Shown piece by piece: positions 1 to 64,000 of a stretch of 64,000 nucleotides of DNA. Location of the stretch: positions 1 through 64,000 of the forward strand of contig JANNWY010000236.1 in the NCBI GenBank assembly GCA_031409335.1, written 5' to 3'. A program made the translations under genes and the position numbers. The stretch is from Chthoniobacteraceae bacterium (GTDB taxonomy: Bacteria > Verrucomicrobiota > Verrucomicrobiia > Chthoniobacterales > Chthoniobacteraceae). The notes below the pieces were generated by a model. It was not told where the DNA came from. It worked only from the letters and a program-made list of their open reading frames with translations, and ran no database searches. The number at the start of each line of letters is the position of its first letter. Positions within the stretch are counted from its first letter, which is position 1.

Positions 1-3000
1 ATGTCGTAAGTCGTGACGGAAAGATTGTTCGTCCCGATCGTGTCACTGCCATCGAGCGATAGCAGAATCTGCCCGGCGGAGAACGCCTGCCCGCCAAGCG
101 TCGTCGCGCTTTCCACGAGAGCAAGGCTGCGGATCTTCTGCCCATTGCCGATACCCGCGCTCGTGCCATCGATGAACTCCGTGAGCGTGCCGCCGGTCGG
201 ATTCGTCGCCATCGTCGTCGGCTGAAAGCGCGACACGTCCCTTTCGTAGGTGGCAGATGAGAGCGCGAGCAGGAAGTCACCCGCCTGGAGAGTCGTCCCA
301 CCGACCGTCACCGCTGACTCGACTAGGGCAAAGTCGTTGACGTCGTTACCGGTGTTTCCGGGATTGTTGAGCAGGATGGAGAAGGTGCCCGCCGAATAGT
401 CGCCCACGACGGTTGGGCGGAAGAGCACCACCTGACGGGGCGTCACCGCCACGCCGCCGAGGGTCTCGGTGCCGTCCACCGAGAAGAGGATGTCGCCCGC
501 CTCCAAGGTCACGGCATTGGTCGTTCCGACCGTCACCGAGCGGCGCACGACGTGGAGGCCATTTATGTCGGCATTGCCATCCGCCGCGAAGGTAGCGAGA
601 TCGAAGGCGGCGGAGAAAGTGCCGCCCGTCGTGCCCGGGCCGAGCGCAAGGTTCGGACCGGTGAAGCGGATCGCGGTGCTGTCGATCCAAGTCGTGAGGC
701 CGCCAGCCGTGGCGGTCGCGTTGCCCACACTCGAAATCCACAGCCCGACGCTCTCCCCGACCGTGGCATTGAGGGAAAACTCCGAAGTGTTGTTCAAGCT
801 GCTGGTCGCGGTGGCGGAGATGAATTCGCCGAGCGACACCGCAGCCGTGAACGACGCGGAGAAGCTGGCGTTGCCGCTCCCATCGGTCGTCACATCCATG
901 AAGCCGAGATAGCGCTGGCCCTCGCCGTAGCCGGTGCCATCCGCCGTGGGGCTGGCGAAAAATTCGAGGCGGAAGGTTCCGCTCGCGGTGCTATTGAGCG
1001 TCCCGGCGACAGTCAAAGACGAGCCATCGCGCAAGGCCGCATTGAGCACCGGGAAGTTTTGCCGGTTGTTCGCGCCGCCGTCCACGTCGTTGGCGTCGTT
1101 GGCGGTGACGCCAATCGTGTCGAGGTCGATGCCGAGCGTGGTGTTCGAGTAGATGAGATTGCCCAGCACCGCATGGCCGGTGCCGTTGACGATATCGACG
1201 CCGGCTTTGGTGTTGAAGGCAATCAGGTTGCCGGCACCAGCCACGGTCCCGCCGACGAGGTTGTTGGTCGAACTGTTCTGGATCTGCACCCCGTCGCCGA
1301 CCAGGTTGCCGCGAGGCTGGGTGCCGGTCACATCGGTGCCGATGTAGTTGCCCTGGATCACGTTGTTCGAGGAGTTGATCTCGATGCCTTCGTTGTTCCT
1401 CGAGATGATGTTGCGCGCCGCCACCGTCGTGCCGCCGATCGTGTTGCCGTCGCCGCTGAGGATCGCGAGGCCGACATCAACATTTCCACCGCCGGTCGCA
1501 CCATCCGGGTCGAGGCCGATGATATTCCCCTGGATGACGTGGCCCGTCACGCCGCTGGCCGAGAGGCTGATGCCGTCGTTGCCGCTGTTGGTGACGACGT
1601 TGCCATCGTAGGTGCCGGTTCCGCCGATCCGGGTATTGAGCGCGAAGGACTCGATCCCGTAGAAATTTCCGACGCCGGTCGAACTCGTGCCGGTGGTGCC
1701 GATCCAGTTGCCCGCGATCGTGACGTTGTCGGCCAGATTCTGCACCCGGATCCCGTCGGTTCCAAAGCGGGTGATCATCAGGCTGCGAATCGTGCTACCG
1801 TCGCCTGTCGCGGAGACATTCAGCCCGCTGAATGCCCCACTGGCCCCGTCCAGGCGGATGACCGGCGTGGTGGTGAAATCCGGCTCGGTGCTGCCGTCGA
1901 TGACGAGCGTGCCATTGATGGTCGGCAGCGCCGTGCCGGCCGTGATCGTGTGCGGCCCGACGCCGGCGATGTTGAACAGGATCAGGTCGATGGTGCTGCT
2001 CGCATTGGCCGCGGTGATCGCCTCGCGCAGCGAGATGCCATCCCCGCCCGGCGTGGCGAGGAGCGCCGCCACCGAACTCGTGTCGCCATTGATCGTGTCG
2101 GTCGTATTCGTGACGATGAGCGTCTGATTGACCGTCGTCACATTCCCCGCGAACTCCGAGGTCTCGACGGGATTCCCGGCCGCATCGAGCCGCGTCGCCG
2201 TGGCCGAGATGACCGCACCGACCCCGACATTTGCCAGGATCTCCGTGCCCCAGGTGGCGTTGTTCGTGCCGTCGGTGCGCACATTCACAAAGCCGAGATA
2301 GGTCTGCCCCTCGCCATTGCCCGAGCCATCGCCCGCGGTGTTCGAGAAGATCTCGATGCGATAGAAAGTGTTCGCGATCGAGTTCAGCGTGCCGCCCACG
2401 GCGAGCCGGCTGGCCGCATTCGTCACCGCGCGGGTGAGCACGGGGAAGTTTTGCAGATTGTTCGCGCCGCCGTCGGTGTCGTTCGCGTCGTTGGCCGTGA
2501 CGTTGTTTGCGCCGAGGTCGATGCCGAGGCCGGTATTCGTGTGGATCGTATTGCCAAGGAAGCGATTGCCCACGCCGGCGGTGGTGTCCGCCCAGATGCC
2601 GTCGCCCGCATTGTGGGCGATCACATTTCCCTCGCTCGTGCCGGTGCCGCCGATGGTGTGGTTCGCGGAGCCGTTCCAAATGTAGATGCCGCCGAGGGCG
2701 TTGCCGAGCGCCCCGCTGCCGGTGACGGTGGTGCCGATGTAGTTCCCGCGAATGACGCTCCCACTCGCGGAGCTGTAGATCTCGATGCCATACCCCAGAT
2801 TGCCGGAAATCAGGTTCCGATCCGCGGGCGCGGTGCCACCGACGATCACGCCATCCGCTTTGATAGCGAGCGCCCCGTAGGGTCCGCCGGTGGCGTTGCC
2901 GAGCGCCACCGTGCCGGAGACATCGGTGCCGAGGAAATTGCCGACGATCGTGGAGCCATCGGCGTTGACATCGACCTCGATGCCATTGTCGCCCGCGCCG

Positions 3001-4103
3001 CGGATGACTAGGCCGCGGACCGTGGAGGCGCCCGTCGTCAGGGCGATCGCGTTGAGGTCGCCCGCGCTCACGCCGGCGGCGTTGAGCTCGATGATCGGAC
3101 CTTTGCTGGCCGCGTATCCCGGCTGCGTCGAGCCGTCGATGATGACCGCCTCCGTCACGTCGAGGTTTGCCCCGCTCAAATTGATCCGATACCACGAGCG
3201 CGCCGTGCCCGCCGGGTAGTTCGCATCGAAGTCCGTGATCGCAGCATCCGCCAGCGTCGTGGTCACCGCTGCACTGAAGCCCGCCCCGCCATTGTCCCGG
3301 TAGTAAAAGTGATTCGCGTCGGTGAGCGGGATGTTGAAAGTGATGGTGTCCGTGCCCGCGAGCGCATTGGCATCGAGGATTGCCTGCCGCAGCGAACCGG
3401 CGCCGGAGTTGGCGGTATTCGTGACCGTGAAAGCTGCCAGCACGCTGGACCAGCTCTCCTGGAGCGCGGAGGTGAAGGCAATTCCGGTCGTCGTCTTGCC
3501 GATCCGATAGTCGAGCACCCAGTCGCCACCAAGCGCCGCCGCGCCGGTTTCATTCGCGCTCGCCTCGATGTCCGCCCGCGTCACCGCGGAAAACGCATCC
3601 AGCAACTGCCGCCCCGCCGCCCCGCCCGCGAGATCGCATCCGTAGAAAAGCAGGTCCGCATCTTCGCTCAGCGCATCGCCCCATGCCGCGATGCGATCGC
3701 GATTTTGCTCAAACGCCGCGCCGTCGATCCAGGTCGCCCCCAGCTTCACCGCCCGGTCCGTGCCGTGAGTCACGAAATGAATTGCATCAATGTCGCGCCG
3801 TCCCGCGAGCGCCTCGCTGACCTGCGCGATGCCATCGCGATTCGCATCCAGCATCACCACCTCGAACTCCCGCTGCGCGGAATCCTGCGAAGTCAGATCA
3901 TCGACCAGCTTTTGAAAACCCTCCACGCCCGTATCCACGAACACAATCTCGTGGGCAGCCGCGTCGGCGGCGCTGCTGACTTCCGTGTGCGCCTCGGTCG
4001 TCGCGAAATCATTCCGCATCTCCGGTGCATCCGGGATCGGGACGGTGACGCTGGAGAGGATGCGTTCCTCAAAAGTTTCGAGCAGGAGCGGTCGGCGTGG
4101 CAT
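1..4103 (-). CDS. Giant extracellular protein (3' end beyond window): LEPRxLL-like leader, DUF4347 domain, CSLREA-type motifs and right-handed beta-helix repeats
   Basis: Not in the ORF track because it has no stop in the window. Manual translation from ATG at 4103 gives MPRRPLLLETFEERILSS...EIVFVDTGV...IHFVTHG...LLFYGCDLA...GGDWVLDY (DUF4347), then TVTNTANSGAGSLRQAILDAN and DGISLREAITAAN, repeated GNxIG/NxI beta-helix strands and two GIDL...ANDANDxDGGANNxQNFPVL units; the frame stays open to position 1. Confidence 0.9.
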   Translation of the reverse strand, partial: MPRRPLLLETFEERILSSVTVPIPDAPEMRNDFATTEAHTEVSSAADAAAHEIVFVDTGVEGFQKLVDDLTSQDSAQREFEVVMLDANRDGIAQVSEALAGRRDIDAIHFVTHGTDRAVKLGATWIDGAAFEQNRDRIAAWGDALSEDADLLFYGCDLAGGAAGRQLLDAFSAVTRADIEASANETGAAALGGDWVLDYRIGKTTTGIAFTSALQESWSSVLAAFTVTNTANSGAGSLRQAILDANALAGTDTITFNIPLTDANHFYYRDNGGAGFSAAVTTTLADAAITDFDANYPAGTARSWYRINLSGANLDVTEAVIIDGSTQPGYAASKGPIIELNAAGVSAGDLNAIALTTGASTVRGLVIRGAGDNGIEVDVNADGSTIVGNFLGTDVSGTVALGNATGGPYGALAIKADGVIVGGTAPADRNLISGNLGYGIEIYSSASGSVIRGNYIGTTVTGSGALGNALGGIYIWNGSANHTIGGTGTSEGNVIAHNAGDGIWADTTAGVGNRFLGNTIHTNTGLGIDLGANNVTANDANDTDGGANNLQNFPVLTRAVTNAASRLAVGGTLNSIANTFYRIEIFSNTAGDGSGNGEGQTYLGFVNVRTDGTNNATWGTEILANVGVGAVISATATRLDAAGNPVETSEFAGNVTTVNQTLIVTNTTDTINGDTSSVAALLATPGGDGISLREAITAANASSTIDLILFNIAGVGPHTITAGTALPTINGTLVIDGSTEPDFTTTPVIRLDGASGAFSGLNVSATGDGSTIRSLMITRFGTDGIRVQNLADNVTIAGNWIGTTGTSSTGVGNFYGIESFALNTRIGGTGTYDGNVVTNSGNDGISLSASGVTGHVIQGNIIGLDPDGATGGGNVDVGLAILSGDGNTIGGTTVAARNIISRNNEGIEINSSNNVIQGNYIGTDVTGTQPRGNLVGDGVQIQNSSTNNLVGGTVAGAGNLIAFNTKAGVDIVNGTGHAVLGNLIYSNTTLGIDLDTIGVTANDANDVDGGANNRQNFPVLNAALRDGSSLTVAGTLNSTASGTFRLEFFASPTADGTGYGEGQRYLGFMDVTTDGSGNASFSASFTAAVSLGEFISATATSSLNNTSEFSLNATVGESVGLWISSVGNATATAGGLTTWIDSTAIRFTGPNLALGPGTTGGTFSAAFDLATFAADGNADINGLHVVRRSVTVGTTNAVTLEAGDILFSVDGTETLGGVAVTPRQVVLFRPTVVGDYSAGTFSILLNNPGNTGNDVNDFALVESAVTVGGTTLQAGDFLLALSSATYERDVSRFQPTTMATNPTGGTLTEFIDGTSAGIGNGQKIRSLALVESATTLGGQAFSAGQILLSLDGSDTIGTNNLSVTTYD

Positions 4104-4156
4104 TGGTTTTGATGGGCGCGAAATCGGCGGGATGGGATTTCAATCGCTTTTGAGAA

Positions 4157-4172
4157 AGCAACCGCCGTTCCA
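4157..4172 (-). promoter_or_regulatory. Putative sigma54 (-24/-12) promoter for the DUF4347 giant gene
   Basis: Minus strand reads TGGAACGGCGGTTGCT: GG-N10-GC with TTGC, one mismatch to TGGCACG-N4-TTGCW; ~54 nt upstream of the ATG at 4103. Confidence 0.6.
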
Positions 4173-4201
4173 CCGCCCCCGATCCTGTTACTTTCAGCGC
4201 G

Positions 4202-7200
4202 TCAATATCCACTCGCCGTCCCCTGCAATCCGAGCATCTCCCCGCCGTATTTCACGTTCCCGAGTTGCAGCGGATTTTCGAGCCCGAGCCCTTGCAGCAA
4301 CGGTGCGGGCCGCATCCCGAGCAGCGCGTTCATTTGCGCCCCGGTGAAGAAATGGCCGGGATTCAGCGCGGGCGAAAAGTAAGTGCGCAGATTGTAGCCC
4401 GTGCCGTCGGCGATACTGTAAGGCGCGGGGATTTCGGTGATGCGCACGCTGCTCGGCACATCGCGGATCGTCGAACTCGGGAAGGTCGCCAGCCAGTTTC
4501 CGCCCGCATCGACCATCACCGTTTGCTCGCCGATGGTCACGCCACGCGCATTCACCAGTGAGATGAAAAGCGTCGCACCCGGATCGGCCTCGCCGCTGTA
4601 AATCGGCGCTAGCGGCAGCAGGGGCAGGCGATAAATTTCTGGCTCGCCGCCGTAGTCGTAAAAGCCAGGGCGCGATCCGCCGCTGAAGTCGTTGAAGGAA
4701 TCGAACGCAAACACGAAGCCAGCCGCACCCGGCTTCACGCCCGTGAGATCGAACGCGCGATTGTTCTCCGGCGTCGGATCCTCAAAATTCCCGAACTCAT
4801 CCACGATCGTGACGGGATTCAAAATCTGTCCACCGTCCGGCACCTGCTCGACGATGACACTCACCGAGAGCTGGAATGTTTCGCCAGGCCGCACCGTCCC
4901 CAGATTCCACACCACCTCGCCATTCACCAGTTTCCCGCCATGCGATGCCGAGACAAATTTTACTCCCGGCGGCAAGGTATCGCGCACGGTCACTCCCCCC
5001 GCCGCCTGATCGCCCGCGTTTCCACCGCTGACCGAATAGGTCACGGTATCGCCCACCGTCGTGGTCGTGAGATTGTCGGTCTTGAAAATGTATAGGTCTG
5101 GCGTGGCGATCACCTCGTCCGTGTCGCGCGCCGTATTGTTCCCGGGCGTCGGATCGGGTCCCGAGCGTCCGGAATCCACCACCGTCACGATATTCGTGAA
5201 CGACTCGGACCCGCCGGGAATCTGCGCCTTCACCCGCGCCGTGATGGTCAGTGTGATCGTCTGCGCATCCGACCCGGCGAGGACGCCAAGGCTCCATCGG
5301 ATCGTGCCAGTCGCCGCGTCGAACACGCCGCCATTCGACGCGCCAAGGAAATCCAGCACGTCCGTCGGGAAACGATCCGTGACGAGCACGCCGTCCGCGT
5401 CCTGGAGCGCGGGATTGCGGATCGTGATGGTGTAAGTGAGCGCCTGGCCGGGTCGCACCTGCGCGCGCCCGTCGGTCTTCGTCACCACGAGATCGCTCGG
5501 CGTGCGCTCCCCGAAAAGGTAGTCCGTCGCATCGCTCCCACCGCCAATGCCGATGCCGGACGTCACATCATTCACGTTCGCATTTCCACCCACGCTCCCG
5601 ACCGTCTCACGCCCATCGCGGAAGCCAGAAGGCTGTATTTCGGTAAGGATGTAAGTTCCCGCAAGAAGACCGCTGAAGCTATAGCTGCCGTCCGCGAGCG
5701 TTGTGGTCGTGAGCGAGACAGCGCCACCATTCACGTTCACGCCGGTTAGTGTAATTTGCGCACCCTCGATCACAGGCTCCAACCCATCAAACAACCCATC
5801 GTTATTGATGTCGTGATAGACGATGCCAGCCAGCGATCCCGTGATCTCCCCGAAATCAACCGGAGGAGCAATGCTGCCAATCGCCAGCGACACCGGCACC
5901 GAATTCGCCGTGCTCGACCCATAAGCACCCGGCTGCGTCTCGACGACGGTATAGTCACCGGCGAGCAGATTGGTGAAGGTGTAAGTCCCATTCCCTGCCG
6001 TCGTGGTTGTCGCGACGACCTGGCCATTGGTGTCGATCAATTGCAGCGTCACTCCGCCGATGCCAGTCCCGACTTCATCAAGCGTCCCATTCCGATCCGT
6101 ATCGACAAAGACCGTGCCACCCAGCGAAAGGCCATTTTCACCGAAATGGTAGTCCGTCCCATTCGCCGCCGCTGGCAGCGTGATCGTTCCGATCGTGTCC
6201 GGGCTCACCAGCGATCCGCCACTTGTGCCGATCGTATCCGCTCCATCCAAATACTCGGCGGGCTGCGTCTCAGTGATCTGGTAAACACCCGCGGGCAGGT
6301 CGGCAAAAAGATAAGTCCCATCCGTCCCAGTCGTCCCATTAAGAATAACGACACCGCCATTCACATCCGTCCCGGTAAGATCGACCGTCACCCCCGCAAG
6401 TGGGCTGTCACCTGCCGAAAACACGCCATTCCCATCCCGGTCCAAATAGACCAGCCCGCTCAACGAACCGGCAGTCTCACCAAAGTCGATCACGCTCACG
6501 CCATCGGCGATGACGTTGATGCCGGGCACGCTATTCGGCGTGCTCGACCCATACGCAATCGGCTGGGCCGGCTGCCGGACCTGATAGCCTGCGCCCGGCG
6601 CGATGCCAGTGAACGAGTAACTACCATCTGGATTCGTCGTCGTCGTCGCGATCACCGCGTTGGTGTTATCGAGCAGGTTGATCACAATCCCGAACAGCCC
6701 GCGCTCGCCGCTATCGAGCGTCGTATCCCGATCGCGGTCGATGAAGACCGTGCCGATGATCGTGCCGGTGCCAGGAGGCGTCGCGAGCGTTTCGCCGAAG
6801 TCGTATCCCGTCGCGTCAAATGCCGCGCCAAGGCCGATCCCCGCGAACTGATCGTCCGTCAAAACCAGCACCCCTGCCGTGCCAACTGACTCAAAGCCAT
6901 CGTTGTAAAGCGCCGGTTGCGTCTCATCGAGCGTGTAGTTCCCCGAAAGCAGGCCAGTGAAGGAATAAAGTCCATCCGAACCAGTCGTCGTCGTCAGCGA
7001 AATCGCCGCGCCGCTGGCATCGGTGCCAGTGAGCGTCACGGTCGTCCCACCGATCCCGCTTTCGCCAGTGGCAAAGCTGCCGTCGAGATTGCTGTCGAGA
7101 TAGACCAGGCCCGCGATGCTCGAAGTCGTCTCCCCAAAGTTCACTCCAGTCCGACCCGTGACTGGCACGTTCACCGCGATGGTATCCGGCGTGCTCGATC

Positions 7201-10200
7201 CGTACCCGTTCGGCTGCGCCTCGATCACCGAATAGTTTCCCGCGGCGAGGTTGGTGAAACTGTAGGTGCCATCGGGCGCAGTCGTCGTCGTCGCAACCAC
7301 GCTGCCCGAGCTGTCGCGCAACTGCAGTGTGACGCCATCCAGTCCGGTTTCGCCTGGGTTCAGCACAGCGTTCCGGTTGGCATCGACGAAGACCTTGCCG
7401 CTCAAAGTGACCCCGCGTTCACCGAAGTTGTATTCGATCGCGTCAATGCCTCCGCCAAGCCCGATCGTCGAGAAGACATCGCTGCCAAGCACCCCACCGG
7501 AAGTGCCGATCGCATCAATCCCATCCGCGTAGCTCGCAGGCTGCGCTTCCGCCAGCCGGTAAGTCCCCGTGAGCAGGTTGCCAAAGAAGTAACTCCCATC
7601 CACGGCAGTAATGGTGGACCGACTCACCGCCGCGCCATTCACATCGGTTCCCGTGAGCGTCACCGTCACGCCCGCCACGGGAGTTTCCCCGATGTCGATC
7701 GAGCCGTCATTGTTCGCATCGACATACACCGACCCCGCAAGGCTTCCGTAAGTCTCACCAAAGTTTTGATCCGCAGTGATTACCCCGGCAGTTACCGTAA
7801 CGGGATTGAGCACATCCGGCGTGCTCGATCCATAGGCCGCGGGCTGGGTCTCGACCACGGTGTAGTCACCCGGCGCCAGATTGCTAAAGCGATACGCGCC
7901 CGCCGCATCGGTGGCCGTCGTGGCGACCACGATGCCAGCCGCATTGCGCAAACGAATCGTGACGCCCGCCAGCCCGTTCTCACCCGCATCCAGCGTCCCA
8001 CCCTTGTCCAAGTCCGCGAAGACCGTCCCCGTGATCGCGCCCCTGCCGGGAGGGAGATTCACCAGCTCACCGAACTGGTAGTCGATCCCATCCGTCGCCG
8101 CGGGAAGGACGATCGCATTCATCGCATCCGTCGGCACCAACGTGCCACCTAGCGACCCAAGCGTTTCCGCGCCGTCGCGATAAGCCAGCGGCTGAGTCTC
8201 GGTCAGTGTGTAAGTCCCGGCGACCAGATCGCTGAAGAGATAAGTTCCATCGCCAGCCGTCGTCGTGGTGCGCGAGACCGCCGCACCGTTGGCATCGGTC
8301 CCGGTCAGCCGCACTTGGACCCCGGCAAGCCCGGTATCGCCCGCCGTGAAGCCACCCGTGCGATCGGCATCAAGATAAACCAGCCCGCTGAGTGAGCCGG
8401 TAGTTTCGCCAAAGTTCACATCGGTCAACCCATCGACCGGAATCGTCAGAAGAAGCGAATTGGGCGAACTCGATCCATAGCCATTCGGCTGGGTCTGCTC
8501 AATGGTGTAATCCCCCGCGATTAAGTCGCCGAACAGATAGTTGCCAGAAGCATCGGTCTGCACCGTCGCCACGATTGCGTTGAGACTGTCGCGCAGCGTG
8601 AGCGTGACACCCACGATACGACCACTGTCTTCTGGATCGAGAAAACCATCCGCGCCCTTGTCGATGAAGACCGTGCCACTGAGCGATGTCCGCCGTTCGC
8701 CAAAGTTGTAAGCCGTCCCGTTCTGCCCCGGCGCAAGCGCGATCGCGCTCACCTCGTCATCGGCCAGCGTCCCGCCCACCGTGCCGACCGCATCGCCCGC
8801 ATCGAAGTATCCCAAGGGCTGCGTCTCAGTGATCGTATAAGTCCCGGGGCGCAGGTTGCTGAAGAGGTAATTGCCATTCACGTCGGTCACCACCGTCAAG
8901 CTAACGGGTGTGCCCAAGTCATCCGTCCCCATCAAGTCGATGGTGACGTTCTCAATCCCGCTCTCACCCACACCACGCACTCCGTCGCCATTCGCGTCGA
9001 TGAACACCGAACCAGCCAGTGACGATGGCACGAGTTCGCCAAAGTTGTTCCCGGTCGAAGCCACGCCACTTCCGAGGGTGATGCTGGAAATCACGTCATC
9101 CACCGAAAAGGCATCGCCTCCCGCCGTCCCCGCAGTCTCCTTCCCATCCAGGTAAACATCGAGCGGTGCGGAAGTCTGCGGCTGCTGCGTCACGGCATAG
9201 TCGCCCGCGATGAGTCCAATGAAAGAATACGCTCCATTGATCCCGGTGATCGTGCTGCGGATGATCGGATTGCCGAAGAAGTCTTCGCCGGTCAGCGTCA
9301 CCGTGACGCCCGCGATTGCCAGTTCAGGCACACTTCCGCCAGACTGGAAAACCCCGTCGTTGCTCGCGTCGGTATACACAAAGCCGGACAGCGTGCTGTT
9401 GCCACGGTAGCCAAAGTCGAGATCGGTCCGGCTCTGTGCGGCGTTTAGCTGGAACGCCGAGGTGTTCGCGCTGCCGATGCCATCGCGATCAAATGTCGGT
9501 GAGTTATACACCGCAGGCACTCCGCTCGTTGTGACGCGGAAGTTATTTCCCCCGCCGATGATACCGACTGGCAGACCTTCAAAGAGGTAGGTTCCGCTGG
9601 CATCGGTAGTCGTGGTGTAAGTGATGTTGTCGCCAGCCGTTGCCAGATTGCCGTCGAGCCCGCCGAAAAGCAGCGTGACTGTTACACCGTCAATGCCGGG
9701 TTCATCCAGATCGACCACACCATCGGCATCGAGATCATACCAAACCGTGTCGCCCACCGAGGCATCGCCCCGGTAGCCAAAGTCCGCGTCATCGCGCGTC
9801 TCGCCAGGAATAAGGCTCACTGCCGTCGTATTCGGTGTGCCGATCCCATCGAGATCGAATGTGGAAGTGAGATTCCCGGGAAGGGTTGCGGGGTTCACCG
9901 AAACCGCGAAGTCGCCAGCAGGCAGGCCCGTGAATTGGTAGCCACCCGCAGCGTCGGTCAAGGTGTTGTAGATCACATCATCACCACCGCCGAGCGTCGC
10001 ATCCTGCCCGAACCATGTGAGTGTGACCGCAGCATCGGGAATCCCCGGTTCGTTCGCGTCCTGCACGCCGTCCCCGTTGTTATCATTCCAAACAAAATCA
10101 CCGAGCGTGCCAGTGCCGCGATAGCCGAAGTCGATGTCGCTGCGATTGGCCCCGGTCGCGAGAGTGAGCGTGACAGTGTCCGGAGTACCCGTTCCGTCGA

Positions 10201-13200
10201 GGTCGTAAGTCGCGGCAGTCAGCCCATCGGGCAGGTTGCTAACGTCGATCGAATAGTTTCCAGGCGGGAGATTCCCGATATTCCAAATTCCATTCGCGCC
10301 AGTCAGGGTCGAAGGCAGAATCACATCGTCTCCGTTCCCCAAAACACCATCCACGCCAGCCCAAGTCGCAGTGACCGTTGCGCCAACGATTCCCGGTTCG
10401 CTGCCATCCTGCAAACCGTTGCCATTCATATCATGCCATACGCGGTCACCGACAACTGCCGGAACGTAGATGCCGGCATCCACGGTCGTATCCAACTGGC
10501 CGGCGACTAGTGTGATGTTTCCGGTGATACCCGTGCCGGGATCAGCATCGCTATCCGTTGCAGCAGTCGCCACGGACGAGTTGTCGATCGTGAAGACCGC
10601 GCCCGGTGGAAGGTCAGTAAACGCCACCTGATAACTGCCAGGCCGCAGGTTTCCAAAGTTGTAGAGTCCGCCGCCCGCGGTGGTCGTCACGATCGGCGCG
10701 ATCGCTCCGAGATCGTTCGCACCAGTCAGCGTCACCGTCACGCCGTTCACACCGGGCTCGGCCCCGTCTTGGCGGCCATTGCCATTGGCATCCTGCCAAA
10801 TGAAATTTCCAAGTGCCGCGGGAGGCAGTTCGCCAAAATTGTAGTTCGGCTGGGTTTCATTGGAGTCAGCGGGAATCACGATTCCCGAACTGAGATCGGT
10901 CCCGATCGCCCCGATGCTGCCGCCAAACGGATTCCCCACATCGCCCGGCTGCTCCTGCCCATCGAGCAGGCCAACTGGCTGTGTCACTTCGATCAGTCGA
11001 TAGTTTCCCGGACGAAGGCCGGTGAACTGGAAGCTGCCGTCCAGCGCGGTCGTGGTGTTGAAAGTCACGTCGTCGCCATCACCGAAGGATCCGTTCGATC
11101 CGGCAAACAACAGCCGAACAGGCACACCCGAGAGACCATTTGCGGAAGACTCGTCAAACAGCGCGTTGTTGTCTAGATCGCGATACACATAGCCGGAGAT
11201 CGTGTTGGTGTTGATCGTAAAGCTCGTCCCGCTGTTGACCGGAGTTCCAGCCCTGCCGCCAACGCCGGGAAGCGAATCGTAAGCGCTGAGGCTTGCGGTA
11301 TTGGTCACTGTCGAGCCCGCCGCCGGGCTCGCACCCACAGTCGCGGAGTAGGTGATGGTGATGGTGTCACCGAGATCAAGACGATCGAATGCGAGACTCA
11401 ATCCGCTGGCGTCGGAGCTATTTGTTACATTCAGGTATCCGACCGCCGCGCCATTGTAAGCCGGAGTGATCGCAAGCGAGCCGAGGTTGATGTTCAGCCC
11501 AATCGCCGCGAGGGCGTCTGCCAGCGCGAGATCGAAGGCTGGCCCGGTCGAATTCCCCGTGTGCTGGATGACCACCTGATAGTCCATCGCCGTCCCAGCA
11601 TCCACCGTGGTATCCGGGTTCAGCAGCGTCTTGGTGATCTGTAACTGCGGCTCGACGACCGTCGCGAATACCGTATTGGAAGGCAGGACCGCGCCGCTGT
11701 TGACTTGCAGCGTCGCACTGTTTGGCAGCGAAGTCTGGCCGGGCAGGAGTCCTTCATTTCCGACCAGATTCTGAACGAGTGCGGTGAAAGTAACAGTGAA
11801 GCTGTTGTTCGCTGCATTGTTGTCATTCGTGACCGTGATCGTGCCCAGGTCGAAGGTAACACTCCCTGCGCCAGTCGTGGCGCTGACTAGTGCCGCAGTG
11901 CCGCCAAAGCCAGTCGTATCGACGATCGCGGAACCCGCGACATAGGAAAGGCCCGCAGGCAGGGTATCGACTAGCAGCGTGTTCGCTGAACTTCCCTCCG
12001 GCAGCGTCACCGTGAGCGTATAGGTGATTGTCTCACCGACGCTCACATCCGCGCCCGTCGTCGCGGAGACGGATGTCGCGGCGATCGCTTTGGCAATCGA
12101 ACCGTTCGGCACGGTGATGTTGGTCGAGGTGGTGGCAACGTAGTCGTTCAAACCGCCAGCGCCGGTGCGTTCGCCCGTGTTTCCACCCGCGACGCCGGGA
12201 GTGTTCGAGCCAGTCGGATTTCCCAAGGTGCCGTTTGCTCCGGGAAGGGTGGTATAGACAAGCTGCGCGCCATTCGTGAGCACCTGCGCGGGAGTGACGT
12301 TGGCATTCAGTGTCGCCGTGTAAGTAATCGAGACGGTGCCGCCGGTCGGGATCGTGCCGATGGTGACATCCAGCAGGCTACCCGCGGTGGCATTGGTGAC
12401 TCCCGCCGCGCCGCCGCCGAGCGTGACCGAGACGCTCGCGACATTCAGCGTCATGAATGCCGGGATGGCATCCGTGAGCCGCGCTTCGTAGGCAGTCGCG
12501 CCAGTGTTTGAATAGGTCACGGTATAAGTCACGGTGTCGCCCGCATCAGCCGTCGCGGTGGAGACGCCTTTGGTGAGATTGGTGATGCTCGGCTCGACGA
12601 TTGTGACATTGCTCGTGTTCGACGATGGCCCGGATTGCACCCCGCCGAGCGACGCGAAAAAACTATTCCCGCGCACGTTCCCCGCCTGATTATTGCCCGC
12701 GACAGAGTTATCGACGATCGCGTTAAACTCAATGATGACGAACTCCTGATCGGCATCGCGATCGGCGTTGTCGATCGTTCCGAGATTGAAGACGACATCG
12801 GTCCCGGACGTGAAGGGTCCGCCCGAAATCGCGCCGCCCGGCAGCACGAAGGCTGGCGTGATGCTGGCGACGCTCGCCTGATTTCCCGAAACAAACAGCC
12901 CGGCTCCCGCGAGCGTGCTGGACGTGAGGCCGCCGAGATTTCCCACGAACGCGACGTATGCCGTCCCGTCATTGAGGAAAGTAAGGCCGGTCGGGAGCGC
13001 GTCGTTGAGCGCGAAGTTGGTGAGGGTGTCGCTCTCCGGCACCTGCACTTGCAGGCGGTAACGCACAACTTCGCCGATCGTCGCGTTCGCGCCGCTGGTC
13101 GAGGCTTCGGAAGTCGCGACGATGGATTTCACCGGCACGATCGGGTGGATGGTCACGGTGGCTTGCGCAGTCGTCCGCAGATCGTTCGCGTTCACCAGCG

Positions 13201-16200
13201 AGCCAGTGCGTTCGCCGGTATCCGCGCCGGGCAAGCCCGTGTTTGCGGAGCCGGTCGGATTGCTGGTCGTGCCGTTCGTTCCAGGCAGGCTCGTGGTCGT
13301 CGCGACGGCAGTGTTGGTGATCGTTTGTCCGGGCGTCACGCTGTTGTTGACGGTCGCCGAGTAAGTCACGGTAACGCTCCCACCGGCGAGGATCGTATCG
13401 ATCGCATAGCTCACCGAGTTACCCGCGGAGTTATTCACGATGCCAGCCACGCCGCCCGCGCTGGCGACCGCGACGCTGCCTAGATTCAGCGTGAGAAAGG
13501 CCGGGAGCGCGTCCTGAAGCACCGACTCGAAGGCGGGCGTGACGTTATTGCCGGTGCCGTTGGTGAGGGTCACGGTGAAATTCACCGTGTCGCCCGCATC
13601 GCCCGAGGATGGCGATACACCCTTGGAAAGTGTCAGCGCGGATTCCGCGATGACGATGCTCGTCGAGTTGGAAACCGGACCGGTCAGGCTGCCATTGACC
13701 GATGCCTGATAGGTGTTGGTCCTGGTGTCCCCCGCGTCGTTGCTGCCAGCCACGCTGTTATCGACGAGCGCGTTGAATTCCAGCACGGCGAATTCACCGT
13801 TCGCATCGCTCTCCGAGTTCGTGAGGTTTCCTAGGACAAAAGTCGGATCGGTCCCCGTCGAAAATGCACCGCCGAGAATCGCGCCGCCGGGCAGCACAAA
13901 GGTGGGTGAGATGCCGGAAACCGTCGTCTCATCGCCGACCAACTCGAGGCCCGCGCCGGTGAGCGTGGACGACGTGAGCGAGCTGCCGGAGGTGGTGACA
14001 AACGCCAGCGTCGTCGTGCCATCGTTGATGTAGGTCAGCCCGGTCGGGAGCGAATCCACGAGACGGAAATTGGTTGCGCCGCCCTCGGGCAAGCGCGTCA
14101 CCAGCCGGTAGCGAATCACTTCACCGATCGCCGCGCGTTCGGTGCCCGCGACGACCGTGGTGAATGCTTCCGACGTGCTCACGAGCGACTTCGTCGGTGT
14201 CGGCGTCGCGATGGTGACGGTCGCCGCGTCCGTTAGGTCTGTCGTGGTATGATCCGGTCCCGATTCCGCGCCCGCATAGTTAAACACCGTCGCAGTATTT
14301 GTTAGCGTCTGGCCGGGCTGGACGGTATTGATCGCGACTAGGTCATAGGTCAGTACGAGCAGGTTGCGCCCATCGGTCGCGTCGTACGCGTCGAGCGAAC
14401 CCGGATCGGGATTCGTCGAACCGGGATCAGTCAGATCGATGCCACCCGCGGCGTCAAAGAGACCCGCGCCGATATTGGAAAACGCGAGCGCCGCACCCGT
14501 GCCATCGACGACGCGCAGATTCAACCCCGCGCCGCCGGGGATCGCGAATCCCGCTGGCAGCGTGTCGCGCAGCCGCACATCGAATGCGCCGTTCAAACCG
14601 CTGCCCGTGTTTTCCACGACGATCGCAAAGGTCACGATGTCGCCCGCGTCGATGCCGGAGAGATTGCTGTTGATCGGCGTCGCGGCGAGGCCGTTCGAAT
14701 GGATCGTGCCCGCAAAGCGCGCGCCCGCCGTGCCCGGCGCATTGAAGGCCAGCGGTCCGACGGCACCTGGCGTAAACGTGGCGCCCGCCTTGTCCGTCGC
14801 GACCACCCCCTTGCGCACATTCAATACCGGCTCGGTGAGCTGAATCTGAATGATCGCGTCCGCCGTCGCGGTGCCGGCATTCGTCGTTCCTTCGCCAACC
14901 CGCGCCTGATTCGTCAGGAAAAGCCCGTCCGCAAAGGGAGCGGCGGACGCGGTGACAGTAAGCAGCAGGTCCACCGTGGTCGGCTGGTTCAGCGCGCTGT
15001 CGAAGTTCGCATAGCTCAGCGAGAGGCTGTTGGAAACGCCGTCGGTGCTCAGCGTCGGCACCAGGCCGGAGTAAGCGCGGAAGGTATCCGAAGGCCCAAA
15101 TTTCACATGACCGGCGATGGGTGCAGCGATGCTCTTCACGTCGTCGAAAATCGTGAGTGTCGTCGCGTCAAAAATCGGCAGTGGCAGGAAATCGCTGATC
15201 GCGAGACCTTCCACATCGCTCGTCGGCAGCGTGTAAGTCAGCCGATAAGTCACCGTGTCGCCCGGCGCGATACTTACCGGCGAGCCAAATGCCGTGCTGC
15301 CATTGATCGCGTAAATCGATTTCGTCAGCGTCCCTTTGACAATCACCACGCCCGCCGCGCTCGTGTCTTCCTCGGACTGGCCAGTCGGCGTCGTCGCATC
15401 CACGACGGAAAGTAGATCGCCCGCGATGGAAACATTGTTGGAAAGGGTATCGCCCTGGTCCACGGACGGATCGCCGGAGGGAAAGTTGAAGTCGAAGTTA
15501 TCCTGGATCGTCGTGCGGAAAGTGATCGTCGCTGTCGTCCCTGGAGTCAATGCAGGGGCCGATTGCGGAAGCGGGCCGCCGGTCCCGCCGTTGGGCACAT
15601 TGCCGCCGAGCAGCTTTCCGTCGAGGCCACGCGTTACGAGTTCATTGGAAATACGAAACGTCAGCGGAGTCGTCCCATTGATCGCGCTTTGCGCGCCGAG
15701 TGTGAAGTTTGCCGCGTTAAAAGTGCTGCTCGAAGAAGCGCCGTGTTCGTTCACGGTCAGCGTCGGCGTAAAGCCCGCGACGAACTTCTGGCCATCCGAA
15801 AAGACATCGCTCGCGATCAGATTTTGAAACGCGAAGTAGTCCGAAATCTGGAACGTCATCGTGTATTCCAGCGTATCGCCGGGACTCGCGCCGACCGCGC
15901 CCGTGTCCGTCACGACTGTCACACCCTTTTGAATCGCGATGGCTTTGTCCGTCAGCGTGTGATCGTTCGCAGTGTCATTGCTCACCACCGGGCCGGTGGC
16001 ATCGCGACTGTCGATGGGCGCCCATGTTCCCTGCGCGCTCGCGTCATTCACCGAAGTCACGTCGTTGCCCGAGAGAGCGTTGATCACAGGGTTTCCGAGC
16101 GAATTCGCCCGTGGCACATAGAACGTGAAAAGCATCGTCGCATCGTTCGTCGCCGTCGTCCCCGTCACGCTCGCAAACTCCCGCGTCAGCGTGCCACCGG

Positions 16201-17032
16201 GTGTGAGCGTGGATGGCGTCGCGATGGCAGTCGTGCCCGACGCCGTGCCGCGGATCGTGGTGCTGTTCACACTGACGAATTGCAGGTTGTTCGGCAGCGC
16301 ATCGCTAAGCTGGAGGCTGGTCAGCGTCTGCCCCGCCGCGATGTCCACGGTGATGAGATATTGCCTGGTAAAGTTCGGTCCCGACGCCGTCTCGTCCTCT
16401 GGACCGACATAGGTTTTCGTCAAAGTGAAAAGGCTCGGCGTGATTGTTGTGCTATTGAGCGTGCCGAGCAGGCTTGGGTCGGTCGTCGGATTATTCAGCG
16501 CGTCATTGCCATACTGAAAACCCGCGCGCGCCTGGACGTTCAGCGGCGTGCTGACATCCGCCAGGTTACTCAGTTGCGCGGAGAAATTGATTGCCGCCTG
16601 CGGCTGATTGGGCGTGAAGCTTCCAAAGGGTAGCTGGAAGACGACCAGTTGATTGCCGGGCGTTCCCGTGACCACCAGCGGCGCGCCTGTATTCGTGCGC
16701 GCATACGGGTGGGTCGCATTTCCTCCGGCATCGAAAGTAAGCACCGTCGTTGTAACTGCTGTCCCAAGATAGGTCGCGCTACCCGGCACGAAGGTGAGCC
16801 CATCGTCCACCCCGGCCCCCGCGCCATCTGCGCCGGTCGCCGGGAGATACACGTCGATATAAGGCCCGAAGCCAGTGTCCGCCGGATCCGCGTTGTCGAA
16901 CGTCGCGGTGAGCGCGACGACTTCGCCGATGAGCGGCTTGGCCGGCGCGGAGATGGAAACGGCGGGAACCGCGCTGCAAAGGATCCGGTCTTCGATCGTC
17001 TCGAGAAGGAGTGAACGGCGGGACGTGGGCAT
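4202..17032 (-). CDS. Giant adhesin-like protein (~4,276 aa): LEPRxLL-like leader, isopeptide-forming (fimbrial D2-type)/DUF11 domains, 17 SdrD B-like (CnaB) repeats, two DUF11 domains and a non-repeat C-terminal domain
   Basis: ORF 4202..17203; the likely start is M58 at 17032 (MPTSRRSLLLETIEDRILCS), since the upstream extension overlaps the tolC start. Repeated K..IGE.I.Y.L...PEG, GDTVTYT...D.LP and SG.V(F/Y).D.D.DG...G.Y.F..L..G.Y...ETQP...NFGE motifs. Confidence 0.9.
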   Translation of the reverse strand: MPTSRRSLLLETIEDRILCSAVPAVSISAPAKPLIGEVVALTATFDNADPADTGFGPYIDVYLPATGADGAGAGVDDGLTFVPGSATYLGTAVTTTVLTFDAGGNATHPYARTNTGAPLVVTGTPGNQLVVFQLPFGSFTPNQPQAAINFSAQLSNLADVSTPLNVQARAGFQYGNDALNNPTTDPSLLGTLNSTTITPSLFTLTKTYVGPEDETASGPNFTRQYLITVDIAAGQTLTSLQLSDALPNNLQFVSVNSTTIRGTASGTTAIATPSTLTPGGTLTREFASVTGTTATNDATMLFTFYVPRANSLGNPVINALSGNDVTSVNDASAQGTWAPIDSRDATGPVVSNDTANDHTLTDKAIAIQKGVTVVTDTGAVGASPGDTLEYTMTFQISDYFAFQNLIASDVFSDGQKFVAGFTPTLTVNEHGASSSSTFNAANFTLGAQSAINGTTPLTFRISNELVTRGLDGKLLGGNVPNGGTGGPLPQSAPALTPGTTATITFRTTIQDNFDFNFPSGDPSVDQGDTLSNNVSIAGDLLSVVDATTPTGQSEEDTSAAGVVIVKGTLTKSIYAINGSTAFGSPVSIAPGDTVTYRLTYTLPTSDVEGLAISDFLPLPIFDATTLTIFDDVKSIAAPIAGHVKFGPSDTFRAYSGLVPTLSTDGVSNSLSLSYANFDSALNQPTTVDLLLTVTASAAPFADGLFLTNQARVGEGTTNAGTATADAIIQIQLTEPVLNVRKGVVATDKAGATFTPGAVGPLAFNAPGTAGARFAGTIHSNGLAATPINSNLSGIDAGDIVTFAIVVENTGSGLNGAFDVRLRDTLPAGFAIPGGAGLNLRVVDGTGAALAFSNIGAGLFDAAGGIDLTDPGSTNPDPGSLDAYDATDGRNLLVLTYDLVAINTVQPGQTLTNTATVFNYAGAESGPDHTTTDLTDAATVTIATPTPTKSLVSTSEAFTTVVAGTERAAIGEVIRYRLVTRLPEGGATNFRLVDSLPTGLTYINDGTTTLAFVTTSGSSLTSSTLTGAGLELVGDETTVSGISPTFVLPGGAILGGAFSTGTDPTFVLGNLTNSESDANGEFAVLEFNALVDNSVAGSNDAGDTRTNTYQASVNGSLTGPVSNSTSIVIAESALTLSKGVSPSSGDAGDTVNFTVTLTNGTGNNVTPAFESVLQDALPAFLTLNLGSVAVASAGGVAGIVNNSAGNSVSYAIDTILAGGSVTVTYSATVNNSVTPGQTITNTAVATTTSLPGTNGTTSNPTGSANTGLPGADTGERTGSLVNANDLRTTAQATVTIHPIVPVKSIVATSEASTSGANATIGEVVRYRLQVQVPESDTLTNFALNDALPTGLTFLNDGTAYVAFVGNLGGLTSSTLAGAGLFVSGNQASVASITPAFVLPGGAISGGPFTSGTDVVFNLGTIDNADRDADQEFVIIEFNAIVDNSVAGNNQAGNVRGNSFFASLGGVQSGPSSNTSNVTIVEPSITNLTKGVSTATADAGDTVTYTVTYSNTGATAYEARLTDAIPAFMTLNVASVSVTLGGGAAGVTNATAGSLLDVTIGTIPTGGTVSITYTATLNANVTPAQVLTNGAQLVYTTLPGANGTLGNPTGSNTPGVAGGNTGERTGAGGLNDYVATTSTNITVPNGSIAKAIAATSVSATTGADVSVGETITYTLTVTLPEGSSANTLLVDTLPAGLSYVAGSAIVDTTGFGGTAALVSATTGAGSVTFDLGTITVTNDNNAANNSFTVTFTALVQNLVGNEGLLPGQTSLPNSATLQVNSGAVLPSNTVFATVVEPQLQITKTLLNPDTTVDAGTAMDYQVVIQHTGNSTGPAFDLALADALAAIGLNINLGSLAITPAYNGAAVGYLNVTNSSDASGLSLAFDRLDLGDTITITYSATVGASPAAGSTVTNTASLSAYDSLPGVGGRAGTPVNSGTSFTINTNTISGYVYRDLDNNALFDESSANGLSGVPVRLLFAGSNGSFGDGDDVTFNTTTALDGSFQFTGLRPGNYRLIEVTQPVGLLDGQEQPGDVGNPFGGSIGAIGTDLSSGIVIPADSNETQPNYNFGELPPAALGNFIWQDANGNGRQDGAEPGVNGVTVTLTGANDLGAIAPIVTTTAGGGLYNFGNLRPGSYQVAFTDLPPGAVFTIDNSSVATAATDSDADPGTGITGNITLVAGQLDTTVDAGIYVPAVVGDRVWHDMNGNGLQDGSEPGIVGATVTATWAGVDGVLGNGDDVILPSTLTGANGIWNIGNLPPGNYSIDVSNLPDGLTAATYDLDGTGTPDTVTLTLATGANRSDIDFGYRGTGTLGDFVWNDNNGDGVQDANEPGIPDAAVTLTWFGQDATLGGGDDVIYNTLTDAAGGYQFTGLPAGDFAVSVNPATLPGNLTSTFDLDGIGTPNTTAVSLIPGETRDDADFGYRGDASVGDTVWYDLDADGVVDLDEPGIDGVTVTLLFGGLDGNLATAGDNITYTTTTDASGTYLFEGLPVGIIGGGNNFRVTTSGVPAVYNSPTFDRDGIGSANTSAFQLNAAQSRTDLDFGYRGNSTLSGFVYTDASNDGVFQSGGSVPELAIAGVTVTLTGEDFFGNPIIRSTITGINGAYSFIGLIAGDYAVTQQPQTSAPLDVYLDGKETAGTAGGDAFSVDDVISSITLGSGVASTGNNFGELVPSSLAGSVFIDANGDGVRGVGESGIENVTIDLMGTDDLGTPVSLTVVTDVNGNYLFSNLRPGTYTITETQPLGYFDAGDAVGTVGGTLADDEVSAIALAPGQNGTAYNFGERRTSLSGTVFIDKGADGFLDPEDSGRIVGVTLTLRDSLNAIVATVQTDASGNYLFGDLIAGDYTIEQTQPNGYGSSSPNSLLLTIPVDGLTDVNFGETTGSLSGLVYLDADRTGGFTAGDTGLAGVQVRLTGTDANGAAVSRTTTTAGDGTYLFSDLVAGTYTLTETQPLAYRDGAETLGSLGGTLVPTDAMNAIVLPAATDGIDYQFGELVNLPPGRGAITGTVFADLDKGGTLDAGENGLAGVTIRLRNAAGIVVATTATDAAGAYRFSNLAPGDYTVVETQPAAYGSSTPDVLNPVTVTAGVITADQNFGETYGSLAGSVYVDANNDGSIDIGETPVAGVTVTLTGTDVNGAAVSRSTITAVDGSYFFGNLLTGTYRLAEAQPASYADGIDAIGTSGGVLGSDVFSTIGLGGGIDAIEYNFGERGVTLSGKVFVDANRNAVLNPGETGLDGVTLQLRDSSGSVVATTTTAPDGTYSFTNLAAGNYSVIEAQPNGYGSSTPDTIAVNVPVTGRTGVNFGETTSSIAGLVYLDSNLDGSFATGESGIGGTTVTLTGTDASGAAISLTTTTGSDGLYSFTGLLSGNYTLDETQPALYNDGFESVGTAGVLVLTDDQFAGIGLGAAFDATGYDFGETLATPPGTGTIIGTVFIDRDRDTTLDSGERGLFGIVINLLDNTNAVIATTTTNPDGSYSFTGIAPGAGYQVRQPAQPIAYGSSTPNSVPGINVIADGVSVIDFGETAGSLSGLVYLDRDGNGVFSAGDSPLAGVTVDLTGTDVNGGVVILNGTTGTDGTYLFADLPAGVYQITETQPAEYLDGADTIGTSGGSLVSPDTIGTITLPAAANGTDYHFGENGLSLGGTVFVDTDRNGTLDEVGTGIGGVTLQLIDTNGQVVATTTTAGNGTYTFTNLLAGDYTVVETQPGAYGSSTANSVPVSLAIGSIAPPVDFGEITGSLAGIVYHDINNDGLFDGLEPVIEGAQITLTGVNVNGGAVSLTTTTLADGSYSFSGLLAGTYILTEIQPSGFRDGRETVGSVGGNANVNDVTSGIGIGGGSDATDYLFGERTPSDLVVTKTDGRAQVRPGQALTYTITIRNPALQDADGVLVTDRFPTDVLDFLGASNGGVFDAATGTIRWSLGVLAGSDAQTITLTITARVKAQIPGGSESFTNIVTVVDSGRSGPDPTPGNNTARDTDEVIATPDLYIFKTDNLTTTTVGDTVTYSVSGGNAGDQAAGGVTVRDTLPPGVKFVSASHGGKLVNGEVVWNLGTVRPGETFQLSVSVIVEQVPDGGQILNPVTIVDEFGNFEDPTPENNRAFDLTGVKPGAAGFVFAFDSFNDFSGGSRPGFYDYGGEPEIYRLPLLPLAPIYSGEADPGATLFISLVNARGVTIGEQTVMVDAGGNWLATFPSSTIRDVPSSVRITEIPAPYSIADGTGYNLRTYFSPALNPGHFFTGAQMNALLGMRPAPLLQGLGLENPLQLGNVKYGGEMLGLQGTASGY

Positions 17033-17147
17033 GGAGTTAGGCCGGAGTAAGTGTATGGGTGGTGGCTGTCTGCGGGCCGCGCTTCCCGGTGTGGTTGGCG
17101 CGAGTGGTAGGCAATTTTTTCCGCATTTCCGCGTTTGAGAAAGCATC

Positions 17148-17163
17148 TGGCATACCAACCGCT
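17148..17163 (+). promoter_or_regulatory. Possible sigma54 promoter for the tolC-secA-like-MFP operon
   Basis: TGGCATACCAACCGCT: correct GG-N10-GC spacing and TGGCA -24 box, but the -12 box is CCGC rather than TTGC; ~32 nt before the ATG at 17196. Confidence 0.4.
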
Positions 17164-17195
17164 TTAGCAGCGGCGACCCACAACCAATCCAACCA

Positions 17196-18989
17196 ATGCC
17201 CATCCCAAACAGCTACACGACCTTTCTCGCGTATCTCGCCTGCACCAGCCTTGCCCTTTCTGTGGAACCGCCTCCGCTGCCCAGCGATCCGAGTCCGGAC
17301 GAGCCCTCGTTGCTCGATCAATACAACTCCGAAATCGCAAAGATCGGTCGCGGTAATCGCACTTTTGCGAAGAAGACCGCGGCCACGATCCCCAACGATT
17401 TTTCACCGTGGTGGATTCGCGGCCAGCGCAACACCCTTGGCGACGATTCCCGTTCGCAAGGCATCAGCGTCGATGATCTCTATGTCCGCGCGATTCAGCA
17501 TTCCAATCAGATCAAAGTCTTCAGCGACCTGCCGCTGATCCGTGAGACTGGCATTCAGGAAGCCAGGGGCGAGTTCGACACGAACGCTTTTCTCCAGGGA
17601 AAGTTCGACCGCAAAAATGATCCCGTCGGCAACACGCTCACCACGGGCGGTGCCTCGCGTTTCCGGCAGGATGAGTGGTCGATGGAGGCTGGCGCGAAAA
17701 AGAAATTCGTGACCGGTACCGAGGTCACGCTCTCGCAGGAACTCTCCCGCACGGACAACAACTCGGTCTATTTCGTCCCAAATCCGCAGTCGAAAGCGAC
17801 GCTCTCGCTGAATGTCGTGCAGCCACTGCTCAAAGGCGCGGGCGTTTCCTACAACCGCAGTACGCTGCGCATCGCGCGCATCGACTCCGAAATCGCGATG
17901 AGCGAATTCATCCGCCAGAGCGAATCGCATCTGCTCGAAATCACGCGCACCTATTGGGCGCTTTACGCGGCGCGCGTCACTTATTTGCAAAAGGCCAAAC
18001 TCATCGATGAAACCGCGCGCGTGGCCGATGAACTCAAGGCCCGCCAGAAAGTCGATGCCAAGCAATCGCAGCTCTTCCGCGCGCAATCCGCGCTCGCCTC
18101 GCGTCGCGCCGATCTCGTCCGCTCCGAAGCCGCGATCCGCAATGCGCAGGATCGGCTGAAGGCGCTCGTAAACGATCCCGGCCTGCTCGCCTCCGCCGGT
18201 GCCGAGCTCGTGCCACGCGATCGGCTCATCCTTTCGAGCATGCCCGTCGATACCCAATCCGCCGCGCAAATCGCGCTGCAAAACCGGCCCGAAATCAGCC
18301 AGGCATTCCTGCAACTGCGGGCTGCCACCATTCGCGAAAACATGCAGCGCAACGAACTCCTGCCCGAGCTGAATCTCGTGCTGCAAGGCTCGCTCGGCGG
18401 GCTCGACAGCGGCGACTACGGCAGCGCTTACGAGCGCCAGTATGGCAAGGGCACGCCGGGCTGGGGCGCAGGATTTGTATTCAGCTTTCCGCTGGAAAAC
18501 AACATCGGACGCGCGCGCCACGAGCGCCGCCAGCTCGAACTCCGCCAGCAGGTCGATCAGGTCCGCACCACGATCGACACCGTCCTACTCGAAGTGAAAG
18601 TGAGCGCCCGCGAGGTCTCGACCGCGTATCGCGAGACGCAGGCGAAATTCGCCGCCGTCAAAGCCTTCACCGAAGACATCGACTCGCTCCAGGCCCGCCG
18701 CGCCGTGCAGACCGCGTCGCCCGCGCCGGGGGTCGATGAATCCTCGCTCACCGCGAGCTACCTCGACACGCTGCTCGACAGTCAGGATCGCCGCTCGAAC
18801 TCCGAAGAGGAATTCATCCGCGCCGCCGCGAACTACCAGATCGCGATCGTGAATCTCGAACGCGCCAAGGGTAGCCTGCTGAACTATTCCGCCGTCGATG
18901 TCGTTCGCACAAAGGACGACCGCGGCCTGCCGTTGCTGCGCTTGGAGAAAGGCGGACGCGATGGGAAATCCAACGTGTCGGGCAAATAG
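17196..18989 (+). CDS. TolC family outer membrane efflux/secretion protein
   Basis: Signal-peptide-like N-terminus, QPLLKGAG, ALQNRPEI, ELLPELNL, FSFPLEN motifs and long helical segments typical of OEP repeats. Confidence 0.88.
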   Translation: MPIPNSYTTFLAYLACTSLALSVEPPPLPSDPSPDEPSLLDQYNSEIAKIGRGNRTFAKKTAATIPNDFSPWWIRGQRNTLGDDSRSQGISVDDLYVRAIQHSNQIKVFSDLPLIRETGIQEARGEFDTNAFLQGKFDRKNDPVGNTLTTGGASRFRQDEWSMEAGAKKKFVTGTEVTLSQELSRTDNNSVYFVPNPQSKATLSLNVVQPLLKGAGVSYNRSTLRIARIDSEIAMSEFIRQSESHLLEITRTYWALYAARVTYLQKAKLIDETARVADELKARQKVDAKQSQLFRAQSALASRRADLVRSEAAIRNAQDRLKALVNDPGLLASAGAELVPRDRLILSSMPVDTQSAAQIALQNRPEISQAFLQLRAATIRENMQRNELLPELNLVLQGSLGGLDSGDYGSAYERQYGKGTPGWGAGFVFSFPLENNIGRARHERRQLELRQQVDQVRTTIDTVLLEVKVSAREVSTAYRETQAKFAAVKAFTEDIDSLQARRAVQTASPAPGVDESSLTASYLDTLLDSQDRRSNSEEEFIRAAANYQIAIVNLERAKGSLLNYSAVDVVRTKDDRGLPLLRLEKGGRDGKSNVSGK

Positions 18990-20838
18990 CGCGGCTTCGG
19001 ACCTGCGGGGAGAGCATTCATCTCCGAGCTTCTTTCACCGCTTTCTCCGCGAATCGCCGGTCGATGCGACCAAGCGTCACCTCGGGCGGCTGCGCGATCT
19101 GACGGATGCGCGCCTGCGCGAACTCACCGCTGCGCGACCGTCGAATGCCGAAGCCATCGCGCTCATTTCCGAATCCGTCCGCCGCACCCACGGCCTCGTG
19201 CCGTACGATGTGCAGCTCCATGCCGGTCATGTCCTCGCCGCGGGTCATCTCGCGGAAATGGCCACGGGAGAAGGCAAGACGCTCGTCGCGCTGCTGCCCG
19301 CGTTTTGCTTCGCGCTCGAAGGCCGCGGCGTCCACGTCGCGACCGTGAACAGCTATCTCGCCGAACGCGATTGCGAGTTCGCGCGCCCGGCATTCGAGCG
19401 GCTCGGGATGACGGTGGGAATGCTGGTCGAGAAAGCATCGAAGCCGGAAAAGAATAAGTCCTATGCGTCCCACGTGACCTATGGCGTCGGCACAGAATTC
19501 GGATTCGACTACCTCCGCGACCAACTCGCGATCCGCGCACTCGGCGACGTGCGCCCGCGCTTCCACGAACTCCTCGCCGGCCGCACCCAGCCAAGGCCCG
19601 ACACTGTCCAGCGCGGCCACGCCTTTGCCGTCATCGACGAGGCCGACAGCGTCCTCATCGACGAGGCACGCAGCCCGCTCATCGTCGCCACTGGCGCGCG
19701 CGAGCCGCACGAAACGCCCCAGGTCTTTCACCTCGCGGATCGCATCGCCAGGGGATTGCGCGCCGACGAAGACTTCGAGCGCGCCCCACATTCCCAACGC
19801 CTCACGCTCACGCACGAGGGCACTCGCCGCGCGCTCGCGCAACTCACCGACGCCGTGCTCCCGCACCTCCAGCGGATGTGGCAGGGCTACGTCGAGCAGG
19901 CTCTGCACGCGCGGCACAATTTGCGGCGCGATGTGCAATACGTCATCGCCGAAGGCAAGGTCGTCATCGTCGATGAATTCACCGGTCGCCCCTGCCCCGA
20001 CCGCACCTGGCGCGATGGCATGCACCAGGCCGTCGAAGCCAGCGCGGGTGTCACCGTCACCGAGGAAAATTCCTCCGAGGCCACCATCACGCGGCCCGCG
20101 TATTTTCGGCTCTACGATAAGATCTGCGGCATGACCGGCACCGCGCGCGAAGCCGCCGCCGAACTCCGCGAATGCTACCGGCTCACGAGCACCGTCATCC
20201 CGCTCCGCCGCCCTTCGCTTCGCGAAATCCTGCCCGATCGCATCTTCACCAACCGCGCGCAAAAACTCGATGCCGTCGCCCGCGAAATCGCAAAACGGCG
20301 GGCCGCCGGACAGCCCGTGCTCATTGGCACGCGCACCATCGAAAACAGCGAAGCCCTTGCCGAAAAACTCACCGCGCTCGGCAATCCATTCCGGCTGCTC
20401 AACGCGAAGCAAAATGCCGAGGAAGCCGCGATCGTCGAGCAGGCGGGCGAACCCGGAGTCGTGACCATCGCCACAAACATGGCCGGGCGCGGCGCGCACA
20501 TTCCCGTTCCTGGGGAAAGCGTGCGCGCTGGCGGACTGCACGTCATCGGCCTCGAGCGCCACGAATCCGCGCGCATCGACCGCCAGCTCATCGGCCGCTC
20601 GGCCCGGCAAGGCCAGCCCGGCAGCGCGCAGTTTTTCCTCTCGCTGGAGGACGATTTGATTGTTCGGCATTCGCCGAAAATCGCCGCGCTGTCGGCCGAT
20701 GAAAACGGCGAGCTGCCCGGCGCGACTGCCGAAATTTTCCACAAAATCCAGCGCAAGGTCGAATCCGAAGACCGCCAGCAACGGCGCCAGCTCGCGCACT
20801 ACGACCGGTGGCTGGATGAACTGAAACAAGCTTTATGA
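18961..20838 (+). CDS. Accessory SecA-like DEAD ATPase (short, ~625 aa, C-terminally truncated)
   Basis: SecA motifs MATGEGKT, VNSYLAERD, FGFDYLRD, IDEADSVLIDEA, DEFTGR, GMTGTA, TIATNMAGRG, ERHESARIDRQLIGRSARQG, LSLEDDL; ends ~60 aa after LEDDL. Start placed at ATG 18961, overlapping the tolC end. Confidence 0.9.
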   Translation: MGNPTCRANSAASDLRGEHSSPSFFHRFLRESPVDATKRHLGRLRDLTDARLRELTAARPSNAEAIALISESVRRTHGLVPYDVQLHAGHVLAAGHLAEMATGEGKTLVALLPAFCFALEGRGVHVATVNSYLAERDCEFARPAFERLGMTVGMLVEKASKPEKNKSYASHVTYGVGTEFGFDYLRDQLAIRALGDVRPRFHELLAGRTQPRPDTVQRGHAFAVIDEADSVLIDEARSPLIVATGAREPHETPQVFHLADRIARGLRADEDFERAPHSQRLTLTHEGTRRALAQLTDAVLPHLQRMWQGYVEQALHARHNLRRDVQYVIAEGKVVIVDEFTGRPCPDRTWRDGMHQAVEASAGVTVTEENSSEATITRPAYFRLYDKICGMTGTAREAAAELRECYRLTSTVIPLRRPSLREILPDRIFTNRAQKLDAVAREIAKRRAAGQPVLIGTRTIENSEALAEKLTALGNPFRLLNAKQNAEEAAIVEQAGEPGVVTIATNMAGRGAHIPVPGESVRAGGLHVIGLERHESARIDRQLIGRSARQGQPGSAQFFLSLEDDLIVRHSPKIAALSADENGELPGATAEIFHKIQRKVESEDRQQRRQLAHYDRWLDELKQAL

Positions 20839-21620
20839 ACTCCGAACTTCCAAACCTGAAACCGCAACGCCGAACGACACGTCAGCGCGCGCGCATTCTT
20901 CATTGGATGTTCGGCGTTGGGGTTTGGGCGTTCGGCGTTTCCGCGATTGCGGAAGACATTCTTGGCTACACCGAGCCCTACAAAATCATCACCGTTTCCG
21001 CATCCGAACCCGGCGTGCTCGCGGAATTGCTCGTGGAGGAGGGCGTGAACGTGAAAAAGAACCAGGTGCTCGCGCGTCTCGATGTCGCCGCCCTCAGCGC
21101 CGAGCTGGAAATCGCGAAGGCCGAGGCGCAGCTCCAGGCCACGCGCAAACAGCGCCTCGCCGAACTCGCGCAATCCAGCCGCGCCACCACCGACGAACTC
21201 GACAAGGCAAAAACCGATCTCGTCATCAAGGAAGCGCAGGTCCGCAAGACCGAGGCGATGATCGAATCCCGCACGATGCGCAGCCCGGTCGATGGCATCG
21301 TCACCGAAATCAAACGCGATCCGAGCGAGAGTGTTTCCGTCGCCAATCCGCACGTCCTCACCGTCGTGCAAATCGACAAACTGACCGTGAATCTTTTCCT
21401 GCCGCCAAAGATCGCGCTCCAGCTAAAACCCGGCGGCACAGCGCTGCTGCGTTTTGAAAACGGCGATTCGCGCGTCCCCGCGACAATCGAATTCATCAGC
21501 CCCGTCACCGACTCCGCGAGCGGCACCGTGCGGGTGAAATTCGCGATCGAAAACACCGCGCGCCAGCACCGGGCCGGAGCCCGCTGCACCCTCGCGGATG
21601 AGCCGAAGGCAGGGAGTTGA
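20835..21620 (+). CDS. Membrane fusion protein / periplasmic adaptor (HlyD/RND MFP family)
   Basis: Split lipoyl domain (GVLAELLVEEG..VKKNQVLARLD ... MRSPVDGIV), coiled coil, and FISPVTDSASGTVRV; ATGA overlap with the secA-like stop. Confidence 0.88.
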   Translation: MNSELPNLKPQRRTTRQRARILHWMFGVGVWAFGVSAIAEDILGYTEPYKIITVSASEPGVLAELLVEEGVNVKKNQVLARLDVAALSAELEIAKAEAQLQATRKQRLAELAQSSRATTDELDKAKTDLVIKEAQVRKTEAMIESRTMRSPVDGIVTEIKRDPSESVSVANPHVLTVVQIDKLTVNLFLPPKIALQLKPGGTALLRFENGDSRVPATIEFISPVTDSASGTVRVKFAIENTARQHRAGARCTLADEPKAGS

Positions 21621-21662
21621 CCGGAATGGTGTTTCGGATGCGCGATCGTCGCGCCGCTGGCC

Positions 21663-21847
21663 AGCCTGAAAGGCTGAAACAACAAAGCCCAGGGCAACGC
21701 CCTGGGTATCCCGGAAAAACAACTCCAGCCCTGAAAGGGCGCGACACCACCGATTCGCGCGGCTTGTCTCGCCCTTGCAGGGCTACCACCTCAACGCACC
21801 TTCCCCAGGGCGTTGCCCTGGGCTGTGCTGTCGCAGCCTTTCAGGCT
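21663..21847. repeat. Nested palindromic REP/MITE-like element
   Basis: AGCCTGAAAGGCTG (21663) / CAGCCTTTCAGGCT (21834); AGCCCAGGGCAACGCCCTGGG (21686) / CCCAGGGCGTTGCCCTGGGCT (21804); AGCCCTGAAAGGGC (21727) / GCCCTTGCAGGGCT (21771). Lies between convergent genes. Confidence 0.85.
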
Positions 21848-21935
21848 TATCGCGTCGGCGGCGAATCGAGCGGCAAACTGCTTTTTCAAAAACCGCCTTC
21901 ACTCAATGCTATTCCGAGCTGACCGCGCTTTTTCC

Positions 21936-23732
21936 CTACTGCACCAGGGTCTCCGACGGCTCGCTGCCGACCGGACTTTCGCTGGCGGGATTCGCTTCGC
22001 CGCCGGGCAGCGTGAGCCCTTTCAAAAGCTGTCCCGGATCGAGCGAACCATCTGCCAGCGCGGCTTCCATCGAGGGCAGCGCGGTGCCGATCGCGCCGGC
22101 CATCACGCCGAGCAGCACCTGGTTGAAAGTCACGGGGCCGGTCGATTCGATGAGCGTTCCCTGATCCGTCGTGGCTTGGGAATAGACGATCGGGCCGAGG
22201 TGCTGGCTGATGACACTTGCCGCTGGCAGCCTCCCCGCGTCGAGGAATTGCCCGGCCTCGGACGTGAACGCGAGGCTCACGCCGAGTAGCGATTTCAGCG
22301 GCTCGTAACCGCGCTCGAAAAGAGTCTTCAGGTCGATGTAGCCAAAACCGGAAGTCGGCGTGGCCACGGATCGAGTCGCGGCTTCATACGTCGGGGTTGT
22401 GTCGATGCGCCCCTGTCCGGCTTTCATTTGCCCGAGCCCTTTCGCGACCGAATCGCGGGTCAAGCCGATCAGCGCAAATTTCTCCGTGAGCGCGACGGTC
22501 GGCGAGAATTCCATCAGCGGCGTGGTGAAAAAAGTGACGCCGTCGTGTTCCGATTTTTCCCACGGAACTTCGCCGGCCCGACTCGTCAGCAGATTTACAA
22601 AAGCCGCGGCCTTCTCCGCATCGCGCACATCCAGCGCGAGGAGTCCGGAGGCCGATTCCCCTTCCGGCACCCAATCGACGAGCGCACCGAATTCCGGTCC
22701 AAACGCCTTGGGCAAATCGGCGAGCGCGAGATGTTTTTCCATCAGCGATTGATTCAGCGCATCCCAGCCCGGCAGCAGCGCGAGCATTGGCGCGTTTTCC
22801 TCCGAAATCGCCAGCGTCTCCGGCAGCCGCATGGCGTAATAAAGGAGCGTCGCGGGCGAACTCAGCGCGATCGCATTCCGCGCCAGCGACGGCTCCGGCG
22901 CGCTGCCGGGGCGCAGCACGAAGATCGAATCGCGGCAGTTTTTCCCGTCGAATTTCATCGTCGCGGAAATCGCCTTCACCTTGCGCAGTTCGTCGAACTC
23001 CTTCGGATCGGTTTTCTGCCCGGCGGCCACGGCGAGCGAGGCGACGCGCTCGATCATCACGCCGGTCTGCGCCACGAACAGCGCATCCGGCGCGGTCGGC
23101 AGCGGGGCGATTGCCTCCTTGTAGATGTCGCTCGCCGCGAGGGAAGTCCCGGGGGTTTTTCCGTCGAGCCGGTCGATCGTGCGGTGGAGCAGTTCGAGAT
23201 CATCCGCGATGAAGTACCAGCCGTCGCAGAAGACTTCGGCAATCGTGAGATCCTTTTCCGTGAACGTCTCGATCTCGCGCTCGCCGTAAGTCGTGAAGTC
23301 GCCCTTCCCCGCCGGACGGCTCTGCCGCAGCGCCGAGCGCCAGCCCGCCGCGACCGCTTCCGCGTCCTTCTGCCGACCGCTGTAGGCGAAGCCTGCGACA
23401 AATTTTGGCACCGCGCCGTCGATCGAAGTGATCGCCACGAAACCCTCGCGCGGGAGCATCAGCGCGAATTTTCTCCAGTCATCAAACAGGGGATTGCTGT
23501 CGGCGTCTGGAAATGCGCGCTGCAATTCCGGCTCCTGCAAAATGTCCCACAGTGCCGTCTTCGAGAAACGCTGCGCGCTCGTGAGCGTATCCGGGATTTG
23601 CGCGAAAAGCACGGTGTCTGCCGGGACGAGTTCCGCAGCCCGCGGAGTGTGCGCGACCACCTTTTTGAGAACGAAAAACGCACCCGCCGCAACTGCCGCG
23701 AGAAACACCACGGCGATAATGACTTTCTTCAT
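21936..23732 (-). CDS. Membrane-anchored hypothetical protein (DUF3352-like)
   Basis: 598-aa ORF; N-terminal hydrophobic anchor followed by AAELVPADTVLFA, typical of DUF3352-like proteins. Confidence 0.7.
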   Translation of the reverse strand: MKKVIIAVVFLAAVAAGAFFVLKKVVAHTPRAAELVPADTVLFAQIPDTLTSAQRFSKTALWDILQEPELQRAFPDADSNPLFDDWRKFALMLPREGFVAITSIDGAVPKFVAGFAYSGRQKDAEAVAAGWRSALRQSRPAGKGDFTTYGEREIETFTEKDLTIAEVFCDGWYFIADDLELLHRTIDRLDGKTPGTSLAASDIYKEAIAPLPTAPDALFVAQTGVMIERVASLAVAAGQKTDPKEFDELRKVKAISATMKFDGKNCRDSIFVLRPGSAPEPSLARNAIALSSPATLLYYAMRLPETLAISEENAPMLALLPGWDALNQSLMEKHLALADLPKAFGPEFGALVDWVPEGESASGLLALDVRDAEKAAAFVNLLTSRAGEVPWEKSEHDGVTFFTTPLMEFSPTVALTEKFALIGLTRDSVAKGLGQMKAGQGRIDTTPTYEAATRSVATPTSGFGYIDLKTLFERGYEPLKSLLGVSLAFTSEAGQFLDAGRLPAASVISQHLGPIVYSQATTDQGTLIESTGPVTFNQVLLGVMAGAIGTALPSMEAALADGSLDPGQLLKGLTLPGGEANPASESPVGSEPSETLVQ

Positions 23733-23775
23733 AGAGGTGTCGGAAAGAACGCCGGAAGTGTGCCGCGAGAAAGGG

Positions 23776-23889
23776 AATTTTCCCTCCCGCGCAAGCTCCT
23801 GCTCCTGCTCTTGATCCTCTTCGTTCCGCCTCCAACCGATCTGGGAAGATGTGGATCAAGAGCAGGATCAGGATTCGGAAGGGAAAATT
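23776..23889. repeat. Hairpin repeat element with GCTCCT/GAGCAG hexamer arms
   Basis: AATTTTCCCTCCCG...TCCTGCTCTTGATCC pairs with GGATCAAGAGCAGGA...CGGAAGGGAAAATT. Confidence 0.7.
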
Positions 23890-24000
23890 GCAGCTCGACC
23901 GCGCCTGTTGCACAGTTCCCCCCGGTCCGTGCAAGAACCCATGCGGTCGAGCTGCTCCCTTTTTGGATTTTTTCCCCCTGAGTCCGATTTCTCGGGCGAC
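23884..24000 (-). ncRNA. Candidate sigma54-dependent small RNA (~115 nt)
   Basis: Starts ~12 nt after a consensus -24/-12 box; purine/GGA-rich 5' part and a long stem GCAGCTCGACCGC/GCGGTCGAGCTGC with inner TTGCAC/GTGCAA, followed by AATTTT; no credible ORF. Confidence 0.4.
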
Positions 24001-24009
24001 ATCGTACCT

Positions 24010-24025
24010 AGCAACGGCAATGCCA
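24010..24025 (-). promoter_or_regulatory. Putative sigma54 (-24/-12) promoter
   Basis: Minus strand TGGCATTGCCGTTGCT: TGGCA...TTGCT with exact GG-N10-GC spacing, and an A/T-rich stretch upstream (24040-24135). Confidence 0.65.
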
Positions 24026-24189
24026 GCCGCGGGCACGATGTGGAAAAATTTTGAAACACAGAGGAAATCCGCCCGTCCCAACGCGGTTTTGCTCCATTTC
24101 ATTGCACTTCTGAACACTACTGAATGGAAAGAAACCGCCACCCTGTGCAGCTCGCGCCGAAAAATAGTCACAGTCAGTGATGCGATGTT

Positions 24190-24286
24190 GCCGCTGAGGA
24201 CTCGGACGACGCGGAAAACGCGGAGAAGAACCAAGGCTTTCCGTCTTCTCGTCCGTGTCTTCCGCGTCCTCCGAGTCCTCAGCGGC
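24190..24286. repeat. Palindromic REP-like element with 9-nt periodic arms
   Basis: GCCGCTGAGGACTCGGACGACGCGGAAAACGCGGA pairs with TCCGTGTCTTCCGCGTCCTCCGAGTCCTCAGCGGC, directly after the murQ stop; same family as 36653-36834. Confidence 0.8.
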
Positions 24287-25149
24287 TATCCACTTCCATC
24301 CAGCAAGGCGCGCACATTCCAGCCCGCCCGCTCCAGCCGCCGCCGCGCTTCATCGTAGGAAATGTCCAGCGTTTCGCTGATGAGACGCGCGCCGCGGTCG
24401 CGCAGTTTTTCGTTGGAAATGCGGAGATCGACCATCGCATTCCCGCGCACCCGCCCGAGGCGGACCATGGCGGCGGTCGAGAGGAGATTCAGCACGAGTT
24501 TCGTTGCCGTGCCGGCTTTGAGGCGCGTTGAGCCGGTCACGATTTCCGGGCCGGTCGGCAGGTCGATTTCCACGTCCCATTTTTCCGCGCCGCGCACCCG
24601 CGCCGGATTGCACGTGAGCAGCAGCGTGTGCGCGCCCGCCCTTCTCGCCCGCGCCAGCGCGCCGAGCACAAACGGCGTGCGCCCGCTCGCCGCGATCCCG
24701 CACACGACATCGCCCGCGCGCACCCCGCGATCCGCGATCGCGAACGCGCCCGCCGCCGGCTGATCCTCCGCGCCCTCCACCGCGGAATGCAGCGCCCGCG
24801 CGCCGCCCGCGATTATCCCCTGCACCAAGTCCGCCGACGCACCGAAAGTCGGCGGAATCTCGCTCGCATCCAGCACCCCGAGCCGTCCGCTCGTCCCCGC
24901 GCCAACATAAAACAGCCGCCCACCTTTCTGCATCGCCGCCGCGAGCATATCGACCGCCGCGATCAATTCCGCCCGCCGCTCCGCCAGCGCCCGCTGCACG
25001 AATTCCTCTTCATTCACAAAAAGCTCCACGATCGCCGCCGTCGAAAGCGCATCCAAATTCACCGAGCGCGGATTCGCCTGTTCCGTGGAAGCAGCTGCCA
25101 GTTCCGGTTTCGCCACCGCCGCGACCAATCCGCAATCCGCAATCCGCAA
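24286..25149 (-). CDS. murQ: N-acetylmuramic acid 6-phosphate etherase (probably the C-terminal part of a frameshifted kinase-MurQ fusion)
   Basis: STEQANPRS, YVGAGTSGRLGVLDASEIPPTFG, GIAASGRTP, GPEIVTGSTRLKAGTATK, MVDL...NEKLRDR. Only a TTG start, lying within a heptamer repeat. Confidence 0.9.
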   Translation of the reverse strand: MRIADCGLVAAVAKPELAAASTEQANPRSVNLDALSTAAIVELFVNEEEFVQRALAERRAELIAAVDMLAAAMQKGGRLFYVGAGTSGRLGVLDASEIPPTFGASADLVQGIIAGGARALHSAVEGAEDQPAAGAFAIADRGVRAGDVVCGIAASGRTPFVLGALARARRAGAHTLLLTCNPARVRGAEKWDVEIDLPTGPEIVTGSTRLKAGTATKLVLNLLSTAAMVRLGRVRGNAMVDLRISNEKLRDRGARLISETLDISYDEARRRLERAGWNVRALLDGSG

Positions 25150-26030
25150 TCCCCCGCCGCCAGCCGCGCCGCACCGAGAGCTCCCGACTCATCGCAAATC
25201 TCGACCACCGCGCCTTTCAGCAGCACGCTCAGCCGCAGTTTGAAAAGCGAAACGTATTCCGGATGATGCACAAACATCCCACCGATCAGCTTCACGCGTG
25301 GCGTTTCCCAAGCCAGCCGCTCCGCCACCGCGCGCGTGAATTCCGCCAGGATCGCCGCCCCGCCCGTGATCGTCTCCAGCATCTCGCGCTCGCCGGTTTT
25401 CGCCGCCGCGAAAATCGCGGGCGCGAGCCGCGCGATCGACATCTTGTCCGCCGCCATCGCCCAGCCAGCGAGATCGCCCAGCGTGTTCAGCGCGAGATCG
25501 CGCAGGATGCGCTCCGCGACTGGCGTGATTTTTTGATCGAGATCGTAGTTGGAAAGCACGAGCCGCAATCCCAGCCGCGCCAAATCATAGCCGCCGCCGC
25601 GGTCGCCGAGCACATGACCCCAGCCGCCCGCCTTTTCGACGCGCGCGCCTTTTCGCCCATGCACCGCCGCGCCCGTGCCAGAGATCACCGCGATCCCATC
25701 CGCGTCGCCAAACGCCGTCGCCATTCCAGAATCGCGATCGCTGCCGACGACCACTCGCGCGCCGATCCACGCCGCTTCCGCGAGCGCCCGCAGCCGCTGG
25801 CGATCTTCCGCCGTCCCGCAGCCCGCGAGGAAAACGCCCACCGCTTCCACATCGCGCGGCAGCGATGCGAAAAGGTGCGCGAGCGTTTCATCTGAAGTCA
25901 GTCGCAGATTCGAGCCGGGCAATTTTCCGCGCGCCGCGATCGTCTGCTGCCCCTCGGCGTGTTCGATCACGACCCAGTCGGTTTTTGTGCCGCCGCCCTC
26001 GATGCCGAGGACTCGCTTTGGACTTTCCAT
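25059..26030 (-). CDS. BadF/BadG/BcrA/BcrD-type sugar kinase (N-acetylglucosamine/MurNAc kinase-like)
   Basis: LGIEGGGTKT, ISGTGA, GGWGHVLGDRGGGY, GAARLA; start MESPKR at 26030. The tail after the heptamer repeat looks out of frame. Confidence 0.85.
   Translation of the reverse strand: MESPKRVLGIEGGGTKTDWVVIEHAEGQQTIAARGKLPGSNLRLTSDETLAHLFASLPRDVEAVGVFLAGCGTAEDRQRLRALAEAAWIGARVVVGSDRDSGMATAFGDADGIAVISGTGAAVHGRKGARVEKAGGWGHVLGDRGGGYDLARLGLRLVLSNYDLDQKITPVAERILRDLALNTLGDLAGWAMAADKMSIARLAPAIFAAAKTGEREMLETITGGAAILAEFTRAVAERLAWETPRVKLIGGMFVHHPEYVSLFKLRLSVLLKGAVVEICDESGALGAARLAAGDCGLRIADWSRRWRNRNWQLLPRNRRIRAR
25126..25152. repeat. Heptamer tandem repeat (CAATCCG)x3.7
   Basis: caatccg caatccg caatccg caatcc read directly, followed by a C5 run, at the kinase/murQ junction. 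Confidence 0.9.
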
Positions 26031-26073
26031 GCGCCGAGTATGAGAAAGAATCGCGCCCGCTACAAACTCCGCT

Positions 26074-28600
<2,527 letters not shown>

Positions 28601-28601
28601 C

Positions 28602-28766
28602 TCCGGGGAGCATACGCGTCTCGCGTGTTGGTTTCGGCGTCCCGCCGAAACGAACTTCCTAGACCGCCGCAACAGATGAGACACGCGATTTACCCAAACG
28701 ATCGTTTCTGAAAGTCCGTGAAGCGGGACGCCTTCACCAACACGCGGGACGCGTATGCTCCCCGGA
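28602..28766. repeat. Palindromic REP-like element
   Basis: CCGGGGAGCATACGCGTC..CGCGTGTTGGT pairs with ACCAACACGCG..GACGCGTATGCTCCCCGG; begins 2 nt after the ligA stop. Confidence 0.85.
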
Positions 28767-28819
28767 AATTCCCAGCGCGGACTTGTCCCCGCGTCACGTT
28801 CTGCTTCCATTCGCGCCCT

Positions 28820-30112
28820 ATGAAAATCGTCCTCGCTTATTCCGGTGGTCTCGACACGTCCGTGCTGCTCGCGTGGTTGAAGGAAACTTACTCCGCCGAG
28901 ATCATCGCTTTTTGCGCGGATGTCGGGCAGGAGGAGGAACTCGATGGGCTCAATGAAAAGGCGATGAGCACGGGCGCGAGCAAGTGTTACATCGACAATC
29001 TCAACGAGGAATTCGCGGCGGATTTCATCTTCCCGATGATCCAGGCGAACGCGATTTACGAAGGCCAATATTTTCTCGGAACGTCGATCGCGCGCCCGCT
29101 GATTGCGAAACGGATGGTCGAAATCGCGCGTGCGGAAGGCGCGGATGCGATCGCGCATGGAGCGACGGGGAAAGGGAACGATCAAGTGCGCTTCGAGCTG
29201 ACTGCTGCGGCGCTCGCGCCGGAACTCGAAGTGATCGCGCCGTGGCGGCAGGATCGGTTTCGCGAACAATTCCCCGGTCGCGCGGAGATGATCGCGTATT
29301 GCGAAACCAAGGGCATCAAAATCCAAGCGTCGGCGAAGAAGCCGTATTCGATGGATCGCAATCTCCTGCACATCTCCTTTGAGGCCGGCATCCTCGAAGA
29401 CCCGTGGTTCGACGCGAGCGCGGAAAAAGCGCGCGAGATGTATGTGCTCAGCGTTTCGCCCGAGGAAGCGCCGGACAAGGCGGAATACGTGGAGCTGCTG
29501 TTTGAAAAGGGCGAATGCATCGCGGTCGGCTACGTCGATCTCGAGGCGCTGCTCGCGAGTCTCGGCTACAACGGCACGCTGAAATACAACGCCGAGAACC
29601 ACGCGCAGCTCTCGCCTTACTGGGTGATGAAAGTGCTGAACGCGCTCGGCGGACGCCACGGCATCGGGCGCGTGGACATGGTGGAAAATCGGTTCGTCGG
29701 GATGAAATCGCGCGGTGTTTACGAGACGCCGGGCGGCGCGATCCTGCACAATGGGCATCGCCAGGTGGAGTCGCTCACGATGGATCGCGAGGTGATGCAC
29801 CTGCGCGATTCGCTGATCCCGAAATACGCGGAACTCGTTTACAACGGCTTTTGGTTCGCGCCCGAGCGCGAGGCGTTGCAGGCGTTCATTACCGAGTCGC
29901 AGAAGAATGTGACCGGCGTCGTGCGGCTGAAACTTTACAAGGGCAACATCATCGTCGCCGGCCGCAAATCGCCGGTCAGCCTCTACAACTCGCACATCGC
30001 CACGATGGAGGCCGACCCGACGAAGGCTTACAACCAGAACGACGCGACCGGCTTCATCGCGCTGAACGCGCTGCGGCTAAAAGTCGCCGCGCGCGTGCAG
30101 GGTCGCGACTAG
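28820..30112 (+). CDS. argG: Argininosuccinate synthase
   Basis: [50 protein letters not shown]; start ATG 28820. Confidence 0.97.
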
Positions 30113-30639
30113 CGCTTGCTGACTTGTTCGCGCAGTTCGTCGATCGCACGCGCCATTTTCGCCATCTGCTCGTGCGTATCTTTCAGCGCCCGCTGCATCT
30201 GCTCCTGCGTGTCGCGCATCGCGCGCTGAATTTCCTCTCGCGACACTGCCGGGCCGCCTTCGGCTGACTTCTGCTGCTGCTCCGCGCGGGCCATTTGCTC
30301 GATCCGCTCGGCTGGCTCATTCAGCCCCGCGGCGCGCAGATGCTTGATCGCCTCCGCGATATGCCGCATCCGCGTCGGCTTTTCGCCTTCATGCGCCGCA
30401 TCTCCGTGCCGCTCCGAGTCCGCGCGCTTGGCACCCTGTTTCCCCATCTCCGCGCGCACGCGCTCCTCCAGCCGCTTCGCTTCATCGTGATGCCCATGCG
30501 CGCGCAGCTCCTCGATTTCCCGCTTCGCCTTCTGCATTTTTTCCCGCACCTCGGCGACCGGTTTTTCGGGTTCCTGGGCGGGAGAAACGTGCGCGCAAAA
30601 CAGCGCTGCGAGGATTGGGAGAAGAGCGGGGATTTTCAT
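30109..30639 (-). CDS. Secreted coiled-coil hypothetical protein
   Basis: Signal peptide [21 protein letters not shown] followed by E/R/K/Q-rich helices. Confidence 0.65.
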
Positions 30640-30693
30640 GAAGGAAACAAACACCGTCGGGTCGCGATGGTCGCGGGGAAAGTTCTGGCGCAG

Positions 30694-31572
30694 CTACCGC
30701 GGCTTCCCATCGAGCTGCGGCAACAGCGACGCAAGCCCATCCAGATTCGCCCGCAAGCGCGTCTCCGCGTCCTCGTCGGTGTGATTCAAAATGCCGATCA
30801 ACCCGCGCCAGCCCGAATCGCGGATCGCCTGCAAAAGCGCCACGTCCAGCTCGCCCTGCCCGAGCGGCAGAATCTTCTTCCCCGTCTGCTCGCCATCGCG
30901 CGTCATGCCGTTGAGATTCAGCGCCAGCAGATGCGGCTTCATCTTTTCCAGCAAAGCCGGGAAACGATCCACGTGCGCGTGCCCGTGATGCAGATTGTAA
31001 ACGATCCCCACATTCGCGACCCCATCGCGCCCCAGCCGCTCGATGATCGCGATCTGATTCTCCGGCTCCCCAAACCACCCGCCGTGATTGTAGAGCGCCA
31101 CCTTGCACCCGACCTTGCCCGCTGCCTCGGCGATCGGTCGCAACCGCGCCGCCTCCTGCTCCACCCGCTGCGCTTGTTCCTCCGGCGATTTCACCGCATC
31201 CCCGCCGCCCGTCACCCAAAGCTGCGGATGCACGCCATGCCGCGCGATCACATCCAAAATCAATCGCGCCTCCTCATTCATCACCCCCGGAAACCACCAC
31301 GCATTGAGCGACACGCCATGCCGCTTCAGCGCCGCCAGCTCCGCGTCGAAAGTCGGCACATGTTCGGCCCGATAGTCGTAGGCGAAATGCTTGAACCCGA
31401 GCTTTTCCAGCATCTCCGCGCGCTCCTCCGGCCCGCGCTTCTTCGCATCGAAGGGCACGATGCACCACGCCATCAGATTCGCCTTTTCAAAAAGCCCGCC
31501 GCCCGGCTCCGCAGCGTCGGCCTGGATGGTGAATGCCAGGATCGCTGTGATAAATCGACGGGAAGAATTCAC
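30694..31572 (-). CDS. Sugar phosphate isomerase/epimerase (xylose isomerase-like TIM barrel) family, probably exported
   Basis: AWCIVPFDA, LYNHGGWFGEPEN, VYNLHHGH, PLGQGELD; start uncertain (GTG 31572). Confidence 0.75.
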   Translation of the reverse strand: MNSSRRFITAILAFTIQADAAEPGGGLFEKANLMAWCIVPFDAKKRGPEERAEMLEKLGFKHFAYDYRAEHVPTFDAELAALKRHGVSLNAWWFPGVMNEEARLILDVIARHGVHPQLWVTGGGDAVKSPEEQAQRVEQEAARLRPIAEAAGKVGCKVALYNHGGWFGEPENQIAIIERLGRDGVANVGIVYNLHHGHAHVDRFPALLEKMKPHLLALNLNGMTRDGEQTGKKILPLGQGELDVALLQAIRDSGWRGLIGILNHTDEDAETRLRANLDGLASLLPQLDGKPR

Positions 31573-31747
31573 ATGCGCATCATCATTGCGTTGTCGTTCA
31601 CCGCGCAAGCGCGCCGAATGGTCGCGGAGAGGTTGGCGGGATGAACAACGGCGCGATCATCTCCGAATCGAAATCCCGATAGGGCCGTCGCTCGCGGTGG
31701 GCGTTTCCTTGCGTGGGTTTCGGTTTTCACGCAGTCTCCGCGTCTCT

Positions 31748-32620
31748 ATGCGACCGAAATTTTCAATCATTACCCCGAGCTTTCGCCAACTGGATTGGTT
31801 GAAGTTTTGCGCGGCATCCATCGCGGATCAGCAGGGCGTGCAGGTGGAGCACATCGTGCAGGATGCCGGGACGGGGCCGGAGCTGGAGGCTTGGGCGGCG
31901 ACGCAGCCGGGGCTGCGGCTGTGCGTGGAAAAGGACAAGGGCATGTACGACGCGGTGAATCGCGGGCTGCGAAAATCGTCGGGGGAGATTCTTTCGTATT
32001 TGAATTGCGACGAGCAGTATCTGCCAGGCGCGCTGGCGGGAGTGGCGGAGTTTTTCGAGGCGCATCCAGATGTGGATGTGGTCTTCGGCGATGTCGTGGT
32101 CGTGGATGAAAATGGCACTTATCTGTGCAGTCGGCCGGTGATCCTGCCGCAGTTGCATCACACGCAGGTCTGCACGCTGGGAGTTTTCACGGCGGCGACA
32201 TTTTTCCGGCGGAGTGTGCTGGAAAAGCACGGTCTGTATTTCAGCGACGCGTGGCGCGATGTGGGCGACGCGGCGTGGGTGCTGGAATTGATCCGCCGGG
32301 GGCTCAAGATGGCAGTGTTGCGGCGCTTCACCACGAGCTTTGCGGACACGGGCGAGAACATGAACATGAAGCCAAACGCAGTGGCAGAGCAGGTGCGGCT
32401 CCGCGCATCCGCGCCGAAATGGGCGCAGGTGCTCGCGCCGCTGTGGGTGATGCATTTCCGCCTGCGCCGCCTGCTGGCGGGGATCTATCGTCCGGCGAAA
32501 TTCGCGTACGCGATTTACACGAGCGAGAGCGACGGACGGCGCAGGGAGTTTCCGGTGGAAAATCCGACGTTCCTCTGGCGCGGCAGATTTGTGAAACGGG
32601 AGATGCCCGTCACTGCCTGA
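31748..32620 (+). CDS. Glycosyltransferase family 2
   Basis: SIITPSF, EHIVQDAG, EKDKGMYDAVNRG, YLNCDE; start ATG 31748. Confidence 0.9.
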   Translation: MRPKFSIITPSFRQLDWLKFCAASIADQQGVQVEHIVQDAGTGPELEAWAATQPGLRLCVEKDKGMYDAVNRGLRKSSGEILSYLNCDEQYLPGALAGVAEFFEAHPDVDVVFGDVVVVDENGTYLCSRPVILPQLHHTQVCTLGVFTAATFFRRSVLEKHGLYFSDAWRDVGDAAWVLELIRRGLKMAVLRRFTTSFADTGENMNMKPNAVAEQVRLRASAPKWAQVLAPLWVMHFRLRRLLAGIYRPAKFAYAIYTSESDGRRREFPVENPTFLWRGRFVKREMPVTA

Positions 32621-33410
32621 GGACGAAGGCCGCCTGGCTCGGCAGCGAGGCTGTGAGCGCCGCAAAAATCCGCCCGCCCGCCGACCACAGACGCGGCCCG
32701 AGGATCGTGGCCGGGACGCCAAATCCGAGGCTCACTGCCAGCGCGAGAAAGCGCATGATGCCTTTGTTCGATGCAAAGACAGGCTGGACCCAATACATCC
32801 ACGGATCACCCTCGATGTAACTCTGCACCTGAAGCCCGGCTTCCCTCGCCCACGCGTCCACTTTTTCCCGAGTCACAGCCTGCACGTGATGCGGGTCCAT
32901 CCGCCGTTCATTGACCGGGACGAGGCCCATGAATGCGCTCGATGGAGTCATGCAATCGCGCATCCTCCGCAAGAATCCGGCGGGGTCTGGCAGATGCTCG
33001 AGGACGTGGCTGCAAAGGATGAAATCGTACGTCCGCGCGAGCAGCGGATGCGACTGCCAGTGCTCGATTTCGATGGGCTGCAGGTCCGGCTCGGGGAATC
33101 CGCGGGCGCGCAGCATCCCGCTGACGGCGGCAACATTCTCAGAATCCATCTCGACACCGAAGAGCCGGCTGCGGGGCGTGCAATAGCGGTAAAATGTGCC
33201 CGCGCCGAAGCCGTAATCAAAGATGTCCCGGCCATCGAGCGCGATGCCCTCTTTCTGGCAGAGGTGCAGCGCGAGCAGCACTTTTCCCATCCGCATGTAT
33301 GCGGCGTGATGCAGCGCGCTTTGCCGCCCGCGGTAGCATTCTTTGAAGTCGTCCTGAGTCGGTGTGGAGATCGTATTTGCGGGCACCGCGGGACGTTGCC
33401 CGATTTGCAC
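32610..33410 (-). CDS. Class I SAM-dependent methyltransferase
   Basis: IFDYGFGAG motif I and YDFILCSHVLEHLPDP. Confidence 0.85.
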   Translation of the reverse strand: MQIGQRPAVPANTISTPTQDDFKECYRGRQSALHHAAYMRMGKVLLALHLCQKEGIALDGRDIFDYGFGAGTFYRYCTPRSRLFGVEMDSENVAAVSGMLRARGFPEPDLQPIEIEHWQSHPLLARTYDFILCSHVLEHLPDPAGFLRRMRDCMTPSSAFMGLVPVNERRMDPHHVQAVTREKVDAWAREAGLQVQSYIEGDPWMYWVQPVFASNKGIMRFLALAVSLGFGVPATILGPRLWSAGGRIFAALTASLPSQAAFVLRQ

Positions 33411-33448
33411 AGCGCTTCAACTCGCGAATTTCCCGGCGCGCGGTCCCG

Positions 33449-35086
33449 CTATTGATCGTGGTAACGCTGCGCGATGGGCATTCGTCGGCCGACGCCGAAG
33501 GCTTTGCTGGTGACTTTCAAGCCGGGCGCGGCCTGGCGGCGTTTGTATTCGTTGAGGTCGATGAGGCGCACGACGCGATCGACCGTGGCTTTCTCAAAAC
33601 CGGCCTCGACGATCGTGGCGCGGGATTTTCCCTCGACGACGTAGGCTTCGAGAATCGCGTCGAGCACATCGTACGGCGGGAGCGAGTCCTGATCCGTTTG
33701 ATCGGGCCGCAACTCGGCGGACGGCGGCTTGGTGATGGTGGCGCGCGGGATGATTTCGCGCTCGCGATTGATCCATTCCGAGAGCCGATAGACGGTCGTT
33801 TTCGGCACGTCGCTGATGACCGCGAGCCCGCCGCACATATCGCCGTAAAGCGTGCAATAGCCGACGGCGAGTTCGCTCTTGTTGCCCGTCGTGAGCAGTA
33901 GCGAGCCGAACTTGTTCGACATCGCCATGAGGATGACCGCGCGCAATCGCGCCTGGATGTTTTCCTCCGCCGTGTCTTCCGCACGGCCCGCGAAGATGCC
34001 CGCGAGCTGCGCCTTCGCCGCGACGAACATTGGCTGGATCGGCACGACATCGTATTGAATCCCAAGATTCCCCGCGAGGATGCGCGCGTCATCGAGGCTG
34101 CCCTGCGAGGAATACTGCGACGGGAGGGAAACGCCGCGCACGTTTTCCCTGCCGAGCGCATCGACGGCGATGACCGCCGTGATCGCGGAATCAATGCCGC
34201 CGCTAAGCCCGAGCACGGCGGATTTGAAGCCGCATTTGTGCATGTAATCGCGCAGCCCGACGACGAGTGCGCGGTAGAGCTTTTCCTCCTCGGCAAAATG
34301 CGGCGGCTCGATCGGCTGCGCGGTCTCGGTGTCGGTGACGATGAAATCTTCCCGGAACATTTCGCCCTGCGCGAGCAGCCTGCCCGTGCCGTCGAGGACG
34401 AGGCTCACGCCGTCGAAAACGAGTTCGTCATTTCCGCCGATCGCATTGCAATAGACGAACGGAACCTTTGTCCGCGCGGCGAGACTGGCGAGCATTTCGC
34501 GGCGCTGCGCGTCCTTGCCGAGATGCCACGGTGACGCGGAGACATTGAACAAAATCTCCGCGCCCGCCCCGGCGAGTTCGCGCGCGGGATTCCGCTGATA
34601 CCGGCGATCGTCCCAGTAGCCTTCGTCGTTCCAGACATCCTCGCAGATCGTAAGGCCGATTTTTTTGCCGTTGAATCGGACGATGCCATTCTCCCGCGCG
34701 GGCTCGAAGTAGCGATCTTCATCAAAAACATCGTAAGTCGGCAGCAGCGTTTTCGCGCGTGTCACGAGGATTTTTTCGCGCTGCAAAAGCGCCACGGACT
34801 TCGTCGCCTCGCGACCGGGCCGCGTCTCGTTCACGCCGACAAATCCGACCAGCATCGCGACCTCGCCAGCCGCTGCGGCGAGGCGGTCGAGCGCGGCGAG
34901 ATTGTCGGGGATGAATTTCCTTTTGTGCAGCAAATCGCGCGGCGGATAGCCAGTGATCGCCAGCTCGGGAAACACGACGATTTCCACGCCAGCCTCGATC
35001 GCGCGGCGATAGGCCGCGAGTATCCGCGCCTCATTCCCGGCAAGGTCGCCGACGGTTGTATTGATTTGTGCGAGCGCGATCTTCAC
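33449..35086 (-). CDS. nadE: Glutamine-dependent NAD+ synthetase
   Basis: Nitrilase domain (FPEL..GYPP.D, LPTYDVFDE.RYF, ICED) plus synthase domain (LGLSGGIDS, ENIQAR.R, TGNKSE, KPPSAEL..Q.D); start GTG 35086. Confidence 0.95.
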   Translation of the reverse strand: MKIALAQINTTVGDLAGNEARILAAYRRAIEAGVEIVVFPELAITGYPPRDLLHKRKFIPDNLAALDRLAAAAGEVAMLVGFVGVNETRPGREATKSVALLQREKILVTRAKTLLPTYDVFDEDRYFEPARENGIVRFNGKKIGLTICEDVWNDEGYWDDRRYQRNPARELAGAGAEILFNVSASPWHLGKDAQRREMLASLAARTKVPFVYCNAIGGNDELVFDGVSLVLDGTGRLLAQGEMFREDFIVTDTETAQPIEPPHFAEEEKLYRALVVGLRDYMHKCGFKSAVLGLSGGIDSAITAVIAVDALGRENVRGVSLPSQYSSQGSLDDARILAGNLGIQYDVVPIQPMFVAAKAQLAGIFAGRAEDTAEENIQARLRAVILMAMSNKFGSLLLTTGNKSELAVGYCTLYGDMCGGLAVISDVPKTTVYRLSEWINREREIIPRATITKPPSAELRPDQTDQDSLPPYDVLDAILEAYVVEGKSRATIVEAGFEKATVDRVVRLIDLNEYKRRQAAPGLKVTSKAFGVGRRMPIAQRYHDQ

Positions 35087-35259
35087 GTGGCGGATGGGAA
35101 AATGCGGTGGCGTTTCGACGCTCCGAAATCGGTTTTCATGTTCATTGACCGCGCGAAAAATCGCCGACGCAACCGCAAGACACAAGTCGTTCCCATCGCG
35201 CTTCCGTCTCGACGCGGACGCGCGCGAACCGTTTTACATGGCGTCTCCACCTGCCAATT

Positions 35260-36594
35260 TTGATCCACGCTCTCGACATTGCCCTCGGGCCCGATCCCGA
35301 CCTGCCGGCATTCATCGCGCGAAATCTGCCGGAGGGCGCGTTTCGGAAAATCGTCCTTAAGCCAAACTGGGTGAAACATCAGGAGCATTCCGAGTTTCCG
35401 ATCGCGGCGCTGGTGACGAGCGCGCGGCTGATCGATGCGGTGATCGAGGCTTGCATCGCGAAGTATCCGGGGCTGGAGAAAATCTCGGTCGGCGACGTGC
35501 CGTTGCAGACGTGTGATTGGGCGGCGCTGATCGCGCAGACGGGCGTGGACCGGCTGATCGAGAAATATCGCGGGAGCATCGTGCAGTTTCTGGATTTAAG
35601 GCGCGAGCGATGGACGCCGAAGGATGGCTTCATGGAACTCGACTCCGCGCATCCCGGCGATCCACTTGGCTACAGCGAAATCGTGATCGACCACACGAGC
35701 CTGCTCGAAGAGGTGAGCCACAACGCGGATTCGTTTCGCGTTTCCGACTACGATCCGGCGGAGACGGTGAGCGTGCATCGCAAGGGCGTGCATCGCTACC
35801 TGATCGCGAAGACGGTGCTGGAGGCGGACCTTTTCATTAATCTGCCGAAGATGAAGACGCACCAGAAAACCGGGATCACCGGCGCGTTGAAAAACCTCGT
35901 CGGCATCAACGGCTCGAAGGCGCATCTCGTGCATCACCAGCTCGGCTTTCCGTCGCAGGGCGGCGATGAGTTTCCTGAAGATGTTTCGCGATTGATCTTC
36001 TGGCAGGCGCGACTGCGCGAGCGGTTTCAGAAGAAATCGAAGGTCGTCTTCACGGTGCTGAAAAAATGCTGGGAACTGCTGAAGCGTCTGCGCGGCATCA
36101 AGACGATCGGGACGAAGGAAAACCTGAGCCGCGGCACGGGCGGGTTCTACGTCGGGTCCGGCTCGTGGCACGGGAACGACTCGATCTGGCGCATGGTCTA
36201 TGACTTGAACATGATCATCCTCCTCGCGCACGCGGACGGCGGGAAGCTGCGCGCCGAGCCGCAGCGCGCGGTGCTCTCGATCATGGATGGCCTCATCGCC
36301 GGCGAAGGCAATGGCCCGCTGCAACCGCTGCCGGTAAACGCGAATGCGCTGCTCGCTTCGCGCAATCCGTTCCTCGTCGATTTCGCGATGGCGAAGCTGA
36401 TGGGCTACGACTTTCGCAAAATCCGGCTGCTCGCGAATCACGCGCGTTTCCCGGGCGCGTTCCGCGATTTCGATCCGGGAAAATTTCCCGTGACGCTAAA
36501 CTGCGTGCGTTCCGAGACCGGGGTCGACGCGCTGCCGGTGGTGCATCGTTTCATCCCTTCCCCCGGCTGGAAAGGTCACATCGAACTTGAGTGA
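35260..36594 (+). CDS. DUF362 domain protein
   Basis: VLKPNWV, INLPKMKTH, GITGALKNLVG, DGLIAGEGNGP; start uncertain. Confidence 0.85.
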   Translation: MIHALDIALGPDPDLPAFIARNLPEGAFRKIVLKPNWVKHQEHSEFPIAALVTSARLIDAVIEACIAKYPGLEKISVGDVPLQTCDWAALIAQTGVDRLIEKYRGSIVQFLDLRRERWTPKDGFMELDSAHPGDPLGYSEIVIDHTSLLEEVSHNADSFRVSDYDPAETVSVHRKGVHRYLIAKTVLEADLFINLPKMKTHQKTGITGALKNLVGINGSKAHLVHHQLGFPSQGGDEFPEDVSRLIFWQARLRERFQKKSKVVFTVLKKCWELLKRLRGIKTIGTKENLSRGTGGFYVGSGSWHGNDSIWRMVYDLNMIILLAHADGGKLRAEPQRAVLSIMDGLIAGEGNGPLQPLPVNANALLASRNPFLVDFAMAKLMGYDFRKIRLLANHARFPGAFRDFDPGKFPVTLNCVRSETGVDALPVVHRFIPSPGWKGHIELE

Positions 36595-36652
36595 CCAAAG
36601 CTACCCGGCAGCGCGGAGAAAGGGGCCGCTTGACCTAGAAACGGCCATGGGA

Positions 36653-36834
36653 ATTGCCACGGAGGATGCGGAAAACGCGGAAGACGCTGAGGAGTAGAAA
36701 TTTGGACGGCACACCCGAAACCAACTCCATCTCACCCGCCCGGTGAATGCGATCGACTGTGCCGCTTCGCAGCGAAGTCCCTCCTTCTCCGCGTTTTCCG
36801 CGTCCTCCGAGTCCTCCGAGTCCTCCGCGGCAAT
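36653..36834. repeat. Palindromic REP-like element with 9-nt periodic arms
   Basis: ATTGCCACGGAGGATGCGGAAAACGCGGA pairs with TCCGCGTTTTCCGCGTCCTCCGAGTCCTCCGAGTCCTCCGCGGCAAT; between convergent genes; related to 24190-24286. Confidence 0.8.
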
Positions 36835-36863
36835 CTCCAGTGCCGTTTTTAGGCTTCCAGGAT

Positions 36864-38036
36864 TTAGCGCCTGCGCGGCTTGCGATCACCGATGATTTGC
36901 AGGGCGGCGGATGGGTCCTGCGCTTTGGAGGTGACTTGGTCGAGGCTGATGAAGCCAGCGAGGTAAAGATCGGCCAGCGAGGTTTCCAGCGAGACCATTC
37001 CGTATTTCGATCCGGTCAGGATGTCGTTTGGAATGCGGAAGGTTTTGTTGTCGCGGATGAGCGCAGCGATCGACGGCGTGTTGATCATGATCTCGAACGC
37101 GGCGACACGCCCGTTCCCATCGGCGCGCGGGATGAGCAGTTGCGAGATGACCGCCTTGAGATTGGTGGAAAGCTGGGTGCGGATCATTGCCTGTTTGTCG
37201 GAGGGAAACGCGTCGATCACGCGATCGACTGTGCGCGCCGCGCCGGTGGTGTGCAGCGTGGAAAAAACGAGGTGGCCCGTCTCCGAAGCCGTGATCGCCG
37301 TCTCCATCGTCTCGAGATCGCGCATTTCGCCGACGAGGATCACATCCGGGTCCTGCCGCAGCGCGCGGCGCAGGCCTTCGGCGAACGACGGCACATCGAC
37401 GCCGATCTCGCGCTGATTGATGATCCCGCGTTTGTGATCGTGAAAGTATTCGATCGGATCCTCGACCGTGATGATGTGGCTCGCCGTGGTTTCGTTGATG
37501 ACATTCAACATCGAAGCCAGCGTCGTCGATTTTCCCGAGCCCGTCGGGCCGGTCACGAGGATGAGGCCGCGCGGGAGATAAAGCAGCTCCTTCACCGTCT
37601 GCGGAAAGCCGATGTCTTCCAGCGAAAGCAACGAATGCGGCACGAGCCGCAGCGCCGCGCCGATGCAGCCTTTCTGCCGGTAAACACTGACGCGAAAACG
37701 ATTGTCGCCGCGGAACGTGAAACCGAAATCCACGCTCCCGTCCTCGTTCACGCGCTGCATGTTTGCCTCGCTCGTGATCGCCCGCGCGAGCGTCTCGGTG
37801 TCTTCCGGCGTGAGGGGACGCAACTCCAGTTTCACGAGCTGCCCGCGCAACCGCACCACCGGCGGCGCACCCACCGAGATGTGCAAATCCGAAGCCTTTT
37901 CCTCGATGACCAGCCGCAGCAAATCCTCCATCGGCGTCACCGTCGAACGCGAAGCGGACTCCACTGCCAGCGATGCGGGAGCCGGGGCGGATGCGAGCGG
38001 CGGGGGTGAGGATTTGCGAAAATCGAAGAGTGCCAT
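36864..38036 (-). CDS. pilT: Type IV pilus retraction ATPase PilT family
   Basis: ASDLHI, GPTGSGKSTTLAS, ITVEDPIE, LRQDPDVILVGEMRD, TGHLVFSTLHT, AALIRDNK. Confidence 0.93.
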   Translation of the reverse strand: MALFDFRKSSPPPLASAPAPASLAVESASRSTVTPMEDLLRLVIEEKASDLHISVGAPPVVRLRGQLVKLELRPLTPEDTETLARAITSEANMQRVNEDGSVDFGFTFRGDNRFRVSVYRQKGCIGAALRLVPHSLLSLEDIGFPQTVKELLYLPRGLILVTGPTGSGKSTTLASMLNVINETTASHIITVEDPIEYFHDHKRGIINQREIGVDVPSFAEGLRRALRQDPDVILVGEMRDLETMETAITASETGHLVFSTLHTTGAARTVDRVIDAFPSDKQAMIRTQLSTNLKAVISQLLIPRADGNGRVAAFEIMINTPSIAALIRDNKTFRIPNDILTGSKYGMVSLETSLADLYLAGFISLDQVTSKAQDPSAALQIIGDRKPRRR

Positions 38037-38117
38037 CGGGGGAAGGAGGTAAGCGATCGGAGTGGGTTTGTCAGCGGTGAATTGACGCGGATTTGAACCG
38101 CTCGCGACGGGATGGCG

Positions 38118-39566
38118 TTAGCGCACCGCGCTCGGCTGGCCGGGCGTCATTCCGAAGAATCCGCGCGGGCGATAAAACGCGCTGGATTTTCGCAGGCCGC
38201 GCGCGAGGAGCGCGAAACCGGCGAGGCCAGCGACGGCTCCGACTGCGGCAATCGGCAGGGTGTATTCTTGAACGAATTGGAGCGTCGCGCCGGGGATCAT
38301 CACGAGCAGCATTAGCACAAAAAATCGCGCGCTCGAGGCGATGTGCAGCGTGATGGCAAAGGCGAGCGTCACCCAGCCGCACATCGCGATGGTTTGCGCG
38401 GCGAAGTTTCCAAAAACAGAAAGCGAATGACTGCCGACCCGGCACCACACCGCCGAGATCCACGCGCTCGTCACTGCGCCAGACCACGGAATGAACGCGA
38501 GCAGCAGGGCGAGTTTCGGCGTGGAAAGCGGCAGCGCCCGCAGCGCACGCATGCCGATGGATTCAGCGATGACCGCGCCGATCGCCATGCCCATTAGCGA
38601 GACTTGCATCCCGAGCGCGGGATTTTGGGCGCTGGATTCCATCCCGATCATCCAGCGGAAAACCGCGAGCTGCACGCAGGCGATCAGGGCGACGAACAGG
38701 ACGATGCGCCCGGCAAACGTGACGACGTAAAGTGGGATGCCACCGAGTCCGTGCGAACTCGCGCCCGGCTCTGCCGCCGCTGTCGGCCTTAATCTGACGA
38801 CGGTGAGGATCAGCCGCCGCCGGACCAATTCCGCCGAACTGAAATACGAGAGCGCTACGAAAACCGGCGCGGCCGCGAAGAGCGCCCAATGCCACGGCGC
38901 AATGGCCGCAGGCGTGCGCGGGAGGTTTGGTAAAAGGAACGCGAGGCCCGGCAGCGAGATGCCCCAGAGCAGGCCGAAGAGTCCCTGCTGCACATGCTCC
39001 GCGACGGTTTCCGGCGCGCGGGTCGGAGCCCATTGCAGGAGGAAAAAGCAGAAGCCCGCGTAGCCGAACGCGATCCACATTTGCACCCCGGCGGCGAACC
39101 ACGGCGCGGGCGCATTTCCATTTTGCACCGCCGCAGCGATGAAACGATCCACCTTTTTGTGCTCAACGCCCGGCGGCATGGATGCCCCGGTCATTTCCTC
39201 CCGCTGCACCATCGTCGGCGGCGGGGCGTCCGACGGAAACATCGCGGTCGAGTGGGAAAAACGGACGTTTCCCGTGGGATTGAACTCCTTGAAAAGCAGC
39301 ACGCCGAGCGCGAGCGCGGGCAACGAGAGCAGCGGCAGTAGCGGCACGCTGACAAACCACCACGCGCGCGCCTGCGCAAGTCGTGTGACCGGCAGCGGAC
39401 GCACCGCGCGGAAGACGCCGCGGTGCCCGTCGATCAGCAGCGCGACGACCACCGCGGGCGCAATGACAAACGGCGTTCCCCCGACGGTGCTGACGATCGT
39501 GACCAGCAACGTGATGATGAAGAGCCAGCGCCAGCGGCGGACGAAATCGAGGATGAGCGGTTTCAT
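38118..39566 (-). CDS. Multi-pass membrane protein (probable ABC permease)
   Basis: About 12 hydrophobic segments, LRALPL motif, directly downstream of an ABC ATPase. Confidence 0.75.
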   Translation of the reverse strand: MKPLILDFVRRWRWLFIITLLVTIVSTVGGTPFVIAPAVVVALLIDGHRGVFRAVRPLPVTRLAQARAWWFVSVPLLPLLSLPALALGVLLFKEFNPTGNVRFSHSTAMFPSDAPPPTMVQREEMTGASMPPGVEHKKVDRFIAAAVQNGNAPAPWFAAGVQMWIAFGYAGFCFFLLQWAPTRAPETVAEHVQQGLFGLLWGISLPGLAFLLPNLPRTPAAIAPWHWALFAAAPVFVALSYFSSAELVRRRLILTVVRLRPTAAAEPGASSHGLGGIPLYVVTFAGRIVLFVALIACVQLAVFRWMIGMESSAQNPALGMQVSLMGMAIGAVIAESIGMRALRALPLSTPKLALLLAFIPWSGAVTSAWISAVWCRVGSHSLSVFGNFAAQTIAMCGWVTLAFAITLHIASSARFFVLMLLVMIPGATLQFVQEYTLPIAAVGAVAGLAGFALLARGLRKSSAFYRPRGFFGMTPGQPSAVR

Positions 39567-39572
39567 GGCGCG

Positions 39573-40445
39573 TTATTTGGTGAGCGCGAGAAAGAGTTCC
39601 TCGAGCGTGAGCGCCTGCGTGCGGACATCGCGTGCGCCGCGTTGCGCGAGGGCATTGAGCGGGCAGGTGAGCGTGTCGAGCACGCCGCGCCAGCGCGGGC
39701 CTTCGCGTTCCTGCAAGGTGAGGCCGGGGACGTGCGCGAAGGCTTCGACGTTTTCCGCCTCCCATTCGGCCTGCAAATGTCGCTCGACCAGTTCGCCCGT
39801 CGCGCCTTCCGCCACGAGCCGGCCTTTGTGCAGCACGCCCACGCGATCGGCGAATCTTTCGAGATCGGAGAGCTGGTGCGACGAGATGAAAACCGTGCGC
39901 GCTTCATCGCGGACGATCGCGAGCAGTTCGGAGAAAACGGCCTTCTTCGAGTGCGCGTCGATGCCCGTCGTCGGCTCGTCCAGCACGAGTACTTTCGGAC
40001 GCCACGCGAGCGCGAGCAGCAGCGCCAGTTTCGTCCGTCCGCCAAAGGAAAGCGTGGCGATACGGTCATTCGCCGAGATGCCGAAATCCTGCATCAACCG
40101 GGCGCAGTACGCATCGTCCCACGTCGGGCGAAAGCCGCGGTTGAACCGGATCGCACGCCCGACTTTTCCCCACGCGACAAAGTTCAAATCCGGCCCAACA
40201 TACGCCGCGCAGGATTTCACCGCGACTTCATCGCGCTCATGATCGAGCCCGCACACTTTGATCGTGCCGGCGTCTGGCGAACCCATGCCAAAGATTTGGT
40301 CGATGAGCGTGGTCTTGCCCGCGCCATTTGGCCCGATGAGACCGTAAATCGAGCCGCTCGGCACCGTGAGATCGAGCGGGCCGAGGGCGAAGCGTGGGTA
40401 GTGTTTTTCCAACGCGGAAACTGCGAGGGCGGGCGGTGTGTTCAT
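39573..40445 (-). CDS. ABC transporter ATP-binding protein (YtrB-like)
   Basis: GPNGAGKTT, LSFGG, LDEPTTGID, SSH motifs. Confidence 0.93.
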   Translation of the reverse strand: MNTPPALAVSALEKHYPRFALGPLDLTVPSGSIYGLIGPNGAGKTTLIDQIFGMGSPDAGTIKVCGLDHERDEVAVKSCAAYVGPDLNFVAWGKVGRAIRFNRGFRPTWDDAYCARLMQDFGISANDRIATLSFGGRTKLALLLALAWRPKVLVLDEPTTGIDAHSKKAVFSELLAIVRDEARTVFISSHQLSDLERFADRVGVLHKGRLVAEGATGELVERHLQAEWEAENVEAFAHVPGLTLQEREGPRWRGVLDTLTCPLNALAQRGARDVRTQALTLEELFLALTK

Positions 40446-40843
40446 GATGGTTCGTTCAGTGTTTCGAGAAAAAGGCGGCGCACTTCCGCGGGCTTGAGCC
40501 CGGCTTCCGTGGCTTCGCGGGCGGCGTCTTTGAGAAGGACGCGGGCGTGTTCAATCTTCACCTCGCGGCTGCGATCCCCGCCGCCCTCGGCCACAAAAGT
40601 CCCCAGCCCCTGCCGCCGAAAAATGATCCCCTCGCGCTCCAGCTCTTCATACGCGCGCTTCACCGTGATGACGCTCACCAGCATTTCCTCCGCAAGCTGG
40701 CGGAAGGACGGGAGCGCCGCACCCGCCTCGATCCTGCGTTCCCCGATCGCCCGCTTCAGCCCGGCGACGATCTGCTCGTAAAGCGTGCCCGGAGCGGCAG
40801 GCGAGATCGGCGGCAGCAAGAGTTTGATGGATTTCGGAGGCAC
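40442..40843 (-). CDS. GntR family regulator (YtrA subfamily)
   Basis: LYEQI...LPSFRQLA...VSVITVKRAYEELEREG...GLGTFV with a short C-terminus; ATGA overlap with the ABC ATPase; likely GTG start 40843. Confidence 0.9.
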   Translation of the reverse strand: MPPKSIKLLLPPISPAAPGTLYEQIVAGLKRAIGERRIEAGAALPSFRQLAEEMLVSVITVKRAYEELEREGIIFRRQGLGTFVAEGGGDRSREVKIEHARVLLKDAAREATEAGLKPAEVRRLFLETLNEPS

Positions 40844-40859
40844 GGTGCGGGATGAAGTT

Positions 40860-40884
40860 ACTGTGCATATTAAACATATACAGT
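40860..40884. promoter_or_regulatory. Probable GntR/YtrA autoregulatory operator
   Basis: A/T-rich imperfect inverted repeat ACTGTGCATATTAAACATATACAGT, ~16 nt upstream of the gntR start. Confidence 0.65.
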
Positions 40885-41002
40885 ACTCTGTCCACAACTT
40901 TCTCGTTCTCTCTTTCTGCGCATGGATGCCGACATCATGGCGGCGTTGGATTCAGAGGCATGGTTTTGCCCAATGCCGTCAAAGCGATACCACGCTCGGT
41001 GT

Positions 41003-44000
41003 TTACGCTGCGATTGGCCACTCCCGGAACATCTCCACGGCTTGGACGATGATCTTCTGTGTCAGCGTTTCGAGCAGCTCGGCAGAGGCCACGCCTCGCT
41101 TCCGCAGGACCGTTTTCACCGCAGCCCTCACGCCGGCCTTCACGTCCTCGCGGTGTGGCTTGGTCCAGTCCACCTTCAGGTTCTTCTTCACTGCTTGAAC
41201 GACATCGCGCACGAGGTCGCAGAGAAATTTCTCGTCGTAGAGCGTGGCGACGTTTTCCGCGACGGCGTCGTAAAAGGCCAGTTCCTCGGCGCTCAGATTG
41301 AGCGCCTTTGTGCGCTCGGATTCCTTGGCTATGTCCTGCTTGATCTGGATGAGCACACGCACCACGTCTGCCGCCTGGATCGCGCGGTTGTGATATTTCT
41401 GGAGCGACTGTTCGAGCATCTCCTTGAAGGATTTATATTTCGTCAGGTTCGATTTCTCGCGGCTGCGGATTTCGTCCGCGAGGATCTTGGCGAGCAGCGC
41501 GAGCCGCAGATTCGCCTCCTCGTGCGACTTGAATTCCCCGAGGAACGCTTCATCGAGAATCGAGATGTCCGGCGTTTGGATCCCAGCCGCTTGGAAGATG
41601 TCCACGACACCTTTGCTCTCGATGCTGCGATCCAGCAGGTCGCGCACGGCCTTCTCCTTGCCGTCGTCCTTGGTGGTGCCGCCCGGCGTCGTCTTCCGCA
41701 GTTGCTTGCGGAGCATTTGGAAAAAGACGACCTCGTCCGCGTGGCCGATGCAGTCGGGCAGATGGTTCACCAGCGAGAAGGCGCAGTTGAGCTTCGCTTC
41801 CGCGGTGAGGAAATCGTCGCGCAGTTCATCCGTCTCCAGCAGATGCCCGCAGCATTTCAGAAAGGCGTCCTCGAACTCGATATTCGTCCACGCCCGCCAC
41901 GCGCCGTAGTTTTTTCCCTCCGGCAAAAACGCGCGCACTTCCGCGAGCGCATCGAGGAACGCCGCCTTCGCCTCCTCGTTGATATGCGGCGCGGGGTTGC
42001 CCGTGCCGCCGCCCTGCGTGTAGCGCTTTGTCGCGGCCTTGAGTTCGTCGCCGATGCCGATGAAATCCACGATCACGCCGCCCGGCTTGTTGCTGAAGAT
42101 GCGGTTCACCCGCGCGATGGCCTGCATGAGCGTGTGCCCCTTCATCGGCTTGTCGATGTAGAGCGTGTGCAGGCACGGGATGTCCGTTCCCGTCAGCCAC
42201 ATGTCGCGGACGATGACGATCTTCAACTGATCGTCGATGTCCTTCATACGCGCCTTGATGGCATCGCGCTGCGGCTTCGTCGTGATGTGGCCCGCCGCGC
42301 TCCACTCCGGCGGGTCTTCCGAGAGGTTGCCCGTCATCACGATCTTCACCTCGGGGCAGCCGGGCAGCGCCGTCAGTGCGTCGTAGAGCCGCACGCAATT
42401 CCGCCGGCTCATGCACACCACCATCGCCTTGCCGTGGATCATCGCGCTCCGCTTTTGGAAGTGGTCGAGCAGCTTCGCCGCGAGTTCGGCGACGCGCTCC
42501 TTCGTCCCCGCTGCTTCCGCCACCGCGGCCCAGCGCGCGCGTTCCGCTTGCGAGGCGTCCGCACCTTCGAGGATCTCGTGCAGCTCCGCGTCCACCTGCT
42601 CATTCACCAGTTCCAGCCGGATGAGCTGCGGGTCGTAGTAGATCGGCACCGTCGAGCCGTCGCGCTTCGACTGGAGCATGTCGTAGGTGTGAATCACCTG
42701 GCCAAACACCGCCTCCGTGTCCGATGCCGCAAAGCTCACCGGCGTCCCCGTGAAACCGATGAACGACGCATTCGGCAGCGCCCGCCGGAGCTGATGCGCG
42801 AAGCCTTCCGTCAGCCCGTATTGCGTCCGGTGTGCCTCGTCTGCGATCACGATCAAATTCCGCCGCTCCGACAGCACCGGATGCACCGCCTCGTCCTCAT
42901 CGAGCCGGAATTTCTCGATCGTCGAAAAGATCACCTCGCCGCCCTCGCCACGCAGCAGCGAGCGCAGCTCCGCCACCGACCCCGCGTGCTGCACGTCACC
43001 CACGAGCGCCTTCACCGCCACGAACTGATCGTGCAACTGCTCGTCCAGATCCGCGCGGTCCACCTGGATGACGAAAGTCGGATTCTCCATCAGCGGATGA
43101 TGCCGCAGGATCGCCACGAAATACGCCATCGAGAGCGACTTCCCCGACCCCTGCGTGTGCCACACCACGCCGATCTTCCGGTCGCCAGCGGGCCGCGTCG
43201 CCCGCAGCGCCTCATCCACCGCGAAGCGCACGCCGAAGAACTGGTGATACTTCGCCCCCTTCTTCTCGATCTTCTCATTCACCACCTCGAACGCGATGAA
43301 GTGCCGCAGATAATCCAGCAGCCGCTCCTTCGGAAACAGCCCCTCGATCAGCGTCTTCATCGCCCCCGTCGCGCTCTCCACCACCGTGCGCCCGTCGATG
43401 CTCTTCCACGGCGCGAACCATTCCCACGGCGCCGTCCACATCCCGTGCAGCGTCGAGCCCGCCGCGTGCGGCGTGTCATCCTCCGCGTGGCCCACGAGCC
43501 CGCCGTCGCTCACCACCACGAGCGCGTTGAAATCAAACAACTGCGCGATCCCCGCCCGATAGTGCTGCACCTGATTGAACGCCCCGAGCGTGTTCGGCTC
43601 CTCCTCGTAGGGATTTTTCAGCTCGAAAAGGACGAGCGGCAGCCCGTTCACGTAAATCAGCACATCGGGCCGCCGGTCATTCAGCCCGCGGATCGAGAGT
43701 TGATTCACCACGCAGAAATCATTCGCCCCCGCCTCCGCCCAATCCACCGCATGAACGTGCTCGAACGCCTCCGTCCCATCCGCGCGCCGGTATTTCTGCT
43801 CATGCCCGCGCGTCAGCAGTTCGTGAAAGTGCAGGTTCCGCTGCTCCGTCGTCACGCCCTCGGGCCGGGAAAATCGCGCCACGCTTTCCTCGACCGCCTC
43901 CGCCGGGAGATGCGCGTATTTTTTCCGCAGGAAATCGCGCAGCCAGTCCGTCATCACCACGTCGGGCAAATCCCGCTCGATCCCGCCGCCGTATTCGTAG

Positions 44001-44071
44001 CGGTAGCCCTGCGCGCACAGGCGCTCGATCGTCGTCTCCTCGAATTGCGACTCGGTTCCTTGGTTCGGCAT
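41003..44071 (-). CDS. hsdR: Type I restriction endonuclease subunit R
   Basis: PD...YVNGLPLVLFELK nuclease motif, HTQGSGKS, DEAHR, FTGTP, MWLTGTD, QAIARVNR, C-terminal ELAFYDA (DUF3387-like). Confidence 0.96.
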   Translation of the reverse strand: MPNQGTESQFEETTIERLCAQGYRYEYGGGIERDLPDVVMTDWLRDFLRKKYAHLPAEAVEESVARFSRPEGVTTEQRNLHFHELLTRGHEQKYRRADGTEAFEHVHAVDWAEAGANDFCVVNQLSIRGLNDRRPDVLIYVNGLPLVLFELKNPYEEEPNTLGAFNQVQHYRAGIAQLFDFNALVVVSDGGLVGHAEDDTPHAAGSTLHGMWTAPWEWFAPWKSIDGRTVVESATGAMKTLIEGLFPKERLLDYLRHFIAFEVVNEKIEKKGAKYHQFFGVRFAVDEALRATRPAGDRKIGVVWHTQGSGKSLSMAYFVAILRHHPLMENPTFVIQVDRADLDEQLHDQFVAVKALVGDVQHAGSVAELRSLLRGEGGEVIFSTIEKFRLDEDEAVHPVLSERRNLIVIADEAHRTQYGLTEGFAHQLRRALPNASFIGFTGTPVSFAASDTEAVFGQVIHTYDMLQSKRDGSTVPIYYDPQLIRLELVNEQVDAELHEILEGADASQAERARWAAVAEAAGTKERVAELAAKLLDHFQKRSAMIHGKAMVVCMSRRNCVRLYDALTALPGCPEVKIVMTGNLSEDPPEWSAAGHITTKPQRDAIKARMKDIDDQLKIVIVRDMWLTGTDIPCLHTLYIDKPMKGHTLMQAIARVNRIFSNKPGGVIVDFIGIGDELKAATKRYTQGGGTGNPAPHINEEAKAAFLDALAEVRAFLPEGKNYGAWRAWTNIEFEDAFLKCCGHLLETDELRDDFLTAEAKLNCAFSLVNHLPDCIGHADEVVFFQMLRKQLRKTTPGGTTKDDGKEKAVRDLLDRSIESKGVVDIFQAAGIQTPDISILDEAFLGEFKSHEEANLRLALLAKILADEIRSREKSNLTKYKSFKEMLEQSLQKYHNRAIQAADVVRVLIQIKQDIAKESERTKALNLSAEELAFYDAVAENVATLYDEKFLCDLVRDVVQAVKKNLKVDWTKPHREDVKAGVRAAVKTVLRKRGVASAELLETLTQKIIVQAVEMFREWPIAA

Positions 44072-44117
44072 CGTGTGATGGATTCGGTAGCTCCTTCGAC
44101 GCCTACGCCGGCACCGA

Positions 44118-45257
44118 TTAGTGCGCGGGGATTTGCTCGAAACTCACAATGTCCGTCAGTGAACGGGGTTGTCGTCCCGGATTCAGCTTCCCGGCAACTT
44201 TGATGTAAGCGCCGTCGGTCATATGAGCGCTGTCAGCGACGGCGTATTGATCTGCGTTGAGGTTGGTTCGCGCGCGCACCGTTTCTCCGTCCGTCAGCAG
44301 CAGCGCCAGGATGACCTCGCCGGCTCGGCGACCATCCGCGCCAATTTCTCCGTCGAGGCGCTCCACTGTGCCGATGAAGGTGTCCTCCTGATGCTGTTCC
44401 GCCGAACGCAGCGCACGCCGAACCTCTTCGATGCGCGGAAAGTAGTCCCGTTGAAATCGGATCGGCACCAGTGCCGCTTCACCCGCTGGCGGCGGCGTTG
44501 ATACAGCCCACGAGATTTCGACATCCAGGGAGTTCTTCAGCGCATCGTCTTCAAAACGAGTCAGCGCCTCGCATAGGTTGGAAGAAATTAGCGGGTTCGC
44601 CGCCGCTTTTGCGGTCTCGATGAGCTGCGGCAATGTGTCCGCCTCGATCGCAGTCACGAGTTCGCGCAGCGCCCGCTTCACCGTCAGCGTTGTTCGCCGG
44701 ACAAAGGGCGCATCCGGCTCACCGGGAAACAGCGGTGCCTGAACATCAAGTGCATTTACTGGACACGAGACTTTGACGACAAAGCTCCCCGGCTCGGTAT
44801 GGCGAAATTGCGACGCCTCGATGAGTTGCTGCGCCTCATTTCGGCTCAAACGGGGATGATGGCTTTGCGGCTTCAAAACCGTGCAGGCCGCGGCGAGCAA
44901 AAGCTGCTGCGCACCGCTGACGATGGAGCCCGCGAACGCGAGCGGCAGAGTCTTCTCGTCGTCTCGCGGAGTTCCGATGCGGAAGCGCAACGTGTCGTCG
45001 TTCACCTCCTGCAAAGCACGCAACACCGCCGGCAGCGTGCGTCCCTCCAGCACCGCGAGCTTCTCCACGGCCAGCATGACGGCTTCCGAGTAGTCGGGGG
45101 CCGTCGTGTCGATCGGAAAAACCAACTGCCGCTGCGCGAACTGCGGATTGCTCAGCACGAAAAGCCGGTCCTGCACCGCCTCCGGCAGCAGGACCCAGCC
45201 GCGCGACTTGGCGTAGTCGCGAAGATCGGTTGGTGCTGCGAGAAGTCCGTTCTTCAT
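44118..45257 (-). CDS. Uncharacterised 379-aa protein, translationally coupled to the DUF4365-like gene
   Basis: Clean ATG ORF with ATGA overlap; motifs DYAKSRGW, LLLAAAC, HTEPGSFVV, ISSNLCEAL, and a beta-rich C-terminus (GTVERL...Y..A..AH...IKVAGKL). Confidence 0.8.
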   Translation of the reverse strand: MKNGLLAAPTDLRDYAKSRGWVLLPEAVQDRLFVLSNPQFAQRQLVFPIDTTAPDYSEAVMLAVEKLAVLEGRTLPAVLRALQEVNDDTLRFRIGTPRDDEKTLPLAFAGSIVSGAQQLLLAAACTVLKPQSHHPRLSRNEAQQLIEASQFRHTEPGSFVVKVSCPVNALDVQAPLFPGEPDAPFVRRTTLTVKRALRELVTAIEADTLPQLIETAKAAANPLISSNLCEALTRFEDDALKNSLDVEISWAVSTPPPAGEAALVPIRFQRDYFPRIEEVRRALRSAEQHQEDTFIGTVERLDGEIGADGRRAGEVILALLLTDGETVRARTNLNADQYAVADSAHMTDGAYIKVAGKLNPGRQPRSLTDIVSFEQIPAH

Positions 45258-45796
45258 GGTGCTTGATAGAGCGGAAAATCACGCCGCGACAGGCGCGAAG
45301 CGAGCGCTTTTAGCGCAGCCGGGCTGAATACCTGCGCCTTCGGCAATTTGACCGTTGCTCCAGACCCATTCTGAGTCGCCGCCGCCTCGCGAAGGCTGAC
45401 CCAGTATCCGCAACGACGCAGGGCGAGTTCATCCTCCGTCTGCGCCAGCCAATCTGCGGCATCGGCGGGAAGAAAAAGCACCACGAGGATTCGCGCCACA
45501 TCCACCGTTGCCGCGCGCAGGTCGTCGTAACGACTCACGCCATTTAGAAAATACGAGAGATGTGTGCCGTCATCCGCTGGCACGCTGATCGTCGCCTTCA
45601 ACTGCACCTTGATGTCCACCTCCGTGAGGTAGCCGCCGTTGTCGAACGGTGCCCATGCCGTCACGATTGCATCCACTCCATTATTGTCCGCGTGGCGGTT
45701 GCTCACGGAGCACGCCATGCCCGCGTGCGACGCCACCGCGTGCAGGTAGGCGTAGCTCAACTCAGATTCGATATTTGGAGGAGAAAGCGGGCGCAC
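45254..45796 (-). CDS. DUF4365-like PD-(D/E)XK nuclease-fold protein
   Basis: ELSYAYLHAVASHAG, DNNGVD...IKVQLKAT, YDDLR...ILVVLFLP...W...YWVSL: the pattern of DUF4365 proteins. Confidence 0.8.
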   Translation of the reverse strand: MRPLSPPNIESELSYAYLHAVASHAGMACSVSNRHADNNGVDAIVTAWAPFDNGGYLTEVDIKVQLKATISVPADDGTHLSYFLNGVSRYDDLRAATVDVARILVVLFLPADAADWLAQTEDELALRRCGYWVSLREAAATQNGSGATVKLPKAQVFSPAALKALASRLSRRDFPLYQAP

Positions 45797-45851
45797 TTTC
45801 GCAGATTGGGCGGCAGGCTACAAACCGGGCCGCACATTACCAATCGAATCG

Positions 45852-47237
45852 TCAAACATTGGCGTGCAGCGCGTCCTCCGCCGCCCGCACCCGCAGCTCG
45901 CCGGAGAGCAGCTTCGGCAGCAGCGAGTCCCGCAGCGCGGCGAGCGTGCGGGATTCGCGGACGTTGTGGGCGGCTTGGGCGAGCCATGGGCGGACGATCT
46001 CGGTGAAGCGTTTCACGAGTGGGGCGGGCGGAATGATGGCGTCCATGCCGGTCAGACTCTCCGGCTTCACGCGTTGATGGCTGCCCGATGTGCCCGTGAC
46101 GAAAGTCGCGAACTCGCTCGTGAACGCATCGGACGAAAACAGGCAGCATAGAAACTCGCGCGTGATTGGCTGTTTCGGCGTCATCACAAGGAACTCGGTG
46201 GAGCAGATGGCGCGGCGCTCGCCGGTCAGTTCCGGCATCCAGACGCGCGGCGTCCGCGGGTTGAGTTTGGAGACGAGCACGCAATCCGCTGGCACCGGGA
46301 ATTTGTTGCTCTTGATCGTGCTGCCGAGTTCCGGCTGCGGCTGCCGCCCGTCATCGAAAGCGGGGAGGCTGTAATGGTCGAAAGCCTCGGTCGGAAAATC
46401 GCCGGGGTTGATCCCGCCCCGGCTCATGCTCGCCAGCTCGCTGACTTTGCCCGCGCGCCAGCCATGTGGGATGGGGCCGAGTTCGGAATCGGTGAAGGTG
46501 GCGGGGAAGAGGGCGGCGACGGCGGGGGCGAGGCCGAATGTGGCACAGTCTGTCCCGGCTGTGGGGCGCGCGGGCGTCTCGCCCGCGCTGGCGGATTCAC
46601 CGGGCTGGAAGCCCGCTGGCCACACAGCCGGGACGGCTGTGCCACTTTGGGCGGCCTGCGCCACCACCGGCTCGAAATCCACAAACCACGCCCGGAACAG
46701 CGCCCCCGCCAGCTCCTCCAGCGTCCGATTCATCCGCCGGTTCAGCTCGATCTTGTCATCCAACGCCCCCAGCACCCGCGCAATCGCCCGCTGCTCGGCG
46801 AGCTTTGGGAATGGAAAAACCTGTCGGCTGAAAATGTCCCGCGACAGCCCCGGCTTCTCACCCGTCTTGAGATGATCGAGGCCGACATATTGCGTGGCGT
46901 AGTAAAACCAGCGGAGGTCCACCTGAGTCTTGTCCACGACGGCGTAATACGCTGTGTCGATAACCCAGAACGGCTTCGTCACCCATTTCACACCCAGGTG
47001 GCCTTGCCCCTTCCGCCCGAGAATCACTCCCGGACCGTCTGACAACGGCGTGTCGTGCCAGCCGCAAGGTCCGTTCGTTCCGTAGAGCTGAATGTTTCCG
47101 GCCCGTCGCTTTGGCTCAACGAGCGACTTGCCGTAATTGAGCGTAACAACATCGCCGATCCTGCGACGTGGGAACCTGACGGTCTCCCAATCAAAGCCGC
47201 GCGCGGCCATCGTTCCGCTCTCGAAATCAGTCGTCAT
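45852..47237 (-). CDS. hsdS: Type I restriction specificity subunit
   Basis: Two TRDs; conserved EQRAIA..LGALDDKIELNRRMNRTLE...WFVDF, DSELGPIPHGW, LRDSLLPKLLSGELRV; start ATG 47237 overlapping the hsdM end. Confidence 0.95.
   Translation of the reverse strand: MTTDFESGTMAARGFDWETVRFPRRRIGDVVTLNYGKSLVEPKRRAGNIQLYGTNGPCGWHDTPLSDGPGVILGRKGQGHLGVKWVTKPFWVIDTAYYAVVDKTQVDLRWFYYATQYVGLDHLKTGEKPGLSRDIFSRQVFPFPKLAEQRAIARVLGALDDKIELNRRMNRTLEELAGALFRAWFVDFEPVVAQAAQSGTAVPAVWPAGFQPGESASAGETPARPTAGTDCATFGLAPAVAALFPATFTDSELGPIPHGWRAGKVSELASMSRGGINPGDFPTEAFDHYSLPAFDDGRQPQPELGSTIKSNKFPVPADCVLVSKLNPRTPRVWMPELTGERRAICSTEFLVMTPKQPITREFLCCLFSSDAFTSEFATFVTGTSGSHQRVKPESLTGMDAIIPPAPLVKRFTEIVRPWLAQAAHNVRESRTLAALRDSLLPKLLSGELRVRAAEDALHANV
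46540..46645. repeat. REP-like inverted-repeat element inserted in frame in hsdS
   Basis: GTGGCACAGTCTGTCCCGGCTGTG ... CACAGCCGGGACGGCTGTGCCAC with internal hairpins GCGGGCGTCTCGCCCGC and CGGGCTGGAAGCCCG. Confidence 0.85.
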
Positions 47238-48861
47238 TGCTGAACTGGGTAAGAGCGAACTCAATCTCCTTCGCAAAGACGGCTCCCTCAGCAAATTCGG
47301 CTTTCAGCCGTTCGGTGAGTTTCGGGAACATTTCCTCGAAAGGTTCATCTTCGCCACTGTCGTCGCTCGATCCCACGTAGCGTCCCGGCGTGAGAACATA
47401 ACCGTGGTCCGCGATTTCTGAGACTGTCGCCACGGCGCAGAAGCCCGGCTCGGCGGCGGGCGCGCCGGTTTTCCGAAACTGCCGATAGACGCCGGCGATG
47501 CGCTCGATTTCCTCGGTGGTGAGTTGCTTCTGTTTGCGCGAGCCGGGGATGAGCGCGCCGAGCTTGCGCCCGTCGATGAAGAGCACCTCGCCCTTCCGCG
47601 CACGGAAGCCATGGCCGCCGCCGCGGTTCTTGCTCAGGAACCAGAGCGCGCAGGGAATCTGCGTATTGGCAAAGAGCTGGCCGGTGAGCGTGACGACGCA
47701 ATCCACGAACCCGCCTTCGATCAAGGCGCGGCGCACGGCGAGCCGTGCGACTTCGCTGTTCGACAGCTCGCCCGTGGCCATGACGAACCCGGCGGTGCCG
47801 CCCGCTTCACGCGCCGTGGGGTCTTTCAGATGCGAGAGGAAATGGAGCATCCACATCGTGTTCGCATTCCGCACCGAGAGCGGCTGCGGCTGCGTGCTGC
47901 CCGGCAGACGCAGGCGCGCGTCCTTCGGGTCGATGCGGTCCGCGCCCCAGCCCTTGTCGCCCTTCGCGCCGTCGTTGAAGGGCGGATTGGCGACCACATA
48001 GTCGGCCTTGAGGTCGGCGTGCTGGTCGTTGTCGTAGGAACTGCCGAGGCGGATGTCGCCATCGAGGCCGTGGATGAAAAGGTTCAGCCGGCAGAGGCGA
48101 TAGGTGAAGTCCTTCGCCTCCTGCCCGAAGAACGAGAGCTTGCCGCTGTGCTGCGCGAAGTGGTCGCTCTGCACGAACATGCCGCCCGAGCCGACGCACG
48201 GATCGAACAGTTTCCCCTCCACCGGCTCCAGCATCGCCACGATCAGTTTCACGATGCTCTCGGGCGTGAAGTATTCGCCGCCGCGCTTGCCCTCCGACGA
48301 CGCGAACTCGCCGATGAAGTATTCATAGACCTGCCCGAGCCGGTCGATGCCGCCCGTCTCAAAGCGGAAGATGTCCTTGGAAAACAGATTGATGAGCCCG
48401 GCGATGTTTTCCTTGTCGAGGTTCGAGCCCGCGTAGATCGCCGGGAGCAGGCCCTTGAGCTTGGGGAAGGTCTTCTCCAGCAACGCGAGAATGTTATCGA
48501 GCCGCAGCTTCACGTCGTCGGCGCGGGCGATCTTGATGATGCTGTCCCAGCGCGCGTCCTCGGGGACGAGGAAGACCTGGCTGGCGAGGTAGAGGTCCGG
48601 GTCTTCGCGCAAAATCAGCGCGAGCTGCACATCCGCCGTGTGCAGGTCGCTCTGCGGATCGGCGATCTCGGTGTCGATTTCCGACCGGCGTTTCTCAAAG
48701 CGCAGCGAGAGAAAGCGGAGAAAAATCAGCGGCAGCACGTAGCGCTTGTAGTCCGCCGGCTCGATGTTCCCGCGCAGCGCCACCGCGGCATTCCAAAGCT
48801 CCTTGAGGAGTTCGGCGACGCCGCCATTTCCGTTCTTCTGCTTGTAGAGTGCTTTCTTCAT
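47227..48861 (-). CDS. hsdM: Type I restriction-modification N6-adenine methyltransferase
   Basis: LWNAA..LRG, YEYFIGEFA..EGKRGGEYFTP, DPCVGSGGM, NPPF, LTPGRYVG. Confidence 0.96.
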   Translation of the reverse strand: MKKALYKQKNGNGGVAELLKELWNAAVALRGNIEPADYKRYVLPLIFLRFLSLRFEKRRSEIDTEIADPQSDLHTADVQLALILREDPDLYLASQVFLVPEDARWDSIIKIARADDVKLRLDNILALLEKTFPKLKGLLPAIYAGSNLDKENIAGLINLFSKDIFRFETGGIDRLGQVYEYFIGEFASSEGKRGGEYFTPESIVKLIVAMLEPVEGKLFDPCVGSGGMFVQSDHFAQHSGKLSFFGQEAKDFTYRLCRLNLFIHGLDGDIRLGSSYDNDQHADLKADYVVANPPFNDGAKGDKGWGADRIDPKDARLRLPGSTQPQPLSVRNANTMWMLHFLSHLKDPTAREAGGTAGFVMATGELSNSEVARLAVRRALIEGGFVDCVVTLTGQLFANTQIPCALWFLSKNRGGGHGFRARKGEVLFIDGRKLGALIPGSRKQKQLTTEEIERIAGVYRQFRKTGAPAAEPGFCAVATVSEIADHGYVLTPGRYVGSSDDSGEDEPFEEMFPKLTERLKAEFAEGAVFAKEIEFALTQFSNDD

Positions 48862-49034
48862 TCGTGGGGAGGCAGAGCGTCACCGAATCGAATCCCAATA
48901 ACGATGGAAAATCAGCGGCAGCCTCGCCTGGCCATTCATGGAACCTTCACAGGAGGAAAAGAAATACCGGGCACTGCCGGGCCGTTCCTGCGGGTTTCGC
49001 GAACCGTTTTCAGCCGCCAAAATGGCGAGTCACA

Positions 49035-50318
49035 CTATTTCACCGTGCGGAATCCGGCCTTCTGCATCGCGGCCTGGACTTCGGGGATTTGCATGAACAA
49101 GCGCCAGACCAGCCCGGAGCGCTGGTTTTCCAAGAGCAGCGTCGCCGCGCCCAGATCAATGCCGATCACGTCGGTGGAAAACCAATCGCGGTCGAGATTG
49201 AAGCCGCTCGAGAATCCGTACCGGCCCCACAAACGCGGCTGGTTCTTACGCCACTGCACGACAGCGTCCGCGGCCTCGTCGATGAAAGGCATGGCAGCCA
49301 CCACGGCCCACGGCGCGACCGTGCCATCGTGCTGCGCCTCGCCGGGCGGCGCGGAATATGCGCGGTAGCCGTCGGGGCCATCGGTGGCGCTGAGCCCCCA
49401 CGAATTGCGCCCGTACGTTTTGAATTGCGCGGCCTGCCCGATGCAAAAGTCCCGATTGGCGCGCGTGGCGGCGACTGCGGTGTCCCAATAGTTGAACCCC
49501 AGGCGATCCTCGCGCCCGCGGAAATCGACGAAGGCGTGGCTGTACTGGTGGACGAAGAGCGGCCCGGTGGTGAACGTCCGCCCACCATCGGTATCGGCGA
49601 CGTTCCGCTTCCATGCGTCCCACGCCTTGTCGGGGATGGGCGTCCCGGGCGAACCGAGCGCGAGGAGTCCGAGCACGAGGTGTTCGGAGTAGGTGTCCCA
49701 CCGGGGCTTGAGAAAGCCGCTGCCGGGTTTCCAGCCGTGCGCCAGCAGCAATTCGTCAGGCCGCGCGCCCCCGTTGGTGAGCATCCAGTCGAAATCCACG
49801 CGCCGGTAAAGGCTGGCGGCGATTTCCTTCGAGCGACCGCCGAAGTATTCGCCGGCGACGAGCGCACCCGCGATGAAAAGGGCGGTGTCGATCGAACTGA
49901 TTTCCGACTCCCAGGCGCGCGCGCCGGACTTCCAGTCGATGAAGTGGAAAAACCAGCCGTGCTCGGTGGCAAGCGTGTCGCGCGCAAACTGAAGCGTGAG
50001 TTCCGCCCGCGCTCGCGCCGTCTCACGCGGAAGCCATCCGCGCTCGACGGAGACCGCGAGCACTGCCAGGCCGAACCCCGTCGCCGCAATACTGGCCACG
50101 TAAAAGTCGTCGCCGTGTGCGTTGCCCGCGCGGTCTTTCACGAGCCCGGTCGCTGGATTCGCTTCGAACCAGAAATAATCGCAGGCCCGCCGTTCCAGGT
50201 CCGCGAATACTCGCGCGTCCTCCGAGTTGGGAGAATCTGCGCCACAGCCGGTTCCCGCGAACAGCACGGAGAGCACTGGCACGAACGACAACAGGAGGAT
50301 TCGGGAGAGCAAAATCAT
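49035..50318 (-). CDS. Glucoamylase-family / GH144-like (beta-1,2-glucanase-like) exported protein
   Basis: TGLVKDRA, SIAATGFGL, GWFFHF, EISSIDTAL, PLFVHQYSH, WGLSATDGP, YGF..GFN, IGIDLG; signal/lipoprotein-like N-terminus from ATG 50318. Confidence 0.85.
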   Translation of the reverse strand: MILLSRILLLSFVPVLSVLFAGTGCGADSPNSEDARVFADLERRACDYFWFEANPATGLVKDRAGNAHGDDFYVASIAATGFGLAVLAVSVERGWLPRETARARAELTLQFARDTLATEHGWFFHFIDWKSGARAWESEISSIDTALFIAGALVAGEYFGGRSKEIAASLYRRVDFDWMLTNGGARPDELLLAHGWKPGSGFLKPRWDTYSEHLVLGLLALGSPGTPIPDKAWDAWKRNVADTDGGRTFTTGPLFVHQYSHAFVDFRGREDRLGFNYWDTAVAATRANRDFCIGQAAQFKTYGRNSWGLSATDGPDGYRAYSAPPGEAQHDGTVAPWAVVAAMPFIDEAADAVVQWRKNQPRLWGRYGFSSGFNLDRDWFSTDVIGIDLGAATLLLENQRSGLVWRLFMQIPEVQAAMQKAGFRTVK

Positions 50319-50482
50319 ATTTCCAGCAATCGGATTTCCATGAAGTAGATCGCGCCTCCAGGCCTTCGGGTAACGGTTGTCTTTCACGAACGTGAAGACC
50401 AATTCAGCCCGTGAATCGCCATCATTTTTTGCGCTCGCACCAAATCGCGGATCCATCCACCCGCTCTCGATTCTCAGTTTTC

Positions 50483-51193
50483 TCAACAAATCAGCAGCAA
50501 CCGCGGCGGCTCGCCGGGCTGCGTCTCGGGCGCGCGATGGATGCACGGCGGGACGGGGCTGCCGGGCCAGTCCACGGCGATGCGCCAGAGATGGCCCAGG
50601 CCGAAGGAAAAAGGCCGCGCCTGCGGGAGCGCCGCGTAGTGCAGATCATAGCAGTGGTCGCGGAGGTATTCGCGGAAATCGTCGTCGTCTTCCCCGCCGA
50701 AAAGTTGGAGCAGCGCGGCGTGCGTTTCGGCGATGTCCACGCGCCGCAGCGCCTCATCATTGCGCAGGCCTTCGCTCGGCGGTCCGTGATAGGTGCAGAG
50801 CCAGGTGTCCGCTTCCACCGGCGCGCTGTCGGCGTGAAAGGAAAAGACATCCGTGGACACTGGCCCTGCCTCGTCATCGCGCGGGTAGCCGTGGATGCAG
50901 TTTAGCACTGGGTCGCGATCGTGCGCCCGGAGCAGCAGCTGATCTTCTAGTAAAATCTCGACCGCCGCCCGCCCAGCCTCACCTATTGGGAGGCTCCGGA
51001 GCAGGGCGTCGTCGAGGGTCATGATCGCTTCGCCCTCGCCCAGCATTGCAACCACTTCACCGAAATCGCCCGGCAACGTGCGCGGCCAGCAGAGCGCGTT
51101 GATGTCGTCAGTAAAGGGCGTCGCGACCAGCTCCGCAAAACTGCGCACGACCTTGATACGAGGGTAGGCGGATGGCAGCGCGAAAGGGGTCAT
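50483..51193 (-). CDS. Hypothetical protein (DUF1826-like)
   Basis: Start MTPFALP at 51193; SFHAD...LCTYHG...HRAP...RLLLI pattern (His-x-Asp...His). Confidence 0.65.
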   Translation of the reverse strand: MTPFALPSAYPRIKVVRSFAELVATPFTDDINALCWPRTLPGDFGEVVAMLGEGEAIMTLDDALLRSLPIGEAGRAAVEILLEDQLLLRAHDRDPVLNCIHGYPRDDEAGPVSTDVFSFHADSAPVEADTWLCTYHGPPSEGLRNDEALRRVDIAETHAALLQLFGGEDDDDFREYLRDHCYDLHYAALPQARPFSFGLGHLWRIAVDWPGSPVPPCIHRAPETQPGEPPRLLLIC

Positions 51194-51207
51194 GGCCGCT
51201 GCGCCCT

Positions 51208-52320
51208 TCACTCTCGCGGATGAAACGGAAAATCGGTGTAACCCTCCGCGGTCGGTGCCGACCAGGTCGTCACGTCCGCCGGCGGATTGAGCGCCCAGCC
51301 GTTCGCGAAGCGCTCGACCAGATCCGGATTGCTCAGCCACGGTCGGCCGAAAGCGATCAGGTCCGCTTCGCCCGCAGCGATCGCCGCCTCCGCCGTCTCC
51401 TGCGTGTAGCCACAGTTGCCCATCAGCGGCCCGGTGAAGACCGCGCGAAACTCCGCCAGCGTCATCGGCACGCCCTGCTCGTGAAAGCCAAACGCCAGCC
51501 CGTCCACCACATGCAGGTAAGCCAGCCCGCAGCCATCGAGCTGTGCTGCCGCGTGGGTATAGGTCTCGCGGAAATCCGGCGCGCCCATGTTGTTGAAATT
51601 CCCATTCGGCGACAACCGCACGCCCACCCGATCCGCCGGCCACACCGTCAGCACCGCGGCCGTCACTTCTTTCAAAAAACGAACCCGATTCTCCACGCTC
51701 CCACCGTATTGATCCGTCCGGTGATTCGTCTTCGAGTCGAGGAACTGATTGATCAGGTAGCCGTTGGCCGCGTGAATCTCCACGCCATCGAACCCCGCGG
51801 CCTTCGCCCGCGCCGCCGCCCGCCGGTAATCCTCCACCACGCCCGCGATCTCCGCCGTCTCCAGCGCGCGCGGCACCTCATAGGGCTGCTTGCCGATCGG
51901 CGTGTGAATGGATTCGCCATTGATCTTGATCGCCGACGCCGACACCGCCGGCTGCCCGCCGTGAAAGCTGCTGTGCGAAGCCCGCCCGCAGTGCCAGAGC
52001 TGCAAAAAGATCGGTGTCCCCCGCGCCTGCAACGCCGCCACGATCTTCCGCCAACCCGCCTCCTGCGCCTCGTTGTAAATCCCCGGCGAATCCACCCACC
52101 CATTTCCCTGTTCGGAAACCACGGTCGCCTCTGCGACGATCAACCCCGCCGAAGCGCGCTGCGTGTAATACTCCACCATCAAGTCATTCGGCACCCGCGC
52201 CCGCCCCGCCCGCCCCCGCGTCAACGGTGCCATCACTACGCGATTGCGCAGCGGGAGGTCGCGGAGGTCGAAGGCGGAGAGCAGTTGGTGTGACGGGGTA
52301 GTGGTGGGTGGTGTGGTCAT
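51208..52320 (-). CDS. Alkene reductase (Old Yellow Enzyme, NemA-like)
   Basis: NRVVMAPLTR, QLWHCGR, GFDGVEIHAANGYL, RTDQYGGS.ENR, FGRPWLSNPDL. Confidence 0.93.
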   Translation of the reverse strand: MTTPPTTTPSHQLLSAFDLRDLPLRNRVVMAPLTRGRAGRARVPNDLMVEYYTQRASAGLIVAEATVVSEQGNGWVDSPGIYNEAQEAGWRKIVAALQARGTPIFLQLWHCGRASHSSFHGGQPAVSASAIKINGESIHTPIGKQPYEVPRALETAEIAGVVEDYRRAAARAKAAGFDGVEIHAANGYLINQFLDSKTNHRTDQYGGSVENRVRFLKEVTAAVLTVWPADRVGVRLSPNGNFNNMGAPDFRETYTHAAAQLDGCGLAYLHVVDGLAFGFHEQGVPMTLAEFRAVFTGPLMGNCGYTQETAEAAIAAGEADLIAFGRPWLSNPDLVERFANGWALNPPADVTTWSAPTAEGYTDFPFHPRE

Positions 52321-52708
52321 GGAAAAAGTAAGATCGATTCAGGCCGCTCTTCGCCTGCCCGGCAAGTCTGGATGCCAGCGCACGCGGATTCCTTGGAAAA
52401 GAGAACGCCTAATTCTCCGGCGGCTCCTCGCGCACGACAAACGATTCGATTTCCCGCTCCTCCATCAGCTTCCGCCGAGGCGCGCGGATTTCGGTCATGA
52501 TCTCGTCCTCCGGCTCCGCATCGACCTTCTCCCAGTCCGGCGACGGCAGTTTCTAGCGGCGGCTGGCCTGCGAACGACACGACCTCATGGCCCGCTGCCA
52601 CCCACCGCGCTTCGCCCGCGCGGAGATGCTCGCCGAGCCGTCGCAAACCGCCGCCGCATTCGCGTACGAGCGCAGCGCGAGTTCGGCGGATTTCGTCAGC
52701 CCAATGGA

Positions 52709-53707
52709 TTACTTCGCAAAATTTGTCGCCTTGAGCCGTTCAAGAATCGACGTGGCGAGCTCCCGAAAATCCCTTTCGCAATCTTTGACGCTGTAAGTGT
52801 GTGCGCCGATGGCACCGTCGGATGGCTTGAGGCGAAAGATCGGTTTGCGTGCCTCCATCGCCATAGGCATCAGACTCCGGTAATGCTTGAGCAGGCCAAG
52901 GCAATGGCTGTCGTCCTGAGCGGCCCCCAATGGGGCAGGCGGTTTACCGAGAACTTTTTCCGCGAAGGTCGAGGGAATGCGTCGCGCCCATTTCTCATAG
53001 GCGCTCACTGGCCTGTTGTCGCGGATGCCAAATTGCAGCACCACATAGCCAAGCGGCTCCATGACTGCTGCGGGCAGACGCAAATCGCTCGCAGGATTCT
53101 GAGCAAGGCGGACGTTCCAATCCCGGCGCCAGCTTGCGAGTGTAGGTCCCAAGTTGCGCAGGCCTTGGATGGAGAAAAGGTCGGGCGCCACCGGAATGAC
53201 CACGGCGTCGGCGCAGATCAGTGCGGCACGATTGATGGCACCGAAATTCGGACCTACGTCGATCAGCACAAGGTCGGCGTCGAAACTATCTGCGACTTGC
53301 CGAGTAATTCGATAGAGGGAACTTGTCGTACGAAATGCCGGCTCCACCCGGTCGAGACATTTTCCCCACGCTTCGGACAGATTGGACTCAAAATTCGACA
53401 GGTTCAAATCGCCGGGAATAAGACGGAGGTTTGGCGCAATTCGCACGAGCGGGGTTGAACCAATGTCTCCGAGTCCACGGATGATTGGGGTGAGCGGAGC
53501 CACCACGCTTTGGTCCTGAGTGTTATCCGGATCCCACAGCTTTTCGAGTTCCGGCTCCGTCAGAAACATTGAGGTAAGATTGGCCTGCGGATCAAAGTCT
53601 GCGACGAGAACGCGTTTGCCCATGTCTGCGAACATCCAGGCGAGGTGGTAAAGGAGTGTCGTCTTCCCAACGCCGCCCTTGTTATTAAAGAAAGCGAGCG
53701 TTTTCAT
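52709..53707 (-). CDS. Orphan ParA/Soj family ATPase
   Basis: FFNNKGGVGKTT deviant Walker A, DFDPQANLT, IDVGPN..AINR, PDLFS; no parB nearby. Confidence 0.9.
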   Translation of the reverse strand: MKTLAFFNNKGGVGKTTLLYHLAWMFADMGKRVLVADFDPQANLTSMFLTEPELEKLWDPDNTQDQSVVAPLTPIIRGLGDIGSTPLVRIAPNLRLIPGDLNLSNFESNLSEAWGKCLDRVEPAFRTTSSLYRITRQVADSFDADLVLIDVGPNFGAINRAALICADAVVIPVAPDLFSIQGLRNLGPTLASWRRDWNVRLAQNPASDLRLPAAVMEPLGYVVLQFGIRDNRPVSAYEKWARRIPSTFAEKVLGKPPAPLGAAQDDSHCLGLLKHYRSLMPMAMEARKPIFRLKPSDGAIGAHTYSVKDCERDFRELATSILERLKATNFAK

Positions 53708-54897
53708 CGTTGCGGGTGCTTGGGGATGACGGCGAGGAAGTGGTTCACTTGAAACTCGAAGTGTAGCTCCGAGCTCCCGTTTTCCTGCATGAACCGCCGG
53801 GCGCGGGCGATACCACGTCCGAAGCGATTCACGTAACCGAGCACATGCATGGCCTCTCCGATAATTGGATTTCGGTAGGCGTTCACACGCGGAAAATTCT
53901 CGGGCGACGCCTCTCCGTAAAGACCGCCCGGATTTTGAATCTCAATCCGGTCGCTGAATTGGTAAAATCGGACTGGACTCGTGGATTGGTAATCGCGGTG
54001 CAGCACCGCGTTCATCAAAAGTTCGCGCACCGCTTCCGGGGGATAGTCGAAAACGGTTTGCTCGCGTAGCTCCGAAACAGTTACCGGTTTTTGTGTGAAG
54101 CGTCCCTTGAGAAAGCTGTCCAATTCCGCCAGCAAAGTAATGAGATTGCCAGTGAACGTCTTCTCAGCAAGCACATCGTCCGCCAACTGTGGGCCGGCAT
54201 ACTGGACGAACTGAACTTTGGCTCCGGGAAACAAATCGAGCGGGTCGTAGGCGAGGATGAGCATCCCAGCATTAGTCGGGCAATTCCGGTTCAGGTTGTA
54301 AAGACGGAGCGCGGCCAGTTGCTCCTCCACACCGCGATGATTTTCGGCGATGACCTCTTCAGCGATGGCTTGAGGGCGATAGGTTTGACGGAATGTTTCA
54401 ATATCCAGCCGCTTCAACGCACCTTCCACACATGGCGTTGCGTCGAATGTCGGGAACTTCGCGGCTCGGCGCTCCATGAGCACACGCTCCTCCGCTTCGC
54501 TTGCGGTATCCTTGCGGGGGCCGATGCGAATGTGCGTTCGGCCTCTATAGCGTACTGGAGGCAGGTCATGAGGAAACACTTCGACAACGATGATGTCACC
54601 GCCGCCATCCGGATGGGGATGCGCGGCCACATTCATCACGGGCAGTGGAATCACTGCGCCATCCGATCGATACGACGCAAATTGTTGTAAAAGAGCGTCC
54701 GTAGCCCTGAGCCGGAATACGGCGTCTTTCTCCTCCACGCCTATCAGCAGGTAACCCGGCTGTTTCCTTCCTGCCATGTCATTGGAAAAGGAACAGATGG
54801 CCTCGCGAAATTTGTCCTTGTCCGTAGTCGACCGTGTCTTCTCAACGCGGTCTGTTTCGTTGCACTGGATGAGGTTTCGTAGTTCGTCTGCCGTCAT
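53704..54897 (-). CDS. Schlafen/AlbA_2 domain protein with C-terminal HATPase_c_4-type ATP-binding domain
   Basis: ETDRVEK...EAICSFSND...GYLLIGVE (AlbA_2); YPPEAVRELLMNAVLHRDY, DRIEIQNPGGL, RNP, GRGI; start ATG 54897; ATGA overlap with parA. Confidence 0.88.
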   Translation of the reverse strand: MTADELRNLIQCNETDRVEKTRSTTDKDKFREAICSFSNDMAGRKQPGYLLIGVEEKDAVFRLRATDALLQQFASYRSDGAVIPLPVMNVAAHPHPDGGGDIIVVEVFPHDLPPVRYRGRTHIRIGPRKDTASEAEERVLMERRAAKFPTFDATPCVEGALKRLDIETFRQTYRPQAIAEEVIAENHRGVEEQLAALRLYNLNRNCPTNAGMLILAYDPLDLFPGAKVQFVQYAGPQLADDVLAEKTFTGNLITLLAELDSFLKGRFTQKPVTVSELREQTVFDYPPEAVRELLMNAVLHRDYQSTSPVRFYQFSDRIEIQNPGGLYGEASPENFPRVNAYRNPIIGEAMHVLGYVNRFGRGIARARRFMQENGSSELHFEFQVNHFLAVIPKHPQR

Positions 54898-55144
54898 TGA
54901 AATTGGTGTTGCGATACGTCGTGCCGATACTGCGACCGGGGTTGTCTGTTGTCGCGCCTTTTTCGACCAAGTGAGATACTTCCGGTGATGATGATCGTTG
55001 CGCCACGCGCTCTCCATCAGCTGCGGTCGCATCACGGTGGCAGGCAAGCTCCGGCGATCTCTTTCGCAAAAGGAAGCATCTTGCCGCTTGCCTCGCGCCG
55101 CTGCGCTCCCCCATTCTCCGCGCTCATTTTTCAGCCTCAAAAAC

Positions 55145-56035
55145 ATGTCTCAAAAAATTGCATTCGTCGGAGTCGGTCGCATGGGCGCAAACATGGCCCG
55201 CCGTCTAAAAGATCAGGGTTTCACCGTCAGCGCGGTCTATGATCGCCATCGCGAATCCGCCACTAAACTCGCCGAGGAACTCGGCGCTTCCGCCCCGGAA
55301 AAACTCGCGGGCGTGACGGCTGCGGCGGATGTCATCATCACGGTCGTCACCGATGACGAAGCGATGGATGTAATCTTTGCGGAAAGCGGTGATTCGCTGC
55401 TTTCAGGCGCGAGCGGAAAGCTCTTCATCAACTGCGCGACGATCTCGCCGGCGACGCATGTCGAGACGGAGCAGCGCGCGGAAAAGGCCGGCGCGGAATC
55501 GCTCGAAGCCTGCATGGCGTCGAGCATCACCCAGGCACGCGAAGGCTCGCTCTATCTCATGCTCGGTGGAAAACCAGCCGTGTTTGAAAAAGCGAAGCCC
55601 GTGCTGGAAAAGCTCGCGGGTTCGATGCGTTTTGTCGGTGGTGCGGGCGAGGCCGCGAAGGTGAAGGCGCTGGTGAATATGGTGATGAATATCAACACCG
55701 CGGGGCTCGCCGAAGGGCTCGGACTCGGCGACGCGCTGGGGCTCGATCTCGCGATGCTGCGCGAAGTTTTCTCGCAGACCGGCGCGAATTCCCGCGTTCT
55801 CGTGACCGATGGCGAGGACATGCAGAATCGCGATCACTCGTGCTTTTTCAGCTCCGCGCATGCGGCGAAGGACAGCGGCATCGCGGTGCGGCTCGCGCGG
55901 GAATTCGGCGTCGAACTCCCGCTCGCCGAGGCGACGAAGGCGCAATACGACAAGATGGTTTTTGAAGGTCTCGGCGAACTCGACAAATCGGGCATCGCGG
56001 AGCTGACCTTCAAGGGCCGTCATCAGGCGGACTAG
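55145..56035 (+). CDS. NAD(P)-dependent oxidoreductase, 3-hydroxyisobutyrate dehydrogenase family
   Basis: FVGVGRMGANMA Rossmann motif, K..VN, F....AAKD; start ATG 55145. Confidence 0.9.
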   Translation: MSQKIAFVGVGRMGANMARRLKDQGFTVSAVYDRHRESATKLAEELGASAPEKLAGVTAAADVIITVVTDDEAMDVIFAESGDSLLSGASGKLFINCATISPATHVETEQRAEKAGAESLEACMASSITQAREGSLYLMLGGKPAVFEKAKPVLEKLAGSMRFVGGAGEAAKVKALVNMVMNINTAGLAEGLGLGDALGLDLAMLREVFSQTGANSRVLVTDGEDMQNRDHSCFFSSAHAAKDSGIAVRLAREFGVELPLAEATKAQYDKMVFEGLGELDKSGIAELTFKGRHQAD

Positions 56036-56041
56036 CCGCGG

Positions 56042-57049
56042 CTACGTCGCTGCCTGAAGCTGCGACTGCGCGGGCTCTGCCTCCTCGGGTGGTTGCCAGC
56101 CGCAGTATTCGCGCAGCATCGCGCCGCTGATTCCGATCAGCCGCTGCTGGATTCCGTCGAGGTATTCATGCAGCCCGGATCTCAGGACTTCGCCGATCTC
56201 CGCGTAGCGCAGGTCCGAGCACAGTCGGCCGGAAAGGCGTTCAGCTTCATTCGCGTAGTGGTCCTGATCGCTTCCGGAAATGCAGTGCAACGCGCGATCC
56301 AGCCGTTCGCACGAAAAGCGCACGGAACGCGGAAAATCTTCGTGCAGCAGGATGAATTCGGCGACCGTCCACGGCGTCACCTGGCCGGTGTGAATCTTCC
56401 GGTAAGCCTCGAATGCGCTGCATGATTTCAACACCGCCTGCCATTGCACGGTGTCCACATTTCCACCGACCTGCTCATCGCCCGGAAGGAGGATGTGATA
56501 CTTCAAATCGAGGATGCGCGAGGCGGCATCCGCGCGCTCGAGGTGCTTGCCGATTTGGAGAAAATTCCAGCCTTCCCCGTGCGTGAGCGTCGCGTCCGTG
56601 GTGCCGTGAAACTGGTGCGCATAATCGACGACCTGGCGGTAAAAGTCGATCGCGCTTCCCTCAAACAACTGCCGCGCGGACGCGGAATTCAGCCAGAGAT
56701 ACAGCCCGTTGATGCGCTCCCACATTTCGCTCGAAATGTATTCGCGCACCGTCCGCGCATTTTCGCGCGCGTGCGCCACGGCGCACGCGATCGAGTTCGG
56801 ATTTTCCTGCGCGAACGTGACGAACTCGCAGACCGCGTCGCCGCTGACGACGGCATAGAGCGCGTGAAAACGCTTTTGATCGTCGAGCGTGGCAATGATC
56901 GGCAGCCAGTTGCGCGCCTCCGCATCGGCGCCGCCGTGTTCGGAATCGAGCGTGAGTTGCAGGTTCACATCGAGAATCCGCGCGGTGTTTTCCGCTCGTT
57001 CGATGTATCGGGCGAGCCAGTAAAGTGAGTCTGCGACGCGTGCGAGCAT
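56042..57049 (-). CDS. Alpha-E domain protein (DUF403)
   Basis: MLARVADSLYWLARYIERAENTARIL, ARENARTVRE.ISSEMWE, GKHLERAD, FPRS; true start ATG 57049 inside the 985-aa track ORF. Confidence 0.92.
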   Translation of the reverse strand: MLARVADSLYWLARYIERAENTARILDVNLQLTLDSEHGGADAEARNWLPIIATLDDQKRFHALYAVVSGDAVCEFVTFAQENPNSIACAVAHARENARTVREYISSEMWERINGLYLWLNSASARQLFEGSAIDFYRQVVDYAHQFHGTTDATLTHGEGWNFLQIGKHLERADAASRILDLKYHILLPGDEQVGGNVDTVQWQAVLKSCSAFEAYRKIHTGQVTPWTVAEFILLHEDFPRSVRFSCERLDRALHCISGSDQDHYANEAERLSGRLCSDLRYAEIGEVLRSGLHEYLDGIQQRLIGISGAMLREYCGWQPPEEAEPAQSQLQAAT

Positions 57050-57148
57050 GGGTGTGTGGTGGTGGAAAATCTTCACGCGCACCGTGGCGGATCGTCCGCG
57101 GTTTGACGAGTGGATTGGATGGCGATTCGCGCTAACCTGCCGCCCGCC

Positions 57149-59572
57149 ATGTCCGCCGAAACTCTCACACCCGAACTCCTCGCGCCCGCGGGCGGCTGGG
57201 ATTGCGTGCGCGCGGCGGTCGCGAATGGCGCGGACGCGATCTACTTCGGCCTGCCGCGATTTAATGCGCGATTGCGCGCGGACAATTTCACCGAGGCCGA
57301 ATTGCCGGAGGTCGTCGCGTTTTGCCACCGCCACGGCGTGAAGGCGTACGTCGCATTCAACACGCTCGTTTTCACCGATGAACTCGAAGCCGCCGCGGAT
57401 TACCTCCGGCTGCTCAATCGCGCGGGGGTCGATGCCTTGATCGTGCAGGATGTCGGGCTGGTGCGGCTCGCGCGAAAACTCGTGCCGGAACTGCCAATCC
57501 ACGCAAGCACGCAGATGACGATCACCTCGCCGGAAGGCGCGCAATTCGTGACGGAACTCGGCGTCGAGCGGGTGGTGCTCGCGCGGGAATTGTCGCTGCG
57601 CGAGTTGAAAAAGTTCCGCGCGCCCAATCCGCAATTGGAAGTCTTCGTCCACGGCGCATTGTGCGTCGCGTATTCCGGCCAGTGCCTCACCAGCGAAGCG
57701 CTCGGCCAGCGCAGCGCAAATCGCGGCGAATGCGCGCAGGCGTGCCGGATGCCTTACGAGCTGATCGTCGACGGCGCGGTGCGCGATCTGGGTGACAAAC
57801 GCTACCTGCTTTCGCCGCAGGATCTCGCGGCAGTAAATGAGATCCCCGCGCTCATCGCGGCGGGCGTGGTGAGTTTCAAAATCGAAGGCCGGCTGAAGTC
57901 GCCGGAATACGTCGCGGGTGTCTGCCAAGTGTATCGCAAGGCGATCGACGCGGCGCTGGCGGCGCGTGAATTCACGGCGGATGCGGCGGATCGCTACCAG
58001 CTCGAGATGACGTTTTCGCGCGGCCTTTACAGCGGCTGGATGCACGGCGTGCAGCATCAGGAACTGGTGTCGGCGCGGTTTGGAAAAAAGCGCGGCGCGT
58101 TCGCGGGGCGCATCGAAAATATGGGGCGCGATTTTGTGGAATTCACGCCGCAGGTGCCGCTGAGTTTGGGCGACGGCGTGGTCTTCGACACCGGCGGCGA
58201 CACGGATGCGGAGCAGGGTGGGCGGATATATCAGATCAAGGGGAAGCGGCTGTTTTTCCAGCACCGGCACATCGACTTCACGAAGCTGAAGCAGGGCGAT
58301 CGGGTGTGGAAAACGGACGATCCCGCGCTGAACAAACGCCTCCAGCAATCCTTCGCCGGTAAGATCGAACCGCGCCATCGCGTGCGGATCGACTTGCGCG
58401 TGAGCGGACGCGCGGGCGAGGCAATGTGCGTGGCAGTGGAAGGCGCGCAGCCTGTGCGCTCGGCGATCATCCTGCAAACCGCCCGCACCGCGCCGCTCTC
58501 CGCGGAGAAACTGCGCGATCATCTCGGGCGCTTCGGCGACAGCGTTTACGAACTGGGCGAACTCACGAACGAACTCGAAGGCGAAGTCATTCTCCCGATC
58601 GGCGAGCTGAACCGGCTGCGCCGCGAACTCGTCTTCCAACTCGCCGCCGCGCGAAACGTGCAGCGCCCGGAAATCGCGCTGACCGTCGCATCGCTGCTCG
58701 CCCCATCGCGCGCGCGGGAACGCGAAGATTCCACGCTCCGCGTGCTCTGCCGCTCGATGGATCAACTCGCCGCCGCGCTCGCGGCGGGAGTCGGCGAACT
58801 CTACGTCGATTTCGAGGACATCCGCCGCTACGCCGACGCGGTGAAACTCGTCCGCGAGCGCGGCGACGCCGCGATCTTTCTCGCCACGCCGCGCATCCAA
58901 AAAGCGGGCGAGGACGGCTTCTTCCGCCTCATCGAAAGTGCCGCGCCCGACGGCTTGCTGCTGCGCAATCTCGGCGCGCTCGAACATTTCCGAAAGCACT
59001 CCGCCCTGCGCAAAGTCGGCGACTTTTCACTGAATGTCGCCAACCCGCTGACCGCCGAGTTTTTCATGAGCCACGGCCTCGAGCGGGTGACGATCAGCTA
59101 CGATCTGAACATCGCACAAGTGCTCGATCTCCTGGGCGTCGCGCGGCCCGCCTGGTTTGAAATCACGCTGCATCAGCACATGCCGATGTTTCACATGGAG
59201 CACTGCGTTTTCGCGGCGTTCATGTCGAACGGGAAGGATTTCACCGACTGCGGACGGCCTTGCGAAAAGCACCGCGTGCATCTGCGCGATCGCGTGGGCA
59301 TGGTGCATCCGCTGCGCGCCGATGTGGGCTGCCGGAATACGCTCTTCAACGCGGTGGCGCAGACCGGGGCCGGCTATTTTGCGCAGCTCGAATCGGCCGG
59401 TCTGCGCGACTTCCGCGTGGAGCTGCTGGAGGAGTCGGCGGAGGAAACGGCGAAGGTGATCGCGGCATACCGCGACCTGCTCGGTGGCGGGCAAAGTGGC
59501 GGCGCTTTGTGGCGCACACTGCGCGCGCAATCGCAACTCGGCGTGACGCGCGGCACGCTCGAAGCGCGGTGA
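57149..59572 (+). CDS. U32 family protein with DUF3656 (RlhA-like, possible RNA hydroxylation factor)
   Basis: PELLAPAG, GADAIY.G, HASTQ, HGALCVAYSGQC...SANRGECAQACR, KIEGRLK; start ATG 57149. Confidence 0.9.
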   Translation: MSAETLTPELLAPAGGWDCVRAAVANGADAIYFGLPRFNARLRADNFTEAELPEVVAFCHRHGVKAYVAFNTLVFTDELEAAADYLRLLNRAGVDALIVQDVGLVRLARKLVPELPIHASTQMTITSPEGAQFVTELGVERVVLARELSLRELKKFRAPNPQLEVFVHGALCVAYSGQCLTSEALGQRSANRGECAQACRMPYELIVDGAVRDLGDKRYLLSPQDLAAVNEIPALIAAGVVSFKIEGRLKSPEYVAGVCQVYRKAIDAALAAREFTADAADRYQLEMTFSRGLYSGWMHGVQHQELVSARFGKKRGAFAGRIENMGRDFVEFTPQVPLSLGDGVVFDTGGDTDAEQGGRIYQIKGKRLFFQHRHIDFTKLKQGDRVWKTDDPALNKRLQQSFAGKIEPRHRVRIDLRVSGRAGEAMCVAVEGAQPVRSAIILQTARTAPLSAEKLRDHLGRFGDSVYELGELTNELEGEVILPIGELNRLRRELVFQLAAARNVQRPEIALTVASLLAPSRAREREDSTLRVLCRSMDQLAAALAAGVGELYVDFEDIRRYADAVKLVRERGDAAIFLATPRIQKAGEDGFFRLIESAAPDGLLLRNLGALEHFRKHSALRKVGDFSLNVANPLTAEFFMSHGLERVTISYDLNIAQVLDLLGVARPAWFEITLHQHMPMFHMEHCVFAAFMSNGKDFTDCGRPCEKHRVHLRDRVGMVHPLRADVGCRNTLFNAVAQTGAGYFAQLESAGLRDFRVELLEESAEETAKVIAAYRDLLGGGQSGGALWRTLRAQSQLGVTRGTLEAR

Positions 59573-59590
59573 GCCGCGTCGCCGACTCAC

Positions 59591-60403
59591 ATGCCCGAAT
59601 TGCCTGAAGTCGAAACGACCGTGCGCGGTCTCGCCGCGGTGTTGCTGAACGCGGAGTTGACGCGGGTCGAGCCGCGCCGCGCCGACCTTCGCCGACCCAT
59701 CCCGACGGATCTCGCGCAGAGGATGAATGGCGCGCGCGTGACCCGGCTTTGGCGGCGGGCGAAGTATGGGCTGATCGAGACGAATCGTGGCGACACCTTG
59801 GTATTCCACCTCGGGATGTCGGGCCGGTGGCGCATCGATCCGGAGGCGATCGGGACGCACGATCACCTGGTCTTGGAAACGCGCAGTGGCCGCGTGCTGG
59901 CGCTCAATGATCCCCGGCGCTTCGGTTCGCTCGATCTGGTGCGAAGTGATGCGATGGAAGCGTTCGGGCCCTTTGCCGCACTTGGCCCGGAGCCACTCGG
60001 GCCGGATTTTTCGGCGAAGCATTTGGCTGCGGCATTCGACGGACGCGTCGCGCCGATCAAGTCACTGCTGCTCGATCAGCGGATCGTGGCGGGGCTCGGC
60101 AACATCTATGTCTGCGAAGCGCTGCACATCGCCGGCATATCCCCGATCAAGCCAGCCGGCAAAGTGTCCACGGCGCGGCTTGCCAGGCTGGTCATTGCCG
60201 TTCGCGATGTCCTCGCTGCCGCCATCGCAGCGGGCGGCTCGACGCTGCGCGACTACGCGCAGCCCGATGGCGAACTCGGCTATTTCTACAAGCAATGGCG
60301 CGTCTATGGTCGCGAAGGGCAGCCGTGTGTCTGCGGGAAAAGCGTGAAGCGCCGGGTGGATGGTGGCAGAGCGACTTTTTATTGCCGCGCCTGCCAGCGT
60401 TGA
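59591..60403 (+). CDS. mutM: Formamidopyrimidine-DNA glycosylase
   Basis: MPELPEVE, RRAKY, HLGMSG, DPRRFG, LLDQ..VAGLGNIY, C-terminal zinc finger. Confidence 0.96.
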   Translation: MPELPEVETTVRGLAAVLLNAELTRVEPRRADLRRPIPTDLAQRMNGARVTRLWRRAKYGLIETNRGDTLVFHLGMSGRWRIDPEAIGTHDHLVLETRSGRVLALNDPRRFGSLDLVRSDAMEAFGPFAALGPEPLGPDFSAKHLAAAFDGRVAPIKSLLLDQRIVAGLGNIYVCEALHIAGISPIKPAGKVSTARLARLVIAVRDVLAAAIAAGGSTLRDYAQPDGELGYFYKQWRVYGREGQPCVCGKSVKRRVDGGRATFYCRACQR

Positions 60404-60512
60404 TCGCGCAGTTGTCCATCCCTGCTGCGACCGGTGAATCGGAAGGCTGCGGCGTGCGCCAAGGGCCATTTTTTTCTCGCTTCATTTCACGCGACTCAGA
60501 CAGCGTTGGTGC

Positions 60513-61595
60513 ATGCCGAAGAAGTCCAGCAAGCCCATCGTCCCCGCGCTTCCGAGCGAGACATGGCGCGCGCTTTACGAAGCGGCGGATGCGCTGGGCG
60601 AACTGCGGCTCTGGGAGTGCATGGGCGATTCCGAGCTGCTCGGCGTGGACGATCCGCACTCGGGCGGGCCGGTGCTCGGCGCAGTGATGGGTGGGATGGG
60701 CGAGGTGTTTGGCATCGCGCTGCACCACGGGCCGGCGGCGCTGCGCTGGGTGCTCGACCTGGCGACGAACGATGCGCCGGAGGTGGACATGGACGCGTTT
60801 CTTTCCATCGCGGTGGTGAAAGTGGAGTTCGTGCCAAAGGGCGAGCTGCCGCCGGAGGACAAGCGCCGTATGAAAGCGCTCGGCTTCGTACCGCGCGGCG
60901 GCTTGCGCGCGAAGTGGCCCGTTTTCCAAAGCCACCGGCCCAGCTACCTGCCGTGGCACATCGATGAAAGCGACGCGCGCCTGCTGCTGCACGCGCTGCC
61001 GCGGCTCACGGCGCTCGGCGCGGCGGTGCGTCCGCTTTACGAGAGCGACGATGATTTTCCGTCAGACGGTTTTGCCTTTTTCCCGAAAGACCGCGCCGCG
61101 GGACCGCTGCGGCTGGATGAGGTCGAGTGGCGGCAGGTAACGGTGCCGCCGGAGTCGGCGCCTGCTGCGTTTGCCGTGGATGAAGTGACGGCGGCGATTC
61201 TCGCGAAGCTGCCGCGGCAGTCCGCCGTGGTGCTCGAAGTGGAGGCGTTTTGCGGAATCGGCTCCATCGCGGAGGGCGGCGAAGATGGGTGTCCGTGGCT
61301 GGTGAAAGCGGCGCTGGCTGCCGAGTCCGAATCGGGTTTCATCGCGGGCATGGAACTGGGCAAATCGCCAGGCGACACGCTGGAGGCCATCGCGGGCCGC
61401 GCGTTCGTGGGCGGGATGAAGAAGCTCGGCGTCCGGCCCGGCGCGGTGCATTTGAAAAATCGTCGCGTCGCGGAATCACTGGCCGCGCTGGCCGCGCAAC
61501 TCGGCATCCCGCTCAAACTGTGTCGCGAGCTTCCCGCAGTGGACGAGGCGCGCGCCGCGATGCCGCCGCAGTTTGGCTTTGGGATGCCGATGTGA
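60513..61595 (+). CDS. Conserved hypothetical protein
   Basis: 360-aa ATG ORF; W..LY.AA...W..M.D, VMG..GE..G, WP.F.S.RP.YLPW pattern; function unknown. Confidence 0.7.
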   Translation: MPKKSSKPIVPALPSETWRALYEAADALGELRLWECMGDSELLGVDDPHSGGPVLGAVMGGMGEVFGIALHHGPAALRWVLDLATNDAPEVDMDAFLSIAVVKVEFVPKGELPPEDKRRMKALGFVPRGGLRAKWPVFQSHRPSYLPWHIDESDARLLLHALPRLTALGAAVRPLYESDDDFPSDGFAFFPKDRAAGPLRLDEVEWRQVTVPPESAPAAFAVDEVTAAILAKLPRQSAVVLEVEAFCGIGSIAEGGEDGCPWLVKAALAAESESGFIAGMELGKSPGDTLEAIAGRAFVGGMKKLGVRPGAVHLKNRRVAESLAALAAQLGIPLKLCRELPAVDEARAAMPPQFGFGMPM

Positions 61596-61628
61596 AACGC
61601 GGCGAACCGCCAACTTACGACTGACCGC

Positions 61629-63563
61629 ATGGAATTGACGACGGCTCTCCAGACGCACTTCGGGCACGACGGTTTCCGTGACGGACAGGAGGACGTGATC
61701 CGCGCGCTGCTCGCCGGCGAATCCGCGCTGGCGCTTTTTCCCACGGGCGCGGGGAAGTCGCTGTGCTACCAGCTCCCGGCGGTGCTGCGCGAGGGGACGG
61801 CGCTCGTCATCTCGCCGCTTATCGCGCTGATGAAAGATCAGGTCGATGCGCTGCGGGCGCGCGGGATCGCGGCGGCGCGGCTCGACTCCAGCCTCACCGC
61901 GGAGGAAACGCAGCGCGTGTATGCGGACCTGCGCGAGGGCGTGTTGAAGCTGCTTTACGTCGCGCCGGAGCGGCTTTCGGGAGAGGCGTTCCTTGATCGG
62001 ATTCGGCGGGTGAAAATCTCGCTGCTCGCGATTGATGAGGCGCATTGCATTTCGGAATGGGGGCACAATTTTCGCCCGGAATATCTGCGCCTCGCCCGCG
62101 TCGCGGAGGAGCTGGCGCTGCGGCCCGTGCTCGCACTCACGGCCACGGCGACGCCGGATGTCGCGCGCGATATTTGCAAGGCATTCGGCATCGCGGATGA
62201 GCGGCACGTGCAGACCTCCTTCCGCCGAAAGAATCTCCACCTGCGCATCACGCCGTGCGCCGCGAATGAAAAGCTGGCGGTGCTCACCAAGCGCCTCGCC
62301 AGCGCGAAGGTCCGGCCCGCGGTGGTGTATGTCACTTTCCAAAAAAACGCCGAGCAAGTCGCCGCGCACCTCGCGAATGCGGGCCTCGCAGCGCGCGCGT
62401 ATCACGCGGGGATGACCGCCGAGGATCGCGACGCGACGCAGGAGGCGTTCATGCGCGGCGCGTGCGAAGTCATCGTGGCGACGATCGCCTTCGGCATGGG
62501 GATAGATAAGGCGGACATCCGCAGCGTCATCCATTTCAACCTGCCGAAGACGCTCGAAAACTATCAGCAGGAAATCGGGCGCGCGGGCCGCGACGGCCAG
62601 CCCGCGCTCTGCGAATTGCTCGCCTGCGCGGACGACGCGGTGCCGCTGGAAAACTTCACCCTCGGCGACACGCCGGCGCCGGACGCCGTCGAGGCGCTCG
62701 TCAGGAAAATGCTCGGCTCCGGCGAGGAGTTCGACGTGAGCCGCTACGACCTCAGCCAGGAGACCGACATCCGCCCGCTCGTCGTCGAGACCGTCATCAC
62801 CTATCTCGAACTCGACGGCCTGCTGCGCCCCACGCGCGCCTTTTACGAGAGCACGCAGGTGCAGTTCCTGAAACCCGAGAGCGCCATCCTCGCCGGCCTC
62901 AACGACGACCGCCGCCGCTTCCTCACCGCGCTCTTCGCCGCCGGTCGGCGCGGCCCGAAATACCTCACCCTCGCGATAGAAACCGCCGCACAACAGCTCG
63001 GCGAACCGCGCGACCGCATCGTGAAAGCGCTCACCTGGCTGGAGGAAACCAGCTCCATCACGCAAAAGCCCGCCGGCCTGCGCCACGGCTTCCGCCTCAC
63101 CGGCGACGCCGCCCAACGCGACCCCGCCGCCGTTGCCGCGCATCAGGCCGAACTCTTCGCCCAGCGCGAAGCCCGCGACTCCCAGCGCCTCGCCCAAATC
63201 CTCGACTTCGCCAGCGCCCCCGGCTGCATCACCCGCCGCCTGCTCGCCTACTTCGGCGAACCTCTCCCCGACGAAAACTGCGGCCACTGCCACCACTGCC
63301 GCACCGGCGAACCCGCCGCCGCCATCACCCTCCCCGCCACCCCCATCGCCGAGTTCACCGAGTCCGACACCGAAGAAATCCGCGCCCTCATCTTCGAGGA
63401 AATCCCCTCCCTCTCCACCCCGCGCCAGCTCACCCGCTACCTCTGCGGCCTCACCAGCCCCGCCACCACCCGCGCCAAACTCACCCGCCGCCCCGAGTTC
63501 GGCCGCTACGCCGCAGTGCCCTTCCGCACAGTCCTCGCCCAGGTCGAGGCGTGCTCGGAGTAA
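61629..63563 (+). CDS. RecQ family ATP-dependent DNA helicase
   Basis: PTGAGKSLCYQLP, SPLIALMKDQ, DEAHCISEWGHNFRP, ATIAFGMGIDK, QEIGRAGRDG, Zn-binding C...CGHC..C. Confidence 0.94.
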   Translation: MELTTALQTHFGHDGFRDGQEDVIRALLAGESALALFPTGAGKSLCYQLPAVLREGTALVISPLIALMKDQVDALRARGIAAARLDSSLTAEETQRVYADLREGVLKLLYVAPERLSGEAFLDRIRRVKISLLAIDEAHCISEWGHNFRPEYLRLARVAEELALRPVLALTATATPDVARDICKAFGIADERHVQTSFRRKNLHLRITPCAANEKLAVLTKRLASAKVRPAVVYVTFQKNAEQVAAHLANAGLAARAYHAGMTAEDRDATQEAFMRGACEVIVATIAFGMGIDKADIRSVIHFNLPKTLENYQQEIGRAGRDGQPALCELLACADDAVPLENFTLGDTPAPDAVEALVRKMLGSGEEFDVSRYDLSQETDIRPLVVETVITYLELDGLLRPTRAFYESTQVQFLKPESAILAGLNDDRRRFLTALFAAGRRGPKYLTLAIETAAQQLGEPRDRIVKALTWLEETSSITQKPAGLRHGFRLTGDAAQRDPAAVAAHQAELFAQREARDSQRLAQILDFASAPGCITRRLLAYFGEPLPDENCGHCHHCRTGEPAAAITLPATPIAEFTESDTEEIRALIFEEIPSLSTPRQLTRYLCGLTSPATTRAKLTRRPEFGRYAAVPFRTVLAQVEACSE

Positions 63564-63590
63564 CGAGTGGCGCAGTTCGAAAAAACGGCC

Positions 63591-63845
63591 GTCATTCTGA
63601 ACGGAGCACCGCGTGGGCGTAGGCGGGGCGGCGCGGAGTGAAGAATCGCTGAAAGTAACGGGCGGAGGCGGTTTGGCGAGGTGCGGATGTTTCACTCCAC
63701 CCCCTCCGTCCACATTGCAGTCAGGATTGCGCCGGCCTTCGCCCACGCACTCTTCACTTCATTCCCGCCCGTCTGCTTGTCCGCCCACCAACCCCCGCTG
63801 TTCCCCTCCGCCTCCTTGGCCTGCCGGAAATTCCGTTCAGAATGA
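63591..63845. repeat. REP-like inverted-repeat element
   Basis: TCATTCTGAACGG (63592) pairs with CCGTTCAGAATGA (63833-63845); GGAGTGAAGAATC has degenerate reverse copies at ~63688 and ~63750; between convergent genes. Confidence 0.7.
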
Positions 63846-63855
63846 TTGCCCGATG

Positions 63856-64000
63856 CTACGGGCGCCGCCGGGCGCCGTCTCGCTGGAGCGCGTTTGCGAT
63901 CAAGTCCTCGGTAAGAAAACACGAAGTGCCGCGCAGCTTCTCCAAGGCCACGGGCAATGACACGAGTTCACGCGCCGCCGCCACTTCGAGGATGCCGACC
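63856..64000 (-). CDS. C-terminal end of a DUF3368-like (PIN-related) protein, 5' end beyond window
   Basis: Manual translation VGILEVAAARELVSLPVALEKLRGTSCFLTEDLIANALQRDGARRRP*, matching the G.L..AA...L...A...L..T.F....LI pattern. Confidence 0.65.
   Translation of the reverse strand, partial: VGILEVAAARELVSLPVALEKLRGTSCFLTEDLIANALQRDGARRRP

Follow-up and report, generated by a model that had tools for sequence, protein, structure and literature searches.

A conserved gene set joining TolC, a short SecA and M50 protease-adaptor partners as a candidate ABC-free exporter of giant proteins in a Chthoniobacteraceae bacterium

The window analysed here is a 64,000-nucleotide stretch from the genome of a Chthoniobacteraceae bacterium, in which two genes for giant proteins on the reverse strand lie next to a three-gene operon on the forward strand. 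Giant protein 1 (4202..17032, reverse strand; 4,276 aa), delimited by its ORF call and Pfam domains, is adhesin-like, with DUF11 and isopeptide-pilin domains, 17 SdrD_B stretches and a single cysteine. Giant protein 2 is represented in the window by its N-terminal 1,367 aa (1..4103, reverse strand), comprising a leader, a DUF4347 domain (E 4e-50) and β-rich repeats. Its frame is open at the contig start; an exact overlap of 141 nt joins it to contig C278, where the rest of the gene lies, giving a total of 10,948 aa. A motif search for RTX nonapeptides returned none in either giant. Both giants, as well as those of relatives, share a C-terminal domain of ~180 aa (4205..4744, reverse strand, in giant 1; 66% between the two over 175 aa), which has no Pfam family and one weak NCBIfam match (E 0.017), and for which the Atlas gave nothing usable.

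Each giant begins with a short leader. That of giant 1, RRxLLLETxEDRILCS (16970..17032, reverse strand), is a variant scoring below the LEPR-XLL model, and that of giant 2 (4047..4103, reverse strand), of the MPRRPLLLETFEERILSS type, is a predicted export tag. Neither matched the LEPR-XLL model NF012209 at E up to 10, and a search of the whole genome with this model returned the giant on contig C275 as its sole match. The window leader looks like a clade-specific variant. Upstream of giant 2 lies a predicted promoter, a sigma-54-like -24/-12 element (4157..4172, reverse strand), and the 163-bp divergent region between giant 1 and tolC (17033..17195) contains two overlapping sigma-54-like elements (17142-17157, reverse strand; 17148-17163, forward strand).

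The operon opens with a TolC-family outer-membrane factor (17196..18989, forward strand; 597 aa; Pfam OEP, E 1e-25), which stands head-to-head with giant 1. It is followed by a short SecA paralogue (18961..20838, forward strand), of 625 aa from the likely start at 18961 and 646 aa in the longest ORF from 18898, and by a short membrane-fusion protein (MFP), or periplasmic adaptor (20835..21620, forward strand; 261 aa; HlyD_3), with one N-terminal hydrophobic stretch and a score of 42.9 bits against the HlyD-type adaptor model TIGR01843, below its cut-off of 208.65. The tolC and secA genes overlap by 29 nt, and secA and the MFP gene by 4 nt. Past the operon lie a REP-like palindromic repeat (21651..21860), with related copies on 28 contigs, and then a convergent gene for a DUF3352 protein. 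These ORF coordinates confirm what the first-pass annotation had described, namely three overlapping genes diverging across 163 bp from a 4,276-aa gene with a second giant next to it. The same three genes occur in the same order in 15 of 19 related loci, while the remaining four loci stop before the MFP gene; the arrangement is therefore not due to chance, and the expectation that the genes would be conserved together was borne out. Their conservation extends to a position beside leader-bearing giants.

In the window operon, neither an ABC nor an RND gene comes after the gene for the MFP. The earlier reading that an inner-membrane component is missing thus holds for the operon; it does not hold for the genome, where a search for unlinked M50 and HlyD partners found both an RRE-M50 protease-MFP fusion (M50-MFP) and a GAF-like MFP on contig C307. 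In most relatives, a convergent M50-MFP gene occupies the site of the window's palindromic repeat. In 10 of 14 informative relatives, orthologues of the C307 pair come immediately after the operon, with that of the M50-MFP next to the MFP gene; in an eleventh, the M50-MFP orthologue lies 7.7 kb off. Counting adjacent, near and distant positions, M50-MFP orthologues are present in 13 of the 14 genomes. In the complete genome G059, the single M50-MFP sits beside tolC-secA-MFP. In a quick tree, the C307 protein nests in the operon-linked clade (SH-aLRT 100), and it is 64% identical to the linked G059 orthologue. The M50 paralogues on C275 and C201 were rejected as partners of the window genes, with only 28-29% identity to that orthologue. 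Searches of C307 for relatives of tolC, secA or the short MFP gave none at E 1e-5, and no M50-MFP was found in the genome of the closest relative, L021, which carries the operon and a giant and is of unstated completeness.

These linkages replace the original three-part system with one of five parts. The original form held that TolC, MFP and short SecA are sufficient, with SecA in place of an ABC transporter, and operons that lack a following M50 gene, here and in L021, L033 and L037 (within the DNA retrieved), would agree with it. However, no hydrophobic segment above threshold is found in the short SecA, which consequently supplies no pore, and all eight full-length short secA genes in a sample of 100 genomes from the phylum sit after an M50-MFP gene. 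Co-occurrence, including the 13 of 14 genomes with orthologues, already contradicts the three-part form, to which we assign almost no probability. The three window genes and the C307 pair belong instead to a conserved five-gene set, which we consider likely to form an ABC-free, TolC-linked exporter of both giants.

Structural analysis of the predicted C307 M50-MFP model suggests how a leader might be recognized. Its N-terminus, with the RRE domain at about residues 5-105, forms three strands and three helices (pLDDT 88) and, in a wide VIA search, matches the B1 RREs of lasso-peptide systems (6JX3, Z 10.2, rmsd 2.8 over 84 aligned residues; 5V1U, Z 10.0). Atlas neighbours of this region include PqqD clusters, with PqqD on 23-31% of members. 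The daptide RRE-protease model NF041824 aligns with residues 27-402 (E 1e-46), at 159.4 bits and so below its cut-off of 300. A Foldseek search with the whole M50-MFP model returned MFPs only, and its profile found adaptor and biotinyl domains among solved structures, with RRE and protease absent among the best 60 of 66 matches. The modelled N-terminus folds like leader-binding RREs, and leader binding itself is predicted. The zinc site is conserved throughout: HExxH together with N300-P301-D306 (NPxxxxDG) is invariant in 122/122 sequences, and HExxH in 49/49 wider rows.

The distribution of leader and protease also connects the two contigs. Window-type leaders occur in 7 of 40 family genomes; six of the seven carry a full C307-type M50 and one an M50 fragment at a contig end. 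Three of the seven contributed rows to the leader alignment, and since kin are not independent, Fisher tests overstate the association. The other 33 genomes have neither. Across the 100 phylum genomes, the eight with LEPR-XLL giants are the same eight with an M50 and an adjacent short SecA. Two genomes depart from this pattern: proteins whose leader is related number 22 in G048 (96% complete) and 40 in G181 (87%), and M50-MFP was not found in either.

A canonical secA, sought because of the first-pass annotation, is present elsewhere in the genome as a separate gene. The window paralogue has SecA_DEAD, P-loop_SecA and SecA_PP_bind domains (Pfam) and lacks SecA_SW, as do 120 of the 120 relatives listed. 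Its architecture comprises NBD1, PPXD and NBD2 together with a single long scaffold helix, whereas the wing domain, the two-helix finger and the C-tail are all absent; the alignment to B. subtilis SecA spans residues 63-606 only, and the predicted model closes with one helix. Scores against the canonical SecA equivalog (564 bits, cut-off 800) and the SecA2 model (416 bits, cut-off 930) fall below threshold, no secY2, asp or gtf genes were found among the scanned neighbours of the operon, and secY2 is absent from the window. Walker A, DEAD, motif VI and the clamp residues equivalent to F182 and R327 are invariant in 121/121 aligned rows, and the ribose-binding D492 of SecA is replaced by histidine in 119 of them. 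A pseudogene was ruled out, with all 121 rows stopping at the same column and motifs intact.

In SecA-SecY structures, the clamp elements, which the short SecA keeps, move the substrate while the finger, which it lacks, stays still (PMC9926265). SecY being the known partner of SecA (PMC9926265), the giants might cross in two steps, with the short SecA and housekeeping SecYEG delivering them to the periplasm, M50 serving as leader peptidase, and the MFPs and TolC handling the outer-membrane step only. A preprint, reporting that LEPRxLL giants of Chlorobium chlorochromatii are periplasmic when the partner cell is absent, is in line with such a route. Yet the paralogue stops at the position of B. 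subtilis residue 606; in all 121 rows it has neither the wing nor the SecY-inserting finger, and numerous modules do without a short SecA altogether. TolC-MFP ducts, moreover, receive their cargo from an inner-membrane partner. We regard the two-step route as unlikely.

In fact, of the 27 genomes with M50-MFP in the sample of the phylum, 19 have no short SecA, and five of five rechecked have a single SecA_DEAD protein. Hosts of the module include Methylobacterium extorquens AM1, named in Kamneva 2015 (PMC4452313), and, in the SecA-less branch, strains of Azospirillum and Thalassospira. It is likewise missing at four of the six plasmid loci viewed, one of them beside a 4,033-aa LEPR-XLL protein. 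The proposal that SecA stands in for the ABC motor survives in part: catalytic residues are kept and the locus has no ABC gene. As a general replacement it is weakened, because a large M50/MFP branch does without short SecA. Since 19 of 27 M50-bearing genomes lack it, the short SecA is a branch-specific part and not a universal motor.

That a conventional type I system with an ABC transporter, encoded at another site, exports the giants while the module only trims or anchors them appears improbable. Candidates do exist in the genome: C93 has an HlyD-like gene beside a 756-aa ORF with ABC motifs, and C224 has another HlyD-like gene, each of the two scoring 114.6 bits, below the cut-off. Against them stand the giants themselves, neither of which has an RTX nonapeptide, and the results for five module-bearing genomes (two of them single-contig), in all of which matches to the type I HlyD model were either partial, at 49-66 bits, or missing. 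At all six plasmid loci viewed, the giants adjoin the module and not ABC genes, and no ABC transporter is annotated in the operons.

The GAF-like MFP raises another alternative. The C307 protein has HlyD domains and no Pfam GAF match, and is 27% identical to its C275 paralogue, whose 48% relative in L107 does have GAF (E 5e-10). Regulatory roles are common among site-2 proteases and GAF domains, and the GAF-like MFP, site-2 protease and TolC could form a trans-envelope sensor that frees a peptide or regulator and controls sigma-54-type giant genes. Sigma-54-like sites, present upstream of 12 of 14 giants, would suit such a circuit, and Kamneva 2015, in the portion available, proposes that the GAF protein may act as a sensor (PMC4452313). 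However, no anti-sigma factor or other regulator is conserved in the loci viewed, and signalling does not account for the presence of an RRE, for a leader specific to the clade, for the conservation of the SecA clamp or for the exit of giants that have no classical signal; we give this reading little credence.

We therefore return to the five-gene exporter, for which the following sequence of events may be proposed. The RRE-fold N-terminus of M50-MFP would bind the LETxEDRIL leader, and the M50 site, its zinc ligands intact, would cut the leader at or in the membrane. Membrane segments of M50-MFP and of the GAF-like MFP would provide the inner-membrane passage, with three MFP domains docking on TolC. 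The clamp of the short SecA, as a branch-specific motor, would grip the unfolded chain and move it N-terminus first, without SecY. Finally, in the weakest step, the giants would become surface adhesins, their shared C-terminal domain perhaps acting as a stop or anchor. We found no precedent for an M50 domain passing a 1-MDa chain, and no experimental study of the module in a literature search that left subscription journals mostly outside its coverage.

More tentatively, the module may represent a distinct secretion class, in which an RRE/site-2 protease fused to an adaptor acts at once as the receptor, the peptidase and the inner-membrane channel for a TolC duct, paralogous machines within one cell sort giants by a private leader code, and a clamp-only SecA is a SecY-independent motor for megadalton chains. 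If the five-gene exporter holds true, it would be an export route for some of the largest bacterial proteins, whose frames span 4,500 to 20,000 aa across the sampled genomes, and would supply a cargo for a locus described without one in 2015. A SecA acting without SecY and without the two-helix finger would be a natural test of the clamp-driven translocation model, and a leader of ~20 residues able to direct proteins of this size to the cell surface could find use in display. The present locus contributes a matched pair of leader and protease, and two further paralogous machines in the same genome allow tests of specificity.

Among known systems, type I PCAT and HlyB-HlyD-TolC exporters resemble the module in their TolC and MFP duct, inner-membrane leader-handling peptidase domain and giant adhesin cargo. 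They differ from it in that the module has no ABC domain, has M50 and RRE instead of C39, and has three MFP-domain proteins. A review of type I secretion, in the part available, places cleavable N-terminal leaders on cargo of up to ~10 kDa and has large cargo exported via C-terminal RTX signals (PMC8277102); here, in contrast to that cargo, N-terminal leaders are found on proteins of 4,000-11,000 aa without RTX repeats. In the daptide family, as far as the available part of the report describes it, precursors carry ELExMEAP and an RRE-dependent protease removes the leader (10.1101/2023.03.08.531785). Like the daptide protease MpaP (NF041824), M50-MFP fuses an RRE to an intramembrane HExxH protease, and ELExMEAP resembles the LETxEDR and IEPLEAR leaders. 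Unlike MpaP, it is fused to an MFP and tied to TolC and giants, it reaches 159 bits versus 300, and RiPP enzymes are absent from the loci viewed. The short SecA shares NBD1, PPXD, NBD2, Walker A, DEAD, motif VI and clamp residues with canonical SecA and the accessory SecA2 of Gram-positive bacteria; unlike them, it stops after the long scaffold helix, with no wing, finger or C-tail, and scores under every SecA and SecA2 cut-off.

The closest counterpart, described by Kamneva, Poudel and Ward (2015), is a locus that combines a secondary SecA_DEAD protein with Peptidase_M50-HlyD, GAF-HlyD and HlyD proteins, with or without OEP (PMC4452313). The co-location mentioned in the first-pass annotation is this same locus, and the available part of the paper already proposes that SecA serves as the ATPase and M50 as the pore, with members that can be unlinked (PMC4452313). 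The present genome has the corresponding features, an extra SecA_DEAD protein without SecA_SW besides a canonical SecA, an M50-HlyD fusion, and stand-alone HlyD/biotin-lipoyl and OEP proteins, and the two descriptions agree in their five components, with a GAF-like MFP here in the place of GAF-HlyD, in the absence of an ABC gene and in a SecA without SecA_SW. In contrast to the present analysis, the main text of the 2015 paper, in the part available, names no cargo, leader or RRE and does not discuss SecA-less modules (PMC4452313). What is added here is the RRE-like fold, the link between leader and M50 clade, a SecA without the finger, and modules that do without SecA.

In the window, the three overlapping reading frames that the first-pass annotation described were recovered: a TolC-family protein (17196–18989, +), a SecA-like protein (18898–20838, +) and a membrane-fusion protein (MFP; 20835–21620, +). 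We place the SecA-like start at 18961 because relatives are mostly about 620–630 aa long; the overlaps are 29 nt for TolC/SecA-like and 4 nt for SecA-like/MFP. As annotated, the operon lies head-to-head with a 4,276-aa reading frame (giant 1, 4202–17032, −) across a gap of 163 bp, and a second giant gene begins at 4103 on the same strand, leaves the contig and resumes on C278 of the same genome via a 141-nt exact overlap, for a total of 10,948 aa. The REP-type hairpin claimed 3′ of the operon corresponds to a palindromic repeat, of which related copies occur on 28 contigs. Both giants share the leader RRxLLLETxE[DE]RILxS and a C-terminal domain (66% over 175 aa), and neither contains an RTX nonapeptide. 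The C-terminal domain (window 4205–4744; related loci L014:3232–3765 and L030:2–322) has no assigned family and is possibly a retention or anchoring module. A sigma-54-like GG-N9-TGCT element lies 57–144 nt 5′ of 12 of 14 giant starts (window 17142–17163 and 4157–4172; loci L015, L021–L025, L027, L035, L036 and L038), compared with a simulated mean of 0.41 per 14 for an exact pattern fixed after the sequences had been inspected. A second such element is directed at tolC, overlapping that of giant 1 in the window, and rpoN was found on contig C212.

The earlier remark that no inner-membrane component is present holds for the operon, which has no ABC or RND gene, and fails for the genome, since contig C307 encodes a fusion of an RRE-like N-terminus, an M50 protease and an MFP (M50-MFP), with a GAF-like MFP as its only neighbor. 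Two further M50-MFP fusions are present: that on C275 neighbors a GAF-type MFP, a short SecA and a LEPR-XLL giant, and that on C201 an MFP and TolC, with no SecA seen on this 4.7-kb contig. SecA_DEAD proteins number three, namely the canonical SecA that had been sought elsewhere in the genome (C83), that of the window, and the short one on C275. The second module (C275:1–21236) precedes its giant, which continues on C210 via a 115-nt overlap (frames of 4,617 and 6,743 aa); for the third (MFP, M50-MFP, TolC; C201:1–4692), a fourth SecA_DEAD is absent from the genome.

Those relatives with a 67–89% identical TolC that carry a name belong to the Chthoniobacterales (Verrucomicrobiota). We compared 19 related loci, 18 from the relatives search plus that of the complete genome G059, and excluded five whose DNA stops short of the MFP gene or shortly beyond it. 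Of the 14 informative loci, 10 show linkage: an orthologue of the C307 M50-MFP (56–78% identical) lies convergently 3′ of the MFP gene; in L024 it lies 7.7 kb off on the same contig. L033 and L037 come from genomes that encode it beyond the fetched locus, and none was found in the L021 genome. The only M50-MFP of G059 adjoins the operon, and a quick tree (49 rows) places the C307 protein within the operon-linked clade (SH-aLRT 100), apart from its C275 and C201 paralogues. Because of this linkage in relatives, the single G059 copy and the clade placement, the window operon and the C307 pair are one module split over two places. The operon is also conserved beside giants: among the 14 loci that include upstream DNA, 13 carry a divergent gene related to those of the giants, the exception being L037. 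The canonical secA of G059 (L040:5299–8273), about 20 kb from the module, seems to contain a frameshift around residue 754 that may stem from the assembly.

In the AlphaFold model of the C307 M50-MFP (mean pLDDT 88; 122 rows), an N-terminal domain built from three strands and three helices is joined to a helical membrane region and an MFP. Its matches in a wide structural search, with moderate Z values throughout, are lasso-peptide B1 RREs solved with their leaders (6JX3, Z 10.2, rmsd 2.8, 84 aligned; 5V1U, Z 10.0) and PqqD (Z 8.9) for residues 14–101, RseP (Z 9.6) and SpoIVFB (Z 9.3) for the membrane part, and MFPs for residues 441–703 (Z up to 15.4). PqqD clusters also occur among the Atlas neighbors of the N-terminus, one paralogue has a weak PqqD match (E 0.004), and PqqD family is the RefSeq name of several relatives. 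All 122 rows conserve HExxH, N300, P301 and D306 without exception. The top NCBIfam match is a daptide RRE-protease (E 1e-46; 159 bits, below the cut-off of 300), and the M50 protease EpeP is thought, according to excerpts of a review (PMC10885120), to cleave and export its own small peptide. By analogy, M50-MFP may bind and cleave the giant leader.

The window's SecA paralogue aligns to residues 63–606 of B. subtilis SecA and ends in one long helix; none of the aligned relatives extends past the query's last column, and SecA_SW occurs in 0 of the 120 relatives listed. All 121 rows share Walker A, DEAD, Q85, motif VI and F182, and the positions matching R327 and Y329 (the latter a Trp in this clade) do not vary either; D492 is replaced by His in 119 and N178 by Thr in 120 of 121 rows. 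The former change, in ribose-binding motif Va (window 20497–20499, residue 513 from start 18961), is a possible sign of altered nucleotide handling; the C275 paralogue retains Asp. Excerpts of Dong et al. 2023 (PMC9926265) have the SecA clamp moving the substrate, the two-helix finger inserted into SecY and static between states, and the PPXD and long helix also contacting SecY. With these roles, the conserved residues and the end point indicate that the paralogue retains the clamp and loses the finger, which fits a motor uncoupled from SecY, though it may keep a SecY contact.

M50-MFP was found in 27 of 100 other genomes of the phylum. Whole-length short SecA is encoded by eight genes in seven of the sampled genomes, each directly 3′ of an M50-MFP gene; in an eighth, G069, the gene is cut by a contig end. 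No short SecA was found in 19 of the 27 at E 1e-100, a threshold that missed some canonical SecA too, and a Pfam recheck of five such genomes gave a single SecA_DEAD in each. Fourteen SecA-less loci from 12 genomes usually read MFP, GAF-like MFP, M50-MFP, some of them 3′ of a large gene, such as that of a DUF4347 protein beginning ELEKRILFD. Among six plasmid loci examined, out of 30 records with an M50-MFP match, all have large surface-type genes beside the module, no operon carries an annotated ABC exporter, two loci have a short SecA, and four lack SecA_DEAD on the plasmid record itself. The SecA-less genomes, loci and plasmids thus make the short SecA branch-specific. The conserved core consists of M50-MFP together with additional MFPs, a large cargo candidate and, in many cases, TolC. 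The genomes without short SecA weaken the initial idea that SecA replaces an ABC motor, if it is taken as a general rule.

Both plasmid short SecAs are labelled “prepilin peptidase” (L042:17177–19093; L044:18029–20053), a label under which keyword searches may miss the module. Small “tail fiber protein” genes adjoin two SecA-less modules (L045:17125–19232; L046:1–1850), and DUF3467 or SapC genes lie inside others (L042–L044).

The window-type leader occurs in 7 of 40 other family genomes, three of which gave rows to the leader alignment, leaving four independent. Six encode a full C307-type M50-MFP with the leader on the same contig; the seventh, G193, has a contig-end fragment, assigned to this type from its score. 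Neither was found in the remaining 33. LEPR-XLL (NF012209) matches occur in 10 phylum genomes, eight being the short-SecA genomes, in each of which the matching frame spans 4,500 aa or more; the other two were set aside as weak matches whose frames measure just 38 and 138 aa, in genomes with no M50-MFP. Another leader type, IEPLExRIAPA, has 16 matches in the window's genome; of the 40 family genomes, 19 have it at least twice, and 17 of these encode a non-C307 M50-MFP; three family genomes with the C307 type alone have none. G048 and G181 carry 22 and 40 such leaders with no M50-MFP found, which argues against strict dependence. At least 16 IEPLExRIAPA proteins of 570–5,600 aa are encoded in the window's genome (C57, C59, C153, C223, C226, C261 and others; L049–L061), relatives have up to 47 matches per genome, and the type falls below the LEPR-XLL model. 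The C201 module is a candidate route for these proteins.

The search for unlinked ABC, M50 or HlyD partners returned, besides M50-MFP, HlyD-like genes on C93 and C224, with an ABC-motif ORF beside the C93 gene. Export of the giants by an ABC route is therefore possible in this genome. In five module-bearing genomes, the type I HlyD model gave only partial matches or none. Excerpts of Kamneva 2015 describe the same locus, suggest the ATPase role for SecA and the pore role for M50, allow for unlinked members and, in main text, name no cargo. Those of a 2026 preprint place LEPRxLL giants beside tolC and sapC, consider secA recently acquired and have the giants retained in the periplasm without a partner cell, with no M50 in that text; those of a giant-gene preprint report SecA domains fused inside Omnitrophota giants. 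No experimental study of the module was found in the literature searched, whose coverage left out most subscription journals.

In sum, the module is real and conserved, its locus has been known since 2015, and we lean towards a leader-guided export mechanism for the giants. It belongs neither to classical type I secretion nor to accessory Sec. Its most probable mode of action is that of a peptidase-coupled type I exporter, assembled here from different parts.
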